From: Candidatus Omnitrophota bacterium | GTDB taxonomy: Bacteria; Omnitrophota; Gorgyraeia; Gygaellales; Profunditerraquicolaceae | Reading direction: 5' to 3' | NCBI GenBank assembly: GCA_963805065.1 | Contig: CAWDSS010000010.1 | Coordinates: 472,359-536,358, forward strand | Length of the DNA stretch: 64,000 nucleotides | Shown: positions 1-64,000 of the stretch, piece by piece | How positions within the stretch are numbered: position 1 is the first letter of the stretch | Layout: each line of letters starts with the position of its first letter | Translations under genes and position numbers: made by a program | The notes under the pieces: model-generated | The model's input: the letters and a program-made list of their open reading frames with translations, nothing else | The model's database searches: none | What the model was told of the DNA's origin: nothing

Positions 1-249
1 CATGATGTCACGTATTGCATCCTGCCGGGCGACAATCTCTTCAGGGTCAAGAAAAATACCAGTTAATTGTTCAGTCACCCAATGAGGACCTAAGTTGTTA
101 TCGCACCGGCCCGCTGTGCCGTGCATGTGTTCTAAGGCAGCAAAATCCAGATCTTTTCTTGTTTTCTCAGATAGAATAGTTCGCGGGATACCATCTTCTT
201 CTAATAAAACTCTTTCTAAATTGTGAACGGTTGTATTTTCCTCCTCCAC
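1..249 (-). other. Truncated module at the C-terminal edge of the window; possibly a MutS-like core segment
   Basis: Translation is ...LSEKTRKDLDFAALEHMHGTAGRCDNNLGPHWVTEQLTGIFLDPEEIVARQDAIRDIM. It resembles the MutS pattern LDxxTxxxLE...W...P..D...I..RQdaI. Only about 80 aa are visible. Confidence 0.3.
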
Positions 250-3200
250 CGGCGAACTGGATTCGGCTTCCTTGTTGTTAAGCACCGGCGAGGCGGCGGT
301 ATTTTTTCTACCGGGAAACTTAATTGCCACCAAAAGTTCATTTAATTCTCCTGGGTTAGTAAAAGCGCTAACACTATACTCTCTAATCTTAAGTCCACCG
401 CTTCTTTTAAAAAGGATGTTATACAGCGGCCCACAGGTAGCATGAATATGAAAACCTCGTGTTTTTAATACCCGCGTAAGTTCTTTTATAATTATAGATG
501 CATCATTTTCCGATAGGTGCAATCCTTCAAAAAAACGGCTGCTGATTACTGCATCAAAAACTTCATTAGCAAATTTTATATTTTTGGCATTTCCGCAATG
601 AACATCCAAATCCCACTGCTTAGCTGTTTCCACTGCAACATGGGAAATTTCATAGCCAGTGACCTGCGCCCCAAATTCATCTCGCAAATATCTCATTAAT
701 TCTCCGTAACCGCAACTTACTTCCAAGATTCTTTTATTTTCTAGATTAGTCAACTTTTCTGTCAAAGCATAAATAATAGGATAATAAAAATATTTGATCT
801 TTTCGGGTTCATAGTTAGGCTTTCCTCCCTCTTGTCCTAAACGTCCTTGCCAGTAGGCATCAAATTGATTATTTGGTTCGCCTTCCTTATTTAAGTCTCT
901 AAAATAATGAAGGGTTGTTACCTTATCGTTTTCTCTAGACATCGGCGAGGCGACGCGAGTTTTCTCACCCATCGGAGAACTGGGTGATGGTTGAATCAAT
1001 CTGCAATGAGGATATTTTAAATCCAACACCGGAAAGTCCGATGAAAAAACTTCTTCCAGCTTATCCTTTGTGTAGCCGCGCGATTCATCGTGGTTAATAA
1101 GACGTGCTACGGACACAACGCCTTCGGTCTTTGCGAATATTTCTGAGTGGGCACCACGAACCAAATGTCTCTTAAGTTCTCCGAGCGTTCGATAATTTAT
1201 ATTTTTTCTTTTCGCTCTCCAAATCAGTATGGGAAGATGCATTTCTGTTTTATAACCGCTAGCAACGTCTCTTGAAAAGCAAGCGAGGATATTTTCCTTC
1301 GGCACGCGGTAAACTGTGCCCGTTCCCCGTAGTGTAGAAAAATGTTTTTCGGTAATAAGTGCAAAAGACGCGAATGCCTTCCCCTCGAGATCCATGCATT
1401 TCACAAGTAAGGAGAAATTGAGAGGATCAAAGTTATTAATGTCGCTCAACTCTATCTCGCTTTCGGGACTTAAGGGCCCCAACTTTTCCATCTCAAACAG
1501 GCACACTGTTTTCTTCATAAAGATGGCGGTGATTTTCTTTCTGACATGAGGATCATAAAATGCCCAATCCGCCAATACTCTGCCGCAAATAATCTGCACT
1601 GCGGTATCATGCGGAATCCAAATGCTTTGTTCCCAATCAACGAATTTAAAGAGCCGGCTCGGCTCCGTTATCTTGAGTTGCTGCTGCCATTGACTGCATA
1701 TGTCTTTTAAGGCATTCGCTAATTCACCGTCTATTTTATTGCACCCGATACTAACGTCGCCCCCTGTCCATTCATCACTTAACGCACTGTAATCCTTGGG
1801 GTTATCAATCGTGCAATTAAATTGCCTTAGTGGGAATTTGTCCCTAAGAACCCTTAGAATAGAAATAGCCATCAATGAATGAAGCACCACATTGATATTC
1901 TCTCCCCAACGAGTTACTTTTATAGATCCCTTAGGGTACGCAGGGTACCCCCCATATGTTGGTAAGTTAGCCACCTGTTCTGCTAAATCAAGTTCAACTT
2001 TTAAATGCCTGGCTTTAATTTTCACCGGTGAGCTTCCGCGGTAGGCGGACCAGCCTGTGGCTGGAGAGGGATCAGGCGCCACCGGCGAGGCGGCGCCATT
2101 AGTTATTTTCCGCAAATCAGTCTCTTTGCGCGTAATATTTGTACATATAGCAATATTTCCTCTACACGCCATAAATAATAACTTGTTATACAGAGACATT
2201 AATCTCCAGCTGTCTCTTAGAGGTGAAGAGGCCTTATGTTCTGATTTTATTTTTACATTCAAATCTTTTAATCGGGATGGAAGATTTGCTATCAAATCAT
2301 CCGGGCCATTAGCAAGAATGGCCGGCATACCAATTTTACCCGCGGTATCTATATCAACCTTGGGACGGTCACCAATTGATACTGCCAGCTGGGGTTTACA
2401 GCCAAAATGTTCGCAAATAACTTTAAACATCTTAGATTTTCCTTCCGGCACATCTTCCTGAGTAACTACAAAATTAAACAGATCATATATATCAAGGGCC
2501 TCTAAAATACCTTTAGTCAACAGACGGCCATTATTGGTGGCAATGGCCAAGAAATATCCTTCATTTTTCAATTCGTTAAGTAACTTCCTAAGCCTCTGAT
2601 TTCTTTTAATCAGCTCAGGCGTTTTACGCAAATAACGCTTTGGAGCATCTTTCAACATTTCTCCCTGATAAGCAAAATACGTGACTAAATCAAGCCCGAA
2701 GAATCGTAGCATTGCACTCATGCTGTTTAATTCTTTCTTTTTGCTACGGAATGCTTCGGTACCTATACCGCCAAATTTCATCGAGGCGTATTCGCAGCAT
2801 GCATTCTCTTGCGCTAAAGAAAGTGCTCTGGAATCATGCAGCGTATTACCTACATCAAAAATAAGCACTTTTATGTGATTAACGAGAAGATCTTTAGTTT
2901 GCATGGGCGAGGCGGATGTAATTGTTTTCTCAAGAACTTCTTTAATATTTTTTGCTACTTCTTCAAAATCTTGCAACCTACGGCCTTGCAATGAGCGTAC
3001 ATCTAGAACCATAGCTTGAACATTGGCTTGAGAAAAATCGATATTATGGGCTTCACGCCAAGATGTAATAATGTTTGTTCCTGAACCAAACGCATCAAAG
3101 AAAATAATATAATTGATTTCTACTGATCCTTCTTCGGGCATAATATTTGTTTCTCCTATGAAACGGGAAACTAAATACTTGTGGTTAATATCTGTTGAGC

Positions 3201-6200
3201 CGATAAGCCTAAGAGAACCTTCGCTTTTTATAACATTAACAATTGAGCTGTCGATTGACAAAATCTTCCAATCCGTCTTTGAGGCATCTTTATCCTTATA
3301 TTCACTCTCTTTTGCACCGATAAGCATAGCTGCAATTGCGCTTTTGCCTACATTTATACGGCCGAGAAAAATTATTCCTTTGCCCTTAAATGAAAGAAGC
3401 TCTCCGACCCCTATCCAGCTTTCTCCTTTATAGCGAGGCTGAGTTAAGAGCAAATCTCTCATCGGAGAAGATGATTGAGAAGGCTCATTGGAATCCTTGC
3501 CAGAAACATCAAAATGTATTCGTGGGCCGACTCTCACCAGCTCCTCAAGGCGAAGCAACGCCAACATCTCGCTATTATAAAATAAACCGATTTTTTCATA
3601 AAAGAACGGTATGAAGCCTTTTAAGTAATTTGACATTTCCACGTATCTAGAGGTATCCATAACAATACGGCGTGTCCTTAAATCACTCCGGCAAAGTTGA
3701 ATAATATCTTCCTTAATCATCGGCCGTTTCTGTTTGATGATTTCACATTGCGCTTTAACGCCCTTAACAAGATAACCCAGCAAATCAAAAATCTCTGTTT
3801 TGTTTGCTTCGACAGGAAAGATAAAATACCCGCACGTACTAAAAATTTGTTTCAAGGACTTACGAAACATACCGAGGTACAGGAGAGAAAAAGCACATTC
3901 CATATCAATCGGCACAAGGCGACCTCCTTCAACAAACAAGATGTTCTCAGGGCTAATATCTGTATGCCCTATTAGATAATAAATAGCCAAGATGCGGCCT
4001 AATTGTTCTGCCTGATAGGGGTCAGATATCAGAGGACCCTGGGCTTTAATTCCGCTATGCTCAATATACTCCGACCACCCAAACGTACCAACCACATCAT
4101 GCTCCAAATGGAATTTTAAAGGCAGGGGATATTCGAGCCTTTCGAATAGATTTAATAAAGCCTCCTCCAACGCCACCGTGGGTGATGGTTTATATACGAT
4201 ACGACCCTCCTTACCTGCGCTATCTACAAATCCTAAAAGCTTTGTTCCGTCCGGCATATATTGCCTTTTTTTAAGACTACCACTTTGCAGCATATCGCAC
4301 CCTGCAGTATTAATAGCCATTTCTAAATTTATTTCTTTACAAAAACCATATTCCGCCGCTAAATTAGGAATTTGTCTCTGCCATAAATAGGCTTCAGGGC
4401 CCCTTGTTTTAGAATTAATAAATGTCTTCAAACCTACGGTTGTAGTCTCCTGTCTTGCGTTTGCGCTTAAAAGATCCGGAGAAAGATTTGTGAGTTCAAA
4501 ATACACATGCCTGTCCCCTATGCCTTCAATACTGTGCAAAGTCACATTTTTGTTAAACCACGGCAGGCTGCCATTCTCTAAAGTTCTTTGGAGGCGTCTG
4601 TAGAAAATTGAGCCTTTGCTCACTTTATTCTTTAGATCATTATTATTGGTAATCCTAAAAGAAGAACCCTCGGTGTCCACCGGCGAGCCGGAAACACCAA
4701 AGAGTTGTTTTTTTAGTAAGAGGGCTTGGGCTTTCTGTATTTCTTTTTCAAACACATCCGGAGCTCTTTGAGGCATGATACCTATCTTCCTACCCATTTC
4801 TCTCCAATACAGATATTTCTCATAAATCAGTTCACCTTGAAGAATTTTTCTCTCAAAATCCGTAAAAGAACTGTTTCTCTCAATAAAAAGCCGCGGTTCA
4901 GTGGAAAGCTGATCATTATCAAGAATACAAAATCTTCCATTCTTGGTTAAGCCATAATTCCAATACCATCTTTTGGCATCTATATCGTGAATACCGCGCA
5001 TCCACATCCGATGGGTGTAATCTAGAAACATTCTGGAATACGATCCGTAAATTCGATCATAAATATACTTCACTTCTTCTTTCCCTAATGCGCGCTCTCC
5101 AATTTTTCGTCTTAAATCTTCAATAACCCTATCATTAACAATCTTTCCCGCCTCCTGAAGAATAATATGACGATTAAAATGCCACGGTCTTTTTTCTATT
5201 AAAATGGCGGAACCTTCTAAAATAGACAATGCCAGATATCCCCCAAGACATTCTTTAGCCAAAATATAACCGCGCAAGACATTGTCTTCATCCCTGGACT
5301 GCGGAACCTTAACAAACACTCCCCCTGTTTCATCAGAATAATACAAATCCACCGCGGGTGCGATATCCCCTGAAGGAACAAAATTAAAATTAGCCTTTTC
5401 TATTACTCCACGGATAACTCTGTCACCCTCTTCCTTCAGGGTATGTTGTAGTTCTTCTATATCAATGCTCCATCGGGCCAATTTTTCCTTGCATCTAAGT
5501 AGGGCACCGGTCCTATACCAAAAAAGAATCTGAGAAATTCTAGATTCCATTTCTTTGGCACTCAAACCTGAAGATATTCCTTTTTCTATCACCGGTGAGC
5601 TAGTGAACTTTGTTCTAAACTGTATTCTAAAAAGAGTACCGTTAACTATATTCAAACGCTTGCTATACCTTAAAAGCCTTAAAAGACGTCCGGAATTGTC
5701 ATCTGGCCAACTATGTCTCAACCACCTTTCATAACATTCCCAGGCTTGGGAATCCTTATCTTGGTAGAAATAAATATCCCCTTTGATCTTCCATGCTTCA
5801 GGGGATAATGGATTATACTTAATGGCTTTGTCAACCGCTTCCAAAGCCCTATAAAACTGATTCAAGACTACATGGACTATGGCTTTCTCGCAATACAACC
5901 TACATAAGTCATTTTTCCTATCAGGCTTCGTTCGCATAATTGCCTCTTCAAGGCAATCTAGGGCTCTATTATTGCCACCGTGTTTACGATAAATTTTTGC
6001 AAGGCAAGATATTGGCTCTGGATTGCCCGGATCTTCTTCTTTATATTCATTGGCAATTTTCTCTGCAACATTGAGAAGTCCGGCGTTAAAGGCAGCCCAC
6101 ATGTCATCTTTTCTATATATCACGAGGTCTTGGATTTTTGTTATCGGCAAGGTGAGATAAGGAGCAGCCTGAGCACAAAAAGCGTTTCCTAAACTGATTA

Positions 6201-9200
6201 ATATCGTTTGCGCCAATTGATCAAAGGCCCGCTCTTTTTCTTTGAAGCCAGATGTGTTTTCCCTGATATGATCCAATATGCCCAAGACAGGCTGTTTCTT
6301 ATCAACATCATTACAGGCTTCGTTAATAAGAAATTTAAGGAAGTCAAAACAGCCATTATAAACGTAGTACGCCTCTATGCTGGCTATGCCGCGAGTTTCT
6401 TTTGCTTTCTTGTTCGCCAGCCATAAACCAACCAAACCCTGCACGAGCCATTCAACGACGTGAGTAAAAGGACTCACATAATGGCCGAAAAGAATTGTCT
6501 TAATCTGCTCTATGGTTAAAGATCTGGCCCAAGAAGCAATTATTTCAGAAGCCCAAGCCCTATCAGCCTCTACTATTACAGGTGATCCGGAATACGCATT
6601 GCCGTCAGAATCATCGCCCTCTTTTATCTTACGCCTAACTTGGTCATAGACCTCTGTTGGCACTGAAATCATGAGCCGGTAGTCAATAGTTACAGCTTTT
6701 ACAAATTCCTCGATGGCTGAGTCAGTCTCTTGGATATCTAAATAAGTCAACCCAAAGTCACGGTGAACCAAAGCAAAATCATCCGGTATAGAAAAATGGC
6801 CACTAGCACAAGCTTGTTTATAATGGCTGATTGCCTTCTGATAAAAACCCTTGTCAGAATATACATTTCCAAGATTCGCGTGCGCATCAGCACAATAATA
6901 ATTCAGACTGACAGATTTTTCTAATTCTCGAATAGCCGCCTCAAGATCAGCAAAAATAATTCCGCAAAATGTCCCCAATTGTAAATGATTGTCATAATCA
7001 AAAGGGTTTATTTCGCAGGCTTCCATGTAATGTTTCAATGCCTGCTCGCTGTAATACTTTTTCTCATCTTTGTCGGATATCTCATCCAAAAGCTGATAAT
7101 ACAAGTTACCAAATTGCTTATGGATAAAGGCCCTCATGCCGGAAGGAGACACTATCTGCATGGTAAAATAGATCAAGTCGAAAATTGGTATTCCTCCTTC
7201 TTTATCCGGCAATAACGAATCCTTATCTAATTCATAACTAGCCCTCTGCTTCATAAGATTTAATAATTTGTCCTGGGGAAGCCAATATTTTTGATTTAAC
7301 ACATGAGGCTCAAGAGGCAACCCCGTAATATCTCTAATTACTCCGCGCTGTTCCTCCAGACGGAGCCCTACACGCAGGTCTTTAAACCCTATTTTCCCAT
7401 TCATTCCGTTAGATGAGGTCGTTGGGTAAAAATCTGATAAATTTATTAGAAATATTTGTGCTATGCTTAAATCCACAAATAACACCAGATCTTTTGTTAT
7501 AGGAACAACTGTCCAGGCATGATTCTGCGAAATAGCAAATCTGATATCAACATCTAACAATTGTAAAAGAATATACGTAAACATGGGGATGGCTAAGGAA
7601 TCCAAGATTCCTCTTTTATATCCTTCTTTAATTTTTTTATCGCCCTTTAACTTATCCACGAGATCAAAAATATCATCTTCGGCAAATACATTAATTAGCT
7701 GCCGGGCAAGCGAATCTCCGGAAACCATACTATTTTCGTACTGGGACCTTATAATCGGATCCAAACCCAAAATAATCTTCATTAATTTTGTAATATCTTT
7801 GGATTTTATCAGGGGCGCCAATCTTTCCTGCATGGTTAAGAGTTTCATTTTTTCATGACTCTCTAATAATATTTCGTCAAGCATAGGAATTATCCTAAAC
7901 AAAACAGGCTGAGGGAAACCGATGGGCTTCAAAATCGAAAACAATTTTCTCATGCGTAATTCTTTATTCAGCAATCCAGTGCCCCCTACAGGCGAACCGA
8001 CAGATTGCCGTAGGAGAGGAATTTCTATTTCTACTACGAGACCAATTTGCTTCATCTTTGCCCTAACGACCATAGTATTCCAGCCCTCCGGGTGTTTCTC
8101 GTCAGCTAACAATATCCGCCTGTATTCACCGGAATGATAAACAATAAGCCCTTGACGCTTAAGAACTATCTCCTGACAAGCTAACCAGGCATTATAAGAG
8201 ACAGAGGCATCAACATCTTTTTCTTGTTCTATCAGAGGCCATCGCGGCATCAGTTCACGCACATCAATACCAACACCACGGTCTTGAATAATAATACGGA
8301 CCTTATCTTCTTCAAACAAAGTAAATTTAGCAACAACAACCCTTTTCTTTCCCTGCTCTAAGCCGTTTTTCGTCAATTGAGCCAAACATTCTATGAATCC
8401 TTCATCGCCACCAATATCCTCCCATCCTATTGATGAGATATCTTCTTTAATTGTGTTCAGATCTTTTTTTCCTTCAAATCTGACAGCCCTTACTCCAAAT
8501 AACTCGTTTAATTTTTCTATTGTATGCGAATTATCCAACAATACCTCACCCATAAACACTTCTCTTCTCGCTTGGTCATTCAAATAATTCTTGTCGGATA
8601 AAATAGCAATAAAATCGTCTACGATTTCCGGATCAAGTTGAGTCCCTTTAACCTTAAAGAGTATCTGTATCGCCTTCTCAATGGGCATTCCTTGGCGATA
8701 AGGCCTGTCAGAGGTCATCGCATCAAAAGTATCTGCGACAGCGGTTATCCTGGCGAGTAGAGGAATTTCTTCGCCTTTCAATCCATCCGGATACCCCTTG
8801 CCATCGTAACGTTCATGATGATAGCGTATGATTGACCTGATAATATCATTTGATTGTTCTCTCCATGGGTTCTCAGAAAGAATTTGATCGCCTTTAACAG
8901 AATGCTCTTTGATTTTCTCAAACTCATCATCTGTCAAGCGATCAGGTTTATTCAAAACTTGCTCAGGCACGCCAATCTTGCCTATATCATGTAAATCAGC
9001 CCCTTTCTCAAGAGCGTCTATCTCATCCATGTTCAATCCATACCTGAGAGCAAGCCAAAACACATACATCCTCACGCGATCCGTATGACCGCGCGTATAG
9101 GGATCTTTAGCTTCAATGGCATTGGCAAGCGTCGATATCAAACCAAAATCGGTCCGGAAATATTTCTGTTGCTCAATAGCCGCCATTCCTAACTGCACAA

Positions 9201-12200
9201 TTGGACCAAGGGCTTTAATATCTTCTTCTGTAAACCTTCCTTCTTTTTTATTAACTAGCTCTAACACGCCCATTACTAAACCTCTAGTTTTAAGTTTAAT
9301 AGGCATATACAATAAAGAATGCGGTCTTGGGCCTATAAAACTACTCAGCTCTTTGTCAAACGATGGGCCTGTTCCGATATTGTTAATGAAAAACCCTTTC
9401 TCTCTTTGTTCTTGGAGTGCTAAAGCGATATAGCCTTCTTCATGCTCCAGTAAGATCTTTTTCAAAAATTCTCTATGCGGGCTGGTCGAAGCTGCGCAGT
9501 AAAGATATTTAGCATTATCTTCTAAGAACAAAAACATGGAACCATACTCAGCACCTGTTGCCTCAAGAACAGCTTCAAGAATTTCTTTCACAAGATATTG
9601 ATTGCCCGAAGAGAGAAACCACTGGGCTATCTTTGTCAGATCAAAAGAAGAATTGTTGTAATTATTGGTGGGGGAACTGGCCAAGCGACTTTCTTGGTTA
9701 AATTTCGTGGGGATATTAAAATCCAAATTTTTAACTCTGTCTAATCTTCCTTCTTTCTCGCCAAATTTAACAAGTGCGATGCCATGTTTAGAAATCAGGA
9801 AATTCCAAAAAGGAAAATATTCTAAGTCCAAAGATGACTCGTCGTTACCATAAGTAATAATATTTCTTTGCGGAATGACAAACTGAGGCCTTAGACACCC
9901 TATCTCTTCTATCTCTTTTTTAACAATGGTTTCAATTCCGGCAGAGCAAATTACAACGCCTTCTAGGGAGAGATATAAAGAACTTAAATAATGAAGGAAA
10001 TAATTCTTTAAATTTGCTTCGCCACAATGCATGATTGCCAATAACCCTTTATTATTGGCCTTAAGTATCAGCATAGTGCAACCGTGGAACATAATGGAAG
10101 AATCTATAAGGTAATCGTGTTTGAATAAATACAACGGTTCTATCTCAAACAAATGAATATTCACGCGATATATCTTCTGCCTTCTTGCTCCTTTCAAGAA
10201 TTGGCACAAAACAGCACCATTGGTTCGCGCATATCCTCTATTCCCTATTTGAGACAGGTGAAAATGTGCATCTGTTAAAGCCAATCTATTCTGAGTATCA
10301 ATGACCGCCTCGGCATATTGTGCGACGATTATTTCCAGAACAACCCTATCGCCCCCCACAGCATCGCTGTTGGCGACACCTTCCGCCAATTGATGCATTT
10401 TGTCATTTTCTGACATTTGAATTCCTATCGGCGAACTTGTACTGAGTGTAGTCGAATTGCCGTAACGCTTGAACCACCTTGCCTGCTGAGATTCTCTTAA
10501 CGCTTGAACCGAATCATTGATGGCCTTTTCTTCGTCATCCAAGCTCTTCTCTAAATCTTTCCACAATTGAATTCCAAGAGCCGTCGGATTTTTCACAAAA
10601 TAGGACAGCACCTGATCAACCGCCTGCTTTCTGAAAAATAAAGTGATGATATACTCTGTATTACCCTTATCTAAACCTTCCAAGTGTACACCGCGTTCTT
10701 TAGCAAAATCGGAAATCTCTTGGGGAAGTTTATCAAAAGAAGAAAATTCAATATATCCCAGAGGAATCATGAAAGTGCTTGAAACTTGCAATATAGCGCT
10801 AATCATAAAATAATCGAGGTCCATCCCCTCTATATTGACTTCCAGATCATTCAAGCCAGGCCGATCCGCTATCATGAAATAGCCAAACCAAAACTGCGGG
10901 AACAAGGCGACGCCGATAACAATCTTCCACCACGCCAACAAAGGCAATAAAGATGCTTCATAAAAAACGACAAGCAACAAACCAACCCCTAAGGAAATAT
11001 TCATCAACGAAAACTTTTGCTGAGCGGATTGAATATCGAAGTCTTCTGGATGGCTTGGTGATAAAATTTCGTCATACTCTTCTGAGTCATTTTTGTAATC
11101 TAAGTATCGGTCAAACAGTTTTTCTAGATACTTTATGGATAAAATAATACCTGCGCCTAAAGAAACCTGAAGGCTGACTAAAATGAAGTTATGGGGTAGG
11201 AATAAAGCAAATATAGCGCCGCCGATTGTTACAAAAAACAGGCTCGATAACATGCTTACGGCAAAATACCGGATAACAAAGCTGGCCCTTGTAAAATCAT
11301 AAAACGAGTTCTGTCGCCTTTGCATTCTTTTTGCCTGAGCCAAGACAAACGTACTGACAACACCAAGCAGCGGCACAACAAAAGTGCTTGCATGAAATGC
11401 GATCGGAGAACTGCCTTTTTCTTGCTCTGTCTTGCCGTTTTTCTTCTGAACGTTCTTTGTTGCACTATTACTATTCTGAATAACAATTCGGCCTAGGGCT
11501 GCCCTTTCTCTCCCTGTTAAGCTCAGCGAGATTTCTTTTTCAATAATTTCAAAAAATGCCTTCGCATTTCTTTTAAGCTTAATTGCAAAATCACTTGCTG
11601 AAGGTATGTCAAAATGCGTTTTATTAACCAACATATATTGTTTTAATAAACTCACTGTTTCCTGACGATTAACTTTTAAGCCAATCAAAATAACCCTAAG
11701 GGACATCTGATCAATTATGCTGTCTTTATTAACGAATAGAAGGCCTTGTTTGATTATTTTTGGTATAAGAGAGGATAAAACGGTCTTATTTGTTGAAATA
11801 GCTGTATTGAGAATTTTGGGCTCCGTGGAATTTACCACCGCCAAAATTTCAGATAAACACTGCCTTAATTCTTCTTTTTCAGAAGCCACGGTAAATAAAA
11901 GAACATTACGGTATAACTTGTTAACTTTTTGCCTCATAGTAAAATCCACAAAAGCAGATGCTTCAAGGTGGGAAAATTTCTCGAATCTCTCTTGAGCTAA
12001 AAGCCTAAACAAAGTTTCTATGTGATCTGAGGATTGATAGGCATCCAAATGCTGAATCAGCGCTCTATCCCCAATCTCTTTGGCCACAAGACGCGCGGCA
12101 TTCAAAAATGGCACCTTTGCATAATGCGGATAAATATCTTTTACATTCCAGCCTATTCTTTTTAATAAAATCAAGGTGCGTTTAGCATCTTCCATTCTTA

Positions 12201-15200
12201 TTGCCTTGAGCACTTTTTTGATGGCACAACGTAATTGTTCTTCATTCTTATATGTTTTATAATAAAGAACCTTCCAAACAGCTTCTTCCATCTGCGCAAA
12301 GTTTTCCTGAGCCCTAGGAAACTTCAGGCCTAGGCGTGAATAAGTAAGCGCAAGAGCTGCGCGTATCTCCTTTATCGAGCAAGGTCTAGACAAAAGCCAC
12401 TCAGTCAATATCTTCTCTTCTGTCCTCCTGGCAATATACAATGCAGTGGCCTGCACATCACCTTTAAGTTCCGGATAGAGCTGCCATATAAAATTCGATA
12501 TGACGACAAAAGACTGGTAATAAAACTTATGCACACTCCTAAATTTATATTCTTTTAATTTAGCCAAATAATAATCAAGCCTGCCGGATAATTTTGTATA
12601 AATAAAATAGTAAGCCACGAAATCACCAACAGTATTCTCGTTCTGCAAAAATTTAGAGAATTTCATCCGATATTCAGTATAGAATAATACAAATGCGGCG
12701 AGAATATTGTCGTTTGAAAGATTTCGGCTTTTTCTTAAGAATCCTGCCAAAACAGACTCTTGGGTTTGCTCGGCAATAAAAAGCGCCGCAGCCTGCATAT
12801 CATTTTGCATCTGCGGATAAATCAAAAAAATCCTTTCCAAAATTCCAGGCAACACACCATATAGCAGAACATGCTTAGTCCTCTTGGATGATTTATTTTT
12901 TAGATTTCTTAAAGAGAAAATAAGGGATTTATTAATTTTCACAAAGCCTCTCAACGCAGTGGCATCTTTTAAGGCCTCTGCGCACTGTTTACGAAGAACA
13001 CTAAAGAACACCGCAAAGGCTATACGGATCTCTTGTTTTGCATACTTCTCATCCGAGCTAAAGAATTGTATCAGAACCGGCTCCTGTAATTTTTCTGCGA
13101 CCAAAAGTGCCAAAGCCTGAGAATCTCCTTTCTTCTCCGGGTGAAGTAAAGAAATCTTCCTAAAGATCTGAGGCAATATGCCATTAAAAAGCGTCTTTTT
13201 TGTTCTACCTGCTGGATTGTTTTTAAGATTCTCCAGTGAAGTTAAAAGTGAGTAATAATCATTAAAATTCTCCACTATCCGGCCGATATACTTATTCGTA
13301 TCGCAGGTCTTGTCCTTTAATTCCGGATAGGCCTCCCAAATCCTGGAATAAATTATATCTCTTAAAAGAGGCTTAAAAATTTTCACATTCATTTTTCCAA
13401 GATCATGGCTCACAAACTTAAGGCTTTTCCCAAGTGCCCTATACCTTTTGTAATCCTTAATAGTTCGCTCGATAAAATTAATATTTTTAAAAATATATTC
13501 GGGGAAAAGGCGCCTCTCACGAGAGAAAAACATTCTAAATAAATCCATAACCTTTTCCTCCTTCATTTCAGATTGTAAGTATTTCTTAAGCATTCTATTC
13601 TTTAATTCTTTAGCTAAGAAACGCGCCAAAGCCAATCGGCTATCTCCGATTTTCGCGGCTAAAAGCTCCTGCGCGCGGTACAGCGTCTTAAAGAGTACAT
13701 TAGGATGCCGTTCAGCAGGACGCGATTTAAAGTTATTAATGATCTTATCGATACGGGCCTTTTTCTGAGCTGCTTCATCGCTCCACCCCGGGATATAATC
13801 AGTAATAAGAATATCCTGTTTTTCTTTTTTATCTGTTGAGATGCTAGCGTTAGAAACACGCTGTTTATCATTAAGGTCGCGCAGATACCCTTCCTTATCT
13901 ATCAAGAATACCCAAGATTCATCGGTCCGCGTATTAACAAAAGCAAATCCTTTTGCAAAACCGTAAAATTTGATATAGCCATCAACAACCAAATCTTGAT
14001 AGTACTTATAGGCTTTATTTACGGATAGCTCCATCCTAATCTGGTTCCACGTCACATAAGCTCTGCCATCTTTTGAAAGTCGAACAATCTTACCTTGCCG
14101 CGCCTTATATGCCCGTTCTAAAAGATTTTCCAATTCCAGCATAAAACGGCTTCTGTTATACATTTCTCTCAACAATTCAGCTATCTCCTGAGGTGTTTTT
14201 ACAGGCTCATAGTTATATCCGAGCATACCTAAAGAACCATAGGTATAACCATAAGAAAGAACATTGGCGATATCTTCATCGAGTATGCCATGCTGTTGCA
14301 TGATTATAATTTCAGAAAGGATGTTTTTATAAAAATCTGCGATCGCAAATTCTGAATCTTTTTGATATTCAAGGCCGATCCCTAAAAGTTTATCGGCATC
14401 TGCTTTACGCCACAATTTATTTTCTTGATGGGCAAACCAGAAAAATTTGCTCTCCGCTGATTTCTTACCATTGGGGAATCTGAAAGCGTTTTTAATAATC
14501 TCTAGAGCAAAAGGATTAATTTCCCCTACTTCTTGCTTCAGCCTATTTAACGTATCCCTGACAAATTTCCGCCTGTTCTTTCGGACCTTTCTCTGTTCCA
14601 ATTCTTCTGCCCAATCCTTCACAGGACTACTCGTCTTGCGATCAAAGAGGGTCCCCAGTGGAACCGAACTGGGAGTTTCTGCATCAAGCGCCTGCCTGAT
14701 AAGCTCTTTATCGATAGGGCTGCCGGCGTCTTGCGGTCGCGCACTCTCAGTCGTATCTAACGGTAATGCATTGCAGTAATCCATCATCGCTCTCCGGATA
14801 ATTTCCTGAGTGATGGATGAACTGGCGCCGGCAAGCATGATCGATCTACTGGAAGACGCTATTTGGATGCTGGAAGGATTCCTGGATTCCGATATAACCT
14901 CTCCCACCATAAACCATGCATAGAGGTAAAGTGCCTTGATTTCTTCTAAGATCGGATAAGGTGGCCCCAAAGTTCTTTTTTTACCAAGCCTTTCTTTCTG
15001 AACCCATCCAGTTTCGTTATCCCAGAAACAATCCAAATAATAATCAGAAAATTTAATTTCAACCAACTTCGGATAAATAGAAGCAGGAAACTGTTCCTTG
15101 CGCTCTTTTGATATTTTTTCAAGACTAAAATAAGGAATGTAAGCCGTTGATGAGAAAAACTCAAGCTGGCGGGCAAATCGTTCCCAATCAACAGCTCTGG

Positions 15201-18200
15201 TAATCGCATTCTGCTGCCTCTTTGAAAATGCAGCAAATGCATTTTCATAACGACCTCTTAACAATGAAGCCAGCCAATTAATATGTTCCTCATTCTCCCA
15301 ATCAAAAGCACCCTGCTCCCAAAGACGTCTTGTAAGAATACGAGCCCAGGAAAATAGATAATCTCCTAAAAGGCTGACTAAAATGAAATTTTTCATGGCT
15401 TGGATAGGAACGTCTCCGATAAGGAATGTTGCCTTTGGAAAACGAGGTAAATGTCTTGATCTATTGTCACTATTCTCTATAATCTCATCCAATGTAAACA
15501 TATGTTCAAAATCAAAAGGCCCAGTATAGCTCACGTTTGGATATCCAGCCACCCCTAAGAAATCCCTTAACCGACCAACACCAATTTCAGCGCCATCGCT
15601 GCAAAACAAATCAGTCATCCACAAAAATCTCCGACCTGCGTGGAAAAGACTAATAATAGAAGAATGAATAATGCCATAGCGTGATAATTGAAACAAATCA
15701 TGCAAATTTAAATCCGAGGCCTTAATAAAATCCTCATCACTTATTCCCTTGTCCGTTAAATAATGAAGATAGGCAGGATTCGCCTCGTAAGCCATCGCTG
15801 TATAATAACCATCCGTATTATCTAACCTATATGAAAAACCTGAATTCTCTATCTGTTGTTCTAATGTTTCTTTGATCTGCAAAGGAATAGAATCAATCGC
15901 AATGCGCACCATCGCCTTATTGTCAAACCGGTGTAGATTAGGATATTCTGCTTTGAGTCCAAGCGTTTCTTTATTAATTGCTAAATAATCAAAAATTCTA
16001 CACTCACGAAGCATTTCTCCTGGAGCATCTTCCTTTCTTAGAAGTCTAATGACGAGAATTTTATCTTTTTTGTTTGTATTAAAAAGAAGCTTCCTTCCAA
16101 CGACTCCTTGCAATACTAATTCATTAACGCTTGCAAGGTCATTCCAGCGATAAACAGATACATCAGTTAAGTTTATGCTTTCAAAAACAGGCCATACTTT
16201 AGGCGGCTCTTCTAATTGAATCACAGGAAAAGCATCTGCAATTCCCCTAGTAAACCCAGACCAATCACAAGCAGAAAATCCCGGATCCTTGAATAAAATC
16301 TTTGTAGGAATTAATTCCCTTAGGGCCCCTTGAATAACCTCTTCGTCCAAGAGAGAATCTGACATAAGGCTAATTCCGACTAATTCTCCAAGCTCTCTAA
16401 GAATTCTTACGTATTGCGCCCTACCATAGATTTTTCCCGCAGTAAACTCTTGCCTTGAGACTTGAAGCGCTGAACGTAAATCAGAAATTATTTGAATTTT
16501 TTCTTCTCTGGTCTTGTTCATGAAAGATTCTTTTGTATATTCCATCGGGCTGCTCGCAAGCGCTCTCTTTTCAGAACCAATAAAAATACTATTATGGTTT
16601 TGTCCAACGTCTATCGTCCATTGACCATCGGCTAATCTCATTGGGCTGCCGGCGAAAGCTTCGGAAGGAAATATATTTTTAGCAGGCAGTAACCCTTCTG
16701 ACTGCAAGATGTCGATGAGCTCACTGATATGTGCTAATTTCTGGTTCAATCCCTTAAAGCTTGTCAAAAGCCTCGTTTCAGGCCTATGTAAAAATTCGTA
16801 AAGAGCCATGTCTTGCGGACTATTGCTTTTTAATGTTCCTTGCGATACCTCATGGACAAACTGATCAACTTTTTTGCTTGAACCTCTCTGGTAGAACTCT
16901 TTTTTGATAGATAAAATCAGGGAATTCAGATGTTCATAAAGATTTGACAAATCTACAAGGTTTTGCACCCTATCAAGAAGAGACTCTTTGCCGTCTTCCT
17001 GGTTATTCTCATACCCCCGTTTATCTTTAATACTCAATGGAACCAATAAGGGGGCAACTATTTTAATAAATCTGAGCGCCTTAAGATGATAGTAAATCAT
17101 GTTGGCCAAAATATTCTCTTCCGTGCCTACATCCATTGTGAGAAATTTGGGATTAAACTTATCTTCAAATTGCTGGCTTAAGACATAGACTTGTTTAAAT
17201 GATGCTACCGGCGCCTCCGGCTTCAACTCATACAATCCGATAAGAAGCGCGTTATAAATACCCCAGAGTTCTTCCCATTCAGGGTCAGACTCAACATAGC
17301 ACCCAACAAGATTCTCAAGATACCCCATAAACCTTTCATACGACGGGTCCTTTAAAGTCTGCATAGGGCTGTTGGAGTTAGGTTCATCTGACTTCTTTAG
17401 AGTTAAATTTACTGTTGAGCCATGATATCCTTTATATTGTATTATTCCGCCTCTTTCCACGCTCTCTTTTGGTGTTGCAACCCAGTTTAGGTAACGGTTG
17501 AATTGGTTAATTTTCTCACGAGCTTCAGTAAAATTATTTCCTTCAATTTCTTTATATATGTTATTCAGCGCCCGCAATAAAATACTTTTGGTAACGTGAG
17601 CAGGCATTTTTGATTTGAGACGGTTGATGTTCGTTATCAGTATGAGAAAATCTTCTTGGAGCAATGCTGGTTCCTTTTCGATTATATCCGCCCTTCTGCG
17701 TAACCCATCTAACCTTTTTCGCAACTCATCCAAATAAATACTCAACGAGACAAAAGCAACTTCTATGTGCTTCCCCGCAATAATTGCGATGGCTTGCACT
17801 AATTCTGAAAAATCCTCTGCTCTATTGCCGGCAATAAAGCCGATTAATTTTCTATAATTCCTTGCCACCGGTGAGCTGGTGGTTCGAGTTTGCTTGCCAC
17901 GAGCAAACGCTTTCTTCTGGGGGTAAATAAAATTATCTGTGTCTAAGTGCTTATAAAGTTTTTCCAAAACAGTATCCTCCCCTCGTAACAAAACAGGGCT
18001 GGAACCTTTGCGTTTGCGGAGCTGCTTTTCAGATTTGATCTCATTCAGCCTGTTTAGGATTATTTCAAAATAATGTTGCGAATTATCAAAAATGTATTTT
18101 TGTGAGGGCTTCTCGGCAGGCTTTCTTTCTTGGGCTTTTTCTAAATTGGACTTATAATGCTCTTCTAAAAGAGAAAGCAATTTTGTACTATCTATCTCAC

Positions 18201-21200
18201 CTGATATAACAGGGCTACCTGACTTATTTCCTTTTTTAGTAACTAGCCAAGAAGAAAGTACATCATTAAGTTGTGTTAAATCTTCAAGCTTACTCTGTAA
18301 TACTTCGCTCCACAAGTCCAACTCGTCATTCAAGTGCATGATGTCAGTCATATAGGCTTGTTCCCAGTTCTCAATGAACTTGTCTTTACCAGCCAATGAA
18401 AAATATTGGCTCATTACATCAGATAAATCTTCCTGTAGTTTCTTTACAAGAGCAAAAGTATTTTGAGCGTCTTCTAATAATATATCGACTTGGTTCAGTC
18501 TTTCTTTTCTCTGTTCCGATAAAGAACGGGCGTATTTACCTGATTTTAAAACATCTAACTTGTCTTGTACTTCTTTCATCCGCAGTACTACATTTATCAA
18601 AAGGTCAGTAATATTAACGTGTTTAACCGGGCTACTGCCGGATAAATTATCCAATAAATTATAATCGGTTGGTGGCTGGAATAGTTCAGTAGGAAGATCT
18701 TTTTTATAATATTGACTATATATATCCTCGGCAAATTTTTTAATTCTTACCTTACGCTGCTCTTGTGGTCTTTGCTGTTGTTCTTCATCAAACCTATAGT
18801 AATTATCAGGAATAAATTCTCTATGCTTAGGATTCCTTTCGCCAGGATAGTTAGATAAATCTGTCGCATACTTGATGCAAGTGTCTAAAGATGCTGCTCC
18901 TGCATAACCTTTATTCTTTGCCTCTGTGCCTGAAGGCCTAATCTCTAGCCAACCCCAATCAAACATAAGATATGTTTCATCTCCTACAAATAAAACGTCG
19001 GTAAGACCAGAGAAATCTAAGCTATTAAATGCTTCGGAGAGAATATCTTTAGCTTGATCTAAATCAATTAAACCTTGTCGCTTAGCTAAAGCAATACCCA
19101 AGAAATAAGTATCATTGGTCGAACGGATGATTAGCCCTTGTTTCTTGTCTACCTCTAACTTGGCCTTATCCGGCTCATTGGGATTATAATAAACTACATC
19201 GGATCTAAAATCACACCTACTTTTGATTTTATTGTGCGTAAATATATCTTCCAAATATTCTGATAACAATTTGTCTTCTTTTTCTATAAAGCCGGCTAAG
19301 GCGGCGGTTAATACTATTGCCTCTCCTGCGGATTTTTCTCTCATGGCAATGGCTTTCCTCTTTAATATCAGGCTCTCGATAAGTTCCACAGGGCCAAATA
19401 TTTCTCCTCCGGATTCTTCGCCAGCAAATAGCAATCTTGGATTTACGCCTAAATTAATCTTGTTGCCATATACATCTTCTATAATTACAACTTCGCCATG
19501 ATGTTCACGCATGTTCTTCTCTATTTTTCTCATAATTGCGGCGATTTCCTTAAAACCAACCGGCACATTGACAACAGGAACGCCGTTTGCTTCTGCCCAC
19601 TCATCCCATGAACGGCTTGATGCCGTAGTTTTAATAATAAACCAATTGTACTTCTGCCAATAACCTGCTTCCTGTAACGATTTTGCCTGATAATCAATAG
19701 TCATTAAGAAAGACTGGTTGGGGATATAAACAACCAGCATCTTTTCATCATCTATCGGCATGTAAACAAGCCCAAGTTTCTTAATACGCTCCATATTGCT
19801 TAACGATTCAATCTGAGCTGTAACAAGTCTGTCTCCATCGGGATCAGTAATTAAAACAACTGTGCCTACCGGCACTCTTCTTAGGGTCTTTTGGTACCCC
19901 ATTGTTTCAATTACGGGAAGGGTAATTCGAGTTGTATCTATAACTAAAATCTTATTACCTAAGCTTATATAAGGAATATTTTCTTGCTTTAGACGAAGAA
20001 TAACTTTCTTATTTTCTATTTTTGCAACAACCTTACCAATGGGGGGCTGATTAATAAATATGATACTGCCAGCAGGTACATTCTTAAATAATTCAATAAA
20101 CATTTCTTCCTTGGACTGAATCAGTTCCATGATCTTTGAAGCAACTTTTTCTTTATTGATAGCCACCACTGTGGCATCACAAGAAAAATCATAAAATCTC
20201 AAAGAAGGCCTATTGTCGGATTCACCAATTTTTAATTCATAACCTTTGCCGATGCCATGGAAGAAAGAATCTTGTTTAGTATGCAGGAAACGGAATGACT
20301 TTCTTATGCCTAGATTACGGAAAATGCCGTTCATAATCTGGTACGTACAACCACCCACGCAGTCAATAATGATTGGTTTTCTTGCCCCCCTGATTAAACT
20401 AAGGTTAATTTTTGTAGCGACGCCCTTCTTAAGGTAAGGTACATAGAGTTTTATGCCGCCGTCAAGTTGTTCTAAGATATCTGTTCGAATAAATTTGCTA
20501 TCAACAGAGGCGATGCGGATTTCATAAAAACCTTTTTCATCGATAATCGCAAAGATCTTCTCTATCTCATCCAAGAATTCCTTGGATTCATTGGGTAGAT
20601 ATTGGCTTCCTTCATTATTGATATCTTTTGTAGCTGTGGTGGTAGCGATCGCGTGGCTGGCTGTAACATATTCTGCTCCCAAGAGATCCAGCATAAAAGC
20701 ATCAAAACAGGCCAACCAGATAGAGGTCTTTTTCCCTTTTATAGGCACTAAAGTTGTAATACCGTAGGCGGCTTGTAACCTTGCGATGAGCTCTACGAAT
20801 AAATCCGAATTGTAGCGCACTTCAGAAGAAACAAGCTTATAGAGTGTTCTCTCTTGATAATTCTTTTGGGCTGCTAAAATTTTTCCCAAGGTAGCTAAAA
20901 GTATTGAGAAAAGATTAATCGGATAAGAGATTCCTTTTGGGGTAACTCCCGGATAGTAAGGGTAGAGTACATTTTGATCCCCTCTGGTACCCGCAGTAGA
21001 AATTTCCGTTTCCGGTTTAAATTTCTCATAAAACCATCTTCTTAACCCTAATCCGTGAGGATTGTTCATCTCATCATAATCTTCAAGATGTTGTTTATTT
21101 AAGGTGATACTGAATTCTCCTTTTTCCGAGAGGTTTATAATATTTGCTAAAACTTTATCTTTAACCCAGTCTGGCGTAGATTTATCTATACTATCAAGCA

Positions 21201-24200
21201 ACATCTCTTCTAATCTACTCGTGGGGCTACTAGAGGCCGCTAATAATATTGCGCTATTATTTTGGCCAAGTTTAGTTATCGCACTGCTGCCTGAACGCAG
21301 GAACACAGACTCAGGGAAAAAGTCTCCGGCGCGCAGAACAGCGACAATCGCGCTGATTTCACGGAACTTATCTATATCAGTATTATCGGGGCGCCGCGTG
21401 CCGCCCATAACATTCATCAGTATGTCTCTTGCAGTTTTCTCAACTTTACTAATCAATTCATGAAGTCTTTCAAGTAAAGGCAAAGCATATTCGTCTAAAT
21501 TATCTTTCTTAATGACAGGGACATCAGAAAATAATGGGAATAAATCTTTAAGCTTGAATAAAAGTTCTAGCTGCAGTTTAATGGTAATCAAACCATCTAT
21601 CATCTTTTTATCTTGTTGCATCAGTACGATAACATCGCCTACTGATTCCAATAAATAGTTGAGCTGATTGCGTACTGCATTAAACTTATGAACATCGTCC
21701 GTAGGCTTAAGCAGATAAACTGCCTGTAATATTGCCAAATAACTTTCCCGGATCTCTATGGTATCCAAACCCGCCTTATCCAAATCTATTACTAAACTTT
21801 CAAACAAGTTGTTCATTTTCTGGTAAGATAGGTCATTACGAATATCCATCGGGCTGCTGCCGGACAAAGAAACAATAGTTTTTAGAGAAAGGGCTGCTGC
21901 GAGATTCGAATCCCAACCTGCCACGGAAGATGGATTCTCCCGAGCAGCCATTCTCATGTCCTGTCCAGCCAAGAACAGAAATAATCCTTTCAATAAAGCA
22001 AGCGCCGCTGCGGAAAGGGACTCCACCAGCCACGGAAGGAAATCCACTTTTATATTCCGCAGCGACGCTAATTCTAAACCGCTTTCTATCTTAATGGGCG
22101 AACTGATGCTGCATAAGATAAGTCTGGAATTTGCTACGGATGCTGAAACTGAGTTCGGGCCCAAGATCAACCCAAGAACCCGCAGAACTCCTTCCTTGAA
22201 CTTTACCATTATGCTGAATAAAGAATTTGTAGCTGGAACCCCAGTCATGGTATTTCGCAAGTACAAAAATCCCCGCTTTGCTAAGCTTAATCCTATCGAG
22301 TTCAAGCATCTGCCAATTAAACATGGGACACCTCCTGTTTGGTCTTGCTGCCTTAAAGGCGAAGAAACTTTGTTTTCTGACGGTGGCTGGACGGCAATCT
22401 TGGTAAAGCTATCCTTATCCACCTCAGCTTGCGTAAATTGTAACTTACTTATTTTATAGCCGTTATCTTTGAGAATTCCTATGGCTTGGTTTAGACAAGC
22501 CTTGGCTTCCTCAATAGACATGTCAACACTCTCTGCTAACCGATAAAATGTTACCCATCTTCTAATCTCTCCGGTATCATCTTCAACAGCCTTGGACTTT
22601 AAAATGATGTAGTCTATGAACTCTACAATTGCAAGGTTATTGCGGAACTCTTTAATCTCATCCAAAATACCTTCAGCTATTCCTTTAACGTTATTTAAAT
22701 AATCATTTAATCTTTTTATCACGCTTTTACGATTTTCGTAGACATATAGCAGGAGCGCCTTGAATTCATCAGAGTGTTTTAATGCTCTGATACCTCCTAA
22801 TGCCCGGTTTTCGAGTAGATACTCAAAGGACCTTCTACCATCTTGTTGGTGTTCTTTGCTAAGCTTAGAGTTGTATTTTTTGGCTACTGCCGATATGCCT
22901 AAAGCTTTACGTAAGTATCTTACGCGTGGAAGGGGCTTATCTCTTTTACCTATCCGGATAATCCCCTTTTCATTGCGGCCCATATAGCGTTGCGAAGTAA
23001 AAATTCTCATTACAATATCTGCCAAAGACTGACGGAGTTCCTTCATGGTCGGATTATTTTCCAGAGGAGAACCGGTGACTGAGAGCTCTTTTTCTAAATC
23101 CCAAATCCGTTCCTTAAGATTTATATTGCGGTCACGATAAGACAATATTCTAAGGATTAGCGTGTCTTGGACAGAATTAAGCGCCTTTTTTCCTTTGCTG
23201 CGCTTAAAATTAGCAGCCAACATTTTTCTAATTTCTTTGTTCCTTGCAATTTGATATTCGTAATACTTTATCCAAGCTCTTATATATTCAGCGGTAATGG
23301 GTTCGGGGGTCTTTTCAGCAATGTATTCTAGTAATGCTTTATTTACGCGCCGTTCATTTTGTTCTTTAATACTTTTAAGATACTCTGCAATCTTGGCCGC
23401 TTCAGCCGGTACAGTATTGGATTGTCCTGTTGTTTCTTCATTTACAGGAGAAGATGATATTTCTTCATCTAAGCTTACCACTTCAAAACTGTTTTCATAA
23501 ACGCGGACAAGGTTATGTTGCCGGTCAAACAATGCTCCTACCTGCCTGGCGCAACGAATTTCTTGTTCTGTGTAAGGGCACACATCGCATCTTATATAGC
23601 CACGGTTAATCAATGCCGCCTTTAAGGCATGTCTTTCAGCCTGTATTTCTTTATATATAGAAGAATAGTGAGGTTCTTCCGGGTCTACTCCGGGAAATTG
23701 TATTGATACATCTAAATCAGATCCTTGCTTTTCCCTGCCATCAGCATAGCTGCCAAGGACTAAAACCGGGATTGGAAAGAATATGCCTTTTAGTTCTAAT
23801 TCCTCAATCGCATCTTGAGTATTTCTTACAATATTCTTTATACGCTTCGAAGTTACTATTATCTCCGTTTTCTTTTGAGCCGGGGAGCTGGTCTGATTTT
23901 TTCGATAGGGCCTGCGCTTATGCTCTATCCTGCCATTTCTTACCTGATGCTCGATACTCTTTACTGTCCAAGGATTGCCCCTCCTGGTTTTATATCCTAG
24001 TTCATTAAGCTTATCTACAATCTGCTGAGACGTCTTTCCTTTCTTACCTTTACCTTTTTGGATTGGTTTACGTATTGATGATATTAGTGCAAGAGTTTCA
24101 TCTAATTTAACAAAATCTGCCCTATTCCATTCTAGTTTACTTAATTCAAAGCGCACAGTTCCTTCAGTTATCTTTTTTGACTCTTTTAATTCACCTCTTG

Positions 24201-27200
24201 ATTCTTCTGCAATCAAACCTGTAAGTACGCCTGCCAGCTCTGCATTAGTCATCTCTATAAAGTTCTCTAAGAGAAAACGCAATCTCCGGCCATTCCAAAT
24301 CTTAATTCCTATAAGAAAGCCTTCCGCTTCCAAAATTTCAAAAGCCATTACATACTGTTCAGGCGTATATTCTTTCCCAATAACGCGCCTGAGACATTCA
24401 ACTGTAAACTCATGCGCTCTTAATTGCCATTTGCCTCTGGCTCTTGATACTTCATGCAAGGCTTTACCTTGGACCAGAATACTTCCCCCAAAATTAGAAT
24501 CAAGCACGCCCCCAAACTCCTTGCTGTTATTTAACCTTTTAGCTGGTGAGCTGGAGCCCCGGATAATTGGCTCAGAAACATTAGATCCACCTGCAATGCT
24601 ATCTTTCTTACTACGAGTCTTATGTTTTAACATAGCCTTCCAGATAATTCCTTTGTATGGATTCATCAGGATTATACTAATGGGAGGTACGAATAACAAA
24701 ACCACAGTCAATATAATTATGTATGAGGGATTTCCGCCCGTCAGGAATGCATAATCTCTGGCCTGAATGTCATAAGCCAGATACATGTGCAGAAAATCCA
24801 TCATATAATAATGCCCTAAGGAAAGACCAATGATAAAAGCAGAGAGATATGTTCTGGTTTTTCGCAACTTGTAACCTATTAAGAACAAAAGGAAACTGGA
24901 GGCAAGGGCCTTGAGGCCACTAAAACTCACCATAAACTCTGCCGAGAATCCACAAACAACTTCTAATAAAGGTATCTCGATACGTGCTATGGAATTTCTT
25001 AAAATGGCCAGGGAAGCAGGAAAGAAAGTTATAATACTCATCCATGCAAAATCTGCAACCGCTACACTCCACACGCCAATGATTTCCCACATAGACTTCT
25101 TTCTCATGCGCGTTAGCGACGCATAATCATAGATGTCATTCTTTTGATTATCTCTACTCAAAACACTGGAAAGCAGATGTAATACTAGAACAGAAGAGTA
25201 AACTGTAAACAGTAAGGTGACGCTACCAATGAACGCCCAAGAACTGTAAGCTGCTGCGCCCATAAGGAGAAGAGGCGAAATAAAGAGTGCCGTCAAGATA
25301 ACCCCCTGCAAACGGCGAGTAATCATATCTTCACGTAATCTATTGTTTTTAACTCCGGGCGTAAACTGCTTATCTGAAAGTGTCTCCCCAGATGTAGATT
25401 TCATATCTCTTAATGCAATATCTAGTTTGGTTTGTATGTATGTTTTGGATTTTATTAGGATAATACCCAAGGGAGGTATAACTAATAAAGTTAAGCTCAA
25501 CAGTAGACAGTAAAATAAATCGTTGCTTGTTAAAATTTGGTAGTCTCCCCATCCAAAATAACTGTAAATAACAGTTGAAGACATTTGCATAAAATTCATA
25601 ATATAATAATGCCCCAGAGAAAAAGCCATCAAGAAAACAGAAAGACGTGACTTGGTTTTTTGCAACTTGTAACCTAGCAAGAATAAAAGTAGGCTGAAAG
25701 CCATTGTTCCCAGAACCCCAGGAGCTATCCAGAATAATTTCATAACGGTATTATGGTCAAAAATGCTAAAAATCCTATAGGGGTGTTCAAAATCACTAGG
25801 ACCAGCTCCCCCTCCTGCATCCTCAATTAGGTATTTATAAAGAGCCGTTATTATATCCTGTCCTTTGATTCGCGCTTCTTTATATGCATCCAGTTTCAAA
25901 AGGAAAAGGTCTATGGGAGGATGATACGCAAGACTCGAGCCCAACCAATGTCCTAATTCATGGAAGAAAACCCCAATCCCTATACCCAATTGGTCAATTC
26001 CTACTGCTAACATCCCCAAGGATGCCCAGATATATTTCTTTTGCGATTTCGCTATTCCATGCTTTCCGGCCGTGCTCTCTAAGGTAATATTTTCTTGATA
26101 ATTATTTTCAAATTTGAAAAATGCACGTAACGTCAAATAAGAAAATGGAATCATCATAAATAACCCAATACCTTCAGCATAATGCCACATACTGTCAAAT
26201 GACCATCCGCAATAAGTATCTACAGCGGACACTATAATCTGAGTTACTATGAATGCCATAACAGCATAAGTCCACTGACGCCAAGGCGGAATAACTTCAT
26301 TTAGGCTTAGGTATGGGGATTTCTGGAAGATGCTCTTTAATTTTGCATATTTGGCCGGAGAACTGGAGGACTGCGCCTCTTGACTTTTGTTTAGATTAGC
26401 CGCTGCAGCAGAAACTACCGCCACCAGCCACGGAAGGTCAATAGTTCCCTCTTCCTGCAGCGGCTTAACCAAAAATAACCCGCCAGAGAGTAGAATAATA
26501 TACTCCCCACCAGCCACGGAAGGTAAAGTATATATCTCGATAACCTCTCCAGCGGGTAATCTGATACGTATAAATAATTCTAAAGGCGAACTAGAATTAT
26601 GTATTTTTAACGTAAGCCTCTTGCCTTCCAAAGTGTTGAACGTCACATCATAAATCTGGACAGCAAGGTCTGTGAGAATACGCTTATATAGGTATTCTAA
26701 TGAGAGGCGGCTACGGTATCCCTCAAGGTATCCTCTCCATACGTTAGAATTTGAAGTAAATAAATCTAAGTACCCCTGAACCGTCTTTTTGGGATAATGC
26801 AGGCTATACCATTCAGCAATCTTTGTCATTGCCCCTTCGCCAGTTGGCACAAGGAACTGACCCTTGGCAAGTTTTTTCAAACTTTCATCATTGTCCGCAG
26901 CATCTTTTAAAACGTTGCCCCAATCAGGATTACCCGAAGCATCGAATCCTCCAGCAAAGTTAATTTCGACTGTCATTTTAGAAATTACTAATTCTATTGG
27001 CGTTATTTCAGATAAGAAATTAATTATATTGGGCCTTATGGCCGGCGGGACACCCCTACGCCACTGATAATTCGCTACACCGCTAAGCAAATGAAGTAGC
27101 GTTTTTTCTTCAGACGAAATTATTCCTTTATCAGAAAGCTGGGAGATAAATTGTAATTTGTCCCAGGCGCTTAGGTTTTCAAATTTGAGGTTTTCAATAA

Positions 27201-30200
27201 GGAGGGAATCAATGAGGCTGGCAATCTGCGCAAATTCTTGTAAAGAAGGTACATTTTTTATTTCTTCCAGAGTCGGGGGAGCACGGCAGTCGGTTGTTAA
27301 ACGTTCAATATAGAAAAGAATAATTGCTCTGTCCGCAGTAAGCTTACGCCTTTTACCCATCACCAGATCAAAACCATGCTGCCCAAGATAAATAGCGTAA
27401 TCCTTTAAAAGGCTTTGCGATGGATTATCCAAGCTTAGCCTACCAGCTGCTGGCTTATTTTCTTCTCTAAGAGGCTCTTTATTCCTCTTATTTACAAAAC
27501 CTCTAATAAAATTATTATTATTAGCTATTTGTTTATTCATAATCTTAAGATAATCCTCTAAAATTTCTTTAATAGCATTAAAGCCTTTATTAATAAGACT
27601 ATTTCCAACTTCCAGAGCAATTTTTACCGTATCAAATGGTGATGTTAGGTCTTCCTTACGGTAAAAACTATGCTTCCCTGTTAATCCTAATTGATTTTCT
27701 AAGGCAGCTATTGAATTTAAATCAACTGGAACTTGATTAGAGATTATTTTATCTATATTTCCCAAGGCCGCTTCCACTTTGTGAATTCGCATGTAGGTAC
27801 TGTCTATAATGTGAGCGGCCTGTCTAATTTTCGGCACTAATTTCACATCTTCTTCGCCCAAATTAAAGGACTTAAGTATATCTAAATATGCCTCTGGAGT
27901 TTCAATCGGGTTTGGCATAGTTTCATTTATAGGGCTGCTGGTTCCGAAGCCAGCCTCTTTTGATTCAGGATTATTGCTGCCGTTAGCAGGCACCTCGCAA
28001 GAAAATACGCCATCCACAACCTGCTCTAAGAAACCAATCGCCTGGAGAGTTATCAAGGCCTTTTTCTTTATATTGGGCTCTGACGTGGCATATTTTGCAA
28101 AAGTGGCTATCTGTTTTTCAAGCCGTTTTAACCCTGTGGCAGCCACCAATTCCTTAACATGCCTCAAAACATCTCCCTCGCGATAGCTACTGGAATGATG
28201 GAAGAATATACTCCAAATCAAAAACCTTCCTTCCTCAAGAGCGCGTATGGATTTAACATTGTTCAAGAAAGAGACGATGCTTGTCTTATTACTGCTATTT
28301 CCCCATATGGGTTTTTGTACATGCACCCAAGCCTTATATTTCCATTCAAACTCACCAATCACGCGATCACCGATATAACTTTCTTTAGCAAAAACAGTTT
28401 TAAGATTTTCTTTGCTGTCTGATCTCAAAGCCTCGATAAAATCGGAGAGTTCCTTTCTGGCGATAATGGCTCTTTCCCACAGTTTGATATGGGCTCGCGA
28501 CTGGCTCCTCTCAATATCCACCTTAGGTGTGGTGGCAATAGCTTGATACATAGCTTCCCTGCGTGATTCCTCTGTCTGATAAATCCTGCCTAACCACAAG
28601 AAAGATTCATAAAGACTCTTGACCTCGAGGTTCCGTCCTCCCATATCCGGATCTCTAGGGTCAGTATCAGAAAACTCAACCAAATGTCCATTGGTAATTT
28701 CAAGCTTATCAGCCATAAGACCTTCAACAATTTTATCGTGGAGTTTGCTTGTGGTGACCCTAGATTTAAACACGTCCAGGAGTTTCTTCGTTCGCTTTTT
28801 AACAATGTTAAACAATTCGGGCATGGCTCCGCCAAATACTCCGATTAAGACCGCAGCATTCACCAGAGCCTTCATAATGCTTGTCGCCGAGGCCTCAAGT
28901 AATTCAAAGGCCAACATAATAGCCGCATTGACTGCTTTAAAAATAATCTGTGCATCTTTAATATTGTAGTTTTCTATAAAAGCAACCCTGTTTTCTAGCC
29001 CTAATTTTTTCGCGAGCCGCTTTAACTCATCAAATAAATCCTTGGCCTCATCATCGAATAATCTGCCGCCGATAATCAGACGAGTGCCGGACTTTTTGAG
29101 CTCATCCAATGCCGAGGCGTCATTTTCAAGCCATTTAAACATTTCCTTATATTTCAACGGCCCCTTATACTTAACCTGGCGCCTGACATTTGCGGCAATA
29201 GGATGTTTCATTAAAATATCCACAAGTGTTGAGAACGTATCAAATGCATTTTGCCATTGAGATTCATCTTTGATGCCTCTTCTTATAAGTTTTTTGAAAT
29301 AATCGCGCACAGAATTTATATCCATGAGGCCATACGGCGTGTCCTTAAATATCTCTCCGAGCCAAGTGGCGCCTCCCATATCCTGCGTCTGATAAGTATT
29401 CAACCATATCAAGAACTCAAGCATATAGAGAGCCTTAATCATCTCGAGACGTTTTTTAAATTCTTCCTTCAAATCACTGTTCCGCTTTTTGGCAAAAGCA
29501 GTAAAAAGTTTCTTGTCTTCCACTTGCTCCTCAAGGCCTAACTTCTTTTTAAACTGCTCAATCAATTGTCGAAACTCTATCCCTTGCCATTTATCAAGAA
29601 GAACGCCGTTGGTGTTACGAATACTATCCGTTCTATAACTCCATACCTTATGCAACCAAGCTGGTAATACCTTTTCTCTTAAAACAGGCGTATGCTCAAA
29701 TAACCCCACGCCAGTTGTAAAATCAACGCTTAGGAGAGCGTATTCAGCAATATCTATCTCTCTTCCTTTTTCTCCTAAACGCACGATGTAAGGCCTGTAA
29801 GACTCATCAAAACCCAGCAATTCAAAAGAGTATTCCCTTGGCCTATACATCCCGTGTTTCCAGACCGTATGATTGATGTGCTGACGAATGGGCTGACGTA
29901 GTAATATGGCATCGCAAAAATGTTTTTTAGGAAGACTTACGTAAACTTCATTTTCCAGGAATATGATCTTCTCTTTTGCTGCACCTCTTTTTTGTAGTTC
30001 TTTGACTAATAGTTGCTCGGCTTCGTTATAAACTGCCATCTGGACATCGCGCCAATCATTGTCCGGATATAACTCATTAAAAATATAGATTTTCTCGTTC
30101 TTCTCATTGTAATAATAGGCATCCTGATAATAAATAGGGAACTTTCCATAGAGGCTTTGGGTCCTGTAGATGTCCACCTTTATCGGCTTTCCGATAATCT

Positions 30201-33200
30201 GGCGAGCGGCTTCCACATTGGCTTTTTGCTTAAACTCTTCTCCTGTAAGCGTAATATCCGGTATTTGAATGTCTGTCTTTTCTAAGGCTGCTCTGATAAT
30301 GTCTCCAAGAAGATTTCCATGAAGAATATCCTTTATCATTGGCTCTGGTAATTCTTTTGGCAGCTCTCTTACAATCCCTTTGATAAGATTATAAATAGAA
30401 TTAATGGAAGTTATGTCAACGCCGTTTTTGGCATCGCCATCCGTTAAATCAGGCATAAGAACTCCCAAGCCGCCCGCCATAACAACCTGTGCCACAAGAC
30501 GAGCAAGATGTTCCAAGGTCTCTTTCTTCATTAATCCTTCCTGATAAAAATTAGCGTATTTTTTAAGAATGACTTTTTCTGTCACCTCTCCGAGACGTTC
30601 AATCAAACCCCTGTCTAAGGCATTTTCGAATTGTAAACTAACGACTGTGTATTTCCCAACGACAGGTGCATTCTTCTTCACCCAGCTACGTTTATCCTGC
30701 GCTGGGTTAACATTCCTCTCAAGCGGCGAAGATGATAACCTGGCCAGCTGCTTACTGATGATGTCTTCATATTTGGCTATCTTACCGCTGGTAATCCAAT
30801 CTGGATCAAACTTTTGAAGCTGGCGTAATAATTTTTCGTAAGCTGGCTTGTCATGGACATAGAGATTAAAAAGTTCTTTGGTTGCAACAAAAATAGCTTT
30901 GGCGCTCTTCATGCGCTCTCTCACTGAAACTTTATCATTACCAATTTCAAATCCAGGCACAAGCTTAAATGCCCCTCCCATATTATAAAAATCAACCAGC
31001 CCGCCCCTGGCAGTAACAATCATGGGTACTAAAAGTTCTGCCATCTCTTGGTCAAGCAAACCACCCGGTTCATCAATAGAAGGCATATCGCCACCTTCAC
31101 TACCAGCGCCAGCCTGCCCGGCCAAAGTAGTATTAAACTCATTTACAAAAACAAACTTTCCCTTATATTTCCCCTCAGCTACAATTGCATTAAGCTTTTT
31201 AACAATATCCTTCCCAATCACATCCCTCTCACCCGCGGTACCTTGAATATATAGCTGTAATTGTGCACCGGTTGCTTTATCTTTAATGGATAAAAGGGCG
31301 TCAATCAGCTTTGGCCCGCCTTTGTAAATCGGGGCAAACAAAATATTCAAGCCTTTTTGCTTTACGATTCGTCCGATAATTAAGTTTATAAAATTATCCG
31401 GGTTGAACGCATCAAGCCCGACTTTTTTCTGAAATGCGCGCTTATTGTGTTCTTTCCAGCCAAGAACATCTTCTTCAATCTCTGCGATAAATCCTTCCTG
31501 TTTCAACGCTTGAAGATTTTCAGGTCTGTATTTCGCAGCCCTTAAGCCGTTATAGACAAACTCTAATTTATCCCTCATAGACTGCAAAACACCATCTAAT
31601 CCATAACCTCTTGCAACTGTGAGAGCCTCATTCATATGGCCTTCGCTTACAAACACAATTTTATCTGCATAAATAAATGCGCCCTTCATTAAGTTGAGGC
31701 CTTCATTACCTCCCTTTGTTTGTAATTCTGCTCTTAAATTAGTCAACTTAAAAATCTCAATGGCAAGATTGGTTTCAGAAACATGGTAATAATTTGCTGT
31801 CGGGTCTGCGTAATGGGCATGGTGCTTCAAAACACCTCTTTCAAATAAATATTGCACCAGTTTATCATTCAAAGACTCGATCATTGTGCCGGGGAATAAT
31901 CCTTGATATTCAAGATTGTGAGTTGTGAACAATCTCATAGGCCTCCTGCCTAAAGGCCATTTTTTATTAGCATATAATTCTTCTAAGAATACTGGCCCAA
32001 ATCCTGTCTGCCAGTCGTTAAAATGATAGGCGTCAAACTGAACATTTAATATTTCGGGAATAATCAGAGAAGCCAAGGGCAAGTTAATCCCCTCCAGATA
32101 TCCTCCCAAAGAATCTGGATCAGGTTTAGCATAAAGATCAAAGAAAATATTTCCCGTGCTGTCATAAAGCAATCCTATGGGTACACCTTCCTGCTCTGCA
32201 TAGATAACTTTTAGTGGGTAGGTACCAAAACCCACAGGAACCTCAATATCCATAAGCTGCTTAGCACCAAAAGCCTCCATAAAATTATCAATGGTGCCAT
32301 ACGTTACTAACACATCATTGAAGAATAGAGGTTTCGTTACAAAGGAAGCAATGCCTTCTTGAGATGAAACGATTGGAACATCACCCATATAAACCGCCTG
32401 TCCTCCACCCTGACCGGAAGCCTGTTTTAATTTATTCCCAGTTTTATCAAATAAGGGCATTTCCATAGCAACAATATTTACAGCAAATTTTCCATTCTTT
32501 CTGGCTAATGCGATTCTGTCGACAATCTTCTTGTGTAAGGCAGCATTTATCTCTACCGGGTTAATTGGGCTGCTTGTACCAAGTTTTTTAGAAAGGGAAT
32601 ATTCTGAAATTATATCTATGTTCTTATCAGAACCTTTGAAATAATAAAGCGCGGCAGTTTTTGCTTTAAATCCTCCCCAAACTCTGCTATGTAATATATC
32701 CAACACCTGCTTTTCATTTTCTGTTAATTCTTCTTCCAAGTAGCCCATAGTAGCATGCGGTTTATATGTAGCATAAGCCAGTACAATTTCCGGAGCTATC
32801 TGCTCATGTAATGCAATTATTTCAACGAGGCGAGTGAAATCAGCATCGTTCATGTGCATCGGAACATATAAAGCTAAGTTAGGTTTAGGCATTACTCCTA
32901 AACCCCTGGCTTCAAAATTGACGATAGATAATCTGGCGGGCAATATCTCATCAGAGAGGATTTTGGCTTTCTTAATAAAATCCTGTTTAATCGGATTAAC
33001 GGATGGCTTAAAACCAACTATGGTAACGTGATTGGTTTTCGGATTATTCCAAGAAATTTTGTCTAATATAGCTTGTGTTAACTCCTGTTTCAAAACAGAT
33101 TGTGTTTCTTCCATCATTCTAGTCTCAATAGGAAATGCGGAATAAATACTGTATCGCTGAGCTACAATAGAGATTGTCGGGCTGCTGACTTCAGCCTTTT

Positions 33201-36200
33201 GAGCTAAAATATTATAGTTATCTAAAGTCGGCCTTCCTGGATTCACATGTTTGACCATAGGCTCGGCATACTTAATGACAAAACCCGATCTTTCCAGATA
33301 GAGCTTAATTGTATCAAGAGTAAAATGGAATAAATGTTCCATTAAATTCAAAGATGGGCCATCCTTGGGCGTCATGGGCACACGTAAAAATACAAATCTT
33401 TCTGGCTTCAAAATACTATGTATCTTCTTTAAGAAAACCAGAGGTTCTTTTAAATGCTCTATTACAGAAAAAGCAGTTATAAGGTCGAAATCTTTACTTA
33501 TGAAATTTGTCTCCAGAAAATCATTATTTATAACCTTGATGCCGCTCTGTCTTATTCTTTGGCAAGTTTTTTCGCTTAATTCAACAACAGTAATATTCCA
33601 ATCTCTTTCTTTTGCTTCTTCATATGTCAGGCTTACTCCCGGCCCGATTTCTAAATATTCTAATTTGGGTCCAAACAATATCTCGGGATCGGCCTGTCTT
33701 AAGGCAGCCTCAACAGTATCAAATTCCTCCTGAGCCCTTCTGCGTATTTCTTCTTCCGGCAACAATTTTGCATATCCAAATTGTAAACAATTGAGGCTCT
33801 CAAAATATCTATCACTATAAATATACTCAAAATATGTTTCCCCGGGTTGAGGGTTCATAAATATCAATCCCTCGGCATCGATATCAAAGAAAATTTGCCT
33901 TCCGTTGAGCACAATAGAGGTAACATGCGGATAATCACCCAGGTAAATGAATTCATCAAACACGCTTTCTGGTAAATCAGAAAGATTTATGTGGTCTGCC
34001 ACAGGAACTGCTGCATCAACCTCTTTAAACTGATAGATATTTGCTTTTCTATTTATGCCCTCCTGAACAGCCATCGGGCTGCTGACTGAACCCTCTACCT
34101 CTTCTTCATCATTCATGACATAGCGGTTAATAAACTCATCGGTCGTCATGTGCTCCAGAGGCTTAGTTGTTATGGTATTCCAAAACGCTTCTATTGCCTT
34201 TAATTTTCCCCAGCCGAATTGATGCAAAATCCCCATGGCTTTTTTAACATAATCATTTCTTTCTGTTTCCAGCCTCATCCATTTCCAAAACGCATCCATC
34301 GCTTCATAACAGGCCAAATCAAAGCTGTATTGCTCTATACATTTTTTTTCATCAAGAGGATAAAATTTAAGCACATCCTTTTGAGTAATCAGATACTCAA
34401 AAGGCCTTTTGTCTTTTGTTGTTTCCCAAAAATCATTTACTGACGGCATCAAGAAAATAATACCGCTCCTTGGATGCAGATGAGCTGCTACTTTGCATAT
34501 TTTTGAATCGAAAGGAGCAGCAAAAGAACATGTTAAATTATCTTCTCCTGTAATTTGATATCCCTTCCTAATCCACCATAAACCCGGCTCTTTCTTTAAG
34601 AAAGCATATTCACAATAACCATCTTTTAGAGCTAATTTGACAGAATCAGCAACGATCTTTCTGTCTTTCACGAAGACCCCTTCATTGGCTCCAAGACTAC
34701 TAAGTAATTCGCGAGCATTTCTTGCTCGGCTCGAATCTCTTACAAAAGAATTGCTCGATACATAAACGTTATTGAAATCCCCGGTAGCTTTTCCTATTGC
34801 TACAATGCCAACTATGAAAGCAAGCAATAAAGTAGAGAGCCATAATTGAGGCAAGTTCATAACATTAAAAATCAAAGAATAAAATGAAATCGAAATAACG
34901 ACTAAACTAACTGCAGCTATAACTCCATCTTGTGAAATAAGCTTAGCCAGTTTTTCATGGCGGGCTGAAAAATCCTCTACCGTTGTCTTCCATGACTCAA
35001 CTACTCTATTACGCGTCTCTTTTAAGCCTGAAACCATCGGGCTGCTACCCTGTCTATTAATCCTGTCTAGAATTTTGTTAATTCTATTATTAACTGAATC
35101 AATGATAACTGACTTAAGCAGGACTGCTTTGCGGTATTGCTCTAACAAGGATTGTTCATACGCCTTTGCGGATAGACTTGAATCAACCTCGGCCCTTGCA
35201 TTCTCAAACGAAATTCCTCCTTCTCTTACCTTCTTTGTAATAAATAACGGCCTTGCGCCTTCAGATATTCTGGATGGCTCATAAGGAGCCTTGGTTATCA
35301 ATTTTAGAATACCTTCATCCGTTCCATTAAACGCACCTAAATCAATCTTTTTAACATCAAATCCTGCCATGGTTAACATCGTGGCAAAGGTTATGTAATT
35401 AAAATGGATTAAATGATAAGAATGAATTTCGCCAAACTCTTTACCCTGAAGTACACCCAGTAAGCTCAACATATCTGGAGATTGTGCGATTAGGATTCCA
35501 TTATCCTTAAGGAGGGAATTTGCTTTCTTAAGCATGGCCAGTGGCTCTGTGGTATGCTCTAATACATCAATCAAAGTAATAATATCAAATGTACCGGCTA
35601 TATCAAATATAGTGCCTTGTTTAACCGGTATGCCTACTTCTGCAGCCCTTACTACAGCTTCTTCTGATATCTCTATTCCTTCAGCGCGCCAACCTAACTC
35701 CTGAGCTGCTTTAACCAGCCATCCACAGGCAGCTCTTACATCAAGCAGTCTTATTGCTTCATAATCCTTGATGCCAAATAATCTTTTTACAGGTTCCAAT
35801 ATACCTTCTTTAAGGTTCTGAGTGCTTTCTCTCTTGCCAAAATAGTCGTTATATCCTCCCTTCCCTTCGCCTTGCTGGAAATAATCAAACCCATACATCT
35901 TTTTAAGTTCGCTTTCAGTCGGGAATGGTTGATTAAATACTAATCTACATCTCTGGCATTTAAGAATATCAAATTTACGATTGATGCCCCTGTATAATCT
36001 ATTACCAAGGTAAACTTCTAATTCTCCAGATTTGCATAAAGGACATCGTATAGGGCTACCGGATAACCCATCCCTAGCTCTCTCCAATAACTCAAATACT
36101 CCCAGCTCTTCTAAATCTTTAATAGCATCCTTTTTATTTAGTGCAGATTTTAGAAGTTTTCCCATTCCCTTATCTACGGCTATGCCAACAGCTGCTCTTA

Positions 36201-39200
36201 AAGGCATCGTTTTTACAGCTGACCTCATCATTTCATATATATCCTTTTCAATCTCTAAGCTAAACTGATGCTTAAGACGCAATGCTCTTAAAACTGAACC
36301 TAAGAATAAATTATTGCCGTCACCAGCAAAACTAACTTTTCTTCTTAATAAATCTTCCAGGCTCTCTACATGGCCATACAAATACCCTTCGCTATCCATT
36401 GCCATATATAATAAAGAAGGTCCAGTATATGAGAGGTACATTTGTTTAGTACCAGCATCCACCATGAATTGCTTTGCGAAGTATTTTTCTCCTGTGCCTT
36501 CATATACACCCTCTGCTGGTCCGACATATTCCACAGAGGCGCCGCGGAATAAAACAATATTCTCTCTTCCGCTTTTGATTAACTTCTCTGTTTGGACGCC
36601 CATAGTTGCGGAAAGTTTAGATAATGCCTGCATGGCTCTGTCATTAATTGCTTTAGTTGCCCTGCTTCTTGTGTTAATAAGCCTTTCCCCTTCTTCCGGA
36701 GTGACAAAGATTTTTACTGTTATATCTATATCAGACACTGGCAAATTGAATAAAATGTCTCTAATGGTCCCTCCTATAATAACAATATCCGTTAATCCAT
36801 TTTTATTAAGCAATTCTAAGAAGGCCTTTAATTTCGAATCTCGCATTACTGCTGGATTGATTCTCTTCTCTTCGATAGCTTTCTTAACTAAAGCAATATC
36901 TAAATTTGGAACCTGACGCTTCCACAATCTTATCGGACTTGATGTAGCATTTAGCTCATTCAATTCTTTTCTAAGAAGTGTTAATTCGTTTTCTAGCTTA
37001 GTGGCTTTTTCTTTTGCTACTTTAAGATTGCTTTCTGCTTCTTTTTCCTGGATAAGGACGTTATTCTTACGGACCTGTATGTCATTTAACTTCTGAGCTA
37101 CTGTCTGTGCTTTATTTTGAATCGGTTTTAAGGCCTCATTCAGGGCGCTGACTGTATTTTGCCTATTTAACTTGGTGGCATTTTCAATATCTTCCGTAAG
37201 TTCCTTAACAACAGTATCGATATCTGACTTTTCTTTAACCGCGGCATTCAATTGTGTTATTAAGTCGTTTTCTTGGGTGAGTGCAGCATCAAGCTTGGGC
37301 TGAAGAGCTGCAACAGCTTGTTTAAGCTCTCTTAAGCTGTTTTCTTTCTCGCCAATAACTTTGTTCAACTCTACTATTTTCTCTAGCCTCTTTATTCTTT
37401 CTGCATCCTCTTTCTTCTTCTGCTCAATTGTTTCGGCTAAGACCTTGGCTGTATTTAGCCTGCCTTTTTCTTGAGCTTCTTTGAGGGATTGCTCGAGTTC
37501 AGAGAGGCTGGCTTGCAGTTTGGAGAGAGCTTGTTTGGGTTCTGGAGAGGGCTTCTTAGACACTTCAACTACTTCTAAATGTTCCGGAGAGTCAACTACC
37601 CATTCTTCCCATTCTTCATAACCCTCCCAGTACGGACCAGTGCAACTATATCTTGTTTCATTATGTCCTACTTCTGGTTTATATATTAGCTTGAAGAAGT
37701 CTAAGCCTTTTTCTCTGATTTTGACAGCCATAGGTAGTAAACCAAAAAGATAACCTTCTGAATGAAACTGAGTTTTTTCAGTAACTTGCATTGCCTGAGT
37801 TTTTAATTCAGAAAGAATGTTTTGAATGAACTTGGCCTTGGGACCACCGATCTTAATAATTGCCTCGGCCATTGTTTGAGGTAAGTTTCCGGAGCGCAAC
37901 TTTTCCATTAATGGCTCTATGGCAATCGGGTTACCCAGCTTGCCAAGAGCTATGCCTATGGCTTGAAGCGCATCGCCAGTTGAAGATTTTAAGGCTGCAA
38001 TCAAGGGTTCCACAGCTTCAACGTCAAGTAAATCACCTAAGGCAATAGCAGCTTCTTTGCGTACCACTAAATCAGAGCTCTTCAGAGCTTTAATGTTAGC
38101 CTTAACCAGCTTTTCTTTGCTAACTCCGATATTTTCTAAAGTTTTTCTTGAAGCCTGGCGAACGCTGATTGCTTTATCCTCAAAAAGCTCTAGCAAATGG
38201 TCTGTAGCTTTTGTGTCTCTGAGAATATCAAGGGATTTTACTGCTGCTTCGCGTACCTGCCACGTAGAATCTTTTAAAGCTCTAATCAAGAATTCTAAGG
38301 CTTTTTTATCCTTTAATTCACCCAAGGATAGGGCTGCATCAACTCTCACATTTGAGTCTGGACTCTGCAATGCCTTAATGTTAGCTTCAACAAACTGATC
38401 TTGAGTGGCTCCCAATTTTCTTAACACTGTGATTGCAGATATACGAACATTTCTATTCTCGTGAGAAAGTTTTTCTAAAATATCTCCTATGGCATTTTTT
38501 GCTGATAAAATTCCCAAAACCGTCATTGCTGTTATCTGTGAATCTGAACGGCCTTCTTTCAATACCTTTAATAAACTCTCTATAGAAATTTTCTGAATTC
38601 TCTTACTTTTAACCTTTTGCCATTTTTCAGCAAAACTGACAATCTCTGACTCAGTCGCAGGTCTTAAATAACGTTCGCCTTTTAAGATACTGAATACAAA
38701 AGTGGCATTGACTACCAAGCCTATCAGAGAACCGAGATATCCAACAACCAAACCTATCGGTTCCTCTATGGATACCCATGCGAAGAAAATATAAACGCCT
38801 AATCCGGCCAAACTCATTGGCAGAAAATCTTCGGGAGCGCCTGCAGGATCAAAAAACCCGCGATATAATATTTTGGTAATTATCGAAATTCTATTTCTAA
38901 TGCCCAAACCAAAATTCTTGGTAATTTTATTAACTTCATAAGCATTCTTGATGGGGTAAATGACAGAGAAAATCACAAAAGGAACTATATAGGGTAGGGA
39001 AATCCACAATGCAAATCGCCACCCAATAGGAATAGCGCTCAAGAAACTTGTTACAGACTCTAATAGTGGGACGATGTTGTTAAAAATTGACAAAATCGGG
39101 CTGCTGGATGGCACGCCATAAATGATTGAGGCAAGTGGACGTCCACCGTGATCCTTGAAATACTTTCCTGTTGTGCTATTCAGCCCTGGCTCACCCATTA

Positions 39201-42200
39201 CCTTACCGTAGCCTTGAACATATTGCTGTACATCAAGACGGCTGCCAAGCAAGATTGCGTCTTTGGCTCCCAGATAGCTCATTGCTTCAGCTATCTCTGA
39301 AATGCTCATTTCCAGCTTATCTTGTGGATATCCGGACATTGATAAGATGATAATATTTCCTTCTTTATTGGCTCCTATGGCAGAAAAGCTCATCGTATCC
39401 GCTTCAGGGTTCCAGCTAACGGAATTCCCGTCAAGACCCTTTATATTCTCTTTTAGTAAATGGTATTTAAATTCGCTGTTTTCAATCAGAAGCGGCCCCC
39501 CTATTGCAAATTTAATCCCGGAAATATTCTCCTGAGGAATGCCATTTGCAAAGTTAACGGCAAAAAGATGATTTTCTGCTTTCTCTAAAATGAAGAAGTA
39601 ATGAGTGCCTTCGAGTAATTGCACTGAATCCTGCATAAGGCCTGGCGCTGTCTTGGAAATAACTTTTCCATTTATGATTATGGCTGTATTCGCCTCCCAA
39701 AAGTTACTCTGATGGCCGTTAACCGCCAAAACCATATTTAACTTATACACTAGATTATGGAGTCTGACAAATTCATCTATTATATAGCCCGGGAAATGCA
39801 CAAAGCGCTTGTTAAGTTGAAAGGCTAGCTTTGGAGTCTGGGCCCACTTGCTGAAATCATATTTTGGCGCTACCAAGTTATACCAAAGCTTCAGGCTGAC
39901 TTTGTTCAAATCTACTACGATACCCCTTCCTTCAGCAAAAGTAGTCTTATTTTCAAAGATAACCTTTGAAACTTCTAAACCATTAATATGATTATCATAA
40001 GGATAAACTTTTAAGCCGGACAAAACCGGGCTGGATGTCTCATGCGAAGAGCTAAGCTTATCAAATTCAACTACAGCTTTCTGAAATTCTAATTTGTGCA
40101 TTGCAATTTGCTTTTGAGTTAATCTGAATCGTTGGCTCAGACCACGCGCTAATTTTTCCAAATCTTCTTTCTTAAAATACTGTTCTGCAAATGCTATGTT
40201 TAAGGGTAATAATTGATCGAATTGAGACATAACTTCGGTTTTAATCTTTTTGGTAAGAGATTCGTCTTCCGCTATGGTGTCCTCGTTTTTCAACCACATT
40301 AAAACATCCATTACAGCTTCTTTTCTGGCTTGAGTCTTTTGTATCTGGTCCAAACTAGTATATAAACTTATTAATTCTTCCCGAAGTTTGGCTAACCCAT
40401 TTTTCGTTTCCTTAATCGACTTATTAAGTTCTGCAAGCTTATTTGTCTTGGTTGCAATAATACGTCTCAACTCAGAACGCCTTAAACTATTCTGCCTCTT
40501 TTCATTTATTCTGCTGATTGCTGCCTTAATAGATAAAGAGATTTCTGTTGACTTTTCAGCCATCGGGCTGCTGCCCTGACCGTCATCTGTAATGTTAGGA
40601 TAGGATTTTCCAAAAAGATTAAATGCAATCATCGTTTTGGCCATCTCTAAGAATTCTTCATATCTCTTTAATCCTCTTTCTACCTGTCTTATGTATTCTT
40701 CTATTCCTTCTCCTTTATAAATACTGGGGTGTTTCAAATTAGCCAGGTTTTGTTCCGCTATCTTAAGACTATCAATAAAACTTGCCAACACCGCTTTAGC
40801 TTCCCCGATTTCAAGGGCAAATAACAATTCCTTTTCTAAAACAAATAGGTTGGGATGAGGAACTGCTGAGCGAAGCTCTTCATCCAGAAATCCATATTTT
40901 CTAATTAATGCTGCTACCGCATAGTGTAACAGGTTTGAGTACGCTCTATCGGCATAACTAATTTTCTTCTCATAACCAAAAATCATGGGCTTATGGAAGA
41001 AGATAAACCCGTAATCAGGCTCATACCAATTCAACTTCGTAAGTAAAGCCTCGGCTACTTCGCCGCCAAATTCGCTAAGCAGCCCTTCGTAATACTGTGG
41101 CGTAACAGTATTGGGTTGATGAGTCATGATATATATAATCAAATTATTTAAATAATTATTCTGTTTCTCTGTATTATATTGCGCACAAACAATTTTGGAG
41201 GCTTGATTGAATTGCTTTGCATTAAATTCAATAACTTTAAGCTCCAATAAGCTAGCCAATCTATGGGCAAACTCAGAAGAAGTAATTTTTCTATTCTGAA
41301 TGTTAATAATCCCTATTGCTTCAATGGCTTGGTCAATTCTTATCTCAATGTCGTCCAGGGTAATGGGGCTTGTGGCTTCCTTGCTTTCATACTTCTGCGG
41401 ATTAATCAGCATATCGAGGTAATCGGGATGATCCATGATGTAACGGTAGCCCACATAAGGCAGATAAGCAAGACCAGTTATAGGGCCTTCTTTCTTGACA
41501 AGGTTGGTAAGGGCATTACGGATATCGGTTGCTGAGGCAAGCCCTACGCCTTTTAAGAAAGCATGATCCACGGCGGTAGTAATAGGCACGGGTCTTTCTC
41601 CTCGCTGAATGAACAAGACTTTAATCGAATGAACCTCTTTGTTGAAGCCATATTGGTTAGCCTTGGACTCAGGCAATTCTTCAAACTTCTGGATAGTATC
41701 TAGCGTAGGCTCCACGCCATAGTAAGCCGCCCAATTCTTGTAATCCTCTGTGTCTTTACGCATCTCCTGGGGTGCCTGGATAGAGCCTTTGATAATCGTG
41801 CCGTCCGTAAGGACAAACGGTATATTTTTGCCGTTTTCATCCTTCTCCATTTTATTCTCAGCCCATCTGTTATAATGGTCACCACCAACAAGATAAAATG
41901 CCTTAATGGGTTGTTTGGGATTCAGAGATAAAATACGGAAGGTGTCATATTCGGCGTCGTAGCTGACGTTTTCAGAATAGCCGAATAACGGCGCAAAAAT
42001 TTTCATTTGCTGCTCGGAGAGTTCATAGCGGTAAGGCTCTGTTACTTTTAAAATTTTCTTACGCCAATCCTTGCCGCTCTGGATATCGTAGTAGACTTTG
42101 TCTACTCTTTGCTCTGCAATCGCCTTGAAGCCAATGAGAAAATGATCCCACTGCGGCGGATTAGCTGCAATACCGAAGAGGGCAAGGTTTAAGACTCTGT

Positions 42201-45200
42201 CAACCACCACAACATCTTTTTCTCTACCGGTGGTGTAAATATTCACCTGTGGATTAACTACGCCTTGGATAAGATTAGTAGCAATCTGCCTTAAGAAGTT
42301 TTCAGCATGGGACAGGCGTATTGCAAACTCTTTGTAGCTAAGATCGAGGCCGATTACTGAGGCCATGTGTTTCATGTCATCAACGATAAACTCATATAGA
42401 TCTTTGGTCACTGGGTGATCGTAGAGGGTAATGGGGCTTGTGGCTTCCTTGCTTTCATACTTCTGCGGATTAATCAGCATATCGAGGTAATCGGGATGAT
42501 CCATGATGTAACGGTAGCCCACATAAGGCAGATAAGCAAGACCAGTTATAGGGCCTTCTTTCTTGACAAGGTTGGTAAGGGCATTACGGATATCGGTTGC
42601 TGAGGCAAGCCCTACGCCTTTTAAGAAAGCATGATCCACGGCGGTAGTAATAGGCACGGGTCTTTCTCCTCGCTGAATGAACAAGACTTTAATCGAATGA
42701 ACCTCTTTGTTGAAGCCATATTGGTTAGCCTTGGACTCAGGCAATTCTTCAAACTTCTGGATAGTATCTAGCGTAGGCTCCACGCCATAGTAAGCCGCCC
42801 AATTCTTGTAATCCTCTGTGTCTTTACGCATCTCCTGGGGTGCCTGGATAGAGCCTTTGATAATCGTGCCGTCCGTAAGGACAAACGGTATATTTTTGCC
42901 GTTTTCATCCTTCTCCATTTTATTCTCAGCCCATCTGTTATAATGGTCACCACCAACAAGATAAAATGCCTTAATGGGTTGTTTGGGATTCAGAGATAAA
43001 ATACGGAAGGTGTCATATTCGGCGTCGTAGCTGACGTTTTCAGAATAGCCGAATAACGGCGCAAAAATTTTCATTTGCTGCTCGGAGAGTTCATAGCGGT
43101 AAGGCTCTGTTACTTTTAAAATTTTCTTACGCCAATCCTTGCCGCTCTGGATATCGTAGTAGACTTTGTCTACTCTTTGCTCTGCAATCGCCTTGAAGCC
43201 AATGAGAAAATGATCCCACTGCGGCGGATTAGCTGCAATACCGAAGAGGGCAAGGTTTAAGACTCTGTCAACCACCACAACATCTTTTTCTCTACCGGTG
43301 GTGTAAATATTCACCTGTGGATTAACTACGCCTTGGATAAGATTAGTAGCAATCTGCCTTAAGAAGTTTTCAGCATGGGACAGGCGTATTGCAAACTCTT
43401 TGTAGCTAAGATCGAGGCCGATTACTGAGGCCATGTGTTTCATGTCATCAACGATAAACTCATATAGATCTTTGGTCACTGGGTGATCGTAGAGGGTAAT
43501 GGGGGAAGAAACCTTTCCTTCTTCTATCACAAAATTACCAAACGGATTATTTTCACTGGCACGTCTGGAATTATCAGCATAGATCTTCCATGTTTCACCC
43601 ATATCGGTTGAAAGCCGAGCAGTAAGTTCAAGCCTCTGGCCTGCTTTAATACTAATATATTTCTTGAAGACAATATTATGCCCCTTCAATTCACCGGGGA
43701 ACATCTGTCCGAGACTTTCCATCTCTGTAGCTTGACTGCATCCTATAAGCTCAGCCTGATAAACACCACCCATTGCTAAAGACATCATTGAGGTATAATT
43801 GTAAATTAACGCAGGCGATACATACGCTTCGACTGTTACTTCGTAAACATCTGATTTAAATTCTGTGACGTGCATATTCCCTAGCCAAACATTTTCAGGA
43901 TTGAAAATCTTATTGCTTTCTAAAGTCCACCAAAATTCAATATTGTAAAGATCAATTTCCACTATATGGTCTGTCAATTCCTCATAGGCTATCTCTTCCG
44001 TGGGCTCTAGAATAGAATCTGTTCCACGCAAACCTATCGCAACCTTACCTAACAGGGTGTGAGAAATTATTCCACCGAACTTTGTCAATAATAGAATCTC
44101 TTCCGCACCAATATGGCCTTTCCCCCACTCATCTTTAACACTGTTTCTACCGTACCCGTAAACGAGATGGGCTATGACGCGGCGAATGCCGTCTTTTCTT
44201 AACTTTCTAAACAATTCAACATGAAGCTTAAAACCTAACCCCTGGCCTTGATAGTCGTTATCCACAGCAGTTGAATATAAATTGTATTCTTTTATGGCAC
44301 CGTGATAACCGAGATAAGTAGCGATAATATAACCTACCAGTTTACCTTTACCTGTACGTGCCGTAAATGTAACGGTATCATTGTGATCCTGCGTCTCGAG
44401 CAAATCATTGACCAAATTATCATTTTTGTCTGTTGTCGGAAGAGAGGCTAGCGCGGCATAATCTTTTGTGCGGTCTAAGCGTTCTGCTTTTATAATAATA
44501 TTTTCGGTGGGAGATGAGGCGGAAAATTCCTCAGGCTGAGCTCTGGTTAATGCGGTATTGCCTAACCCGCGCGCTTCCAGATATTGCTCTGTGCCTTGAA
44601 ACACTACTGCTGAACCGGATAAATCCTTACCTATATTATGTACTCTGTCATGTGCTATACGTTCTAAAATATTGGCTAATGCCAGCGAATTAATTGTGTT
44701 ATTAGCATTATCCTGCGCTGGAATCGTTTTTTCTTGTGTCTCATCAGCCAATGGGCTGCCGGATTTTCCTTCCCTTCCCTCTAATTGCCTCTTTAATTCA
44801 TCAATTTTCTCTGTGGCGTTTTCTGTAGTAAAACCATTAATGAAACTTAAAGCTTCAGAATAATGAGGAATAATTACTTCTATCCCCTTCCGAATTTTAT
44901 AGATATAGGGATCTGGTTCCATATGACTACCAATATAGATTTGTCTATAAATAGGAATTTCCTCACCATAGTAACAATCAGCAGAAGTTCGATCGTATCC
45001 AATAAATTCGCCATTTATATAATCCTTTACTTCTCTTTCACAGCGTTCAGGTACTTCTATAAAGATTCCTTCAGAATCTTCTCGGAGCAATTTACTAATA
45101 TATTGGATCATCGTGTTGATATCGACGCCTTTTTTCTTAAGTTCAAATAGTTTAGGAATAGAGCACCTTAGAAAATCCTTATAACCAAATTCATAACAAT

Positions 45201-48200
45201 ATTTCTTATGCTTTTTTTCTTCGCTGTATTCTGTATGTAAGTCTTCTAGTAAATCTTCATATCTTAAATACCATACATCTGCTATGCCTTTGATTAATTC
45301 TAAATAACCTATCAATTCTTCAAGTGTTTCTAATTCAGCTAGTAATGCAGGTATAAAACCTCCCTGGAAAGTAATCCGGTAGAAGAAAGATTGATATTTG
45401 GCTAAATCAGTTGCAAAATCTTCGAGCTTATCCAATCCTTGAGCATATTTAGAAATATTGTCTTTTGACCATTTAGCTAGGCTAGGTACGGCATGCATTA
45501 AGACGCAGCATGGCAATAGCCCTTTATCTATTAATTTAATACCCAAATTAAATGAAAGTTTTAAAACCTCATTACTTTTTTCAAAATTACTACTAACTCT
45601 TATCAATTCTTTAACTATTATTGTAATATTATCTAAGGAGAATTTCTTTTGCTCGAGTTTCTGTTTAAATAAAGCCAAGATGTTCAAAGGCTCTCTGTTA
45701 TAATCTAATTCTGCTATCTTAAGTAATGAGTCTGCTGCGTATAAATCCTCTGTTTCCACTGTTATTTTAATCAAGGAATCTACTGAATCATAACCAATTG
45801 CAGTTAATACATGAAAAACTCTATTAGGATATCGACAATTCTTTGATTTGAGTGCACTTATGAGTGGATTGATTGCGCGTTTCCTTTGTTTAATAAGAAT
45901 ATTCGTCAGATCTGAGCGATTCCCTTCAAAGTCATTAACCATGTACTTTACTAAAAACTCTATATCTGGAATCGAGAGGTTCTGATATTCCATACGAGAG
46001 TAATAACGTAGTATTTTGTTAAGTTTCTTTTGTTCTTTTCTTCGTTCTTTATAATCTTTTGGTTGCAATACAACATCACTAACTATAGCTAGTAATATAC
46101 CTGTAACAAGAGTTAGTCCTAACCCGGAAGAAAGTACTATATCATAAGTTGAACATCCTCCAATTAAAGATAATAAACTAAACAAAAGTAAGATATATAT
46201 ACTTCTATAATTAATAATTTTATTTAATAAGCTTATTTTAATTGACTTGCTATAAGATTTATTAATCAAAGCGCAGAGCGTTTCCTTAGCTTTAATTTCA
46301 TCATATCCGGCTTTATAAAGCAAGGCTTCTTTGGCTAAGTCAGGTTGAGTGGTATATAGTGCTACGGTGAGTTCTGTTTGCTTTTGTGAAGCTTCCCGGT
46401 CTTTCTTTTGCGCTTTGAGAGCAAAGATTTCTTTTAAGGCTGCATGATTAGCTTTGGCTAAGTCTGGGGCACGGACTTTAAGATATACTAATTCATTCTC
46501 CAATACCTTCTTATATGCTTCTTTGGTCCAATCGTATAACATCTCTTTAGCTTTGGCTTCATTGTAACTGGCTTTATAAAGCAAGGCTTCTTTGGCTAAG
46601 TCAGGTTGAGTGGTATATAGTGCTACGGTGAGTTCTGTTTGCTTTTGTGAAGCTTCCCGGTCTTTCTTTTGCGCTTTGAGAGCAAAGATTTCTTTTAAGG
46701 CTGCATGATTAGCTTTGGCTAAGTCTGGGGCACGGACTTTAAGATATACTAATTCATTCTCCAATACCTTCTTATATGCTTCTTTGGTCCAATCGTATAA
46801 CATCTCTTTAGCTTTGGCTTCATTGTAACTGGCTTTATAAAGCAAGGCTTCTTTGGCTAAGTCAGGTTGAGTGGTATATAGTGCTACGGTGAGTTCTGTT
46901 TGCTTTTGTGAAGCTTCCCGGTCTTTCTTTTGCGCTTTGAGAGCAAAGATTTCTTTTAAGGCTGCATGATTAGCTTTGGCTAAGTCTGGGGCCTTAGCTT
47001 TGATGTTCCCTAGTTCGCTCTCCATTAATTTTCTATATGCCTCTTCAGTCCAAGTGTAGAGCATTTCTTTGGCCTTAGCTTCATCATAGCCGGATTTGTA
47101 GAGCAGGGCTTCCTGGAAAAGCACGAGTTGATCTTTCAGGTTATGTATAGTTAAAACCAATTCATAGAAAAGCTTTTTGGCTTTATCTAGATTGTTATCA
47201 GCATTGTCCAACATAAGCGCCTGAGCGGATTGAGAAGCTTCATTCCAAATCTCCTCTATGAGCGCTTGTTTATATTTATTGAGGGCGTCTTTAAATACCT
47301 TTTCTTTTGCTTTCTTTTGATCATTATTTGTAGCTTCTAAGGCAGCGGCTTTGGTATTTTCGTCAGCAGTATTCCATGTTTGGTCTATTAAGCCCTGAGG
47401 TGCTTTTTCTCTATCAAGAGCTTCTTTTAATTCCCTTGCGTGCGTCCAGGCAAAATTGTGGGCATGGTTAAAAGCAGCTATCAATTTAGTTTTCTCAGAT
47501 TTGTTTAAATCTAGGAGTTTATTCCTAAAAGCGGCCATAAAGAAGATACCATTATCCCAAAGTTGAGTAGCAACTTCTTGTTTTTGGACAGTAACGTGCT
47601 GTTTGTTTTCTTTCAGGCTAAAGATTTTCGCTAAGCTGGCGTGATTTGTTTTAGCCAAGTCTAAAGTTTCATCTATAATGTTGTCTAACTCATCTTCCAT
47701 CATCTTCCTATATGCCTCTTCAGTCCAGGCATAGAGCATTTCTTTGGCTTGAATTTCATCATAGCTGGATTTGTAGAGCAGGGCTTCTTTGGCTAAGTCA
47801 GGTTGAGTGGTATATAGTGCTACGGTGAGTTCTGTTTGCTTTTGTGAAACTTGCTGATCTTGCTGTTGCGCTTGGAGAGAAAGGATTTCTGCTAAGCTGG
47901 CGTGGTTTTTACTAGCTAAGCCTAAAGTACGCATCTTAATATCAAATAACTCATTCTCCATGACCTTCCTATATGCCTGCTCAATCCAATCGTATAGCAT
48001 TTCTTTGGCTTGAGTTTCATCATAGCCAGCTTTATAGAGTAAGGCTTCCTGGGATAAGAGAGTCTGGATGTTATATAGTGTTTCAGCGAGTCCTGTTTGC
48101 TTTTGTGAAGCTTGCTGCTCCTGCTTTTGCGCTTTGAAAGAGAAGATTTCTTTTAGGGCTGCGTGATTAGTCTTGGCTAAGTCTAGGGTTTTAGATGTGA

Positions 48201-51200
48201 TGTTATCTAGCTCACTTTCCATTAACTTCCTATATGCCTCTTCAGTCCAAGTATAGAGCATTTCTTTGGCTTGAGTTTCATCATAGCCGGCTTTGTAGAG
48301 CAAGGCCTCTTTGGATAAGACAGCTAAATTGTTGTATAGTGCTGCAGTGAATTCTGTTTGCTTTTGCGAATCTTGCTGGTTTTGCTGTTGAGCTTTGAGA
48401 GAGAAGATTTCAGCTAAGGTGAAATGATTTGCTTTGGCTAACTTATCAGCTTCAAAGCGGATAATATTTGCTTCTCTTTCCATATGAATTATATATGAGT
48501 TATAAATTAACGTGTCCAAATCTCCATAATTACCTTTTAAATCCTCGAACAACTGTTCTTCCTGTGTGGTTAACCTTTCTTCAATATGATTCTTAAGATA
48601 ATCTCGCACTTCACTAACTCCCAGACCCACGAGGTTACCAAGAACTATATTGTCTATTTTTCTATAAATCGGCAACTCAGTGCCATAACCAAGATATTTG
48701 TACACAACACCTATCTCTTCTTCTTTGCCTGGGAATAAAGGAGCTTGCTCTTTAACTAAAACCATGCCTTTTCCGTCATTCCAATGCGTTAATGTATCTA
48801 ACGCCTCTATAAACGCCCTTTCAGTTTCCTTTTGACTGATATCAATACCCAGCTTACCGGCAAGCTGCGCTATTGTGTAAACCATATAAATTGGAGGATG
48901 CCTATTAAAATATTCATCGAGCTTGCCTAATAATTCATTCTTGAGCTTGCTGAAGCGCCTTGCCTTTAGAATGCTACTGATTGGGCCAATAGTTAATAAG
49001 CCAATCCATAAATAGGAACTCCAAATTTCATGGATACCCAAGAAATTAATGAGATTTGAGCCGAAAAGCAAGGCTATAACCGATACTAAACCAGACCATG
49101 CATACCATTTATATTTTCCTGCATTTTCAACAATAGGATTCCAGACTGCATCAATAGTTGCCATTCCAACTTTACCGCCTTGGATATATGCCCGATAAAC
49201 GTTGCTATCAGGGAAGTATTTTCTCTTAACTGGTTTTAATGGTATTAAACCAAATAACCTTACGCCTTTATAAGCGAAGGTTTCTTTGCCTACTTTTAGC
49301 TCTTCTCCACTCCCTGTCTTTACGCCAAATCCTAAAATAAACAAGTCCTTCATAGCTTTTCTGAACATAAACCAACCACCAATAACCATCTCTATAACCC
49401 TCTCTCTGCGGTGTGCTTCCAATACCAACCAGCTAGCCAGTATCAATAAAGTAGGGATAGGCACAAATAAGCTATAAACACTTAATAAGAGAATGGTGGC
49501 AGTATCAGCAGATGTTTGCCTGCCGGTTAATGCGCTGCCATTTATTAAATCTTTAACCTTCAATATAAACCATACGCCTAATATGCCTGCCAAAAAGTAA
49601 TATCCTAAAACTAGGGATACTATTAAGCCTGTGGTACCCATAACCAACGGGACTACCTTACTTGAAGTGCGTGGTTCGGTATCCAGAGGATTATAAATAA
49701 ACATACCGCCGACCCAGTTATACATCATCAGGATGAACAAAGGAGCAACAAATAAGAATAGACTAGGTTCGTATGCCGCGAGCGTAAAAAGTAGTAGTAA
49801 AACGGGGGCTGCGGGCCGCGCTCCAAAGATATGGCGTAACAGTAAAACTCCATAAGTTTCTTTCTTGCTAGCCGGCTCTCTTGTTGATACCCTGAAATCA
49901 AAGAAACCCTTGAGGCCTCTTCTAAGGGCTGAATTGTCATACATCGGGATAAGCAGGGTAAAAATCCAGAAATAACCCGGATCATAGGCAGTGCCTTTAA
50001 TGAATGACAGTAGCCCTTTAGGTGAGCCATATTTTAAATTAAGCATGGCAACAGTTGCAAAGTTGATAGCCATAGCCATGCTGTAACCGGCTAATACAAA
50101 CATCCAATTAATTGGGAACGCATACGCAGGATTAATAGGCAAGACAACTGCAAATATATTAAATATGACATTAGTAATAAGGACTGCCAATTTCAAGCCA
50201 TAGAACGAACCCGGGGTATTTTGGTTATCATATTTTTCATTTAAAGGAATATTCGGGCTGACATTGAAACGCACAGCGCCTAACATATCCTCTAACTCTT
50301 CCTGGTCGGCAATATATTTCTCTTCCGGGTCAGCATTAAGGCCAACACTTTCACCCTTGCCGCCATAGAAATTAATCGCCTGAGTATAATACACTGAAGG
50401 GCCTTCGTTACGCATCATCAACACAAAATAAGCATCTTCTGCTACCAATGTATAAGGCAGGCAGATTGCCGGCATATTCCAAACATACTTATAGTCTGAG
50501 GCTATATTGGCTTTGGGTTTACGCGGCCTTACCTGTAAATCTACTTTAGCGCCGCCGCCTCTCCCGTAGAAAAGGACCATACCTTTCAGGGACTTCACCA
50601 ACTGCACCATAAAAGTCCAGGTAGTTTCAGAGATTTTAAACCCTCGCCTGACTATGGTGGCATCCGGGCTTATTACATCCATTGCCATAAGTAACACGCC
50701 ATATTCAGGATGATTAAAATGAGAAATAACATTCGGTAAGAACATACATCTACTAAATGTACGGTGATGTGCTGCGTCTCCATAAAGCGCAAACGAAGTT
50801 AAATACCTTAAGTTCAATACCCAGCCCATGGCTTTGTATTGTGCATTTGCCTCTCCAAAACGTAACCTGCCGGTCATCATTGCTGCTCGCCAGGCGTCAG
50901 ATGCTTGAGTTGGAAAGCTATCAAAATCAGGATGAATATTTGCCCATAGTATCAGATGCTTTTTTAACAACTCAGATATGCCCGTAAGATTACCTTGAAG
51001 CAGATTATCAATCTTAGTGCCATCTTGAAGTTCTTCTTGTAATGATAAATACTCCTCTTTTTTCTTTTCTAATTTTTCTCTATCTTCGGGTTTTTGTGGC
51101 TTTGCTAAGGCTTTATTACATTTTTCTATCTCTTTATTTATTAATCGAGATAATTCTTTTTCTCCCCTATATACCCGGATTAAACTCTCCAACAAAGTCA

Positions 51201-54200
51201 TTCCCGGAATCTTATAGGGATGAACAAATTCTTTATCATTCAAATCTTCCCATGAACATTCAGGGAAAAGCCCTCCTAATTCAGGGCCATTGAGATTAAT
51301 AATATTAATATTTTCTGGCCTAGAAGTATATTGTATCAATTGGTCTTTAATGTTTCCGCCAAGCCCACCCCAACCCATAGCATTAAAATTAATTTTATGG
51401 CGTTCGTCTATCAATTGCTCCAACAATCTATCAGCACGTAAATATGTTTCTTCGTCTTTGTCAAATTTGCCATACCTTAAGAAAGATTCAAACTCATCAT
51501 CCAGAAGGAAACTCAAAGAAACCCAATGTCGTCTCTTCAATTCTCCCAACAAAGCAATATTCTTGCCATCAACTTCCTTTGCAATGTCAGCTTGATTTAG
51601 AACAACTTCTATCTTATTCCTCAATGCAATCCTTTCTTGTGTTTCTCTACCGGTATTTGTATCTCTTTGCGACCCGAATGTCTCTTTCAGTTTCTTGTAA
51701 GTCTTAGGTAATTCTTCCTCTCTGGCCTCACCTTCCGGCATATTTTCTGACTTGTCCTCCAGCCCGCTTTCTAATTCATCTTCTAACCACAAACGCAACA
51801 CTTCTCTATTAAGCTTGCATGATTCGACGCTTCTTAAGATGACCTGCTGCGTAAAATAAACCCACTCGGAGATTTTCTCTAGTACCAAATCCTGCTCTTC
51901 CTTATTAAGAGATAAGCTACTTAGGATATCATTTGCAGCTTTAGGTGATTCAAACTTAGCTGCTAAAAGCTTGGCTTTATCTGCCTCTGTTTTGATATAG
52001 CCGTCTATAAATAATAATTCCACAAAGTATTTCCATTCTGCGCTATAGGTATCTATAAGATTATATAGCAAGGTAGGATAAGCCACTGACTTTTTATCAG
52101 ACTTGCCTGTCCCTTTTCCTTGAGAATCAGTTAGTTCTTTTACTAAACCAACAATGCTGTTATTGCCTACCCATGGCGGGCCAACCGGCTCTTGATAACC
52201 GGAAATCTGGTCTGTTATATGAGGCGCTTCTTCAAAATACATCTCTAAAGCCGGGATTCCTTCAGGAGCATTCTTGGTGAAATAGGTATTCAAATACCAC
52301 CTCAGCTCATCCCGCATCTCTGAAATTAAATTACCCGGCAGCCGATACTTAGAAAGTTCCCTGTATTGCTCAACGCCAATCTTACGCGACAATAGCCATT
52401 TATTTAAGTTTATCTGATAACGTGCTAAACCACGCTCTCGTAATTTCGCATTATCTGTCTCTCCCTTGAGGCGGAAAATGTTGAATCCCAACCTGACTAT
52501 AATTTCAGTAAGTTTATAAATATTTTTTAACAAATAGGAAATTATAGAGGCTATGATAAGACCTTTCGCCATCTGAGATACCAAAGCCGCGCCAACCAAT
52601 GTTGCTATTCCAAAATAATTATTCATTAATAGGATTGCCGTGTTAATCCCTATGGAAATAAACTCTAATGCACGTATCCTAAATAATATAAATTTAGCTG
52701 AATATAATATAAGTTTAGCTAAATCCCAAAGGGAAGCAGTTCTGCCCATTAATTTAAGCCCAAACTTAATCTCGCTATCAGTACTAAGAGTGTAGCGACC
52801 TACTTCGCGATGGGCCTTGCGTGACACTAACCAAGTGCCCCAGGAATTAACCGCACGGACCATAAGGAAACTGAACAACATCCATATAGAGTGCATTAAG
52901 GGTATTATCAATGCCCAGTGAAGGAAGGTATCCAAGCCCACAGCTAATCTTTCTGGAGGCATGCTGAATATCCACATGAATACCAACATCAATAAGGAGA
53001 GGCGCGGGACAATCCACATGTACATCCTGGTATAATACTTGACGCCTTCCTTAACCTTTTGCTTATCTTTCTCCGATAGCTCATTCCATTGCTCTTCGGA
53101 CATGCCTGTATGAATCTTATGCTTTTTATCATAAAATCTCGTTACACGCGGATCATTAAGCTGTTCAGCAAGAACGTTAAGGAAACCTGGTTTGCCTTTG
53201 GTATGTTCTTCAATAAAAGCCTTAATGCGCTTATTCAACCTGTGATAAACTATTTTATTAATCCCCACCCAAATAAATCCAACTAATGCCGCGATTAATA
53301 ATGTGGGGCCTGCCAATAATAAAGTAATGGCAAAAATATTGAATGACTGCGAAATCAATAGTGAGCTGGTCATAAAAGAACCCAACACTTGAGCCACCAG
53401 AGGAATTATAAGATTGATGCCTGCTACTACATATCCCAACATAAAGTACTTAGCCGCCAACACTGCCGAGATACCGATTAAAACCCACTTTATGGTATTT
53501 GGCCAGAAATGAAGCAAACGCAGAGGCCGCAGATATTTCTTGGGGAACGTTGAGATAAATATTGTTTTATTCTGTCTAACTTCTTCTATCTCTTTGGCTA
53601 AGGCTTCATCTTCTGCCTTGAGCGAATCCATGATTTTATCAGGAACGATTTCATAGCCAGAGAGAGAATCAACCCTGTTAACTAAATGCGTGTTTTGTGT
53701 TCTTTCCAGGGCATGCTTTAACTCATTAACAGTGAGCTTGCCCTTAAAATGCGCAAGTAAGTAGGAAACGAATTTCGAATCCACCAATTCATGCAACAAC
53801 ACAGAACGTTGATTATGTTCGAGCGCAATCAAAATTTGCACTAAAAGCTGTTTGGAAGGTATATGTTCATCCTGCAAATCGCGTAGCGAAACGCCGTTCT
53901 TTTCTTTAAGCAATTCTGTATTTATCTTTTGCTCAAGCACATCTTTCAGCTTGGTTTCCTGACCACTGGCATCCCGCTTAACAGCCAAATTCTTTAAATG
54001 GCCTAAATTGACCTGCAATACTTCAAACGGATCATTGTAATCACAATAAGCGTAAAGCAAGTTCCAGCCCTCTTCTTGCAAAGTGAATCTCCAATCAAAC
54101 CCTTCGGTCTTTCTTATCCTATCGCTAAGTATTTCATTAAGTTCAACTTGAAGCAACATGTTTGCCAAGACAGTTTCGTCTCTGAATAACTCTACAATTT

Positions 54201-57200
54201 CCTTAAGCCAGCCGGTTTTGGGAGCCTCGCCCCTTGCCTTCTTTTGGGCTTCCATTTCTTTTGCGGTTTTCATGGCATATTCATAGAATCCCTGTTGTGC
54301 CTGCTGGCCACCCGCGGCAAATTGCATGATAAATGTAAGTGCCAAATCTCTGGCTGGCATGTCCGCCCAGCCGCTTTTCTTATCCAAGGTAGAACGCCTA
54401 ACCCTAATATACAATCCATCGGCTGCTATTGCATCCTCATCAACCTCAGCATCTCCTTCTACCAAAAGCCCTTCCCTAGTTTTTTCCAGCATTTTTGCTA
54501 CAATATATTTACGAGTATCTAATTTATAATTCTTTCTTGTGGTATCTATTTTTGCCAAGCGCAATGCTTTCCAATCTTTTTCATTATCTGTTAAGCCATA
54601 TTCATCAAGGTAGGAATAATATTGTTTTTTTCGTGCTGCTATTATCGCTTTAACGAATACCCGGTAGCCAAGTAAGCGATTGCCAAATAGATAGTAAAGC
54701 ACGCCTAAACCATCCTTGACGTCTTTTATTATTTCCTTCAGCTGCTCAATATTAAAAGTATTTCTATTAGCGAGCAATCTCTTTAAACCTAAACTAACCT
54801 GCGGGAATATAGTTTCTAATCTATTCTTAAACTCTTCCTCATCATTGATATTCAATAGTTCCTCCAGCCTGGCTTTGCTATTCTTATTAACTGGGGAGCC
54901 GGCAGACGGAGGATTAGTATTCGATTGCCTATCTCTAGTAGCAGCGGCCTGAAGATTATTCCTCTTTGACTTCCATAACTTGATAAAGTTAAGAACAACT
55001 TTTATAATGCTTGCCAGCGCTACGATAGAAAACACAATGAAGACAGTGGCTATTAATATCGTATTATTGGCTATAGCAAATTGAGATTGCCCTGCATCAG
55101 TTTTTGTTTCACTCTTGGAATAAATGGAGCGTTGGTTATCTATATCGTTGTTAACTTTTCTCTCAACATTGACTCTTTCTTGTTTGGTTAATAAGCCCAA
55201 GGCTCTGTCTGTGAAATCTAACCAGCTAGTTTTCGTTCTCTTCCAATAATTACTAATTATGCTGTTATCAACCACCCTATCCCTAAATCCCTTGTTAAGA
55301 TAATGCTCTCCTCCTTTTGTTTCAGTGCGGTATTGCGTCTCATGTACTGACATAAGCTTTCCGTTAAAATAAACTCTCCAGGGTGTGCCGCTTGAGAATG
55401 GCACATTAGGATGTTGTTCTAGCCACCGCGAGGCATCTCCTTTTAAACCAGCCCTTGCATTTGATTCATAAACAAATACCCAGCCAAGCCTATTGTCTGT
55501 CGTTACAATCAAGTCCTTATCAGGCACAAGAACAGATAAATTAAAGTCTAATTGGCTTAGCCTTAAATAAAGCCTGTCTGGTAATTCAAACTGGTCATAA
55601 GCAAGCGCGGATTTACGAGGGAAGAAGCCCTCAGTTTCATAACCCCCAAAGAGACGCCTTCCGTCAAATCTTAAGCCTATGGTTCTTAAAGAATCTTCCC
55701 TCGTGTCAACTGTATCATAGACTATGTTGCCATTCTTAAACCTTAAATTAGCAACATATGCTACCCAATCACTATCTTGCCAATCATCTATTGAATTTTT
55801 AAACGGATTGTTTCTTGCCCACCATCCAGGCTGTGCATATTTTGTAACATCGGTGGATTTACGTGGCTCATATTTATATGTATAGTTCTTTTCAGCGATA
55901 CCTAAGTGAGACGGCCCGATATCAATAATAGAAGCGGGGCTTCGTTTGTGAATAAAGAAGGAAATATAGGAAGGTACACCTTCTGATCTGCCTGTTATTT
56001 CATTAATCTCAGGGTATTCTGAGAAAACATAGGACAATCTTCCTTCCCCATCTTTTACTTCGCGAGTCGCATCTACTATAGCTCCAAAAGCAAAGTAAGG
56101 CCTTATTTCAAAATAAGAATGAGGACTATACTCTCCAAGTTCTCCTCTAATTACATCGTTCGTAAATAGCCCGGGATTAATATTCCTTAAATAAGAAGCT
56201 TTATAAACTTGCTCGATGGCGTTTGCAAATACAGAGGTAACACCTCTGATGCCAATACTATATTTACCCCATAAATCATCTCGATAGAAGGTATAACCTT
56301 TTAATTCCGGATTTTGATTAAGATCAAAAAATTCCGTGAGTCTAACCCTGCCGCGCCAATCTGAAGTCCTTTGAATATCTATTTCTTCTTCTTGGGGTAA
56401 GATATAATTAACCCGATGCAGACTAGTGATATCTTTATAATTAATATCCTGTAGTTCAGACTTCTCAACGGGATGGCTATTAAAACCTTGAATGGCCAAG
56501 AGATAAGGATAAGTTGATACAAATGCCTGAACTTCGACATATTTTAAGTATGCGGGGTTGTAAGGGACTTCATTCTCATACTTCAAATCAAGGAAAGCCC
56601 TAAGCATGAAGTTGTCGTTCATAAACTGCTCGACTGCGGATTTGCGTTGCACATAATCCGGCTTGGCAGCGAGCATGTCGATGGTGCCTTCAATTTCCTG
56701 GCGCGTAAAATAATGTTTCTTGGAGAGTGTATATTTTTCTCTTAGATAAGGAATAAGATAGGCCTTGTTATCGGTGTCAACTCTCAGGTAATCCCTGACT
56801 TCAAGCAAGCCTATCTGTTTGACGTAATCCAAAACAAGGGTCTTTTGCGGTGAAATAAACAAGCTGTAGGCAACTTTTTCATTAAGCGCAATATCAAATC
56901 TCACGCTGGCATAGACGCCGGCGAGATCTCTTAACACGATATCCATAAAGCCGTTGCTGATGCTTACTACCGGCATATCCTCTTCAGGCACAAAGCCCTC
57001 AATAATTTCTTTGACTCCCACTCCCTCGGGTGAGAGATATGTCCTCTTAAAGAAGTCTATCCTCTCTGTCTCAACGCCCTGCTGTTTTAAAATAGCGAGG
57101 GCATCTTCGCCTAAGGTAGATTTATCAACTTTTCCGGAATAACCGATGAGCTGTCCATTTTCTTTTAAGTAATCATTCTGGCCGGCCTTATGGCCTCTGT

Positions 57201-60200
57201 AGTATACAATTTCTGTAACCACGCCTTCCCTGTCTTGTTTAAGCTCAAAACCTTCTCTGTTCAGGTCTCTTATGCGTGCAAACAAATCTGCCTGTTTAAA
57301 AGTATTAAGTTCTGCATTTAGCTCGCCAGCCTTCCATTGATAATCCCTGTAATATTGATACAGGGTATTGTAATCACCACTTTCGTCTTTCTTAAATACC
57401 TTAGCTTCCTGTTCAACTCCGCCAATGCCATAACCCGGGATAGACTTCAGCAGATAATCAACCGTGCCATTCTTCTCAATACCCCTATATTCGTCAATGA
57501 CATTGCCCCAGACGTTAGCGGTTTTTTGCACGTAGTAATCAACAAGTCCGGCATTGAAATCCTTATACCATGTTTCATTAATGCTCATGGTTTTTGTCTC
57601 ATAATCATAGAGGGCTGTAAATGGCGCGAGAACTTCCAAAGTATTCTTTTCTCTAATTACTCCACCTATGAGCACGCCGTTTGCCTGATAGAATTCCTCT
57701 GCGTCTTTCAAAATGCCTATCTGTCTTCTGACGCGGCCGATAACATTATAGATTTCAGTAATCTCCTCGCCACCATGCATCCAGTTAAACACTTTTTGTT
57801 TGCGGCCGCTCTCTGAAATAGCTTGTGTAGTAATAATATTTTTCTTTAATGCTTCGCTGTAAATAGCGCTATTGAAAAGGGTGAGCCTGTCGCTATAGCC
57901 CATAAATACTCTGCGAGTATCGAAGATGCCGGGCACAATCTCGATATTATTGAATTCATTAATCCTATTGAGGCTGGACTGCGTATCAACAAGAGTTGTG
58001 CCCTCTTCGCCCCATGCTGTGGTGTAATCTGACTTTTGAGTGTGTTTGGCAAAATTAAACCCATTCTTCTGCTCTTTGGAATCTATAACAACTTCTCCCA
58101 GAGAATTCTTGGTAATCCTGCCGATTTCCCTTAGATCAACGCTAAGCGTGATATTATATCCGAAGGTCTCAAATAGGCCTTGTCCCATGTCAATGTCTTC
58201 TATGGTGCCTGAGAGTTCTTTACCCACGAATGTGCTGATGACCATCTCTCCGGTCTGCTCATCTGCCCTCTTATAGCGGAAGGTGGCTGTTTGATTAATT
58301 TTATCAAGGGTGCCGGCATCAAGGGTATCTCTCCATGTGCTCATTACCCACAAGGATAATTCACTTGCATCAACCCTGCCATTATTATTAGCATCAACAT
58401 ATGTGTCGCGTCCTGCTTCAATGCCTAAGGGAGCAAACCTTGCCAGCACCAGTAATGAAACCTTCCTTCCCTCCCGAGGCTCAATCACATACTCAAACAT
58501 AGTGAACAAGCCTGTCCTTACATCTAAAACAGCTGTCTCACGGTGGGCATTGGACCAGGTAAACTCATAACTAATAGTCTTGTTTTTGGGATTGGCAATT
58601 CCGTTCTTGCTTTCAAGCACCCAAATATCCTCGGCTCCGTCCAGATACATCTTCCAACCAATAACAACCTCTACGCTGTTATAATCTCTCCTAATGTCAT
58701 AGGTCCGCTCATGGCCATTAATCTTACCGTGCATCTTAATATTACTAAGCAAGCCGTTGTAAGCATTCTGGTCGTATTCCTGCCAGTTGCCCAACGCAAA
58801 ATATTCTTTCTTAAATAATTTGGCGTCATGCGCATCAGTAGTAACCGTATGCTTAACCTCTCCGATTTGGCGGCCGAATCTAAATTCTATTGTTATAGTC
58901 ATCTTTTCAATTTCATCTTCGTCATATTCAATCTTCACCTGCCATACCACGCCTTCGCCTAACACATCAGGCGACGTAATTAAGACAAACATCGCCAGGC
59001 CGTTGTCTAAGCTTTTGATAATCTGTTTTGTCTCGCCTGTATTGGGGTTATAATAATCTTCGAGCAGGCTTGCCCTTAACACATTACCGGCTGCATCTCT
59101 GACTTGCTTAGGCCTGCCCAAGTCATCCAAAACGCTGGTTGTCCCATCAATCAGCTGGCCGGATAAGTTGGTCCTCCTGGATGCCTCTTCAATGTCAATA
59201 GAGTTAAACCCGATATCAATAACATTGTAAGGGGTCATGTAACGCACAGGTGCGCCGTTGACAAGGTTAACAAAGATGGACATCTTCATACCGACTTTTG
59301 GCCTTGTCTCTTCAACCTCCAAAACCCTGTAGTGGCCGTAGAAGGTGTCCAAATCCACTAAATTCTTTGGCACGGATACGCGGCTAACCCTGTCTCCGGC
59401 AGTCTGCGTGTCTGAATTCCAGAATAACCTTTCTACCCTAGATGCAATTCTTCTGGCTCTCCAATAAGCATCATCGTAGGAATACTTGTTAACAACACTG
59501 GCATAGATGTGGCCGTTTTCGTATTTAATTTTACCCTTATCTTCATAAACTTCTCTTACCTTGCCCTTACCGTCAAAAACCCAGATAGACGCGGTTTCTT
59601 TAACCGTCTGGGGTATTTCAAAGGTAGTGCCGCCAAATTTATTGAATTCCAAGAAGTTGGATTCAGAAATCTGTAAACCTGTGATGAGGTCAACGTCTCT
59701 TGAGTGCATGGCTGCGCCAAATCCGGCCCTGAATGCATCTGTATAATCAAATGTCTTCTCGCGATGCACCATATGGTTCCTGCGGATTTCTTTATAGAGT
59801 AAATTAAACACGTCTTTTTCCTGTGTAATCTTCAATGCCGTTACCTTGTCGTCAACTTCCAGGATAAACCGTACCCCATATATCGTATCTTTAATGCCGG
59901 TCTTCTCATTGAATGTTGTTTCGCCAAGAGTCTCACCGGTATTCAGGTCATCTTTTACGCTCTTGGCAGCCATGCCGATAAACTCCATAAATGCTGACGT
60001 ATAGGTGTTTTCTGTGCTAACACCGTCTTCTCTATCGGTTTCTCCAAGAATGTCGCCAGCGCCCAAATCAATCAGGCGGTTCACGGTATAAGACTCAATG
60101 CGATCAGGCGTATAATAGGTAACTTGCTGGCTCGTTATCTCCCGTGGGATATCAACCGCTTTGTTTTCAACTCTGCTATAGAGAGCTCTTCTATCCGGCG

Positions 60201-63200
60201 TCTCAATAAATGTATTGATGTATTTGGGGATGAAGAAAGGTTGATGGGTAGCATCGTAATATACCCAATTATTATTTCCATACTCATACTCTTTAACCTG
60301 GCTGTAGCCGATACGGGAATCTAATTTCTCCCTGAGAATTCTGCCGTTATCAGCTGCAAAGGTTTGCTCTGTGCTGTATAAAAGCCTTCCGTCCGGCAGG
60401 AATAAATATTGCCTATGGGTAGTCTCCTGATCAGCCTGATTTATGGGCGTTTCTCTGACGCTTATAGAGCCAATCTTACTGGCAAACGCTATGAGATCGC
60501 TTTCATGCGCGAATTTGCTTCGAAGCTCTCTTAAATTATTGGCTTCGCCGATAAAGCTCACGCTCAAACGGGCAACACCATCTGGTTGCATCTTTGTTGA
60601 TATGCTGTAGCCGTCATAGAAGAAGATGGTTACTACACCGTTTATAATCCTGTATGAGAAGCCGACTTTTTCTGCCAAAGGATTAACTCGTGATTCTCCC
60701 AATTTCTCAAGCCTGGCCTGTATAGTTTCCCAGTTTGCGCGCATCTTATATACCACTTCTAAATATGTAACTGCATCCGGAAATCCTGCTTTGCCTTCAG
60801 CTCTCTGCCGGATAAGCCCAGAGATATCAAGTAAGAAATTTTCTACTCTTGCCAGGTTCTTGCCTTGAGGATGTTTAAGATCAATGCCGAAACGGCCATC
60901 ATAAGTAATGCCTAAGTTATAGAAGAAGTTAACAGCCTCGGCATAATAATAATTTGAGTTAATTTCTCTTAAGAGCTTAATCATGCCATTTAAAACAGCA
61001 ATATATTCTTGCGGCGTCTTCCAGAAATCGGTTGATTTCGAGCCAATCTTATCTGCGACATCAGCAATCTTTTGTCTTAATGTGGGGGAATATCTGGCAT
61101 TGCCGCGATAAGGAATGCCTTGCAAACCATAAACCTCTCTAATCTTGTCAAAGGCTCCTCCTTGTTCCATTGCTATCTGAATCTTGAGATTATTTAATAC
61201 ATCCTGGATAGTCTTGGGTTGGCTTAAGGTATCAATAACTGTACAGCCGGTAAGCACATCCAAACGCTTAACCTGTGTCTTGCCGATGTTGGCCACGGCA
61301 TCAAACACGATCTGCCTTAACACAGCGCTCTTGGTAGAGACGCCGATTTTCTCATCAGTGGTGCCTAAGAATTTCACGCCTGCTAAGTCTGTGTAGAGTA
61401 AACGTACGGCATCCAGGCCGCCCTGCTGATTGAAGCTGGCAGCATTCTTGTAGCTATTGATGATATCCTGTAAGGTCAGGGCTGTATCTAAGGTGGTAGT
61501 GATCACAGCGCCGGTGTCGATGTCTACACCCTTGATGGAGGTCTTGCCGATGTTGGCCACGGCATCAAACACGATCTGCCTTAACACAGCGCTCTTGGTA
61601 GAGACGCCGATTTTCTCATCAGTGGTGCCTAAGAATTTCACGCCTGCTAAGTCTGTGTAGAGTAAACGTACGGCATCCAGGCCGCCCTGCTGATTGAAGC
61701 TGGCAGCATTCTTGTAGCTATTGATGATATCCTGTAAGGTCAGGGCTGTATCTAAGGTGGTAGTGATCACAGCGCCGGTGTCGATGTCTACACCCTTGAT
61801 GGAGGTCTTGCCGATGTTGGCCACGGCATCAAACACGATCTGCCTTAACACAGCGCTCTTGGTAGAGACGCCGATTTTCTCATCAGTGGTGCCTAAGAAT
61901 TTCACGCCTGCTAAGTCTGTGTAGAGTAAACGTACGGCATCCAGGCCGCCCTGCTGATTGAAGCTGGCAGCATTCTTGTAGCTATTGATGATATCCTGTA
62001 AGGTCAGGGCTGTATCTAAGGTGGTAGTGATCACAGCGCCGGTGTCGATGTCTACACCCTTGATGGAGGTCTTGCCGATGTTGGCCACGGCATCAAACAC
62101 GATCTGCCTTAACACAGCGCTCTTGGTAGAGACGCCGATTTTCTCATCAGTGGTGCCTAAGAATTTCACGCCTGCTAAGTCTGTGTAGAGTAAACGTACG
62201 GCATCCAGGCCGCCCTGCTGATTGAAGCTGGCAGCATTCTTGTAGCTATTGATGATATCCTGTAAGGTCAGGGCTGTATCTAAGGTGGTAGTGATCACAG
62301 CGCCGGTGTCGATGTCTACACCCTTGATGGAGGTCTTGCCGATGTTGGCCACGGCATCAAACACGATCTGCCTTAACACAGCGCTCTTGGTAGAGACGCC
62401 GATTTTCTCATCAGTGGTGCCTAAGAATTTCACGCCTGCTAAGTCTGTGTAGAGTAAACGTACGGCATCCAGGCCGCCCTGCTGATTGAAGCTGGCAGCA
62501 TTCTTGTAGCTATTGATGATATCCTGTAAGGTCAGGGCTGTATCTAAGGTGGTAGTGATCACAGCGCCGGTGTCGATGTCTACACCCTTGATGGAGGTCT
62601 TGCCGATGTTGGCCACGGCATCAAACACGATCTGCCTTAACACAGCGCTCTTGGTAGAGACGCCGATTTTCTCATCAGTGGTGCCTAAGAATTTCACGCC
62701 TGCTAAGTCTGTGTAGAGTAAACGTACGGCATCCAGGCCGCCCTGCTGATTGAAGCTGGCAGCATTCTTGTAGCTATTGATGATATCCTGTAAGGTCAGG
62801 GCTGTATCTAAGGTGGTAGTGATCACAGCGCCGGTGTCGATGTCTACACCCTTGATGGAGGTCTTGCCGATGTTGGCCACGGCATCAAACACGATCTGCC
62901 TTAACACAGCGCTCTTGGTAGAGACGCCGATTTTCTCATCAGTGGTGCCTAAGAATTTCACGCCTGCTAAGTCTGTGTAGAGTAAACGTACGGCATCCAG
63001 GCCGCCCTGCTGATTGAAGCTGGCAGCATTCTTGTAGCTATTGATGATATCCTGTAAGGTCAGGGCTGTATCTAAGGTGGTAGTGATCACAGCGCCGGTG
63101 TCGATGTCTACACCCTTGATGGAGGTCTTGCCGATGTTGGCCACGGCATCAAACACGATCTGCCTTAACACAGCGCTCTTGGTAGAGACGCCGATTTTCT

Positions 63201-63999
63201 CATCAGTGGTGCCTAAGAATTTCACGCCTGCTAAGTCTGTGTAGAGTAAACGTACGGCATCCAGGCCGCCCTGCTGATTGAAGCTGGCAGCATTCTTGTA
63301 GCTATTGATGATATCCTGTAAGGTCAGGGCTGTATCTAAGGTGGTAGTGATCACAGCGCCGGTGTCGATGTCTACACCCTTGATGGAGGTCTTGCCGATG
63401 TTGGCCACGGCATCAAACACGATCTGCCTTAACACAGCGCTCTTGGTAGAGACGCCGATTTTCTCATCAGTGGTGCCTAAGAATTTCACGCCTGCTAAGT
63501 CTGTGTAGAGTAAACGTACGGCATCCAGGCCGCCCTGCTGATTGAAGCTGGCAGCATTCTTGTAGCTATTGATGATATCCTGTAAGGTCAGGGCTGTATC
63601 TAAGGTGGTAGTGATCACAGCGCCGGTGTCGATGTCTACACCCTTGATGGAGGTCTTGCCGATGTTGGCCACGGCATCAAACACGATCTGCCTTAACACA
63701 GCGCTCTTGGTAGAGACGCCGATTTTCTCATCAGTGGTGCCTAAGAATTTCACGCCTGCTAAGTCTGTGTAGAGTAAACGTACGGCATCCAGGCCGCCCT
63801 GCTGATTGAAGCTGGCAGCATTCTTGTAGCTATTGATGATATCCTGTAAGGTCAGGGCTGTATCTAAGGTGGTAGTGATCACAGCGCCGGTGTCGATGTC
63901 TACACCCTTGATGGAGGTCTTGCCGATGTTGGCCACGGCATCAAACACGATCTGCCTTAACACAGCGCTCTTGGTAGAGACGCCGATTTTCTCATCAGT
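1..63999 (-). CDS. Interior of a single giant ORF (21,333 codons in window, truncated at both ends). Multi-module, membrane-anchored mega-protein.
   Basis: In the frame whose codons start at plus-strand positions 1, 4, 7... I saw no TTA, CTA or TCA triplet (reverse complements of TAA, TAG, TGA) anywhere in the window. The same frame gives recognisable catalytic motifs from 0.3 kb to 44 kb and coherent repeats to 64 kb. The ORF track shows no long ORF on either strand, as expected if the real ORF has no ends in the window. Confidence 0.93.
286..942 (-). other. Class I SAM-dependent methyltransferase module (MTase I)
   Basis: Motif I-like ILEVSCGYGEL lies at about 697-729. It is followed by VTGYEIS, then FDAVISSRFFEGL and LTRVLKTRG. 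The module is bounded by junction motifs at 940/970 and 283/247. Confidence 0.8.
973..2025 (-). other. Unassigned module (about 350 aa)
   Basis: The stretch is stop-free and bounded by GSSPV (2023) and PSSPM (970). I could not recognise a family signature. Confidence 0.4.
2083..2904 (-). other. HAD-superfamily hydrolase module
   Basis: Motif I is LIFDVGNTLHD (about 2836-2868). Motif II is AIATNN. Motif IV is SIGDRPKVDIDTA (about 2345-2383), with a Lys-containing segment between. Junctions lie at 2902 and 2080. Confidence 0.75.
2905..3462 (-). other. P-loop NTPase or kinase-like module
   Basis: Walker A GRINVGKS lies at about 3341-3364, in the context FLGRINVGKSAIAAML. Junctions lie at 3460 and 2902. 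Confidence 0.55.
3463..4176 (-). other. Protein-kinase-like fold module (aminoglycoside-phosphotransferase or LanM-dehydratase-like catalytic loop)
   Basis: IGHTDISPENILFVEGGRLVPIDMECAF lies at about 3900-3983. It fits the HxDxxxxN catalytic loop followed by an xID metal-binding element. Confidence 0.45.
4177..5592 (-). other. Two unassigned modules (4177-4680 and 4681-5592)
   Basis: They are delimited by junctions at 5590 (TSSPV), 4678 (SGSPV) and 4174 (weak PSPTV). No signature was recognised. Confidence 0.35.
5593..7989 (-). other. Two TPR-containing modules (5593-6579 and 6580-7989)
   Basis: TPR-like helices lie at about 5720-6010 (LAKIYRKHGGNNRALDCLEEAI...AWKIKGDIYFYQDKDSQAWECYERWL). 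A second set lies at about 6690-7075 (YYSEQALKHYMEACEINP...AHANLGNVYSDKGFYQKAISHYKQA...AIEEFVKAVTID). Confidence 0.7.
7990..8599 (-). other. Possible GHKL (HATPase_c-like) segment following HD-GYP
   Basis: LAQLTKNGLEQG is N-box-like and VRIIIQDRGVGIDV is G1-box-like. The resemblance is weak. Confidence 0.3.
8600..9130 (-). other. HD-GYP domain (c-di-GMP phosphodiesterase family)
   Basis: AIEAKDPYTRGHTDRV lies at about 9073-9120. ADLHDIGKIGVPEQVLNKP lies at about 8944-9000. HHERYDGKGYPDGLKGEEIP lies at 8761-8820. Confidence 0.9.
9150..9669 (-). other. GAF-like sensor domain
   Basis: Translation is ATGAEYGSMFLFLEDNAKYLYCAAS...SLLYMPIKLKTRGLVMGVLELVNKKEGRFTEEDIKALGPIVQLGMAAIE. This is a typical GAF C-terminal pattern. 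It starts right after junction 9667 (ASSPT). Confidence 0.65.
9670..10428 (-). other. Unassigned module (about 250 aa)
   Basis: It is bounded by TSSPI (10426) and ASSPT (9667). No signature was recognised. Confidence 0.35.
10429..11403 (-). other. Polytopic membrane module (about 6 predicted TM helices)
   Basis: Hydrophobic stretches include TFVVPLLGVVSTFVLAQA, FAVSMLSSLFFVTIGGAIFALFL, ILVSLQVSLGAGIILSI, ISLGVGLLLVVFYEASLLPLLAWW, IVIGVALFPQFWFGYFMI and YFMISAILQVSSTFMIPLGYI. Confidence 0.7.
11404..14622 (-). other. Large alpha-helical repeat module (ARM/HEAT-like) with internal repeats of about 110 aa
   Basis: Related units recur: LYPELKGDVQATALYIARR (about 12430-12480), IYPQMQNDMQAAALFIAEQ (about 12775-12825), LLHPEKKGDSQALALLVAEK (about 13090-13150) and EAYPELKDKTCD (about 13290-13340). 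Confidence 0.55.
14716..16545 (-). other. Unassigned module (about 610 aa)
   Basis: It is bounded by ASSPM (16543) and AGSPI (14713). A Ser-rich tail (SSIQIASSSRSIMLAGASSSI) lies at about 14800-14880. Confidence 0.35.
16642..18627 (-). other. Five short, mostly helical or coiled-coil modules (42-240 aa each)
   Basis: They are delimited by junctions at 18625, 18208, 17992, 17866, 17362 and 16639. The sequence is rich in heptad-like E/K/L/Q stretches, for example KEVQDKLDVLKSGKYARSLSEQRKERLNQVDILLEDAQN. Confidence 0.5.
18628..21222 (-). other. Alpha-D-phosphohexomutase (phosphoglucomutase/phosphomannomutase family) module
   Basis: Four signatures appear in the canonical order. The Ser loop is YVTASHAIA (about 20651-20674). 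The metal loop is ITDPDGDRLV (about 19823-19852). The sugar loop is GEESGGE (19402-19422). The phosphate loop is IRPSGTEAK (about 18919-18945). Confidence 0.85.
21223..21849 (-). other. Unassigned helical module (about 210 aa)
   Basis: It is bounded by GSSPM (21847) and SSSPT (21220). Confidence 0.35.
21850..22095 (-). other. Small twin module B (about 80 aa), related to 26356-26583
   Basis: It contains DFLPWLVESLSAAALA, KGLFLFL and PSSVAGW. It is flanked by junctions on both sides (22093 and 21847). Confidence 0.6.
21915..22039 (-). repeat. Copies of a roughly 17-nt direct repeat (plus strand CCACCAGCCACGGAAGG)
   Basis: An exact copy lies at 22023-22039. A degenerate copy (CAACCTGCCACGGAAGA) lies at about 21915-21931. 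Confidence 0.8.
22096..23445 (-). other. Three unassigned modules (22096-22356, 22357-23064, 23065-23445)
   Basis: They are delimited by SSSPV (23443), TGSPL (23062), VSSPL (22354) and ISSPI (22093). They are mostly helical and no signature was recognised. Confidence 0.35.
23446..23880 (-). other. Minimal nucleotidyltransferase (Pol-beta fold, MNT-like) module
   Basis: VLVLGSYADGREKQGSDLDVSI lies at about 23701-23766. It fits the GS-x(9-10)-D-x-D signature. Confidence 0.8.
23881..24543 (-). other. Module with a recombinase/resolvase-type helix-turn-helix segment; no catalytic domain seen
   Basis: GKTSQQIVDKLNELGYKTRRGNPWTVKSIEHQVRNGRI lies at about 23935-24040. It resembles the IAxxLNxxGxxTxxGxxWxxxxV pattern of serine-recombinase accessory domains. 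Confidence 0.4.
24544..26355 (-). other. Polytopic membrane module with an HExxH motif (zinc-metalloprotease-like) and an internal duplication
   Basis: GIGVFFHELGHWLGSS has HELGH at 25948-25962, set among many hydrophobic helices. Duplicated units are LLLFLLGYKLQKTKSRLSVFLMAFSLGHYYIMNFM (about 25590-25690) and FLLFLIGYKLRKTRTYLSAFIIGLSLGHYYMMDFL (about 24793-24893). Confidence 0.6.
26356..26583 (-). other. Small twin module A (about 75 aa), related to 21850-22095
   Basis: It contains PSVAGGE, GGLFLV and DLPWLVAVVSAAAA. It is flanked by junctions at 26581 and 26353. Confidence 0.6.
26421..26523 (-). repeat. Two exact copies of the 17-nt repeat CCACCAGCCACGGAAGG, 86 nt apart, read in two different codon phases
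   Basis: The copy at 26421-26437 is translated as LPWLV. The copy at 26507-26523 is translated as PSVAGG. The start positions differ modulo 3. Confidence 0.85.
26584..27930 (-). other. Unassigned module (about 450 aa)
   Basis: It is bounded by TSSPI (27928) and SSSPL (26581). No signature was recognised. Confidence 0.35.
27931..30723 (-). other. Alpha-glucan (glycogen/maltodextrin) phosphorylase-like GT35 module
   Basis: The N-terminal VMAGGLGVLMPDL lies at about 30445-30483. The PLP-lysine region LEASATSIMKALVNAAV lies at about 28855-28905, comparable with the EASGTSxMK signature. The length of about 930 aa is appropriate for the family. Confidence 0.75.
30724..32565 (-). other. Glycogen/starch-synthase-like GT-B glycosyltransferase (GT5-like) module
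   Basis: AYHFNDWQTG is present. TTHNLEYQG lies at 31901-31927. IGRIVKQKG lies at about 31351-31377. DMPSIDEPGGLLDQEMA lies at about 31039-31089. ARGGLVDF is present. These occur in the canonical GlgA order. Confidence 0.8.
32566..33177 (-). other. 2H phosphoesterase (LigT / cyclic-phosphodiesterase-like) module
   Basis: There are two H-x-T-x motifs: NHVTIVGF (about 33010-33033) and PHATMGY (about 32741-32761). They are separated by about 90 aa within a module of about 200 aa. Confidence 0.6.
33178..34074 (-). other. Class I SAM-dependent methyltransferase module (MTase II)
   Basis: Motif I YLEIGPGVS lies at 33631-33657. It is followed by VVELSEK, FDLITAFSVIEHL and ILKPERFVFL. Confidence 0.8.
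34075..35037 (-). other. Module with 2 TM helices plus a soluble domain of unknown function
   Basis: The TM helices are VIAAVSLVVISISFYSLIF and LWLSTLLLAFIVGIVAIG, at about 34800-34930. Confidence 0.5.
35038..36051 (-). other. Class I SAM-dependent methyltransferase module with an N-terminal Cys4 zinc ribbon (MTase III)
   Basis: The zinc ribbon is CPLCKSG...CQRCRLVF. The motif I variant LLDVRAACGW lies at 35719-35748. FDIITLIDVLEHT and LLKDNGILI follow. Confidence 0.8.
36052..36933 (-). other. CCA-adding enzyme / poly(A) polymerase family nucleotidyltransferase head-domain module
   Basis: IVIIGGTIRDILFNLPVSDIDITV lies at about 36715-36786. It matches the GGxVRDxLLxxxxxDxD signature. Confidence 0.7.
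36934..39096 (-). other. Composite module: 3-4 TM helices, PBS-lyase-type HEAT repeats, then a long coiled coil
   Basis: The TM helices lie at about 38650-39090 (FLSAIPIGWRFALWISLPYIVPFVIFSVIYPI and others). The HEAT repeats lie at about 37870-38530 (NVRISAITVLRKLG, SNVRVDAALSLGELKDKKALEFLIRALKDSTWQVREAAVKSL, DLVVRKEAAIALGDLLDVEAVEPLIAAL). The coiled coil lies at about 36950-37560. Confidence 0.7.
39097..40026 (-). other. Possible phosphodiester glycosidase (DUF2233/NAGPA-like) module
   Basis: LAVNGHQSNFWE, AIGGPLLIENSE, FSAIGANKEGNIIILSMSG and GAKDAILLGSRLDVQ follow the order typical of that family. The assignment is by eye only. Confidence 0.35.
40027..40563 (-). other. Coiled-coil module (about 180 aa)
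   Basis: It shows heptad-like K/E/L/Q-rich sequence and is bounded by GSSPM (40561) and TSSPV (40024). Confidence 0.55.
40564..41364 (-). other. Unassigned module (about 265 aa)
   Basis: It is bounded by ATSPI (41362) and GSSPM (40561). Confidence 0.35.
41357..43504 (-). repeat. Perfect tandem duplication of a 1,068-bp (356-aa) module: 2 full copies plus a 12-nt third start
   Basis: 41357-42424 and 42425-43492 were identical wherever I compared them. The track ORFs 41700..41891 and 42768..42959 are also identical. Copies start at the junction codons (AAT GGG GCT, = SPI) at 41362, 42430 and 43498. Confidence 0.9.
43501..44508 (-). other. GNAT N-acetyltransferase domain followed by a beta-rich domain
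   Basis: The GNAT motif A, LYSTAVDNDYQGQGLGFKLHVELFRKLRKDG, has its core at 44224-44253. The module is bounded by ASSPT (44506) and VSSPI (43498). Confidence 0.7.
44509..44751 (-). other. Short module (about 80 aa) between junctions 44749 and 44506
   Basis: Translation is ADETQEKTIPAQDNANNTINSLALANILERIAHDRVHNIGKDLSGSAVVFQGTEQYLEARGLGNTALTRAQPEEFSASSPT. Confidence 0.4.
44752..46308 (-). other. Unassigned region with 2 TM helices at its N-terminal end
   Basis: The TM helices YILLLFSLLSLIGGCSTYDIVL and GLGLTLVTGILLAIVSDVV lie at about 46080-46215. The rest is a soluble region without a recognised signature. Confidence 0.4.
46309..48480 (-). repeat. Family of 87-aa (261-bp) helical repeats: about 2.6 identical units plus about 4 diverged units and one insertion
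   Basis: The unit is SYNEAKAKEMLYDWTKEAYKKVLENELVYLKVRAPDLAKANHAALKEIFALKAQKKDREASQKQTELTVALYTTQPDLAKEALLYKA. Identical DNA starts at 46309, 46570 and 46831. Diverged units lie at about 47700-48480. A non-repeat insert lies at about 47100-47700. Confidence 0.85.
48481..54891 (-). other. Junction-free mega-module of about 2,100 aa with several clusters of TM helices and large soluble loops; function unknown
   Basis: One TM cluster lies at about 52500-53540 (for example VLIGISAVLAAKYFMLGYVVAGINLIIPLVAQVL and FAITLLLAGPTLLIAALVGFIWVGI). Another lies at about 48960-50250 (for example LAVLITNVIFNIFAVVLPI and LIVSLVLGYYFLAGILGVWFIL). No SSP-type junction lies between 44749 and 54889. Confidence 0.55.
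55003..55059 (-). other. Single TM helix (candidate membrane anchor) followed by a basic stretch
   Basis: ILIATVFIVFSIVALASII is followed by KVVLNFIKLWKSKR. By the positive-inside rule, the downstream (lower-coordinate) part would be cytoplasmic. Confidence 0.65.
55080..61090 (-). other. Beta-rich, Tyr/Asp/Gly/Asn-rich region of about 2,000 aa, possibly extracytoplasmic (weak YD/RHS-like flavour)
   Basis: No junction motifs and no TM helices were seen here. Segments such as YEYGNNNWVYYDATHQ, KYENGHIYASVVNKYSYDDAY and LFLPDGRLLYSTEQTF recur. The family assignment is not secure. Confidence 0.35.
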
Positions 64000-64000
64000 G
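61090..64000 (-). repeat. 88-aa (264-bp) tandem repeat array: at least 10 identical units plus one degenerate terminal unit, continuing past the window end
   Basis: The unit is TLQDIINSYKNAASFNQQGGLDAVRLLYTDLAGVKFLGTTDEKIGVSTKSAVLRQIVFDAVANIGKTSIKGVDIDTGAVITTTLDTAL. DNA identity with period 264 runs from 61277 to 64000. Nine identical antisense shadow ORFs in the track, spaced 264 nt apart, confirm this. The degenerate unit lies at about 61090-61276. Confidence 0.95.

Follow-up and report, generated by a model that had tools for sequence, protein, structure and literature searches.

A 64-kb piece of a probable Omnitrophota-type giant gene with a recurring motif at its module junctions

The stretch of DNA analysed here (64,000 nucleotides, hereafter the window) is very probably an internal 64-kb piece of one genuine giant gene of the Omnitrophota type and of the multi-enzyme ('Archaeovorin') class, built of fused modules and carrying a short motif at their junctions. 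Giant ORFs of more than 20 kb are common in Omnitrophota (PMC10066038), and giant genes have been delimited as ORFs of >20 kb (Seymour et al., 2023), as genes with products of 10,000 aa or more (Nielsen & Lui, 2026; 10.64898/2026.06.07.730766) or as genes of >90,000 bp (West-Roberts, 2023; 10.1101/2023.11.21.568195). With at least 21,333 codons and at least 63,999 nt, the gene lies above the first two limits, and 64 kb of it is visible in relation to the third. A first-pass annotation had placed it among the largest bacterial genes known, which is an overstatement: at least 21,333 aa is large but ordinary for Omnitrophota, a giant protein of 85,804 aa having been reported in 2023 (10.1101/2023.11.21.568195) and a 2026 survey having listed 3,650 proteins that reach 10,000 aa or more and 348 that reach 30,000 aa or more, up to a maximum of 147,155 aa (10.64898/2026.06.07.730766). 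The gene is a further, very divergent member of a class catalogued in thousands and no size record. The giant ORF itself is confirmatory, and the part that could matter is the punctuation of the encoded chain.

The open frame and its relatives

Translated from base 63999 to base 1, the reverse complement gave 21,333 codons without a TAA, TAG or TGA, a single ORF (window 1..63999, minus strand) that is open at both window ends and has uniform codon-position statistics (residue i is encoded by window bases 63999-3(i-1) to 63997-3(i-1), and all feature coordinates below are window positions on the minus strand). The first-pass annotation had described just such a stop-free minus-strand frame, recognised by the absence of TTA, CTA and TCA in plus-strand phase 1, 4, 7 and so on and belonging to a gene longer than the window; computational translation agrees on each point, the phase being free of these triplets exactly as described and the ORF running off both ends. 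It had also proposed a six-frame translation, which we ran: the other five frames contain 872-2,072 stops each, with longest open stretches of 103-241 codons. At the base composition of the window the stop probability is 0.068 per codon, so that 21,333 codons without a stop have a probability of ~10^-653, and because stop codons of all kinds are absent, no known genetic code would close the frame. In blocks of 1,000 codons, GC1 was 0.45-0.50 and GC2 0.30-0.40 throughout, purines occupied codon position 1 at a frequency of 0.60-0.75 in all blocks, and the off-frames of the same strand had 47-114 stops per 1,000 codons and those of the opposite strand 15-86. This signature is constant in all blocks, which argues for real coding sequence along the full window. 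Neither tRNA genes nor matches to Rfam families were found in the 64-kb window.

The top homologues of three separate regions (residues 999-2260, 10476-11090 and 11090-12021) are MAG proteins named Candidatus Omnitrophota, with 42-54% identity, and Omnitrophota account for 13 of the 17 top genome loci, three related loci being labelled Endomicrobiales, Elusimicrobia or Planctomycetia; the taxonomic assignment thus rests on homologue labels, the window being devoid of gene ends, flanking genes and a phylogenetic marker. Most of the best homologues sit inside frames that are open across whole contigs or 22-kb loci, and of 16 fetched loci, 12 have the homologous frame open from end to end, with lengths of up to 7,294 aa. 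Per module, we found no relative above 54% identity, and the module order is only partly shared with the homologues. Evidence of a chimeric assembly had been named beforehand as something that would count against the gene, and support on this point covers part of the chain: the segment order of the window recurs in five independent assemblies (P0153, L015, L019, L012 and P0001) over residues ~1,000-11,100, but the C-terminal half is almost without such support, with nearly no collinearity for residues 12,100-21,333.

Repeats, membrane clusters and enzyme modules

Residues 1-6,400 consist of perfect and diverged tandem repeats, an unannotated region of 2,000 aa and clusters of membrane helices. 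Tandem repeat analysis (TRF, 100% matches) found an 88-aa (264-bp) unit repeated perfectly 10.3 times in tandem at residues 1-907 (61279..63999), an array that runs off the window edge and whose periodicity stops at window 61276, followed by a diverged copy at residues 881-975 (61075-61359). The unit has a GC content of 0.51 and a GC3 of 0.66, compared to ~0.37 elsewhere. Owing to the perfect repetition, the open-frame evidence in the first 907 codons amounts to one unit and its diverged copy; the copy number of this array, and of a second perfect one at 46,309-46,992, could be mis-assembled, and because 264 bp is a multiple of three an error in copy number would not break the frame. Pfam matches within residues 1-907 were disregarded as summed weak repeat matches with no single passing stretch. 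The following region (residues 976-2980; 55060..61074) is rich in Tyr, Asn, Gly and Thr, lacks the punctuation motif, and has no Pfam, NCBIfam or PDB sequence match; one homologue, P0153 (42-44% identity over residues 999-2260), is an incomplete protein from an Omnitrophota MAG and occupies its whole contig. The next feature is a single, strong transmembrane helix (residues 2981-2999; 55003-55059; KD 2.94), and hydropathy scanning delimited a membrane-rich zone at residues ~3506-5972 (46084..53484) with helix clusters at residues 3506-3714, 4604-4989 and 5928-5972. Residues 5173-5928 (46216-48483) belong to an 87-aa repeat family (copies 55-69% identical), in which TRF detected 261-bp tandems at 46309-46992 (100% matches) and 47621-48441 (75%). 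The 88-aa (x10.3) and 87-aa units form the only arrays in the window, and neither has a family match. Over residues 3110-5031 the chain is collinear with the giant ORFs of both L015 and L019.

From residue 6,414 to residue 21,333 the chain is a string of roughly 40 protein-sized modules with further membrane-helix clusters, and many of the modules are recognisable as enzymes of sugar-nucleotide or glycan metabolism, small-molecule modification or signalling. The first-pass annotation had seen many unrelated enzyme families on one chain, and profile searches indeed returned ~15 Pfam families in order: GNAT, NAGPA, HEAT, three SAM methyltransferases, GT5, GT1, nucleotidyltransferase and PGM/PMM, then GAF, HD-GYP, TPR, DUF4135 and HAD. 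The GNAT acetyltransferase (residues 6540-6611; 44167..44382; PF00583, E 3e-7) carries QGQGLG at residue 6584. A tandem-duplicated 356-aa unit (residues 6826-7582; 41254..43524; 97% and 86% identical), both copies of which begin at an x-S-P-I site, is homologous to residues 226-884 of P0001 (37% identity). The NAGPA phosphodiester glycosidase domain (residues 8089-8251; 39247..39735; PF09992, E 5e-8) lies between motif sites 7989 and 8299, and the P0001 homology block covers residues 8003-8294. A transmembrane pair (residues 8329-8433; 38701-39015; hydropathy scan) precedes the HEAT repeats (residues ~8470-8680; 37960..38592; PF13646, E 1e-31), and two SAM methyltransferases (residues 9397-9549 and 10110-10242; 33274..35811; PF13489, E 2e-14 and 2e-13) that are 27-29% identical flank another transmembrane pair (residues 9684-9736).

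Module A, a complete glycogen/starch-synthase-like GT-B unit (residues 10480-11089; 30733..32562; PF08323, E 2.5e-22), is bounded by TSSPI (10476) and SSSPL (11090). Its confident AlphaFold2 model (pLDDT 82, pTM 0.82) places disorder only outside both sites, starting exactly there, and matches 6gne_A (E 8e-28, TMt 0.81) and E. coli glycogen synthase 2qzs (TMt 0.78), so that the module is predicted to have a full glycogen-synthase fold; free-standing homologues are P0151 (805 aa) and P0004 (782 aa). The second GT1/phosphorylase-like module, B (residues 11094-12020; 27940..30720; PF00343, E 1e-10, and PF00534), has a separate set of homologues that aligned only to query positions 615-1200, many of them with R-S-E-h-R just upstream of the conserved start, and the homologues P0010 and P0073 stand alone and carry signal peptides. 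Further along are a transmembrane cluster (residues 12758-13115) and a weakly matched nucleotidyltransferase with a GS...DLD motif (residues 13412-13476; PF01909, E 5e-4), together at 23572..25728, and phosphoglucomutase/phosphomannomutase domains II and III (residues 14526-14920; 19240..20424; PF02880, E 2e-8; PF02879, E 4e-4) with the metal loop DPDGDR at residue 14719, and no catalytic Ser loop of canonical form was found. A SidJ-related pseudokinase-like module (residues 15960-16172; 15484..16122) matches NF033874 (E 1.6e-17) well below the curated cut-off, a domain-level resemblance only. A transmembrane cluster (residues 17535-17711; 10867..11397) directly follows the SSPI site at residue 17530, and a GAF domain (18136-18276; PF13185, E 4e-11) is joined to an HD-GYP-type HD domain (18290-18459; PF13487, E 6e-37; together 8623..9594) with HDIGK at residue 18337 and GYP at 18402. 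TPR repeats (19018-19438; PF07719, E 6e-15) and a fragment of the LanM-dehydratase-associated DUF4135 (19931-20038; PF13575, E 5e-13) occupy 3886..6948. The HAD hydrolase (residues 20379-20562; 2314..2865; PF13419, E 3e-19, profile positions 1-177 of 178) starts 16 aa past ASPM (20363) and stops 29 aa before SSPL (20591), and the C-terminal-most SAM methyltransferase of the window (residues 21085-21190; 430..747; PF08241, E 5e-15; motif I EVSCGYG) lies between sites 21017 and 21236. The canonical catalytic motifs announced by the first-pass annotation are thus present for HD-GYP, GNAT, PGM, methyltransferase and nucleotidyltransferase, but HAD motif I is altered (FDVGNT, with Gly in place of the second Asp), and no KxGGL motif of glycogen synthase is present.

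This content is that of Archaeovorins, the class 1 'multi-enzyme metabolic clusters' (10.1101/2023.11.21.568195; 10.64898/2026.06.07.730766): many distinct enzyme Pfams with HEAT and TPR scaffolds and no dominating repeat. The matching Pfam content of the window (PF08323, PF00534, PF02879/80, PF13646, TPR, PF08241, PF00583, PF13419 and HD) is listed for Archaeovorins (10.1101/2023.11.21.568195) and for Modules 1 and 2 of a 916-protein catalogue (10.64898/2026.06.07.730766). Like Archaeovorins, the window has one ORF tens of kilobases long, tandem repeats that are short, in frame and confined to <10% of the CDS, extensive stretches without annotation, and HEAT, GT5, GT1, TPR, PGM/PMM, methyltransferase, GNAT, HAD and HD domains on one chain. 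It also has the numerous transmembrane helices of class 1, ~30 hydrophobic helices in ~8 clusters (33 windows with a mean Kyte-Doolittle hydropathy of at least 1.8), a count that comes from a crude hydropathy scan rather than DeepTMHMM and gives no topology. Further traits of the class are an N-terminal signal peptide or C39/S8 peptidase region and neighbouring genes for type II secretion and sugar import. SecA-DEAD and C39/S8 peptidase domains have been described as typical (10.1101/2023.11.21.568195), the divergent SecA DEAD/preprotein-binding domain occurring in 'most', not all, giant genes (West-Roberts; 10.1101/2023.11.21.568195). Unlike Archaeovorins, the window is without C39/S8 peptidase domains, without NUDIX and glycoside-hydrolase domains in this 21-kaa piece, and without a SecA-DEAD match (PF07517) in 30 overlapping pieces, although the latter could lie outside. 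The Archaeovorin type sequence is the giant protein of Velamenicoccus archaeovorus LiM (39,678 aa with 42 TM helices predicted, as summarised in PMC10066038), which the cited proteomics reports as expressed protein; like the window gene it is a membrane-associated giant ORF, probably of the same phylum.

The junction motif in the window and in relatives

The motif [SATG]-[SG]-S-P-[VIML] occurs at 45 sites, compared to 3.14 +/- 1.76 in shuffles. One site is at residue 3034 and the other 44 lie in the punctuated enzyme zone (residues 6414-21333; 1..44760), where they are spaced by ~300 aa (median ~307 aa) and where the top enriched 4-mers are all SSP-related. The x-S-P-h codons are at 54889-54900, 44749-44760, 43498-43509, 42430-42441, 41362-41373, 40561-40572, 40024-40035, 39094-39105, 36931-36942, 36049-36060, 35035-35046, 34072-34083, 32563-32574, 30721-30732, 27928-27939, 27634-27645, 26581-26592, 23443-23454, 23062-23073, 22354-22365, 22093-22104, 21847-21858, 18625-18636, 18208-18219, 17992-18003, 17866-17877, 16639-16650, 16543-16554, 14713-14724, 14620-14631, 11401-11412, 10426-10437, 7987-7998, 6577-6588, 5590-5601, 4678-4689, 3460-3471, 2902-2913, 2218-2229, 2080-2091, 2023-2034, 970-981, 940-951, 283-294 and 247-258. 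A small residue occupies position -1 at 37 of the 45 sites (10.6 expected), and because codons of both the AGY and the TCN type specify the motif Ser, the motif appears to be selected at the protein level. It is flanked by hydrophilic, disorder-prone sequence (z = -3.6 and +5.0), none of 18 Pfam envelopes contains an internal site (P ~0.001), only 4 of 176 long homology HSPs cross one, and with a query spanning modules A and B the database matches split exactly at the motif site. The separation of modules by the motif at fold boundaries suggests a fused-operon or polyprotein architecture, and the motif may mark putative sites at which the chain is cut.

Sister proteins carry the window motif, R-T-S-P or R-S-E-h-R at junctions. 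The window motif stands at the orthologous junction in L008, L013, L018, L019 and P0005 and RTSP in P0054, it is found again at orthologous junctions of proteins whose identity is as low as 28-45%, and L018 and L019, which are 60% identical overall, share 6 of 7 sites. Among 52 long homologues R-[SAT]-E-h-R occurs 101 times (3.8 expected), located at junctions and with varying codons. A recurring junction consensus, as in processed polyproteins (a functional class, not a homology family), is thus present in the window and in relatives; many homologues (e.g. P0001, P0008 and P0015) have no recognisable punctuation motif. Neither 10.1101/2023.11.21.568195 nor 10.64898/2026.06.07.730766 mentions such a motif.

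Processing at the motif and competing explanations

The gene would have originated by in-frame concatenation and shuffling of units found elsewhere as separate genes, and would amount to an operon written as a single codon string. Its product would be made as a single chain that the helix clusters thread into the membrane, which would co-localise the enzymes at 1:1 stoichiometry. The punctuation motif would be a recognition element at the junctions, most plausibly a putative protease processing site at which cutting would release proteins of ordinary size, with R-T-S-P-h or R-S-E-h-R taking its place at the corresponding junctions of sister lineages. Picornaviruses, potyviruses and nidoviruses make many mature proteins from one ORF through a short consensus that stands at the junctions, a few hundred residues apart, and changes from lineage to lineage together with its cognate protease, and S-S-P-h, R-T-S-P-h and R-S-E-h-R follow the same formal pattern; unlike in viral polyproteins, the chain is encoded by a cellular gene 5-50 times longer and has membrane-helix clusters, and its processing is hypothetical. 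MARTX and large clostridial toxins are secreted multi-effector chains of 2,500-5,300 aa with RTX repeats, autoprocessed at inter-domain linkers by an InsP6-activated cysteine protease domain (CPD). The logic proposed here is similar, with unrelated enzymatic modules on one chain and short consensus sites in linkers, but RTX repeats and CPD are absent from the window and cleavage is again hypothetical. We propose only tentatively that Archaeovorin-type giants are bacterial polyproteins whose lineage-specific junction motifs, [SAG]-S-S-P-[VIM] in the window and R-T-S-P-h and R-S-E-h-R in sister lineages, are the sites of co-evolving processing proteases.

It is quite possible, if short of probable, that the chain stays uncut as a membrane-tethered mega-enzyme or scaffold, in which S-S-P-h would be a flexible linker, a docking or modification site (e.g. 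for Ser phosphorylation or glycosylation) or a pause for co-translational folding. The window contains no peptidase domain of any kind, even at E 0.1, the sites lie in disordered hydrophilic linkers like any linker, S-P and R-x-S are typical kinase consensus shapes, and the many homologous giant fragments without a recurring motif indicate that punctuation is not obligatory for the class. Yet a generic linker would neither keep a fixed five-residue consensus with an invariant S-P across modules 28-45% identical nor give way to different but equally sharp consensus sequences (R-S-E-h-R and R-T-S-P-h) at the corresponding junctions of sister lineages, a pattern that resembles a co-evolving recognition site, and the motif is not low-complexity. 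One stop-free mRNA could instead yield many proteins by internal initiation after S-S-P, the motif being a fossil or signal of gene starts. This would account for HAD and methyltransferase modules that start right after the motif like normal N-termini, for free-standing homologues that start near the junction, and for a fourth motif residue that is Met in 10 of the 45 sites and encoded by ATG, GTG or TTG in 19 of 45 (20% for M/V/I/L codons generally), GTG making up 8 of 16 Val codons at this position compared to 23% overall. We consider it improbable, because the fourth codon is a non-start codon at 26 of the 45 sites, Shine-Dalgarno-like sequences are not enriched upstream (5 of 45 sites, 7.2 expected), R-S-E-h-R ends in Arg, which cannot be a start codon, and the Ser codon variation points to selection on the peptide.

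It is very unlikely that the open frame is an assembly or consensus artefact of joined genes or contigs or of mis-assembled repeats, with no such single gene behind it. The tandem arrays with 100% identity are unresolvable by short-read assemblers, and public sequences gave no identical or near-identical match; independent genes joined into a chimera, however, would bring stop codons, of which the 64 kb contain none, and the codon-position statistics are uniform, the module order is common to five independent assemblies over residues ~1,000-11,100, homologues lie in frames open over entire 22-kb loci of long contigs, and the repeat units are multiples of 3 nt. Least likely of all is another giant class, a repeat-based adhesin or RTX-type surface protein or an NRPS/PKS megasynthase, despite the tandem repeats on the N-terminal side, the large size and the membrane association. 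NRPS/PKS megasynthases, FAS and AROM fuse catalytic activities on one polypeptide with inter-module linkers and have cognate carrier-domain chemistry and functionally ordered steps; the window chain likewise fuses several activities with linkers, but its modules are unrelated enzymes without carrier domains. In 30 overlapping Pfam scans we found no condensation, adenylation, KS, AT or carrier domains, no Ig or Ig-like, cadherin, VCBS, haemagglutinin or RTX repeats and no TSP3 or dockerin arrays, and the content is ~15 unrelated enzyme families with homologues among Omnitrophota giants.

The 2023 study raised the question of whether giant products act as one chain or are cleaved, and noted that information on cleavage points was absent, which blocked analysis per unit (10.1101/2023.11.21.568195). 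The motif offers checkable candidate cut sites and a principled way of splitting such chains for structure prediction and annotation, since it separates units known elsewhere as free-standing genes and coincides with fold and homology boundaries. If processing at the motif is true, the chain would be cut into at least 40 or so ordinary cytoplasmic, membrane and secreted proteins, and the motif would be the first usable cleavage-point map for any giant bacterial protein. The view of the gene as a fused, shuffled operon would bear on expression and stoichiometry in ultra-small, host-dependent bacteria.

An open frame of the Omnitrophota giant-gene class

Read on the minus strand, from base 63999 down to base 1, the window gave 21,333 codons with no TAA, TAG or TGA among them. 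This upholds the first-pass annotation in its claim that the whole window is one stop-free minus-strand frame; the five remaining frames contain 872-2,072 stops each, with longest open stretches of 103-241 codons. At a window G+C content of 40.3%, 6.8% of codons would be stops by chance and the probability of meeting none is ~10^-653; because no stop codon of any type occurs in the frame, its openness is independent of the genetic code. The codon-position signature of this single coding frame is equal in all 1,000-codon blocks (GC1 0.45-0.50, GC2 0.30-0.40, purine at position 1 0.60-0.75), and the off-frames of the same strand carry 47-114 stops per 1,000-codon block. ARAGORN and Rfam gave no match on the window, and a promoter and terminator scan of window positions 1-20,000 gave no useful difference from shuffles.

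The published Pfam set of Omnitrophota giant proteins is that of the window protein: the set of Archaeovorin, a multi-enzyme giant protein type, includes HEAT, GT5, GT1, TPR and PGM/PMM (10.1101/2023.11.21.568195), and Modules 1 and 2 of the class 1 'multi-enzyme metabolic clusters' include PF08241, PF00583, PF13419, HD, PF08323, PF00534 and PF02879/80 (10.64898/2026.06.07.730766). A full HMMER search returned 1,652 relatives of residues 10,476-11,675, the top ones (42-54% identity) carrying the name Candidatus Omnitrophota bacterium and most of these being 'partial' proteins that occupy their entire contig, one of them 7,679 aa long where the contig has 23,039 bp. When one genome per species was scanned under profile guidance, 19 loci were returned; Omnitrophota MAGs or SAGs account for 13 of the top 17. 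The homologue's frame stays open from end to end of the fetched locus in 12 of 16 cases, its length reaching 7,294 aa. Homologue searches found no relatives closer than the 42-54%-identity set, residues 20359-21333 have no related locus in genome or metagenome contig collections, and a region of two methyltransferases has no homologous protein at E<=1e-3. Most Velamenicoccia genomes contain ORFs of >20 kb, and the V. archaeovorus protein has 39,678 aa (PMC10066038); a 2023 study reported a protein of 85,804 aa (10.1101/2023.11.21.568195), and a 2026 study counted 3,650 proteins of at least 10,000 aa and 348 of at least 30,000 aa, with a maximum of 147,155 aa (10.64898/2026.06.07.730766). The interpretation of the window as part of a giant multi-domain gene stands, with its ranking among the largest genes known tempered by these sizes: the window is a divergent addition to an already documented Omnitrophota giant-gene class and sets no size record.

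Two zones of the protein

The protein divides into two zones, residues 1-6,400 and residues 6,414-21,333. Zone 1 begins, on the minus strand, with 10.3 perfect copies of an 88-aa (264 bp) unit that cross the window edge (window 61,279-63,999, residues 1-907) and are followed by a single diverged copy. This array, with a GC of 0.51 and a GC3 of 0.66 against ~0.40 and ~0.37 in the remainder of the gene, could reflect recent in-frame expansion or have an assembly-uncertain copy number. Pfam matches to the repeat (DnaG_cat_HB, KCTD and others) were discarded as summed weak repeat matches, since no stretch passes individually. After the repeats, a Tyr/Asn/Gly/Thr-rich region of 2,000 aa extends up to residue 2981, the position of a single, strong membrane helix, and the rest of zone 1 contains membrane helix clusters (residues 3506-3714, 4604-4989 and 5928-5972) and an 87-aa repeat family (residues 5173-5928). 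The unannotated N-terminal zone has one Omnitrophota homologue (44% identity) and no family or PDB sequence match in searches of Pfam, NCBIfam and PDB sequences.

Zone 2 is a succession of recognisable, protein-sized modules, beginning with GNAT, a duplicated 356-aa unit, NAGPA, HEAT and two methyltransferases, continuing with a GT5 glycogen-synthase-like module (module A, window 30733-32562, residues 10480-11089), a GT1/phosphorylase-like module (module B, residues 11094-12020), a weak nucleotidyltransferase and PGM/PMM domains II and III, and ending with a SidJ-related pseudokinase-like module, GAF and HD-GYP, TPR, a DUF4135 fragment, HAD and another methyltransferase; more membrane helix clusters are scattered among them. 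The first-pass annotation had also noted canonical catalytic motifs, and those of HD-GYP, GNAT, the PGM metal loop, methyltransferase motif I and the nucleotidyltransferase are indeed present, whereas two others are not canonical: HAD motif I reads FDVGNT (window 2848-2865, residue 20381), with Gly in place of Asp+2, and module A lacks KxGGL, its fold nonetheless being confidently predicted. From these two departures, some zone 2 modules may be in an altered or inactive state. At window 15484-16122 (residues 15960-16172) we observed a resemblance to the SidJ-related pseudokinase family, known from Legionella effectors (NF033874, E 1.6e-17; SidJ poly-glutamylase subfamily, E 5e-11); with a score far under the curated cut-off, the match suggests only a domain-level resemblance.

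A peptide motif at module junctions

S-S-P-V-like strings were first spotted between domains near the C-terminal end. Across the window, the pattern [STAG]-S-P-[VILMF] occurs at 45 sites, compared to 3.14 +/- 1.76 in shuffles, and zone 2 contains 44 of these, neighbouring sites being a median of ~307 aa apart. An unbiased k-mer scan returned SSPM, TSSP, SSPV, SSSP, GSSP and SSPI as the six top enriched 4-mers of zone 2 and no such motif in zone 1. The five-residue consensus is [SATG]-[SG]-S-P-[VIML], with a small residue at position -1 in 37 of the 45 sites.

The sites coincide with module boundaries by four independent criteria: Pfam, flank disorder, homology blocks and an AlphaFold2 model. 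None falls within the 18 Pfam envelopes (P ~0.001), and these envelopes are closely bracketed by sites, that of HAD, for example, beginning 16 aa past ASPM and stopping 29 aa ahead of SSPL. The flanks of the sites are more hydrophilic (z = -3.6) and more disorder-prone (z = +5.0) than random positions. Long HSPs seldom run across a site (4 of 176 do so by at least 40 aa), and with a two-module query the database matches fall into two disjoint groups, split exactly at SSSPL-11090. Modelled by AlphaFold2 together with nine homologues, residues 10,440-11,130 (pLDDT 82, pTM 0.82) show an intact module A fold that resembles full-length glycogen/starch synthases (TM 0.78-0.82, target-normalised), disorder being confined to before TSSPI and after SSSPL; a single-sequence model of residues 20340-21333, which contain nine junction sites, had a pLDDT of 33 and gave no usable information.

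Several junctions carry a 'double punctuation' of two motifs 10-32 aa apart (residues 15784/15816, 16426/16457, 20637/20656, 21007/21017 and 21236/21248). The 356-aa module forms a tandem duplicate (window 41254-43524, residues 6826-7582) whose copies are 97% identical; in each copy the junction motif, as SSPI or TSPI, comes first and TLYDHPVTKDLYEF after it, and the punctuation mark was therefore duplicated together with its module.

Related motifs punctuate homologues, here designated L for genome loci and P for database proteins. Other Omnitrophota giant ORFs contain [SAG]-[SAG]-S-P-h, h being hydrophobic, 11 times in L008, eight times in L018 and six times each in L019 and L004; L018 and L019, whose overall identity is 60%, have six of seven sites in common. 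The motif lies directly N-terminal of the module A homologue (28-48% identical to that of the window) in L008, L013, L018, L019 and P0005. In L008 (JBFMBZ010000081.1), sites bracket HAD, TPR and portions of a fused pyruvate:ferredoxin oxidoreductase. This fusion occupies ORF residues ~6332-7294 (Fer4, TPP_C, POR, POR_N and PFOR_II), with S-P-type junction sites preceding the Fer4 and POR parts, and it places a core cytoplasmic redox enzyme inside a giant chain.

Elsewhere this recognition-like motif at disordered junctions gives way, depending on the lineage, to another consensus of equal sharpness. P0054 carries R-T-S-P-h nine times (0.03 expected), including at both module A junctions, and in 52 homologues of at least 1,500 aa R-S-E-[LVMI]-R occurs 101 times versus 3.8 expected. 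The broader R-[SA]-E-[LVMI]-R shows a 26-fold enrichment in 52 long Omnitrophota homologues, among them P0037, P0044, P0057, P0068, P0055, P0020 and P0022, and is also found in L001 (9075-20786). R-S-E-[LVMI]-R precedes the conserved module B start by 5-25 aa in ~20 proteins; in P0057 its copies avoid the PGM and HEAT domains and lie between them. Motif carriers with complete N-termini and signal peptides (P0057, P0020 and P0026) are only 2,800-4,300 aa long, so punctuation extends beyond the very largest genes; P0001, P0008 and P0015 contain neither motif type. No linker or junction motif is mentioned in 10.1101/2023.11.21.568195 or 10.64898/2026.06.07.730766, we found no publication connecting Omnitrophota with polyproteins, and literature searches on cleavage sites gave only irrelevant matches, those for RSELR being unrelated alginate-lyase motifs.

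Origin of the chain and role of the motif

Independent assemblies have homologous segments in the order seen here. P0153 is homologous to residues 999-2260; in L015 and L019 a match to residues ~3,110-5,031 is followed by module A, as is a match to the module of residues 9,020-9,314 in L012; and P0001 has residues 6,841-7,532, 8,003-8,294 and 10,489-11,077 in the same order, which argues against a chimeric assembly, for the first half at least. Module order is partly shuffled between lineages, and modules have free-standing counterparts: module A in genes of 782 aa and 805 aa within co-directional gene arrays of other genomes, module B in P0010 and P0073, which stand alone and have signal peptides. 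In L002 and L003, loci of free-standing homologues, the neighbour genes are not homologous to the window's adjoining modules, leaving a simple 'same operon, fused' relation to those loci unsupported. Collinear homologues of the membrane zone and module A also occur in genomes not labelled Omnitrophota, namely L015 (OY969767.1, a 2.7-Mb chromosome with the label uncultured Elusimicrobia), L011 (Endomicrobiales), and L014 and L019 (Planctomycetia labels), through either mislabelling or misbinning or a gene type that reaches past Omnitrophota.

What acts at the junctions is a peptide rather than a DNA constraint, since the motif serines use AGY as well as TCN codons; with the codons of R-S-E-h-R also variable, we rejected a DNA-level element such as a recombination site or RNA hairpin. 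Internal initiation at the motif would fit the ATG, GTG or TTG found at the fourth motif codon in 19 of 45 sites (20% background), the use of GTG for 8 of 16 Val codons at that position (23% overall) and the Met that follows S-S-P in 10 of 45 sites, but it is weakened by a sister-lineage motif that terminates in Arg and by the lack of Shine-Dalgarno-like enrichment upstream of the sites, which led us to reject a Shine-Dalgarno-driven form. The start codons in excess at the fourth position are possibly fossils of once separate genes. The most economical reading is that the motif is a putative processing site and the product a polyprotein, a proposal we make tentatively and rate well short of even because no protease was seen in the window (none in its unannotated segments at E 0.1) and many relatives carry no junction motif. 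The main alternative, that the chain stays uncleaved and the motif has another recognition role in modification, docking or a folding pause, is likewise possible rather than probable.

We propose that once-separate genes were joined in frame into one gene, which would be translated as a single chain anchored in the membrane via its helix clusters, giving sugar-handling, modifying and signalling enzymes constant stoichiometry and co-localisation; were the junction motif a processing site, this chain would be a polyprotein. The ORF alone is of moderate interest; the junction motif adds weight, and renders the question of whether giant proteins are cleaved into pieces directly testable.

Follow-up and report, generated by a model that had tools for sequence, protein, structure and literature searches.

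A Ser-Pro junction motif and its blocks of serine codons in a giant Omnitrophota reading frame

A giant frame of joined proteins

How does a single bacterial gene come to hold some fifty unrelated proteins, and what marks the places where one ends and the next begins? The window analysed here is a stretch of 64,000 nucleotides from a Candidatus Omnitrophota bacterium. An ORF scan finds a single uninterrupted frame running through all of it (positions 1..64000, minus strand, 21,333 codons, both ends open); the window holds no other long open frame and no marker gene. Long hydrophobic stretches at codons ~3500-5000 and ~5930-5970 lie upstream of a string of enzymes: the last 15,000 codons at least join about 50 unrelated complete proteins, mostly enzymes of cytoplasmic type. 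A Pfam profile search, run on the frame as 21 chunks, returned GNAT, four methyltransferases, GT5, GT1/phosphorylase, PGM, NTP_transf_2, GAF with HD_5, HAD, HEAT, TPR and NAGPA, the matched accessions being PF08241, PF00583, PF13419, PF13487/PF01966, PF08323, PF00534 and PF02879/PF02880, plus HEAT and TPR. The nearest homologs are proteins from Candidatus Omnitrophota/Omnitrophica MAGs, the best at 50-56% identity.

Are the modules really whole proteins? The HAD, methyltransferase and GT5 modules cover the full length of standalone homologs; the HAD module, for instance, matches PH1655 (241 residues) over its residues 2-192 and standalone HADs of 202-219 aa over residues 2-210. In an AlphaFold model of codons 10440-11130, confidence is confined to the part between the two junctions (model residues 38 and 652); pLDDT is below 50 at residues 1-42 and 652-691, low values to which the thin alignment there may contribute in part. 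By blastp among modules, all are mutually unrelated save one identical pair and one pair at 27% identity.

The junction motif

What stands between the modules? The boundaries carry five residues, small-small-Ser-Pro-hydrophobic (SSP-phi below), concentrated in one part of the frame:

253..44757, minus strand: junction-rich part, codons 6415-21249, with about 51 copies of [STAG]-[SG]-S-P-[VIML] and modules of 10-1,073 residues.

From codon 6415 onward these roughly 51 copies compare with 4 expected. The regular expression [SGAT]SP[IVLMTA] likewise finds 51 sites against 4.0 expected, 50 of them within codons 6400-21333, and all junctions sit in the minus-strand frame. The serine (position 0) is never replaced by Thr (1.5 expected), Cys (0.2) or Ala (2.4). 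The initial annotation had claimed that this serine uses all six of its codons, and so it does (AGC 20-21, TCG 12, TCT 7, TCA 6, TCC 3-4, AGT 2); all four proline codons occur as well. Its further claim, that selection on the protein maintains the motif, is supported by this freedom of codons under a fixed residue and by orthologous junctions in relatives, which keep the peptide while swapping the codon family. Sequence comparison thus supports a junction motif held by selection on the polypeptide.

Serine-codon blocks

If the peptide is what is selected, why should its codons be ordered along the gene? The junction serines fall into regional blocks of TCN or AGY codons:

43504..44757, minus strand: first three junctions, with AGC at 44755-44757, TCT at 44512-44514 and TCC at 43504-43506.
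27934..42438, minus strand: AGY block A1, 13 junctions, 12/13 AGY, the exception being TCG at 30727-30729.
22099..26589, minus strand: TCN block T1, 8/8 TCN, with a dialect of its own (SSPA three times, SSPL three times).
14626..21855, minus strand: AGY block A2, 11 junctions, 10/11 AGY, the exception being TCA at 17872-17874.
253..11409, minus strand: TCN block T2, 16 junctions, 16/16 TCN, mostly xxx TCG/TCA CCG GTG/ATG.

A weak PSPTV site at 4183-4185, within the 0.25-11.4 kb region, also has TCA.

The counts for the four blocks reproduce those first reported. Along the junctions there are 10-11 runs of AGY or TCN where about 26 are expected, and in two permutation tests (200,000 and 50,000 shuffles) not one had so few, so the block structure proposed earlier is non-random. 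Could it simply mirror a regional codon bias or mutational regime, in which case the blocks would say nothing about junctions? This reading is scarcely credible: away from the junctions, serines are AGY at fractions of 0.32, 0.33, 0.37, 0.38 and 0.37 across the five regions, 1,000-codon bins show no switch matching the blocks, and GC3 stays at 0.37-0.38 throughout the blocks. A regional switch in non-junction serines was the first refuting condition named by the initial annotation; because these serines keep so narrow an AGY range, local codon bias is excluded. Passing between TCN and AGY requires a non-serine state, and the position tolerates nothing but serine; this makes the codon family a slow marker for the origin of each junction's DNA.

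Junctions in relatives and other lineages

Is the same motif found elsewhere, and with the same blocks? The orthologous junctions flanking GT5 in relatives (42-50% identity) retain SSP-phi but take its serine codon from the other family: TCG in the window pairs with AGC in L003, and AGC in the window with TCT in L007 and TCA in L005. In these three relatives the GT5 junctions take the codon class of their local surroundings. Codon class also differs between genes (6/6 AGY in L003, 16/16 TCN in the main ORF of L103; permutation p=0.004). Among relatives, L007 and L103 show weak block structure, and L105 and L106 carry the same motif but show none; blockiness is not universal among SSP-phi genes. 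In L007 the junctions divide subunit-type domains of pyruvate:ferredoxin oxidoreductase. L106 carries two 71-nt hairpins, 99% identical, in frame and 2,328 nt apart, a parallel to the hairpins that bracket block T1.

Whole lineages share one motif type, and at the same HAD boundaries other lineages carry other motifs: RSExR (16 against 0.1 expected), DNGG (9 against 0.1) and DGG (11 against 0.9). Junctions of the D(N)GG type are present in lineages P0079, P0011 and P0050; the window itself has a single DGG (4.4 expected) and no DNGG.

Might the motif be no more than a preferred flexible linker, or a helix N-cap, arising convergently at each boundary, with blocks due to chance or to the way the motif was defined? 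Ser-Pro is a common helix N-cap, and the junctions fall within stretches of low confidence where domains end, as this would have it. Independent origins, however, would give the background of 36% AGY without runs, and not one of the 200,000 permutations came down to the observed number of runs; the motif is more sequence-specific than generic linkers, and sister lineages mark the same boundary with entirely different motifs that are just as sharp. We consider convergence of this kind very unlikely.

The junction DNA

What does the DNA of the junctions add to the peptide? The GC-richness noted at the outset is real and exceeds what the amino acids require: GC3 reaches 0.68 at codon -2 (0.40 expected given the residue), 0.70 at the serine (0.41) and 0.64 at the proline (0.43). 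When reverse-complemented, the two GC-rich strings quoted earlier read GCC GCC TCG CCG GTG (283, 2080) and GGC AGC AGC CCG ATG (21847, 40561). Of the 51 junction prolines 25 are CCG, compared with 23% elsewhere; for TCG the figures are 12 of 28 TCN junctions and 12% elsewhere.

The initial annotation had also proposed a common DNA ancestry for the junctions of a block, a claim that is partly supported, by the core and not by the flanks. Adjacent junctions are more alike at the serine codon and at codon +2 (for +2, 0.61 vs 0.48, p<0.0005). Valine at +2 is GTT in 4/5 AGY junctions and in 0/10 TCN junctions (Fisher 0.0037), and identical 9-12-mers are region-specific: TCGCCGGTG occurs four times, always within codons 19772-21249 (block T2), and AGCAGCCCGATG recurs in block A1. 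The likeness is confined to about 12-15 nt and falls off with neighbour distance; outside codons -2 to +2, a comparison of junction flanks shows next to no similarity within a block. Descent cannot be traced through the flanks because the modules within a block are unrelated.

Is the junction, then, primarily a nucleic-acid signal for DNA recombination, RNA processing or pausing, existing in at least two versions, with Ser-Pro as a by-product and the blocks telling which version was used where? Codons -2, 0 and +1 have more G/C at their synonymous sites than expected, the work of some nucleotide-level force that lies outside our preferred explanation. This excess, the over-use of CCG and TCG, the recurrence of identical 12-16-mers, a conserved hairpin of L106 whose apex itself encodes SSPVAG, and the one occasion on which junction cores served as a recombination substrate all favour such a signal. 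Against this, the consensus reaches no further than NNC-CCN-RTN, with all six serine codons, all four proline codons and many codons at +2; at position 0 the residue is invariant and the codon is not; and ordinary junctions (12-15 nt) are unstructured, being no more folded than control positions. Since orthologous junctions also retain the peptide across a swap of codon family, a primary role in nucleic acid seems unlikely to us, and selection on the peptide remains the preferred reading.

Duplication, hairpins and the origin of the blocks

How could codons be passed along a gene in this way? One event makes it directly visible:

41371..43506, minus strand: tandem duplication of a 356-codon module (copies 42439-43506 and 41371-42438), 100% identical by blastp.

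The two 1,068-nt copies differ solely in the junction serine codon, TCC vs AGC, and the breakpoints lie within a 12-nt junction microhomology, CCCCATTACCCT. This recent duplication recombined inside the junction core and took AGC to the new junction; it is the only event in which junction-mediated recombination can be seen directly.

Block T1 offers a second kind of evidence, as it is bracketed by repeats:

26389..26561, minus strand: hairpin copies a and b, ~85 nt, in a 76-codon mini-module opening T1; apex CCTTCCGTGGCTGGTGG invariant; z -4.1 and -5.4.
21882..22077, minus strand: the same hairpin twice more (copies c and d), in an 82-codon mini-module closing T1; z -5.2 and -2.6.

Copy b lies 4,398 nt from copy c, that is 1,466 codons, in frame. 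Exact 17-mers number three, against an expectation of 0.08. All but one of T1's eight TCN junctions fall between copies b and c and so between two exact 17-nt repeats in conserved hairpins. From its sequence, T1 looks like a TCN cassette inserted into one large AGY region. The hairpins have no Rfam match, no such marker is present at the AGY-to-TCN switch (14.6-11.4 kb), and the sole recombinase signal in the window is a borderline PF07508 match (21.2 bits vs a cut-off of 21.1).

Taken as a whole, the explanation that we hold to be probable, if only narrowly so, combines a protein-selected junction motif with junction DNA that is propagated locally and with segments that move as units. Junction DNA would not be made anew at each boundary but propagated: recombination or slippage between short GC-rich junction cores may pass one junction's codons to its neighbour, and multi-module segments may move together. 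The layout would then be a large AGY region (42.4-14.6 kb) broken by the hairpin-bounded TCN cassette (26.4-22.0 kb) and followed by a TCN region (11.4-0.2 kb). Core recombination and segment movement may together account for all the blocks. Of the earlier suggestion of growth by block-wise accretion or cassette duplication, accretion is backed by the junction-microhomology duplication and by the repeat-bracketed T1; duplication is not the general mechanism because the modules are unrelated.

Need modules move at all? Concerted evolution of the junction cores, by short-tract gene conversion or template switching, might homogenise the blocks in place without module movement or accretion. The restriction of likeness to about 12-15 nt and its decay with distance would suit this, as would the GT5 junctions that follow the local class in L003, L005 and L007 and the single motif type of whole lineages. 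Tracts of 12 nt are, however, very short for homologous conversion, T1 is bounded by discrete repeats like an inserted segment, and singleton exceptions persist: that of A2 at 17872-17874 carries a 12-mer, AGCTCACCGGTG, identical to that of two distant T2 junctions and not to its neighbours'. We regard homogenisation in place as a possible though rather doubtful substitute for local propagation with moving segments.

Comparison with known systems

What is the motif for? SSP-phi is most probably a recognition site for polyprotein processing, or at least a required inter-module signal. Like a protease-processed polyprotein, the window joins whole proteins, each folding independently, in a single frame and has a short conserved boundary motif (51 vs 4.0 expected) kept at orthologous boundaries. 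The different lineage motifs at the same HAD boundaries are as expected for lineage-specific processing sites. As to a cognate protease, no peptidase family matched at E<=0.01 in the 21 chunks of the window ORF, which covers the gene only in part, as the gene runs past both window ends.

In viral polyproteins a protease recognises short sites where one protein meets the next, as with picornavirus 3C and potyvirus NIa. Such polyproteins likewise have many complete unrelated proteins per frame, a sharp lineage-specific boundary motif and short spacers between close sites; an identified cognate protease and shown cleavage set them apart from the window, as do its bacterial host and its roughly 50 or more modules. 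In MARTX toxins an inositol-hexakisphosphate-activated cysteine protease domain (CPD) cuts after Leu in inter-effector linkers, and modules are shuffled between strains. The window resembles them as a bacterial giant protein with effector or enzyme modules, which in MARTX linker cleavage frees. An autoprocessing toxin of this type was rejected, since the window has no Pfam match to the CPD family and its motif is Ser-Ser-Pro-hydrophobic instead of Leu-small; its enzymes, moreover, are of housekeeping type and not toxins. C39 double-glycine processing was rejected for the window on its DGG and DNGG counts and on the lack of PF03412.

For the codons, Brenner in 1988 reportedly used TCN and AGY as lineage markers for invariant serines. 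The logic is common to both cases: an invariant serine in both codon families implies separate descent or a non-serine intermediate, so that the codon family reports ancestry. There the serines were active sites of different enzymes; here they are about 50 sites within one gene. Integrons carry gene cassettes flanked by attC sites, and T1 is similar in being a multi-module segment bracketed by structured, partly conserved hairpins in direct orientation. The window's elements differ in lying inside an ORF and keeping the frame open, with no attC-like consensus, integrase or Rfam match, and most junctions have no hairpin. An integron-like cassette array was rejected on the unstructured 12-15 nt junctions, the lack of an Rfam match and the merely borderline PF07508.

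The closest likeness is to the class 1 'multi-enzyme metabolic' giant proteins of Omnitrophota (Nielsen & Lui, bioRxiv 10.64898/2026.06.07.730766); giant genes of this phylum are also described by West-Roberts et al. (bioRxiv 10.1101/2023.11.21.568195). Judged by sequence features, the window matches this class and would be a fragment of such a gene. Its 21,333 codons exceed the 10,000 that a single ORF of the class has at least, and it is tiled by many distinct Pfam families, none dominating, drawn from co-occurrence modules 1 and 2 of the class (PF08241, PF00583, PF13419, HD; PF08323, PF00534, PGM; bioRxiv 10.64898/2026.06.07.730766, section 8). Methyltransferase, GNAT, HAD, HD, starch synthase GT5, GT1, PGM, HEAT and TPR are in common, as are hydrophobic segments ahead of the enzyme string and closest homologs in Omnitrophota MAGs. 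Neither paper mentions a junction motif, linker or cleavage point; what the window adds to them is the junction motif, together with its serine-codon blocks and the hairpins.

Organisation of the giant gene

The window is a single minus-strand open reading frame over all 64,000 bases (21,333 codons, no stop, both ends open), and the initial annotation gives its coordinates and quoted strings on the plus strand, as the reverse complement of this frame. Four kinds of sequence make up its N-terminal third.

Features of the N-terminal third
61246-64000, minus strand: 88-residue (264-nt) tandem repeats, at least 11 head-to-tail copies, all after the first mutually identical
N-terminal third, minus strand: 2,000-residue stretch without a Pfam match
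48907-54615, minus strand (codons 3129-5031): hydrophobic membrane-like core without any Pfam match
46227-48506, minus strand: 87-residue (261-nt) coiled-coil-like repeats, two groups of three, 68-93% identity

GC3 reaches 0.61-0.66 in the 264-nt repeats, the remaining gene having 0.38. No part of the gene is better conserved than the hydrophobic core, which is 56% identical to an Omnitrophica MAG protein and 31-34% identical to one of a MAG labelled Elusimicrobia, the comparison loci being L102 and L017. The 87-residue repeats give weak DUF5749 and DUF1217 matches. From codon 6415 to the window end the protein consists of consecutive modules, those with Pfam matches being GNAT, HEAT, NAGPA, four class-I methyltransferases, a starch-synthase GT5, GT1/phosphorylase, nucleotidyltransferase, phosphoglucomutase, GAF with an HD-GYP-type HD, TPR, DUF4135 and HAD. 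This list agrees with that of the Omnitrophota giant proteins classed as "multi-enzyme metabolic" (bioRxiv 10.64898/2026.06.07.730766, section 8), and the closest homologs, 50-56% identical, come from Candidatus Omnitrophota MAGs, so the gene itself is of a known kind. The junction motif and the codon blocks described below are a new feature on this already known gene type.

A five-residue motif at module boundaries

Modules are separated by junctions of the form [STAG]-[SG]-S-P-[VIML] (SSP-phi, numbered from the invariant Ser as position 0). The pattern [SGAT]SP[IVLMTA] occurs 51 times in the window frame against 4.0 expected, and SSP 35 times against 2.7, while the dipeptide in reverse order, PS, is as frequent as expected. 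Information content is limited to five positions, and the segments between motifs (10-1,073 residues) are mutually unrelated.

Residues at the junction positions
Position -2: S, T, A, G or V
Position -1: S in 35/50, the rest G or A
Position 0: S in 50/50; Thr, Cys and Ala never seen
Position +1: P in 50/50
Position +2: V, I, M or L; T or A rare

A motif copy at codon 3035 (SAGSPV) was dropped, as it is not kept in the relative L102. What do the junctions delimit? The 228-residue HAD module aligns from its residue 13 with residue 2 of the 241-residue PH1655, and many standalone HADs, 202-219 residues long, match it over their residues 2-210. In an AlphaFold model of codons 10440-11130, confidence is confined to the stretch between two junctions (model residues 38 and 652); pLDDT is below 50 at residues 1-42 and 652-691, with the caveat that these flanks have no alignment depth. 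In the related locus L007, junctions stand before the Fer4/TPP and the POR/POR_N parts of an embedded pyruvate:ferredoxin oxidoreductase. From these alignments, this model and this layout, the junctions mark the ends of whole proteins. The L007 giant frame (JBFMBZ010000081.1, codons ~6322-7275) carries Fer4, TPP_enzyme_C, POR, POR_N and PFOR_II, domains that represent all four subunit types and are partitioned by SSP-phi junctions. At 2029-2088 of the window (codons 20638-20657) a 19-residue spacer between two junctions contains the perfect palindrome CCAGCC-ACC-GGCTGG, and the 90-nt window at junction 20638 has the lowest folding energy among junction windows (-35.4 kcal/mol). A reassigned stop codon or an internal start at the junctions was rejected: no codon is common to all of them, and many +2 codons (GTT, GTA, ACN, GCN) are non-start codons.

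Is the peptide itself selected, as had been proposed from the serine codons? That inference is sound, and it is supported by codon evidence that points to selection on the protein: all six Ser and all four Pro codons are used, position 0 is strict, and orthologs swap codon families. The strict Ser shows that one-step intermediates are not tolerated. In the GT5 module of relatives, the motif stands at the same two boundaries, encoded by the other codon family.

Serine codons at the two GT5 junctions in the window and related loci
N-terminal junction: window AGC, L014 AGC, L007 TCT, L005 TCA
C-terminal junction: window TCG, L003 AGC, L005 TCT

Serine codon blocks

The initial annotation had described regional blocks of AGY and TCN codons at the junction serine, and every one of its counts was reproduced. 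From N to C terminus, with A for AGY and T for TCN, the order is A, T, T, eleven A, T, A, eight T, five A, T, five A and sixteen T. Junctions that arose independently under protein selection would carry the background codon class and form no runs; the classes fall into 10-11 runs, far fewer than the 26 expected, a value matched by no permutation. A fixed DNA adaptor that makes the junctions would leave one codon dominant throughout. TCG accounts for 12/28 TCN junction codons (12% in the background) and AGC for 21/23 AGY junction codons (56% in the background). Local codon bias is ruled out by non-junction serines, which show no such switch (AGY fraction 0.32-0.38 in each region), and by a GC3 of 0.37-0.38 throughout the blocks. 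Codon class has no association with the residues at -3, -2, +3 or +4, nor with the Pro codon. The GC-richness noted for junction DNA was borne out, synonymous-site GC lying above the residue-predicted level at codons -2, 0 and +1. The block observation is real and robust.

Do junctions within a block share DNA ancestry, as was also suggested? This holds for a core of about 12-15 nt but not for the flanks: among the aligned junctions, neither same-class junctions nor neighbours show similarity beyond codons -2 to +2. Within the core, neighbouring junctions have a higher similarity in their +2 codon (0.61 vs 0.48, p<0.0005), and Val at +2 is GTT in 4/5 AGY junctions against 0/10 TCN junctions (p=0.0037). 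Identical 9-12-mers cluster by region: TCGCCGGTG occurs four times, always within the last 1,500 codons, and AGCAGCCCGATG five times, always in AGY regions. The lone TCA of the second AGY block lies in an exact 12-mer found also at two junctions of the terminal TCN block. The peptide dialect differs per block as well, SSPA being confined to 22-26.6 kb. Duplication of junction-flanked cassettes, followed by divergence, did not hold up as the general route of growth, since the modules are mutually unrelated: all-against-all blastp and phmmer over 53 modules gave only one identical pair, a second pair that is 27% identical and a marginal match of 61 residues.

A tandem duplication and a repeat-bounded cassette

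The identical pair is a tandem duplication.

42439-43506 and 41371-42438, minus strand: two 1,068-nt copies

Their sole difference is the junction Ser codon, TCC vs AGC, and identity extends 14 nt into the next junction; two junction cores therefore recombined at the 12-nt microhomology CCCCATTACCCT. The event gave the new joint the AGC of the distal junction.

The second marker is the 17-mer CCTTCCGTGGCTGGTGG, present in three exact copies and one with three mismatches (0.08 expected). All are confined to the 76-codon and 82-codon mini-modules that open (copies a and b) and close (copies c and d) the 22.1-26.6 kb TCN block. The distance from copy b to copy c is 4,398 nt, or 1,466 codons in frame, with 7/8 of the block junctions between them, and excising this segment would join both AGY blocks into one region of ~24 junctions. 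The window can therefore be read as an AGY region, an inserted TCN cassette and a TCN region. Block-wise accretion, also put forward in the initial annotation, gains two structural markers in this way, the repeat-bounded cassette being independent support, but this does not account for the AGY-to-TCN change at 14.6-11.4 kb, which is unmarked, with no hairpin or 17-mer found there. Two non-tandem exact repeats, each far above chance length, were also seen: an 18-mer, AAGGCTGACTAAAATGAA, at 11170-11187 and 15370-15387 (4,200 nt apart, in frame, spanning that switch), and a 19-mer, ATACGGCGTGTCCTTAAAT, at 3665-3683 and 29332-29350, in two different reading frames.

The hairpin-bounded segment (22099-26589) is without a detectable homolog in the collections searched, and this applies especially to the junction-dense codons 13151-14257, for which genome_contigs, metagenome_contigs and a 5.8-billion-protein index gave no relative. 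Two domains were matched in the segment, a minimal nucleotidyltransferase (PF01909) and, at borderline level, a Recombinase (PF07508).

An in-frame hairpin element

The same mini-modules carry a conserved sense-strand hairpin of ~85 nt within the coding frame, seen also in two related loci.

Hairpin copies
Window, 26389-26561 and 21882-22077, minus strand
L007, 16407-16505
L106, 22849-22939 and 20521-20611, minus strand; 12186-12275, plus strand

The apex is invariant (CCGUGGCUGG inside CCUUCCGUGGCUGGUGG); the outer and inner stems vary in sequence by copy with pairing retained, nine pairs showing compensatory change, and folding z-scores are -2.6 to -5.5. Different copies read the 17-mer in different frames, all three being used (PSVAGG, LPWLV, TFRGWW), so its conservation is one of nucleic acid. 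The L106 apex codes for a junction (SSPVAG). Paired copies flank in-frame segments of 4,398 nt in the window and 2,328 nt in L106. Perhaps by coincidence, the E. coli Chi octamer GCTGGTGG lies within the hairpin. Rfam searches of the whole window at the gathering threshold and of 21.7-26.8 kb at E<=1 gave no match. A hairpin model found the three copies in L106 and no further copies in the window or 27 related loci, and the 17-mer was not found in viral_contigs. A hidden hairpin at every junction was rejected, junction windows being as structured as 600 control windows and no more.

Junctions in related giant genes

Some of the related giant genes are enriched in SSP-phi, which was not found in other giant frames with a GT5 module. 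Other lineages have different, equally sharp motifs at identical HAD-module boundaries (for example, window ...HKAS|SPLRD vs P0079 ...HKTS|LDNGG|RQ).

Junction motifs in related loci (L) and giant proteins (P), observed vs expected
SSP-phi: L003/P0001 5-6 vs 0.7; L007 10 vs 1.8; P0014 12 vs 0.6; P0025 15 vs 1.0; P0048 9 vs 0.5; P0018 6 vs 0.6
RSExR: P0021 16 vs 0.1; P0041 9 vs 0.0
DNGG: P0079 9 vs 0.1
DGG: P0011 and P0050, 10-11 vs about 1

RSExR is the motif of P0021, P0041, P0033 and P0020; these proteins and those with DNGG or DGG were compared with window codons 20364-20591.

Junction Ser codon class in related loci
L003: 6/6 AGY
L103: main frame 16/16 TCN (background AGY 0.35); two upstream frames AA then TT
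L007: AATTTTTTTT
L104: one adjacent AA pair among TCN
L105 and L106: mixed, without clustering

Runs tests reached significance for L103 (p=0.010) and L007 (p=0.044) but not for the other genes; heterogeneity of codon class between genes has p=0.004. Agreement of codon family across a region or a whole gene therefore recurs without being universal. Relatives reached via the GT5 module and the membrane core share only those two parts with the window, and the contig of the closest relative, L102, stops before the junction region. Modules are almost wholly reshuffled between relatives and the motif type is common to whole lineages, a combination that fits lineage-specific processing sites of a candidate polyprotein.

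Assembly and possible processing

How might such a gene be assembled? The data are consistent with a mixture of peptide requirement and junction-DNA propagation: the peptide would be strictly required, and junction DNA would spread by recombination at the cores together with movement of multi-module segments. A broader reading, itself unlikely, is that giant multi-enzyme genes of Omnitrophota and related lineages are true bacterial polyproteins, assembled and rebuilt by a dedicated cassette mechanism. A protease particular to each lineage would recognise that lineage's own junction motif (SSP-phi, RSExR or D(N)GG); junction cores would be where modules and multi-module cassettes enter or leave; the in-frame hairpins, whose apex can encode a junction, would be recombination or RNA-processing sites; and the serine-codon blocks would be a fossil record of insertions. 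The window itself yielded no protease.

Whether giant bacterial proteins work whole or cut is left undecided in papers on them, some of which expressly call the sites of cleavage or the motifs of a protease unknown; within a limited search, no junction, linker or cleavage motif was found described in that literature. The boundary motif offers concrete candidate sites for this question and a rational way of splitting giant proteins before their structures are predicted or they are expressed. The first sequence-level hints at the assembly and reshuffling of genes of 60-440 kb come from the codon blocks, the duplication through junction cores and the cassette between repeats. As to known systems, the D(N)GG junctions of the related giant proteins resemble double-glycine processing sites.

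Follow-up and report, generated by a model that had tools for sequence, protein, structure and literature searches.

Few objects in microbial genomes are as poorly understood as giant bacterial genes, whose length can reach tens of thousands of codons. It is acknowledged to be open for such giants whether the product acts as one chain or undergoes cleavage, and which side of the membrane its enzymes occupy. Both questions are raised by the 64,000-nucleotide stretch of DNA analyzed here (the window), along which clusters of predicted transmembrane (TM) helices are interspersed with enzyme modules. An earlier note on this DNA had reasoned that a single chain would have to cross the membrane dozens of times while keeping cofactor-dependent modules on the correct side, and had taken this as indirect support for a processed polyprotein. 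We found that the TM segments are not randomly placed, and that they have the properties of even hairpin bundles with a positive-inside signature, which together make for a simple and testable stapled architecture.

A six-frame scan revealed that the minus-strand frame over bases 1–63999 has 21,333 codons with zero stops and is open at both ends, whereas each of the other five frames contains 872–2072 stops (0.04–0.10 per codon). The frame belongs to a giant gene that exceeds 64 kb in length, of which the window covers an internal part. Residue i of the frame corresponds to bases 64000−3i to 64002−3i, and all features described below are on the minus strand. We regard it as very improbable that the frame is an assembly chimera or a repeat-collapsed construct that represents no real gene and in which the hydrophobic segments are incidental. 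Such an origin would be in keeping with two perfect nucleotide tandem repeats (264 nt x 10.3 at 61277–64000, and 261 nt x 2.6 at 46309–46992), with the climb in GC to 0.44–0.51 in the last 6 kb, and with the absence of the exact sequence from both contig collections searched. However, neither chance (log10 P of about −653 for a stop-free frame, estimated from base composition) nor the joining of unrelated pieces gives a 64-kb stop-free frame; the GC content is uniform at 0.37–0.43 over 58 kb, genuine domains are found all along the window in the same frame, and long-read assemblies are known to contain giant ORFs of 80–147 kaa that carry the same set of domains.

The 21,333 residues were scanned for hydrophobicity (Kyte-Doolittle) and for insertion free energy (dG), and eight sharply bounded clusters, A through H, were found exactly where the earlier note had placed TM helices. 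Eighteen of the 22 segments with dG < 0 had a neighbor within 100 aa, while shuffled sequence yielded 8.8 segments, with a neighbor in 0.5 ± 1.0 (maximum 4). The TM-like segments are clustered far beyond chance, and hardly any hydrophobic segment occurs in the long soluble stretches. Topology was then parsed with 39 parameter sets on three hydrophobicity scales (15 sets with dG and 24 with KD/GES), using a home-made parser. The best model has approximately 38 helices in the eight clusters, or about one helix per 560 aa, and as much as 4,400 aa of soluble sequence between clusters; the dozens of crossings supposed for a single chain are thus borne out by the model. None of the clusters had a plausible Pfam family at E values up to 5, and no homologs of the clusters were found in the searches made. 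Known membrane families, including transporters and site-2/M50, M48, or CPBP proteases, were considered as candidates and gave no significant profile match.

The number of helices was even in clusters B, C, D, F, G, and H in 33–39 of the 39 parameter sets (85–100%). Cluster A (aa 2980–3006, bases 54982–55062), a single span in 32 of 39 sets, is predicted to run N-out/C-in, with six K/R in the 20 aa on its C-terminal side and two in the 20 aa on its N-terminal side, and adjoins only unannotated sequence. Cluster B (aa 3502–3824, bases 52528–53496) is predicted to form six to eight helices arranged as hairpins, with an even count in 36 of 39 sets; K+R account for 18/78 and 9/54 residues of its long loops and for 0–1 residues of its turns. 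Cluster C (aa 4599–5013, bases 48961–50205) has about eight predicted helices, again with an even count in 36 of 39 sets. Both cluster D (aa 5928–5978, bases 46066–46218) and cluster F (aa 9692–9739, bases 34783–34926) are predicted two-helix hairpins with even counts in all 39 sets, the former flanked by 5 and 9 K/R per 20 aa and the latter having an uncharged turn of 7 aa. Cluster G (aa 12573–13112, bases 24664–26283) has about 12 predicted helices and an even count in 34 of 39 sets. Clusters B, C, D, F, and G are each predicted to start and end inside. Cluster H (aa 17533–17752, bases 10744–11403) comprises four strong helices in two hairpins (aa 17574–17711) plus two marginal helices, and its count was even in 33 of 39 sets. 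The earlier note had suggested that an even count in every cluster would remove the need for processing, and an even count was indeed predicted for all but cluster A, with its single span, and cluster E, with three or four helices.

On the predicted inner side K+R made up 98 of 449 residues (21.8%), and on the predicted outer side 7 of 185 (3.8%; Fisher p=1.5e-9), compared to a background of 12.7%, although this statistic is partly circular because helices were selected partly on a K/R term. Predicted outer loops are 1–29 aa in length, with one exception of 75 aa. Short turns free of K/R alternate with loops and flanks that are rich in these residues, which indicates that the chain comes back to the same side. 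In keeping with the positive-inside rule (von Heijne), that side is probably cytoplasmic, and a chain left uncut could hold the majority of its enzyme modules inside the cell.

The modules found among the clusters include three SAM methyltransferases, GNAT, GT5, GT-B/phosphorylase-like, PGM/PMM, GAF+HD-GYP, HAD, HEAT, and TPR. The GNAT acetyltransferase (aa 6539–6611, bases 44167–44385) retains an intact QGQGLG acetyl-CoA motif. It is followed by a NAGPA-like phosphodiester glycosidase (aa 8089–8251, bases 39247–39735; E=1e-7), a member of a family that is usually extracytoplasmic, which lies directly upstream of cluster E. The first SAM methyltransferase (aa 9397–9549, bases 35353–35811) has a degenerate glycine loop, while the second (aa 10116–10200, bases 33400–33654) was identified by profile match and motif check. 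A GT5 module resembling starch/glycogen synthase (aa 10567–11080) and the GT-B/phosphorylase-like module (aa ~11100–12000) occupy bases 28000–32301; the latter is conserved, measures about 900 aa, and is the only part in common with database relatives. Profile matches also placed a phosphoglucomutase/phosphomannomutase-like module at aa ~14526–14920 (bases 19240–20424). The GAF + HD-GYP cyclic-dinucleotide phosphodiesterase (aa 18136–18459, bases 8623–9594) matched 4mcw with E=3e-47 and has canonical HD-GYP motifs (HDIGK...HHERYDGKGYP). A HAD-like hydrolase (aa 20376–20562) and the third SAM methyltransferase (aa 21085–21190) lie within bases 430–2874. Cofactor motifs are intact in the HD-GYP, GNAT, and two of the methyltransferase modules, and degenerate in the first methyltransferase, HAD motif I, and GT5 (KxGGL to MAGGL).

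The view that cofactor-dependent modules lie between the clusters is borne out, as in the HD-GYP and GNAT modules with their intact motifs. A putative nucleotidyltransferase is weakly supported, as its match to PF01909 (E=0.0025) is below Pfam's own cutoff and is accompanied by a SidJ-like kinase-fold match with E=2.5e-5. The approximately 6,000 aa around clusters A–C revealed no recognizable domain in Pfam and further profile searches, and the problem of keeping modules on the correct side is therefore confined to clusters D–H.

The above considerations lead us to favor, with a probability of roughly 0.55, a giant multi-enzyme gene product that functions as one chain and whose enzymes are stapled to the cytoplasmic face by even hairpin bundles. 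A single polypeptide would be made and inserted into the membrane co-translationally. Helix A would serve as a stop-transfer-like segment dividing the upstream part, which is domain-less, repeat-rich, and probably exported, from the remainder. This remainder, which starts at about aa 3,007 and comprises no fewer than 18,000 aa with regulatory and sugar-metabolism modules, would reside on the cytoplasmic face, with hairpin bundles B–H acting as membrane staples every 0.5–4.4 kaa. Each bundle would have an even number of spans and return the chain to its side of origin, leaving only short turns outside, an arrangement that could be explained without cleavage. We infer actual insertion, sidedness, and the absence of processing from the sequence. 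Polytopic proteins with hairpin-anchored cytoplasmic domains share the even hairpins, the short uncharged outer turns, and the K/R-rich inner loops; in contrast, here some 38 helices in eight bundles up to 4,400 aa apart would belong to one chain.

This simple model fails at two places, cluster E, which adjoins the NAGPA-like domain, and the N-termini of relatives, which resemble signal peptides; both deserve first scrutiny. Cluster E (aa 8301–8440, bases 38680–39099) contains clear helices at aa 8327–8350, 8392–8411, and 8417–8440 and a marginal helix, E0, at aa 8301–8325. Directly after the NAGPA-like domain, the cluster was odd, with three helices running out to in, in 15 of 15 dG sets, but had four helices running in to in with 21 of 24 KD/GES sets. 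The insertion dG of E0 is +4.6, and a low-confidence AF2 model shows a helix at aa 8301–8320. No TM candidate was detected by the hydrophobicity scans between aa 6700 and 8300, upstream of the cluster. The orientation of cluster H also differs by scale, being in to in with dG but out to out with KD/GES, an observation that counts against the stapled model. The AF2 models of clusters E and H were both of low confidence (pLDDT 38 and 47).

The same two places bear on a reading in which most soluble modules are exported to the periplasm, the surface, or prey, and are anchored from outside by the TM clusters. All eight relatives with complete N-termini open with segments resembling Sec signal peptides, followed directly by methyltransferase, GH77, GDE, or GT-B modules, that is, ahead of the same enzyme types that the stapled model would keep inside. 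In relatives P0002 and P0003 there is no TM segment between the signal-like start and the methyltransferase, GH77, and GDE domains, so that such enzymes would sit outside. An external location would likewise suit the NAGPA-like domain beside N-out helix E1, the odd count of cluster E on the dG scale, and the degenerate cofactor motifs of the first methyltransferase, HAD motif I, and GT5. West-Roberts et al. report, using TMHMM, that most domains of Archaeovorin-type giants are predicted to be extracellular, but themselves describe some predicted localizations as 'highly unlikely' (10.1101/2023.11.21.568195). Furthermore, the loops and flanks adjoining soluble modules are enriched in K/R (21.8% versus the 12.7% background) and the turns are K/R-free, the opposite of what export would lead one to expect, and the N-terminal flank of the first TM cluster in P0002 is likewise K/R-rich. 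Cytoplasmic ligands are required by the HD-GYP with GAF, the GNAT, and those SAM methyltransferases whose motifs are intact. Taken together, export of most modules appears quite unlikely.

Topology lends no support to processing, and in this example drops out as an argument for it, contrary to the earlier note: six clusters are even, cluster A borders unannotated sequence, and cleavage after insertion cannot alter sidedness, which is set during co-translational insertion. A polyprotein whose embedded or host proteases cut the chain into many membrane-anchored or soluble enzymes would nonetheless be compatible with a stapled topology, and we consider it possible but unlikely. Cleavage by C39/S8 peptidase domains near the N-termini has been proposed by West-Roberts et al. 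(10.1101/2023.11.21.568195), and relatives carry the same modules in stand-alone genes of 1.9–5 kaa, showing that smaller proteins suffice. HExxH occurs only once in the ORF (HELGH, aa 12680), where a TM helix of cluster G ends, with 0.36 such motifs expected by chance anywhere in the 21,333 aa, and the first helix of cluster D, D1, has the look of a lipoprotein signal peptide, including a lipobox-like sequence (SLLSLIGG|C). Against cutting, profile searches of all 21,333 aa, with relaxed thresholds on the TM clusters, revealed no protease or peptidase family, no motif was seen to recur at module boundaries, and cluster parity takes away the topological need. Cluster G, which carries the HELGH motif, has no Pfam family and no homolog in a word-indexed search or among 1.84e9 representatives, and published proteomics are too sparse to reveal separate products (10.1101/2023.11.21.568195). 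It would be a long shot, argued by analogy, that this is a true chromosomal polyprotein cut at the membrane by the 12-helix HELGH module and by host signal peptidases at internal signal-peptide-like helices such as D1, releasing dozens of membrane-tethered enzymes, with any exported modules perhaps acting within prey cells or at their surface. Flavivirus polyproteins similarly alternate soluble enzymes with TM segments in one long ORF, but they have their own protease, signal-peptidase sites at defined junctions, and modules on both sides of the membrane, whereas searches of this window turned up neither a protease domain nor a recurrent junction motif, and parity keeps the modules on one side.

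The window holds part of a further giant gene of a type already described in Omnitrophota. Its origin in that phylum is suggested by the source names available for ten of 12 homologs (28–50% identity), nine being Omnitrophica/Omnitrophota and the top match Elusimicrobiota; the closest relatives share a single module only, at 28–46% identity, and the window holds no taxonomic marker gene. A single ORF exceeding 10,000 aa (21,333 codons), many enzyme Pfams tiling the chain with none dominating, and TM helices spread along the chain (about 38 in eight clusters) are features of the multi-enzyme giant class found here. The catalogued class 1 giants (10.64898/2026.06.07.730766) share the domain set PF08241, PF00583, PF13419, HD, PF08323, PF00534, and PF02880, corresponding to Module 1 (PF08241, GNAT, HAD, HD) and Module 2 (PF08323, PF00534, PGM/PMM), as well as PGM/PMM, GT1, HEAT/TPR scaffolds, internal repeats, and large parts without a Pfam match. 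Their content has likewise been read as cytoplasmic-face (10.64898/2026.06.07.730766). Their helix density, about one helix per 370–2,400 aa in individual giants of at least 100 kAA (10.64898/2026.06.07.730766), brackets the figure of one per 560 aa here, and the present sequence is absent from the collections searched. Archaeovorin-type giants (West-Roberts et al. 2023, 10.1101/2023.11.21.568195; Kizina et al. 2022 as cited there) share the giant ORF, the many TM regions, divergent enzyme domains including SAM-methyltransferase-like folds, and the same questions of topology and cleavage, but are associated with cell-wall degradation as opposed to the regulatory and glycogen-type metabolism represented here. 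No SecA_DEAD, C39 or S8 peptidase, dockerin, or carbohydrate-binding domain was detected by Pfam in the window, which contains nothing but the ORF; the gene ends, and with them any signal peptide or flanking type II/IV secretion or pilus genes of the kind expected for Omnitrophota giants, lie beyond it.

West-Roberts 2023 and the 2026 preprint had already remarked on the abundance of TM helices, a placement at the cytoplasmic face, and the possibility of cleavage; the hairpin and parity organization and the K/R alternation were not analyzed in the latter. A membrane role in its own right, for instance in transport or sensing, is conceivable for the larger bundles B, C, and G, with 6–12 helices. 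Cluster G contains an internal duplication of a three-helix unit, in which aa 12756–12849 and aa 13022–13112 are 41% identical.

A six-frame scan of the window revealed a single stop-free frame on the minus strand, spanning bases 1-63999 (21,333 codons) and open at both ends, and what lies in the window is therefore an inner part of a giant gene. An exact 43-mer search of genome and metagenome contigs gave no match. Each of the remaining five frames contains 872-2072 stops, and the probability of zero stops by chance, estimated from base composition, is about 10^-653. Residue numbering starts at the N-terminal edge of this fragment, with aa i encoded by bases 64000-3i to 64002-3i. Apart from the giant frame, the window has just three ORFs of at least 150 aa (21956-22459, 36314-36916, and 57337-57816, all on the plus strand), each of them antisense to it and probably spurious.

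The translated frame was scanned for transmembrane (TM) helices by Kyte-Doolittle (KD) hydropathy and by a re-implemented Hessa-type insertion free energy (dG). The earlier note had described TM clusters interspersed among enzyme modules, and this description was confirmed, with hydrophobic segments found in both scans at the kb positions it had assigned and modules found between them. The eight clusters, all encoded on the minus strand and lettered from the N-terminal end, are A (aa 2980-3006), B (aa 3502-3824), C (aa 4599-5013), D (aa 5928-5978), E (aa 8301/8327-8440), F (aa 9692-9739), G (aa 12573-13112; window 24664-26283), and H (aa 17533-17752). Hydrophobic windows were only modestly more numerous than in shuffled sequences (47 versus 33 at KD of at least 1.6), and as their number is a weak test of significance, clustering was tested instead. 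Of 22 segments with dG below 0, 18 had a neighbor within 100 aa, compared to 0.5 ± 1.0 (maximum 4) in shuffles. The clustering of hydrophobic segments is thus far above chance, and the stretches between clusters, up to 4,400 aa in length, are nearly devoid of such segments.

Pfam and PDB-sequence searches of the giant ORF identified, on the same strand, GNAT (aa 6539-6611), NAGPA-like (aa 8089-8251), and HEAT (aa 8508-8734) domains, three SAM methyltransferases (aa 9397-9549, 10116-10200, and 21085-21190), a GT5 starch-synthase-like domain (aa 10567-11080), a GT-B/phosphorylase-like module (aa ~11100-12000), PGM/PMM (aa 14526-14920), GAF with HD-GYP (aa 18136-18459), and HAD (aa 20376-20562), with TPR and DUF4135 also lying between clusters. 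A further segment (aa 15965-16121; window 15637-16107) matched among PDB sequences the kinase-fold core of Legionella SidJ, a calmodulin-dependent glutamylase, with E = 2.5e-5, placing an effector-type fold within the giant ORF. Of the modules said to require cytoplasmic cofactors, the SAM methyltransferases and sugar-metabolism modules were recovered, and a nucleotidyltransferase was weakly indicated by a hit falling under Pfam's cutoff (PF01909, E = 0.0025). The HD-GYP motifs (HDIGK…HHERYDGKGYP) and the GNAT QGQGLG motif are intact, and the glycine loops of methyltransferases 2 and 3 are near-canonical, from which at least some modules should need cytoplasmic ligands. Degenerate motifs were found in methyltransferase 1, HAD motif I (DVGNT), and the KxGGL motif of GT5 (MAGGL). 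From aa 1 to ~6,000, a region that includes clusters A-C, these searches found essentially no recognizable domain, and the problem of keeping modules on the correct side of the membrane is therefore confined to clusters D-H. Within this region, aa 1-5000 (window 49000-63999) matched neither a Pfam family (E ≤ 1e-3) nor a PDB sequence (E ≤ 0.01), although selection keeps the frame open.

The parity of each cluster was predicted with our own dynamic-programming parser, which chooses non-overlapping helices and their orientation by a score combining helix hydrophobicity with a positive-inside term, and which was run with 39 parameter sets on three scales (dG, KD, and GES). The earlier note had held that even helix counts in every cluster would leave all soluble modules cytoplasmic and remove the need for processing, and this pattern was nearly found. 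An even count was returned for D and F with all 39 parameter sets, for B and C with 36, for G with 34, and for H with 33; the exceptions were A, a single N-out/C-in span in 32 of 39 sets, and E, with three helices in 18 sets and four in 21. Manual inspection revealed the reason for the even parity, as the clusters are built of hairpins with essentially uncharged turns of 1-29 aa, while Lys and Arg abound in the inter-hairpin loops and cluster flanks. In the helix model, Lys and Arg make up 98 of 449 residues (21.8%) on the inner side versus 7 of 185 (3.8%) on the outer side (Fisher p = 1.5e-9), a statistic that is partly circular since these residues enter into helix choice, but the effect is large and the hydrophobic segments were defined without them. 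With a background of 12.7%, Lys and Arg are over-represented on the inner side and under-represented on the outer one. At six of the eight clusters, the modeled chain thus leaves and re-enters the membrane on one Lys/Arg-rich, hence probably cytoplasmic, side.

Helix A has a Lys/Arg-poor N-flank and a Lys/Arg-rich C-flank, which suggests that the domain-less, repeat-rich part upstream lies outside and everything downstream inside. No recognizable enzyme borders this helix, so it creates no conflict. By amino acid composition, the segment predicted to lie outside could not be told apart from the other soluble segments. The predicted orientation of cluster H was ambiguous across scales, and its single-sequence AF2 model (pLDDT 47) was too poor for helix counting or fold searches and offers a weak hint only.

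Cluster E has three clear helices. The candidate fourth, E0, has a dG of +4.6 and was accepted by the simpler scales only; a low-confidence single-sequence AF2 model (pLDDT 38) draws it as a helix, again a weak hint. Helix E1, directly after the NAGPA-like domain, is predicted to be strongly N-out/C-in, and members of the NAGPA family are usually extracytoplasmic. Upstream, cluster D is robustly predicted to begin and end at the cytoplasmic side, and the hydrophobicity scan found no TM candidate between them in aa 6700-8300. A hidden helix at aa 6635-6658 would make the odd count of cluster E consistent, but this segment was rejected, as it carries two Lys and a His, has a dG of +1.6, and is contiguous with the GNAT fold.

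The earlier note had taken the topological puzzle as indirect support for a polyprotein processed into separate products. The side on which a module lies is decided as the chain is inserted co-translationally, and cutting the chain afterward cannot transfer the module to the other side, which makes that inference logically weak. Given the near-even parity and the Lys/Arg-rich flanks, topology lends processing no support, and profile searches detected no peptidase family across the 21,333 aa of the window, though processing may still take place. We favor, at slightly better than even odds (about 0.55), a model in which hairpin bundles with even helix numbers would staple the cytoplasmic enzyme modules of a single chain to the membrane.

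Within cluster G, which parses into two halves with about 12 helices in all, a three-helix unit occurs in duplicate (41% identity, E = 6.5e-17). At the end of one TM helix of this orphan cluster is HELGH (aa 12680-12684; window 25948-25962), the sole HExxH in 21,333 aa, against a chance expectation of 0.36. The motif may indicate a membrane site of the metalloprotease type, but searches returned no profile match or homolog. The motif of M50/site-2 proteases is NxxPxxxLDG, and assignment of cluster G to this family was rejected in view of the missing profile match and of "…IPPLG…" helices that lack its Asn and Asp. The first helix of cluster D (aa 5928-5949; window 46153-46218) resembles a lipoprotein signal peptide placed internally (…NKIINYRSIYILLLFSLLSLIGG|CSTY). 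Cys makes up 0.5% of the protein, and no other lipobox-like motif occurs in a setting resembling a signal peptide.

A Pfam scan of each TM cluster at E ≤ 5 gave noise only. Word-indexed searches found no homolog of cluster G or of a query joining the NAGPA-like domain to cluster E, nor did exhaustive phmmer with cluster G against 1.84e9 representatives. By these searches the TM clusters appear to be orphans, ruling out both helix counts from conservation and structure prediction backed by alignments, and those at window 10876-11403 and 24664-26283 would be either very fast evolving or highly lineage-specific. For one module of 601 aa and 12 helices, no relative could be detected in the 1.84 billion representative proteins searched.

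Relatives were detectable for one module only (aa ~11100-12000), at 28-46% identity within proteins of 1.9-5 kaa labeled Omnitrophota and, in one case, Elusimicrobiota; another protein, P0012, shares 50% identity with the adjacent aa 10484-11093. Two relatives, P0002 and P0005, are each encoded by a complete, stand-alone gene with ordinary genes around it, P0002 adjoining genes for glycogen-debranching enzyme, pyruvate kinase, and glycoamylase, and modules thus appear to be shuffled among proteins of very different sizes. All eight complete relatives (among P0002-P0011, loci L001-L003) begin with a Sec-signal-peptide-like sequence, judged by eye, and a common ~500-aa domain. This domain is homologous in the eight and carries an IQ[DE]AH motif; a search of the window by this motif found no internal copy of the domain. 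Large exported Omnitrophota proteins with these N-terminal features may form a family of their own. After the N-terminus of P0002 and P0003 come methyltransferase, GH77, and GDE domains with no TM helix in between, and read naively these enzymes would be outside, yet the N-flank of the first TM cluster of P0002 is Lys/Arg-rich.

West-Roberts et al. (2023) described Omnitrophota genes reaching 85,804 aa, with "numerous transmembrane regions" and ambiguous topology, and hypothesized cleavage via C39/S8 domains. A 2026 preprint (bioRxiv 10.64898/2026.06.07.730766) catalogued 916 long Omnitrophota proteins, counted 68-331 TM helices in the four giants above 100 kaa, and defined a "multi-enzyme metabolic" class, with multi-enzyme content compatible with a position at the cytoplasmic face. 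Pfam Modules 1 and 2 of that class match the domains of the window. The giant ORF is thus of an already described kind, and its topology a question already acknowledged as open in the literature, whereas the hairpin parity analyzed here is in neither work.

Three repeat regions were also observed. At window 61277-64000 (aa 1-~990), a unit of 264 nt (88 aa) is repeated in tandem in at least 10.3 copies of 100% nucleotide identity. This array continues past the window end, coincides with a GC increase to 0.44-0.51, and could stem from an expansion of very recent date, from gene conversion, or from faulty assembly; additional copies are more diverged, with 83-97% identity at the protein level. 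About nine tandem ~87-aa repeats with 55-69% identity (window 46216-48483; aa 5173-5928) end exactly at cluster D, include 2.6 perfect 261-nt copies (46309-46992), and contain a weak DUF5749 match. Finally, a 356-aa unit without a Pfam family is tandemly duplicated at 97% identity (window 41254-43524; aa 6826-7582), coinciding with a local GC bump (0.43).

Follow-up and report, generated by a model that had tools for sequence, protein, structure and literature searches.

Alpha-glucan enzyme-like modules within a giant open reading frame of a Candidatus Omnitrophota bacterium

Giant multi-enzyme proteins

The closest described counterparts of the locus studied here are the Archaeovorins and multi-enzyme metabolic cluster proteins of the Omnitrophota. 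West-Roberts et al. (2023) reported GT5, GT1, and PGM/PMM domains in Archaeovorins, predicted their sugar domains to be extracellular, with the caveat that one missed transmembrane helix could reverse this, and proposed cleavage by C39/S8 peptidase domains, stating that the cleavage points are unknown (10.1101/2023.11.21.568195). A 2026 preprint described "multi-enzyme metabolic clusters" and a PF08323 + PF00534 + PGM co-occurrence module, and interpreted the sugar module as fitting an anchor on the cytoplasmic face in TM-only proteins (10.64898/2026.06.07.730766). For V. archaeovorus, a roughly 3-fold rise in giant-ORF peptides was reported in cells attached to larger ones (PMC10066038).

The window, the 64,000-nucleotide stretch of Candidatus Omnitrophota DNA analyzed here, lies inside a gene of this kind (Table 1). 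A sequence-only reading of the stretch had placed three alpha-glucan metabolism enzymes on one ORF. It is evident that a single ORF is correct, as one minus-strand frame contains 0 stops in 21,333 codons versus 872–2,072 stops in the other five, and the purine/G signal by codon position points to this frame in 21/21 consecutive 3-kb blocks. However, the ORF is the entire window and runs past both of its ends (>21,333 codons, gene >64 kb), for which reason a plain listing of ORFs gives no long one, and numerous unrelated Pfam domains share its frame. From aa ~6495 onward it forms a chain of ~34 protein-sized modules delimited by the tripeptide SSP, of which the glucan enzymes are three. Among the remaining modules are methyltransferases, GNAT, HEAT, GAF/HD-GYP, and HAD, together with blocks of hydrophobic transmembrane-like segments; a Kyte-Doolittle scan shows clusters of such segments scattered along the ORF. 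A dedicated three-enzyme glucan polypeptide is thus not borne out, since most modules have unrelated functions. Perfect (100%) tandem repeats occur elsewhere in the ORF.

In common with the Archaeovorin and multi-enzyme class, the ORF exceeds 20 kaa, tiles many enzyme Pfams (GT5 starch-synthase, PGM/PMM, methyltransferases, GNAT, HAD, HD, HEAT, and TPR), and intersperses transmembrane-like clusters. Two features that are common in that class, SecA-DEAD and C39/S8 peptidase domains, were not seen in this window, outside of which both ORF ends lie. The GT35-like phosphorylase module and the junction motif are present here, but absent from the texts of both descriptions (10.1101/2023.11.21.568195; 10.64898/2026.06.07.730766). 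These enzymes are normally encoded by separate genes, as the sequence-only reading had emphasized, but GT5 and PGM/PMM are already known from Omnitrophota giant proteins, and the novelty of the fusion is reduced accordingly. The nearest relatives of the ORF are giant ORFs in Omnitrophota and Elusimicrobiota MAGs, and in most Omnitrophota loci encoding GT5-module relatives, the frame is open across the entire 20-kb locus.

Table 1. Features of the window. Each listed motif occurs once in the minus-strand frame.
Feature	Window position	Strand	Residues (aa)	Remarks
Segment of one giant ORF	1..63999	-		21,333 codons without stop; open at both window ends
SSP junction after mutase	18628..18636	-	15122-15124	
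Long-form alpha-D-phosphohexomutase module	18637..21231	-	14257-15121	bounded by ASSSPT and SGSSPV
RPSGTE	18939	-	15021	mutase
GEESGG	19422	-	14860	mutase
DPDGDR	19845	-	14719	mutase
TASH	20664	-	14446	mutase
SSP junction at mutase start	21223..21231	-	14257-14259	aligns with residue 3 of stand-alone homologue P0043
Intervening modules	21232..27939	-	12021-14256	2,236 residues; eight SSP-delimited segments
Hydrophobic transmembrane-like block	24664..25737	-	~12755-13112	Kyte-Doolittle scan and sequence inspection
SSP junction after GT35	27931..27939	-	12021-12023	
Divergent GT35 alpha-glucan-phosphorylase-like module	27940..30732	-	11090-12020	directly C-terminal to GT5
EASATSIMK	28896	-	11702	GT35
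GGLGVL	30474	-	11176	GT35
SSP junction GT5/GT35	30724..30732	-	11090-11092	
GT5 glycogen/starch-synthase-like module	30733..32574	-	10476-11089	bounded by GTSSPI and LSSSPL
PSIDEPGGL	31083	-	10973	GT5
RIVKQKG	31371	-	10877	GT5
THNLEYQG	31923	-	10693	GT5
SSP junction before GT5	32566..32574	-	10476-10478	

Three glucan enzyme-like modules

The three modules belong to the same superfamilies and carry the same catalytic signatures as the classical bacterial GlgA, GlgP, and Pgm (about 480, 800, and 550 aa), but the latter are encoded by separate genes, and each of the three modules falls far short of the NCBIfam cut-off for its orthodox equivalog, which suggests that their substrates may differ from those of classical glycogen metabolism. 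The assignments proposed from the sequence hold, with PF08323, PF00343, and PF02880 all above their gathering scores, and profile and structure searches placed the modules in the named superfamilies rather than in unrelated families. All nine motifs that had been quoted were recovered at the places given, while the outer limits assigned to the set (18628 and 32565) abut SSP junctions.

The GT5 module scores 71.7 bits against PF08323 (gathering score 22.7) and 128 bits against TIGR02095 (GlgA subfamily), which is under the cut-off of 328. Every PDB match of a 6-sequence profile was a GT5 synthase (best 6gne, 3.6e-27), with both GT-B halves covered. HFNDWQ, THNLEYQG, RIVKQKG, and PSIDEPGGL are all kept and invariant across relatives. 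Across the three modules, catalytic motifs are intact with one exception: the N-terminal KxGGL lysine of GT5 is substituted, GQGGGQ standing in its place. Among smaller Omnitrophota and Elusimicrobiota proteins (P0001–P0005, ~2,000–2,560 aa; e.g. the MGUR01000053 protein of Elusimicrobia RIFCSPLOWO2_01_FULL_59_12), GT5 is 41–50% identical to this module (50% in the Omnitrophica protein P0001) and shares an atypical N-terminal "GGGQGVYM" as well as HFNDWQ, HNLEYQG, RIVKQKG, and SIDEPGG. In contrast to the present ORF, these are complete ~2-kaa genes, in which GT5 is partnered with a HIT-like "GGASQDHIHAH" C-terminal domain or a methyltransferase and is not followed by GT35. The donor of the GT5 module would presumably be a nucleotide sugar.

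The GT35 module scores 40.9 bits against PF00343 (gathering score 27), but 34 bits against the 192-bit cut-off of the alpha-glucan phosphorylase NCBIfam model. Profiles of 3 and 14 GT35-like members matched 48 PDB sequences, all of them GT35 (best 5e-16), and the family conserves GGLG, NH(T), TNG, RRxVxYK, and EASxTSxMK, which is consistent with a GT35-like enzyme of the PLP type. Its AF2 model reached a pLDDT of only 40, so the assignment stands on sequence and not on fold. The module aligns end to end with the stand-alone 940-aa P0008 (41% identity, 96% coverage), whereas most of the 124 representative relatives reside within 2–8 kaa proteins. The fusion partners of such relatives include a GH77 4-alpha-glucanotransferase (3/15) and a GDE_C debranching enzyme (2/15), and one fusion carries the NCBI name 4-alpha-glucanotransferase, which ties the family to alpha-glucan metabolism. 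The partners in fusions such as P0130 (Elusimicrobiota, annotated under that name) and P0009 (a ROK kinase) are catabolic, whereas here the partner is a GT5 synthase.

The mutase module scores 34.7 bits against PF02880 (gathering score 20.7), with matches to PF02879 and PF02878 that stay below threshold but are correctly ordered, and 35 bits against the 439-bit cut-off of the best NCBIfam mutase model. It is 40% identical end to end to stand-alone 728–763-aa proteins with PF02878/79/80 (E down to 2.7e-219). Its AF2 model (pLDDT 83.5, pTM 0.85) retrieved PGM/PMM/GlmM structures from the PDB by Foldseek with probability 1.0 and target TM 0.70–0.78, and all four of its motifs map to invariant columns of the family alignment. 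At 868 residues versus ~760 in homologues, it contains a roughly 100-aa insert that includes a degenerate duplicated metal loop. The module belongs to an uncharacterised ~750-aa subfamily that solved structures barely match in sequence (12 weak PGM1 matches, E ~6e-3), and the genomic surroundings of stand-alone long mutases are not glycogen-related; glucose would be a putative substrate.

As the sequence-only reading had it, GT5 and GT35 are directly adjacent, but between GT35 and the mutase there are 2,236 residues. A profile search of the modules in between found no glucan-related family at E<=1, the only domain match being a weak Recombinase / Pol-beta nucleotidyltransferase-like one. They include about 9 hydrophobic segments, internally duplicated, ahead of the mutase, which may therefore lie on the other membrane side from GT5 and GT35; any cellular side assigned to a glucan module is putative. 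Nor is the trio a conserved block in relatives: the order GT5 then GT35 is seen again in only 2/79 of their loci, and none of the GT35-bearing relatives has anything closely homologous to the present GT5 or mutase. GlgC- or GlgB-like companions, raised in the sequence-only reading, had no counterpart within the 64-kb window, where no GlgC-, GlgB-, GH13-, GH57-, or GH77-type domain was detectable.

SSP junctions and the organization of the protein

SSP is the most over-represented tripeptide in the ORF segment (35 found vs 2.7 expected, 13-fold), with a junction consensus of [TSGAV]SSP[VIMLTA]. It sits between Pfam-matched stretches and inside none, and marks 5/5 junctions bounding the glucan modules; from the intervening stretch to the mutase start it recurs at aa 12470, 12546, 13150, 13371, 13516, 13879, 13966, 14048, and 14257. 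The serine codons are drawn from both the AGY and TCN families, which indicates selection on the peptide rather than the nucleotides, and Met is ~12-fold enriched following SSP. The junctions have neither a start/SD pattern nor intergenic gaps. The P0043 alignment to the mutase stops 4 residues short of the next SSP site. SSSP[VI] lies at the GT5 module edge in P0001 (as SSSPV following the module) and P0004, and the GT35 match in L032 begins at an SSSPL site. Junctions are kept at homologous boundaries in the relatives L029, L032, P0144, and P0160, the modules of which are only 25–29% identical.

Based upon these features, we consider it on balance probable that the window is the inside of one giant membrane-associated, Archaeovorin-like multi-enzyme gene carrying a probably active, tethered alpha-glucan turnover set. 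Alternatively, the ORF could encode a bacterial polyprotein, cut at the SSP junctions into ~34 enzymes of ordinary size, with GT5, GT35, and mutase released among them, which corresponds to the co-translated delivery of a pathway suggested previously. The enrichment and placement of SSP, its peptide-level selection and trailing Met, its persistence at divergent boundaries, and the close fit of SSP-bounded modules to P0043 and P0008 are all in its favor. MARTX toxins (a cysteine protease domain cleaving after Leu) and viral polyproteins offer an analogy, though no sequence relationship, for one long product with several enzyme units and short recurring junctions. However, these carry their own proteases, whereas a Pfam search found no protease domain in the 21,333 aa available, nor was cleavage evidence found in this ORF. 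To our knowledge, no protease specificity fits S-S-P-hydrophobic. Many related giant ORFs (L007, L009, L010) are not enriched in SSP, the pooled enrichment is only 2.4-fold, and the same pattern would be expected of a conserved motif that caps helices or serves as a linker. The C39/S8 cleavage proposed by West-Roberts et al. (10.1101/2023.11.21.568195) speaks for a polyprotein, which overall seems a tentative possibility.

It is unlikely, but conceivable, that the modules face outward as a prey-directed array whose targets would be released sugars or the surface polysaccharides of host or prey instead of the cell's own glycogen. Stand-alone or smaller relatives of GT35 and GT5 (P0008, P0009, P0003, P0005) have signal-peptide-like N-termini, which would place these enzymes outside the cytoplasm, and the GT5–GT35 segment is flanked by hydrophobic segment blocks. 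Conversely, GT5 requires a nucleotide sugar, while the mutase depends on Mg2+ and a bisphosphate cofactor, all cytoplasmic metabolites; outside the cytoplasm, a supply of ADP-glucose would not be expected. Neighbouring SAM methyltransferases, GNAT, GAF/HD-GYP, and HAD modules are typically cytoplasmic as well. The extracellular prediction, with its missed-helix caveat (10.1101/2023.11.21.568195), and the reported rise of V. archaeovorus peptides upon attachment (PMC10066038) favor an outward orientation, whereas the reading of the sugar module in the 2026 preprint (10.64898/2026.06.07.730766) fits a cytoplasmic-face anchor in TM-only proteins.

Enzymatically dead relics serving as a structural or carbohydrate-binding scaffold are improbable: the very low equivalog scores, the missing GT5 lysine, and the mutase insert would fit, but all other catalytic and ligand-binding signatures are intact on invariant alignment columns, and 40–50% identity to distant relatives implies purifying selection. 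That assembly or sequencing error merged ordinary genes into one frame is hardly credible: the tandem repeats do mark repeat-prone regions in the assembly, but zero stops and coding periodicity throughout 64 kb, gapless junctions devoid of start/SD patterns, and the same giant open frames in independent MAGs argue against it.

In the tethered multi-enzyme model, each module would approximate one ordinary enzyme, joined head-to-tail via [TSGAV]-S-S-P-[VIMLTA], and judging from their motifs, all three glucan modules are probably catalytically competent. The mutase would interconvert hexose-6-P and hexose-1-P, while GT5 would extend chains and GT35 would perform phosphorolysis, the two being neighbors that share one glucan. 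Through the giant protein, the whole set would be tethered to the membrane. The points against this model include the low NCBIfam scores, the lost GT5 lysine, the lack of a GlgC/GlgB-type module, the unconserved trio, the signal-peptide-like N-termini of relatives, the non-glycogen context of long mutases, and the GT35 AF2 pLDDT of 40. Of the scaffolded glucan factory or co-translated pathway suggested by the sequence-only reading, the superfamilies, single frame, and catalytic signatures stand, whereas the mosaic ORF, the trio's lack of conservation, and the hydrophobic block speak against a dedicated pathway. The new lead to emerge from this analysis is the SSP junction motif, which is a candidate for a linker or a site of processing.

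Modular composition of the reading frame

A single minus-strand frame (codon 1 at window positions 63999-63997) contains 0 stops among its 21,333 codons, while a six-frame stop count found 872-2,072 stops in each of the remaining five frames. The codon-position purine/G signal likewise favors the stop-free frame in 21 of 21 consecutive 3-kb blocks. It is therefore evident that the whole window resides within one giant gene, both ends of which are located beyond it. For this reason, an ORF listing restricted to frames that end within the source contains nothing long in or around 18.6-32.6 kb. The sequence-only reading had placed a phosphohexomutase, a GT35 alpha-glucan phosphorylase, and a GT5 glycogen synthase-like module on one ORF, and this proposal is borne out, as the nine motifs quoted in its support each occur once in the stop-free frame and at the expected positions. 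GT5 precedes GT35 in the protein, with a further 2,236 residues separating GT35 from the mutase. Pfam matches are absent from aa 1-4800, after which the ORF encodes GNAT, NAGPA, and HEAT domains, two SAM methyltransferases, GT5, and GT35. Between GT35 and the mutase lies a segment with weak similarity to a Pol-beta nucleotidyltransferase/recombinase, and beyond the mutase come GAF, HD-GYP, and TPR domains, DUF4135, HAD, and a further methyltransferase. GlgC-, GlgB-, GH13-, GH57-, GH77-, or GDE-type modules were detected neither in the whole window ORF (Pfam, E<=0.01) nor in the region of the three enzymes at E<=1.

Giant ORFs have been documented across the Omnitrophota phylum by Seymour et al. 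(PMC10066038). Among the Omnitrophota giant proteins termed Archaeovorins, the GT5 glycogen synthase-like domain is the second most common domain type, PGM/PMM, methyltransferase, HEAT, and TPR domains are present as well, and SecA-DEAD-like and C39/S8 peptidase domains are frequent (West-Roberts et al., 10.1101/2023.11.21.568195). A 2026 preprint additionally defines "multi-enzyme metabolic clusters" and reports a Pfam co-occurrence module comprised of PF08323, PF00534, PGM/PMM domains, and ROK (10.64898/2026.06.07.730766). The window ORF exhibits the corresponding Archaeovorin-like features, namely a length of >10 kaa, many distinct Pfams, interspersed transmembrane clusters, and Omnitrophota-type relatives, and its chain of ~34 modules belongs to this known class of giant protein. 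Across all 21,333 aa available in the window, no SecA-DEAD-like domain and no C39/S8 peptidase domain was detected, both ends of the ORF being outside it. Term searches of 10.1101/2023.11.21.568195 and 10.64898/2026.06.07.730766 returned no mention of an alpha-glucan phosphorylase module and none of a junction motif.

Several other features of the ORF were observed as well. Within its N-terminal third, aa ~3111-5030 share 30-35% identity with an Elusimicrobia chromosome ORF (L018, OY969767.1), which itself includes a GT5 module. GC content rises to 0.46-0.51 across a 264-bp repeat array, which reflects either very recent expansion or an artifact of assembly (collapse or expansion). Further downstream, a single module combining GAF, HD-GYP, and TPR repeats constitutes a cyclic-di-GMP-type signaling unit within the same giant ORF.

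Coordinates of features along the window ORF (aa numbering follows the minus-strand frame; SSP, Ser-Ser-Pro)
Feature	Window (nt)	ORF (aa)	Remarks
264-bp (88-aa) tandem repeat	61277-64000		in frame; 10.3 copies, 100% identity; runs off window end
N-terminal third of window ORF	44518-63999	1-6494	no SSP; no significant Pfam match; several transmembrane-like clusters
261-bp tandem array	47621-48441		in frame; 3.1 copies, 75% identity
261-bp tandem array	46309-46992		in frame; 2.6 copies, 100% identity
Transmembrane-like clusters		2981; 3506-3696; 4604-4971; 5928-5954; 8329-8415; 9684-9718; 12758-13086; 17535-17693	by hydropathy
Region with all 35 SSP sites	258-44517	6495-21248	
SSP junctions bounding glucan modules (examples)	32566-32574; 30724-30732; 27931-27939; 21223-21231; 18628-18636		
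GT5 module		10476-11089	THNLEYQG at aa 10693; RIVKQKG at aa 10877; PSIDEPGGL at aa 10973
GT35 module		11090-12020	EASATSIMK at aa 11702-11710
Hydrophobic block	24664-25737	12755-13112	within one SSP-delimited module; no Pfam match
Mutase module		14257-15121	
Partial internal duplication in mutase	~19700-20150		~80 aa
GAF + HD-GYP + TPR module	5602-9678	18108-19466	one SSP-delimited module; HD-GYP by PF13487, 2.6e-36
DUF4135 module		19467-20176	after GAF/HD-GYP/TPR module
HAD hydrolase module		20177-20590	after GAF/HD-GYP/TPR module

Identity of the GT5, GT35, and mutase modules

The GT5 assignment is supported by both domain and profile searches. PF08323 matches at 71.7 bits vs. a cut-off of 22.7, and all 9 PDB matches of a 6-sequence GT5 profile are GT5 starch/glycogen synthases, the best of which (6gne, 3.6e-27) covers profile positions 588-647 and 706-1036, spanning both GT-B/Rossmann halves. 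HFNDWQ, THNLEYQG, RIVKQKG, and PSIDEPGGL are all present and occupy invariant columns in the alignment of GT5 relatives (A2). We take the corresponding GT5 residues to be Asp137 (HDW), His161 (HNxxYQG), Arg300/Lys305 (RxxxQKG), and Glu377 (EPxGL) in E. coli GlgA numbering. The N-terminal KxGGL lysine (Lys15) is absent from the module, which reads ASGQGGGQAVYM at this location; its relatives read G[K/G/F]GGGQGV[YF]M, and the Lys is not conserved within the clade. The curated cut-offs of the NCBIfam definition of GlgA are not reached either, as TIGR02095 scores 128.1 bits vs. 328.45 (profile positions 75-411 of 477) and the NCBIfam GlgA equivalogs (NF0018xx) score <=110 bits vs. 459-870. The nearest relatives, at 41-52% identity, derive from Omnitrophota, Elusimicrobiota, and MAGs labeled "Planctomycetales". 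Elusimicrobia-type GT5 proteins of ~2,000 aa (P0002, P0003, and P0005, from L013 and related loci) also carry a conserved C-terminal domain with a HIT-like "GGASQDHIHAH" motif. This domain, which has no counterpart in the window, might be a supplier or user of nucleotide sugar.

Taken as a single sequence, the GT35 module yields little evidence: PF00343 reaches 40.9 bits vs. 27 with only short stretches aligned, and both TIGR02094 (34.5 vs. 191.7) and TIGR02093 (33.8 vs. 552.9) fall under their cut-offs. A stand-alone 940-aa protein (P0008) shares 41% identity over 96% of the module, and an exhaustive HMMER scan yielded 124 representative relatives, mostly within proteins of 2-8 kaa. Since the AF2 model built from a 3-sequence alignment was unusable for fold search (pLDDT 40), profile searches against PDB were used in its place. 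Profiles of 3 and 14 members returned 48 matches, all of them glycogen, maltodextrin, or alpha-glucan phosphorylases (best 5e-16), with EASATSIMK aligning to EASGTSNMK of 2c4m and 4bqe. We take the GT35 sites to be GGLG (135-137), His377 (NHT), Asn484 (TNG), and Arg569/Tyr573/Lys574 in rabbit muscle numbering. Invariant over 14-15 members are module residues GGLG 87-90, N287-H288, N375-G376, and R517-R518..Y522-K523; the PLP-signature Lys is invariant in the 15 closer relatives, and the NHTV and RR..YK segments align by HMMER to the matching GT35 segments. The family-invariant columns thus make up the GT35 active-site set, i.e. GGLG, N-H, TNG, RR.V.YK, and the PLP lysine of EAS.T...K. Fusion partners among 15 GT35-like relatives include GH77 (3/15) and GDE_C (2/15), and P0009 joins a GT35-like module to a ROK kinase, which ties the family to alpha-glucan metabolism. 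The genomic surroundings of P0008 provided no functional clue.

The mutase module matches stand-alone proteins of 728-763 aa end to end at 40% identity, and these contain PF02878, PF02879, and PF02880. Its phosphoserine (TASH), metal (DxDxDR), sugar (GEES.G), and phosphate (RxSGTE) loops occur in order, at positions that are invariant when 36 family sequences are aligned. The AF2 model (pLDDT 83.5, pTM 0.85) is matched by Foldseek, at probability 1.0, to 2fuv, 3olp, 2z0f, 2f7l, 1wqa, and PGM1, with E-values down to 1e-17 and target TM of 0.70-0.78, such that the module is predicted to adopt the four-domain PGM fold of the PGM, PMM/PGM, and GlmM structures. This long subfamily has almost no sequence-level match to solved structures: single-sequence phmmer of the module against PDB returned nothing, and the family profile returned only weak PGM1 matches. 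As for its specificity, the GEESGG sugar loop resembles the PGM type, the best NCBIfam match is a GlmM model (35 vs. 439 bits), relatives are named "phosphomannomutase" in source records, and no functional clue came from the genomic neighborhood of free-standing long mutases. The module measures 868 residues vs. ~760 in its homologs, and it contains a partial internal duplication whose copies differ in the metal loop, which is degenerate in the first (NQPPIGKV) and intact in the second (DPDGDR). AF2 confidence is low over the mutase insert (model residues 361-432).

The SSP junction motif

The most enriched tripeptide of the ORF is SSP, which is observed 35 times vs. 2.7 expected (13-fold), while the stricter SSP[ILVM] is observed 28 times vs. 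0.7 expected. The consensus is [TSGAV]SSP[VIMLTA]. No site is located inside a Pfam-matched stretch; rather, the sites fall between annotated domains, and every annotated SSP-delimited segment corresponds to about one enzyme unit. SSP sites delimit each of the segments holding GT5, GT35, and the mutase, and the outer limits that the sequence-only reading assigned to the trio abut two junctions. As the Ser codons belong to the AGY as well as the TCN family, selection acts upon the peptide rather than upon DNA or RNA. A nucleotide-level signal, such as internal starts or RNA processing, is rejected on the basis of this mixed codon use, the lack of any SD-like conserved upstream base pattern, and an ATG, GTG, or TTG next codon at only ~14/35 junctions.

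When the stand-alone mutase P0043 is aligned, its N-terminus falls <=3 residues from an SSP site, and the alignment stops 4 residues before the next. In two relatives encoding both GT5 and GT35 (L029 and L032), 6 SSP are found vs. 0.8 expected, at the edges of both modules; the smaller GT5 protein of L002 (P0001) has 6 vs. 0.33 expected, and SSP marks the start of GT35 in P0144 and P0160. The motif is conserved in these distant relatives at the homologous boundaries. It is absent from the giant ORFs L007, L009, and L010, and the pooled enrichment across 92 related long proteins is 2.4-fold, which makes it a lineage-restricted, yet recurrent feature. We consider the SSP junction a candidate processing site or linker, and the part of the finding most deserving of follow-up.

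Arrangement of the modules and its implications

Most Omnitrophota loci retrieved with the GT5 alignment have a frame that stays open over the whole 20-kb locus, which indicates that embedding of GT5 within giant ORFs is the rule. The trio itself is a different matter. When the window modules were searched by tblastn/blastp across 80 loci, the order GT5-GT35 within one frame was found only in L029 and L032; none of ~120 GT35-bearing proteins has a close homolog of the window GT5 or mutase, and no mutase co-occurrence with GT5/GT35 was within reach of these 80 loci and ~120 proteins. The trio is a combination of this protein and not a conserved cassette. The earlier notion of a glucan factory on one polypeptide survives only in part: the three modules exist, seem to be competent, and share one frame, but they represent 3 of ~34 beads in a chain that is not dedicated to glucan. 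By itself, the glucan factory claim is too little new and too little supported to be important.

The most likely mechanism, which we favor with moderate confidence, is an enzyme array tethered to the membrane. In this array, GT5 and GT35 would work next to one another on an alpha-glucan that the mutase would link to hexose-6-phosphate. The block intervening between GT35 and the mutase contains, by hydropathy, ~9 hydrophobic segments and is internally duplicated (LLLFLLGYKLQKTKS...SLGHYYIMNF vs. FLLFLIGYKLRKTRT...SLGHYYMMDF), such that its parity may be odd or even and the mutase may face either the same side of the membrane as GT5/GT35 or the opposite one. Alternatively, the SSP junctions could be proteolytic sites, which would make the giant ORF a true bacterial polyprotein of ~34 stoichiometric enzymes. 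The recurrence of the motif at unit boundaries is consistent with this scenario, the window yielded no protease, and on balance we regard this scenario as rather unlikely. C39/S8 peptidase cleavage has been proposed for Archaeovorins, with the cleavage points stated to be unknown (West-Roberts et al., 10.1101/2023.11.21.568195), and our literature search found no paper on an Omnitrophota polyprotein. An outward-facing, prey-directed role of the modules seems unlikely; West-Roberts et al. weigh both storage-glucan and extracellular roles (10.1101/2023.11.21.568195). Stand-alone or smaller GT35-like and GT5 relatives (P0008 of L001, P0009, P0003, and P0005) have signal-peptide-like N-termini, e.g. 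MRKFLASFSILLYILSYIPLSYA. Such starts are odd for PLP- or nucleotide-sugar-dependent enzymes and bear on the inside-vs-outside question. Both the cleavage and outward-facing alternatives overlap with the membrane-tethered model.

Omnitrophota giant multi-enzyme genes rank among the largest known genes, and the window provides a well-resolved example. With modules delimited to the residue, active-site residues retained, and stand-alone homologs available, these enzymes lend themselves directly to recombinant assays. The SSP motif offers concrete, testable boundaries that support a targeted proteomic search for processed termini as well as in silico cutting for structure prediction, which had been called impossible without cleavage points (West-Roberts et al., 10.1101/2023.11.21.568195). 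At stake is the mode of action, i.e. one tethered megaprotein vs. cut pieces, with enzymes facing inward vs. outward. If the polyprotein scenario were true, it would provide Omnitrophota giant proteins with the cleavage points that are still missing and account for the equivalence of every SSP-bounded unit to an ordinary stand-alone protein, and the glucan synthase, glucan phosphorylase, and mutase would all arise from a single translation product.

Follow-up and report, generated by a model that had tools for sequence, protein, structure and literature searches.

The locus described here raises the question of how one short stretch of DNA comes to be translated into different peptides within a single open reading frame. 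The window (the whole stretch of DNA that was analysed, 64 kb) is spanned on the minus strand by one stop-free frame of 21,333 codons. The 17-mer CCACCAGCCACGGAAGG occurs exactly on the plus strand at 22023, 26421 and 26507, and a fourth copy (21914-21930) carries three mismatches; there is no further copy in the 64 kb. The chance expectation is 0.08 matches, and none of 100 shuffles reached four copies. The initial annotation had counted the same copies, three exact and one degenerate, and had claimed that the same 17 bases are used in two frames, and both observations are borne out. The giant frame translates the copies at 26421 and 22023 as LPWLV, the copy at 26507 as PSVAGG and the copy at 21914 as PSSVAGW.

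A check for RNA structure around the repeats had been proposed, and each of the four copies in fact sits at the apex of a strong hairpin of 60-80 nt on the coding strand (Table 1). With folding energies of -29 to -38 kcal/mol, they surpass every other 80-nt hairpin of the window in strength (mean -13.4, sd 4.5), and the covariance model R1 finds just four copies there, namely A1, A2, B1 and B2. The peptides SAAA and AAALS that recur beside the motif are the translated GC-rich 3' stem (GCAGCGGC, GCAGCAGCC); the 3' stem of A2, GCAGCGGC, reads SAAAA in the giant frame. No Rfam family (release 15) was found at the window hairpins (E<=5, 21000-27500) or at the hairpins of two loci from other genomes, L040 and L099.

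Table 1. Hairpins, modules and embedded gene of the repeat-bearing region (window positions).
Feature	Position	Strand	Apex 17-mer and phase	dG or fold z-score	Covariance model R1	Other
Hairpin A1	26478..26557	-	26507-26523, phase 0 (LPSVAGG)	-34.3 kcal/mol	68.8 bits, E 8e-17	Outer stem CCCGCTGGAGAG/CTCTCTGGCGGG
Hairpin A2	26398..26465	-	26421-26437, phase 2 (LPWLV)	-36.6 kcal/mol	61.9 bits	Inverted repeat I2
Hairpin B1	22001..22069	-	22023-22039, phase 2 (LPWLV..SAAA)	-37.6 kcal/mol	57.0 bits	Inverted repeat I6
Hairpin B2, degenerate	21891..21950	-	TCTTCCGTGGCAGGTTG 21914-21930, phase 0 (PSSVAGW)	-28.7 kcal/mol	35.1 bits, E 3e-7	3 mismatches to 17-mer
Module A	26356..26583	-		z -3.6		76-codon linker, A1 + A2; SSP junctions 26584-26592 and 26356-26364
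Module B	21850..22095	-		z -4.0		82-codon linker, B1 + B2; SSP junctions 22096-22104 and 21850-21858
M3	24544-26355	-				Duplicated HExxH membrane module; D1 internal repeat
M4	23881-24543	-				Partial Recombinase/HTH match
M5	23446-23880	-				NTP_transf_2 / MntA-like domain
M6	22357-23445	-				363 aa; SSP-delimited module without assigned function
M7	22096-22356	-				87-codon giant-frame module over the embedded small gene
Small gene	22091..22336	-				AGGAGG 22331-22336, 6-nt spacer, ATG 22322-22324, 77 codons; stop TAA 22091-22093, 21 nt before hairpin B1

The initial annotation described two small twin modules, A and B, with shared peptide elements in permuted order. The boundaries of the twins stand, as they are the exact intervals between successive Ser-Ser-Pro (SSP) junctions, but their standing as protein modules does not: they are tandem pairs of DNA or RNA hairpins, not protein domains, and match no Pfam or NCBIfam family. 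The order looks permuted because in A the phase-0 copy precedes the phase-2 copy, whereas in B the phase-2 copy comes first. Beyond the hairpin core, A and B have nothing in common and their stems differ. The SSP junction is not peculiar to this block, occurring 35 times from residue 6494 on (2.7 expected), and hairpins are present at 2 of the approximately 35 SSP seams in the window. The median distance from SSP to hairpin is 13 aa versus 105 aa for random positions, and all 18 of 18 hairpins lie nearer to an SSP than the random median.

The same element is found in other genomes. A scan of 185,579 species genomes for the exact 17-mer recovered at least 119 loci, which were examined as 8-kb blocks. 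Retrieval by exact match accounts for part of the conservation of the 17-mer itself; copies that diverge from it retain CCGTGGCTGG. In each of about 50 loci from MAGs labelled Omnitrophota or 'Planctomycetales', the motif caps a hairpin of 70-95 nt. Stem cells are paired in 90.5% of cases versus 44-55% when the partners are slid, and compensatory changes occur at 19 of 23 pairs, values reached by none of 500 shuffles. G.U pairs outnumber A.C pairs by 110 to 21, which identifies the sense strand as the folding strand. Across many MAGs the stems covary around a conserved apex, and the outer stems (11-14 bp, placed at the element ends as terminal inverted repeats) form at least three sequence classes. 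The 17-mer forms the conserved apical stem-loop (CC-U.U-CC / hexaloop GUGGCU / GG-GGG) in a palindromic repeat of 60-85 nt. Members of this family are distributed across Omnitrophota and related PVC metagenome genomes, nearly always inside giant stop-free genes.

Within frames of at least 900 codons, 55 copies lie in sense orientation and none in antisense; two copies are intergenic. The element lands regardless of codon phase (approximately 21, 13 and 9 copies in phases 0, 1 and 2), so that the same bases are translated as PSVAGG, LPWLV or FRGWW, and the GC-rich stems are translated to flanks rich in Ala, Ser and Gly. As read from the sequence, the antisense core is likewise open in all three frames, and the absolute sense bias is therefore unexplained by avoidance of stop codons. 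The bias points to either an RNA-level function or a strand-specific mechanism acting on single-stranded DNA. In L099 a copy lies approximately 40 nt past the stop of the giant gene, in L040 a copy lies between co-directional genes, and a U/A-rich tract follows many copies. The reverse complement of the apex is present in the 5' UTR of two genes under c-di-GMP riboswitch control.

Several loci contain complete copies nested in the middle of the apical loop of another copy (GTG^GCT). Nesting is seen in L015 (three levels), L058, L099, L103, L053 and L111, and probably also in L040 and L048, judging by the flanking sequence. A 4-nt CGTG duplication accompanies all nested copies; non-nested copies show no consistent target-site duplication. 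Removal of 84 nt (28 codons) from the outer element of L058 restores a copy that is identical at 70 of 75 positions to that of L048, which lies on the same contig and has an intact apex of its own. Tandem pairs also occur, and one array holds at least seven copies. Elsewhere, larger rearrangements adjoin the hairpins. In L013, a 155-nt repeat of hairpin modules (99% identity) brackets 857 codons, and a 606-nt stretch present in L043 but not in L085 is in frame and ends approximately 9 nt before the foot of a hairpin. Such block gain and duplication, together with codon usage at the junctions of the window (below), show that hairpin-bearing seams are prone to recombination.

Taken together, these observations make it probable that this palindromic hairpin repeat of giant genes, read in any phase, is or was mobile and provides seams for changes of blocks. 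The element would be, or would once have been, mobile as REP/REPIN, RPE or MITE sequences are, moved in trans by a putative enzyme that recognises the apex, which would serve as both family signature and preferred target. That giant genes retain copies may be due to the lack of a stop codon in sense-oriented copies and to their location in the linkers that separate enzyme modules, and dispersed homology together with the hairpins could make these linkers seams for in-frame duplication, gain and loss of blocks. An additional RNA-level role, such as stabilisation or processing of transcripts, is possible. No transposase or recombinase was tied to the element among the loci examined, and since the window has no close relative in the collections searched, its own copies are not demonstrable as insertions. 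The proposal of the initial annotation that the 17-mer is a DNA- or RNA-level element rather than a protein motif is upheld by the three phases used elsewhere, the covarying stems and the link to mobility.

A tenable though less probable alternative is that the hairpin serves chiefly as a functional RNA element acting in cis within giant transcripts and operons. Possible functions include a stabiliser against 3' exonucleases, RNase processing at the seams, a pause signal for ribosomes or RNA polymerase, and anti-termination; the apical loop would bind a conserved factor, and spread by copying would be secondary. The exclusive sense orientation (55:0) and the excess of G.U over A.C, by which the transcript-sense strand folds, are consistent with this reading, as are the conserved apex over covarying stems in many MAGs, the position at SSP-flanked seams, the copies of L099 and L040 that follow a giant-gene stop or lie between co-directional genes, the U/A-rich tracts, and the reverse-complement apex in the two riboswitch-controlled 5' UTRs. 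However, few of the seams in the window carry a hairpin, copy number is erratic (from 1 to at least 7 in tandem per locus), and nesting three deep is hard to square with a dosed regulatory signal. A simple terminator scan is negative at the hairpins, and the absence of an Rfam match also counts against it. A functional RNA would be compatible with the mobile repeat favoured here, by analogy with REP elements, which are both mobile and functional.

The block between the modules bears on a further alternative. Besides M7, it consists of M3 to M6 (22357..26355, minus strand), and the contents named by the initial annotation (an NTP_transf_2 domain, a partial Recombinase/HTH match and an HExxH membrane module) are present. 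The switch to TCN serine codons is likewise real: the Ser codon beside Pro is TCN at 7 of 7 junctions, from the one before A to the one before B, within a region dominated by AGY (runs test P=0.001). That the block is a single cassette inserted in frame is not demonstrated, as its GC content equals that of the flanks, leaving no compositional difference, and it comprises five SSP-delimited modules rather than one unit. No relatives of the flanking module were found in the genome or metagenome collections searched. The serine codon 'dialect' of the block does differ from that of neighbouring junctions, which is some evidence for a distinct history, as is the in-frame duplication or gain of blocks beside hairpins in other genomes.

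It is unlikely, although parts of the evidence fit, that the hairpins act as sites of attachment or recombination in an integron-like in-frame exchange of blocks within the giant gene, in which the 22.1-26.4 kb segment was inserted and left a hairpin module at each end. A1 shares phase 0 with B2, and A2 shares phase 2 with B1, so that recombination within either pair would keep the frame; however, spacing divisible by three is automatic for any two same-phase copies in one open frame, and the phase pattern has an estimated chance of roughly 2/9. The seven TCN junctions and the rearrangements of L013 and L043 favour such exchange, but A and B are alike in the hairpin core only, block and flank GC are equal, and no relatives lacking the block were found in the collections searched. 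The block does hold the partial Recombinase/HTH match and a toxin-antitoxin-type nucleotidyltransferase, but the Recombinase match covers 38 residues only, without the catalytic domain. Additionally, the conserved part is the apex here and the base in integron attC, and, as read from the sequences, the attC core order RYYYAAC...GTTRRRY is absent; the outer stems read GTTGGAA...TTCCAAC, the opposite order. The element does not fit the integron attC or gene cassette, given its invariant apex, its core order and the lack of any Pfam integrase in the 64-kb window. Very improbable is the third alternative, that the modules are paralogous small protein domains, circularly permuted, with the 17-mer a by-product of recent duplication: both modules do share the peptide motifs LPWLV..SAAA and PS(S)VAG, but the same nucleotides give two peptides per module and, in other genomes, yet another (FRGWW), conservation lies at the level of bases and compensated base pairs with no amino-acid conservation in one frame, which contradicts a permuted protein duplication, and a search of 5.8 billion sequences gave no protein homologue of the region.

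The mobile repeat favoured here resembles several known systems without matching any of them. The Rickettsia palindromic elements (RPEs; Ogata et al. 2000, summarised in PMC10969869) are of approximately 150 bp with one conserved peptide frame per family. Like RPEs, which are short palindromic selfish repeats that lie within protein-coding genes, keep the host frame open and are translated, the present element sits in frame within ORFs, and the 84-nt insert of L058 equals 28 codons. In contrast to RPEs, it is of 60-85 nt, uses all three phases, is always sense, has an apex conserved phylum-wide, nests in its own loop and inhabits linkers within giant multi-enzyme genes; the RPE trait of a conserved peptide read in one fixed frame is contradicted by the spread over phases.

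REP/REPIN sequences and BIME clusters are non-autonomous hairpin repeats mobilised by RAYT (Y1) enzymes (PMC3116915, PMC3337134). Both they and the present element are hairpin repeats of tens of nt with many copies per genome, found as singlets, doublets and clusters, and REPs are thought to move, non-autonomously, as single-stranded hairpins. Whereas REPs are extragenic, lie in both orientations and conserve an arm, 55 of the 57 copies here are inside long open frames and it is the apex that is conserved. No cognate RAYT flanked by hairpins was found in the 8-kb blocks, and the sole Y1_Tnp gene seen (in L120) lacks R1 hairpins in its vicinity. REPs additionally stabilise mRNA, and their loops (palindromic-unit hairpin loops) are the integration sites of IS1397 and ISKpn1. 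Integration here would likewise be aimed at the loop of a palindromic repeat, but the insert is a small hairpin copy with a 4-nt CGTG duplication rather than a full insertion sequence. Palindromic elements derived from IS200/IS605 insert strand-specifically 3' of a fixed tetranucleotide without a true duplication. The copies here all lie on one strand, and the nested ones are equally well accounted for if an element whose own end is CGTG inserted behind a CGTG.

Classical bacterial MITEs (Correia, ERIC, Nezha and others) now and then form in-frame fusions with ORFs of the host (reviewed in PMC10969869). They share with the present element terminal inverted repeats whose pairing gives a long hairpin. 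Their target duplication has a counterpart here in the CGTG of the nested copies, but not consistently at the other copies. MITEs differ from the element in that one apex is here combined with at least three classes of outer stem and a strictly sense orientation. An intrinsic terminator, defined by a GC-rich stem with a 3-8-nt loop and a U run behind it, was also considered and rejected, as the terminator scan flags none of the four window hairpins, though some copies have U/A-rich tails. We know of no parent insertion sequence with ends matching the hairpin element.

In the literature, each giant Omnitrophota gene is treated as one protein that runs to tens of thousands of residues and whose cleavage points are unknown, according to the 2023 giant-gene paper, and the published accounts that were checked, the 2023 one included, do not mention the hairpins. 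The present results indicate that the sequence of these genes is not all protein, since it holds a phylum-wide family of translated hairpin repeats that mark seams between enzyme modules, nest and adjoin in-frame gains and duplications of blocks. 'Domains' such as LPWLV..SAAA are artefacts of a nucleic-acid repeat, a caution for annotation. More speculatively, and less probably than not, the giant genes may be operons without stop codons, in which the SSP-flanked linkers would be former intercistronic regions with REP-like hairpins and, in at least seven genomes, the small gene described below, and SSP would be a processing site that releases the enzyme modules and discards the hairpin-encoded spacer peptide. 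If so, in-frame addition, duplication or loss of blocks would take place at seams supplied by hairpins that target each other's loops, and the growth of genes beyond 20,000 codons would be explained. The hairpins, the recurrent SSP junction and a small gene conserved in another frame offer testable landmarks for the build, possible processing and evolution of giant genes.

This small gene lies under M7 and has its own ribosome-binding site, and the giant frame traverses it at +1. Such an arrangement, with a ribosome-binding site and a frame differing from the giant frame, is found in at least seven genomes. The family comprises 38 proteins of approximately 78 aa each, and differences by codon position number 12, 4 and 33 at the first, second and third positions. 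Embedded copies contain no stop in the +1 frame versus four in a free-standing copy.

The 17-nt repeat is the apex of a hairpin that recurs in the giant frame of the window, a stop-free minus-strand frame of 21,333 codons spanning all 64 kb (the other frames each contain 872-2,072 stops). As the initial annotation had reported, the 17-mer occurs exactly at 22023, 26421 and 26507. Its degenerate copy, at 21914, has 3 mismatches, and there are no further copies in the window (0.08 matches expected by chance). The same DNA is indeed read in two ways in the giant frame, as LPWLV in two copies and as PS(S)VAG in the other two. Folding of the sequence around the repeats puts the 17-mer of all four copies at the tip of a 60-80-nt hairpin, on the coding strand and with dG values between -29 and -38 kcal/mol; no other 80-nt fold of the whole window is as strong (mean -13.4, sd 4.5). 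The proposed twin modules, A and B, stand in part: their bounds are exactly consecutive Ser-Ser-Pro (SSP) junctions, but the real unit is the hairpin. In module A the phase-0 copy comes first and the phase-2 copy second, and module B has the opposite order, which is why the peptide motifs of the twins appeared permuted. The SAAA and AAALS peptides are the product of the GC-rich 3' stems.

Features of the window and of loci in other genomes
Feature	Position	Strand	Description
Hairpin A1	26478-26557	-	
Hairpin A2	26398-26465	-	
Module A	26356-26583		tandem hairpin pair
Hairpin B1	22001-22069	-	
Hairpin B2	21891-21950	-	
Module B	21850-22095		tandem hairpin pair
Small gene	22091-22336	-	AGGAGG, 6-nt spacer, ATG, 77 codons, TAA; ends 21 nt before hairpin B1
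Helical module	22357-23445	-	363 aa, in giant frame
Minimal nucleotidyltransferase module	23446-23880	-	MntA-like, in giant frame
Direct repeat	24783-24903 and 25581-25701		121 nt, 76% identity, in HExxH membrane module
SSP-delimited mini-module	2026-2220	-	65 codons
Three-hairpin stretch	2025-2104		70% GC, three small hairpins
Other strong hairpins	14601-14680, 28825-28904, 31049-31128		
SSP-rich part of giant frame	1-44525	-	residues 6494-21333
First part of giant frame in the window	49000-63999	-	residues 1-5,000
Hairpin array	L086:1490-2014	+	at least 7 copies in 560 nt
Reverse apex motif	L032:1005-1021	+	5' UTR
Reverse apex motif	L084:6637-6653	+	5' UTR
Y1_Tnp gene	L120:7236-8159	-	IS200/RAYT-type, 307 aa

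Rfam and tRNA scans gave no match at the hairpins, and a simple terminator scan flagged none of them. Integron attC, CRISPR-repeat, tRNA-like and SRP-RNA identities were dropped on reading the sequences. A search of viral contigs with the 17-mer returned zero matches, a protein homology search with the whole region (residues 12023-14258) returned nothing at E<=1e-5, and the other strong hairpins of the window, including the three-hairpin stretch, recur neither elsewhere in the window nor among the loci of other genomes.

An exact scan for the 17-mer in one genome per species (185,579 species) gave at least 119 loci (L numbers), of which those in high-GC actinobacteria match by chance. The motif caps a 70-95-nt hairpin in about 50 loci, and these belong to metagenome-assembled genomes labelled Omnitrophota/Omnitrophica, 'uncultured Planctomycetales' or unclassified. 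When an alignment of 43 copies was compared with a 23-base-pair structure, 90.5% of stem cells were paired, against 44-55% with the 3' partners slid, and compensatory changes were present in 19 of the 23 base pairs; none of 500 shuffles reached the observed pairing and covariation values. A covariance model from this alignment matches just the four copies in the window and detects additional divergent copies adjoining exact ones in other loci. G.U pairs outnumber A.C pairs (110 versus 21), indicating that the sense strand is the folding strand. Nearly all copies (55/57) fall within frames of 900 codons or more; every one of these 55 is on the sense strand, with zero antisense. Codon phases 0, 1 and 2 are used by roughly 21, 13 and 9 copies, giving the peptides PSVAGG, FRGWW and LPWLV. 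The two copies outside such frames are intergenic: one begins about 40 nt past the stop codon of a >2,606-codon frame (L099) and one lies between two ordinary, co-directional open reading frames (L040). The view that the 17-mer is a DNA- or RNA-level element is therefore borne out by its three codon phases and by the compensatory changes in its stem. The apex motif alone is also found in reverse orientation in the 5' UTR of genes at L032 and L084, where it follows a c-di-GMP-I riboswitch aptamer at a distance of 40-110 nt and precedes the Shine-Dalgarno sequence and ATG; it could serve there as a natural target site, or as an antisense partner to the loop of the hairpin.

Six loci carry a complete hairpin within the apical loop of another copy (L015, with three levels, L058, L099, L103, L053 and L111), and L040 and L048 are probably nested likewise, judging from their flanking sequence. 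The layout is ...ACCTTCCGTG / CCCCGTTG...CAACGGGG / CGTGGCTGGTGGGG..., with the inner copy in the same orientation and CGTG on both sides, and the insertion point is at the centre of the hexaloop (GTG^GCT). Removal of 84 nt from the outer copy of L058, consisting of an 80-nt element plus CGTG and equal to 28 codons, leaves an element with 70 of 75 positions identical to those of L048, a copy located on the same contig and with an intact apex. Tandem pairs occur at L047, L076 and L101, and an array inside a giant frame at L086; the copies in this array are all in one codon phase and produce a repetitive xSVAGx peptide. Non-nested copies have no consistent flanking duplication, and no enzyme tied to the element was found.

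The best-supported interpretation is that the hairpin is a REP-, RPE- or MITE-like palindromic element specific to this lineage. The element would be translated passively, in whichever phase it lands, and the conserved apex would serve as its recognition and integration site. Stop avoidance does not explain the strict sense orientation, and there is room for a role at the RNA level, or for a strand-specific mechanism involving single-stranded DNA; the coding strand of the window is the G-rich strand throughout. Rickettsia palindromic elements (RPEs) are likewise in-frame and selfish, but they encode one conserved peptide frame. REP/REPIN-RAYT elements are also among the closest described systems, as is IS1397, whose insertion is targeted to the loops of REPs. 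None of these three fits on all defining features.

The giant frame encodes a chain of unrelated enzymes and other Pfam families (GNAT, NAGPA, HEAT repeats, several methyltransferases, glycosyltransferases, PGM/PMM, GAF-HD-GYP, TPR and HAD), in agreement with the multi-enzyme giant genes already described for Omnitrophota. A small residue followed by Ser-Ser-Pro and V/I/L/M/A/T occurs 35 times in residues 6494-21333 (2.7 expected) and splits the giant protein into modules with lengths of 42-1,359 residues. The SSP codons differ synonymously, thus the motif is protein-level. It is also overrepresented in around half of the remaining giant-gene loci of Omnitrophota (138 observed versus 18.7 expected). 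The motif is a candidate for a processing site or a linker signature; the giant-gene papers checked give no cleavage or junction motif. In giant genes using the SSP junction, the nearest SSP to a hairpin is at a median of 13 residues, compared with 105 at random positions, and all 18 hairpins tested are nearer than the random median. The hairpins thus fill short SSP-bounded linkers, as in modules A and B. The proline is often followed by an ATG or GTG codon, or by a codon a single change away from a start codon. Residues 1-5,000 contain zero Pfam families and zero SSP junctions, a sequence of another kind than the enzyme-rich remainder. The 65-codon mini-module has an implausible translation.

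The proposal that the block between the twins was inserted in frame as a cassette has evidence both against and for it. No compositional difference sets the block apart, as its GC (0.37-0.42) is that of its flanks and the composition profile has no GC or skew break at its ends; it consists of five SSP-delimited modules, and no relatives of the flanking module M1 were found in genome and metagenome contigs. The TCN serine codons claimed for its junctions are real: the serine beside proline is TCN at 7/7 junctions, from before A to before B, with AGY neighbours on both sides. From 44517 to 258 the order is TCN, AGY eight times, the seven TCN of the block, AGY four times and finally TCN nine times; the junction types form 9 runs (permutation P=0.001), which suggests that the giant gene is mosaic, its multi-module segments having had separate histories. 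At L013, 857 codons are bracketed by two 155-nt hairpin modules of 99% identity. L043 and L085 are homologous in two stretches, one a small gene and the other the hairpin with 2.1 kb downstream, and they share no homology on the upstream side of the small gene. From the stop of the small gene towards the hairpin, L043 carries 606 additional nt (202 codons) that run to about 9 nt from the hairpin foot. The TCN run, the L013 bracket and the L043/L085 indel keep the cassette idea alive, and the conclusion is that hairpin linkers appear to be seams where blocks change in frame; insertion of the 22.1-26.6 kb block itself is not shown. Within the block, the direct repeat marks an internally duplicated transmembrane segment, and the MntA-like module could form, with the helical module that follows it, a toxin-antitoxin-like pair that has become fused to the rest of the giant protein.

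Directly upstream of B, module M7 is nonsense-like in the giant frame, and the small gene occupies another frame. Homologues with 31-47% identity are found at L103, L014, L085, L043 and L073, each with a Shine-Dalgarno sequence, an ATG and a stop of its own. In all six copies, including that of the window, the giant frame is at +1 of the small gene, and the distance to the hairpin is within about 150 nt in four and about 650 nt in a fifth. The giant frame is at +1 and stop-free across the small gene in seven genomes. L122 was considered as a small gene upstream of a giant-gene start; this was rejected, since on translation the giant frame stays open across the small gene as far as the end of the contig. 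When L085 is compared with L043, codon positions 1, 2 and 3 of the small frame have 12, 4 and 33 differences, and position 3 exceeds position 1, which exceeds position 2, in 15/15 pairs of copies, indicating that the small frame is the frame under amino-acid selection. The 77-aa protein has zero matches in Pfam, NCBIfam and PHROGs, and a word-indexed homologue search found nothing; an exhaustive HMMER search gave 38 stand-alone proteins of 71-105 residues (about 78 aa). A methionine aligns to the start of the window protein in 33/38, the others having short or longer N-terminal extensions or a slightly later start, and W28, G44 and W51 are invariant. A single-sequence AlphaFold model (pLDDT 78) predicts five strands and a helix, and has no significant fold match in the PDB. 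Stops in the +1 frame number zero in the embedded copies (L122 included) versus four in the free-standing copy of L120. The Y1_Tnp gene of L120 is 1.8 kb from this copy, the only free-standing one. A link between the hairpins and the Y1 transposase was looked for at L120, and no hairpins of this family lie near its gene.
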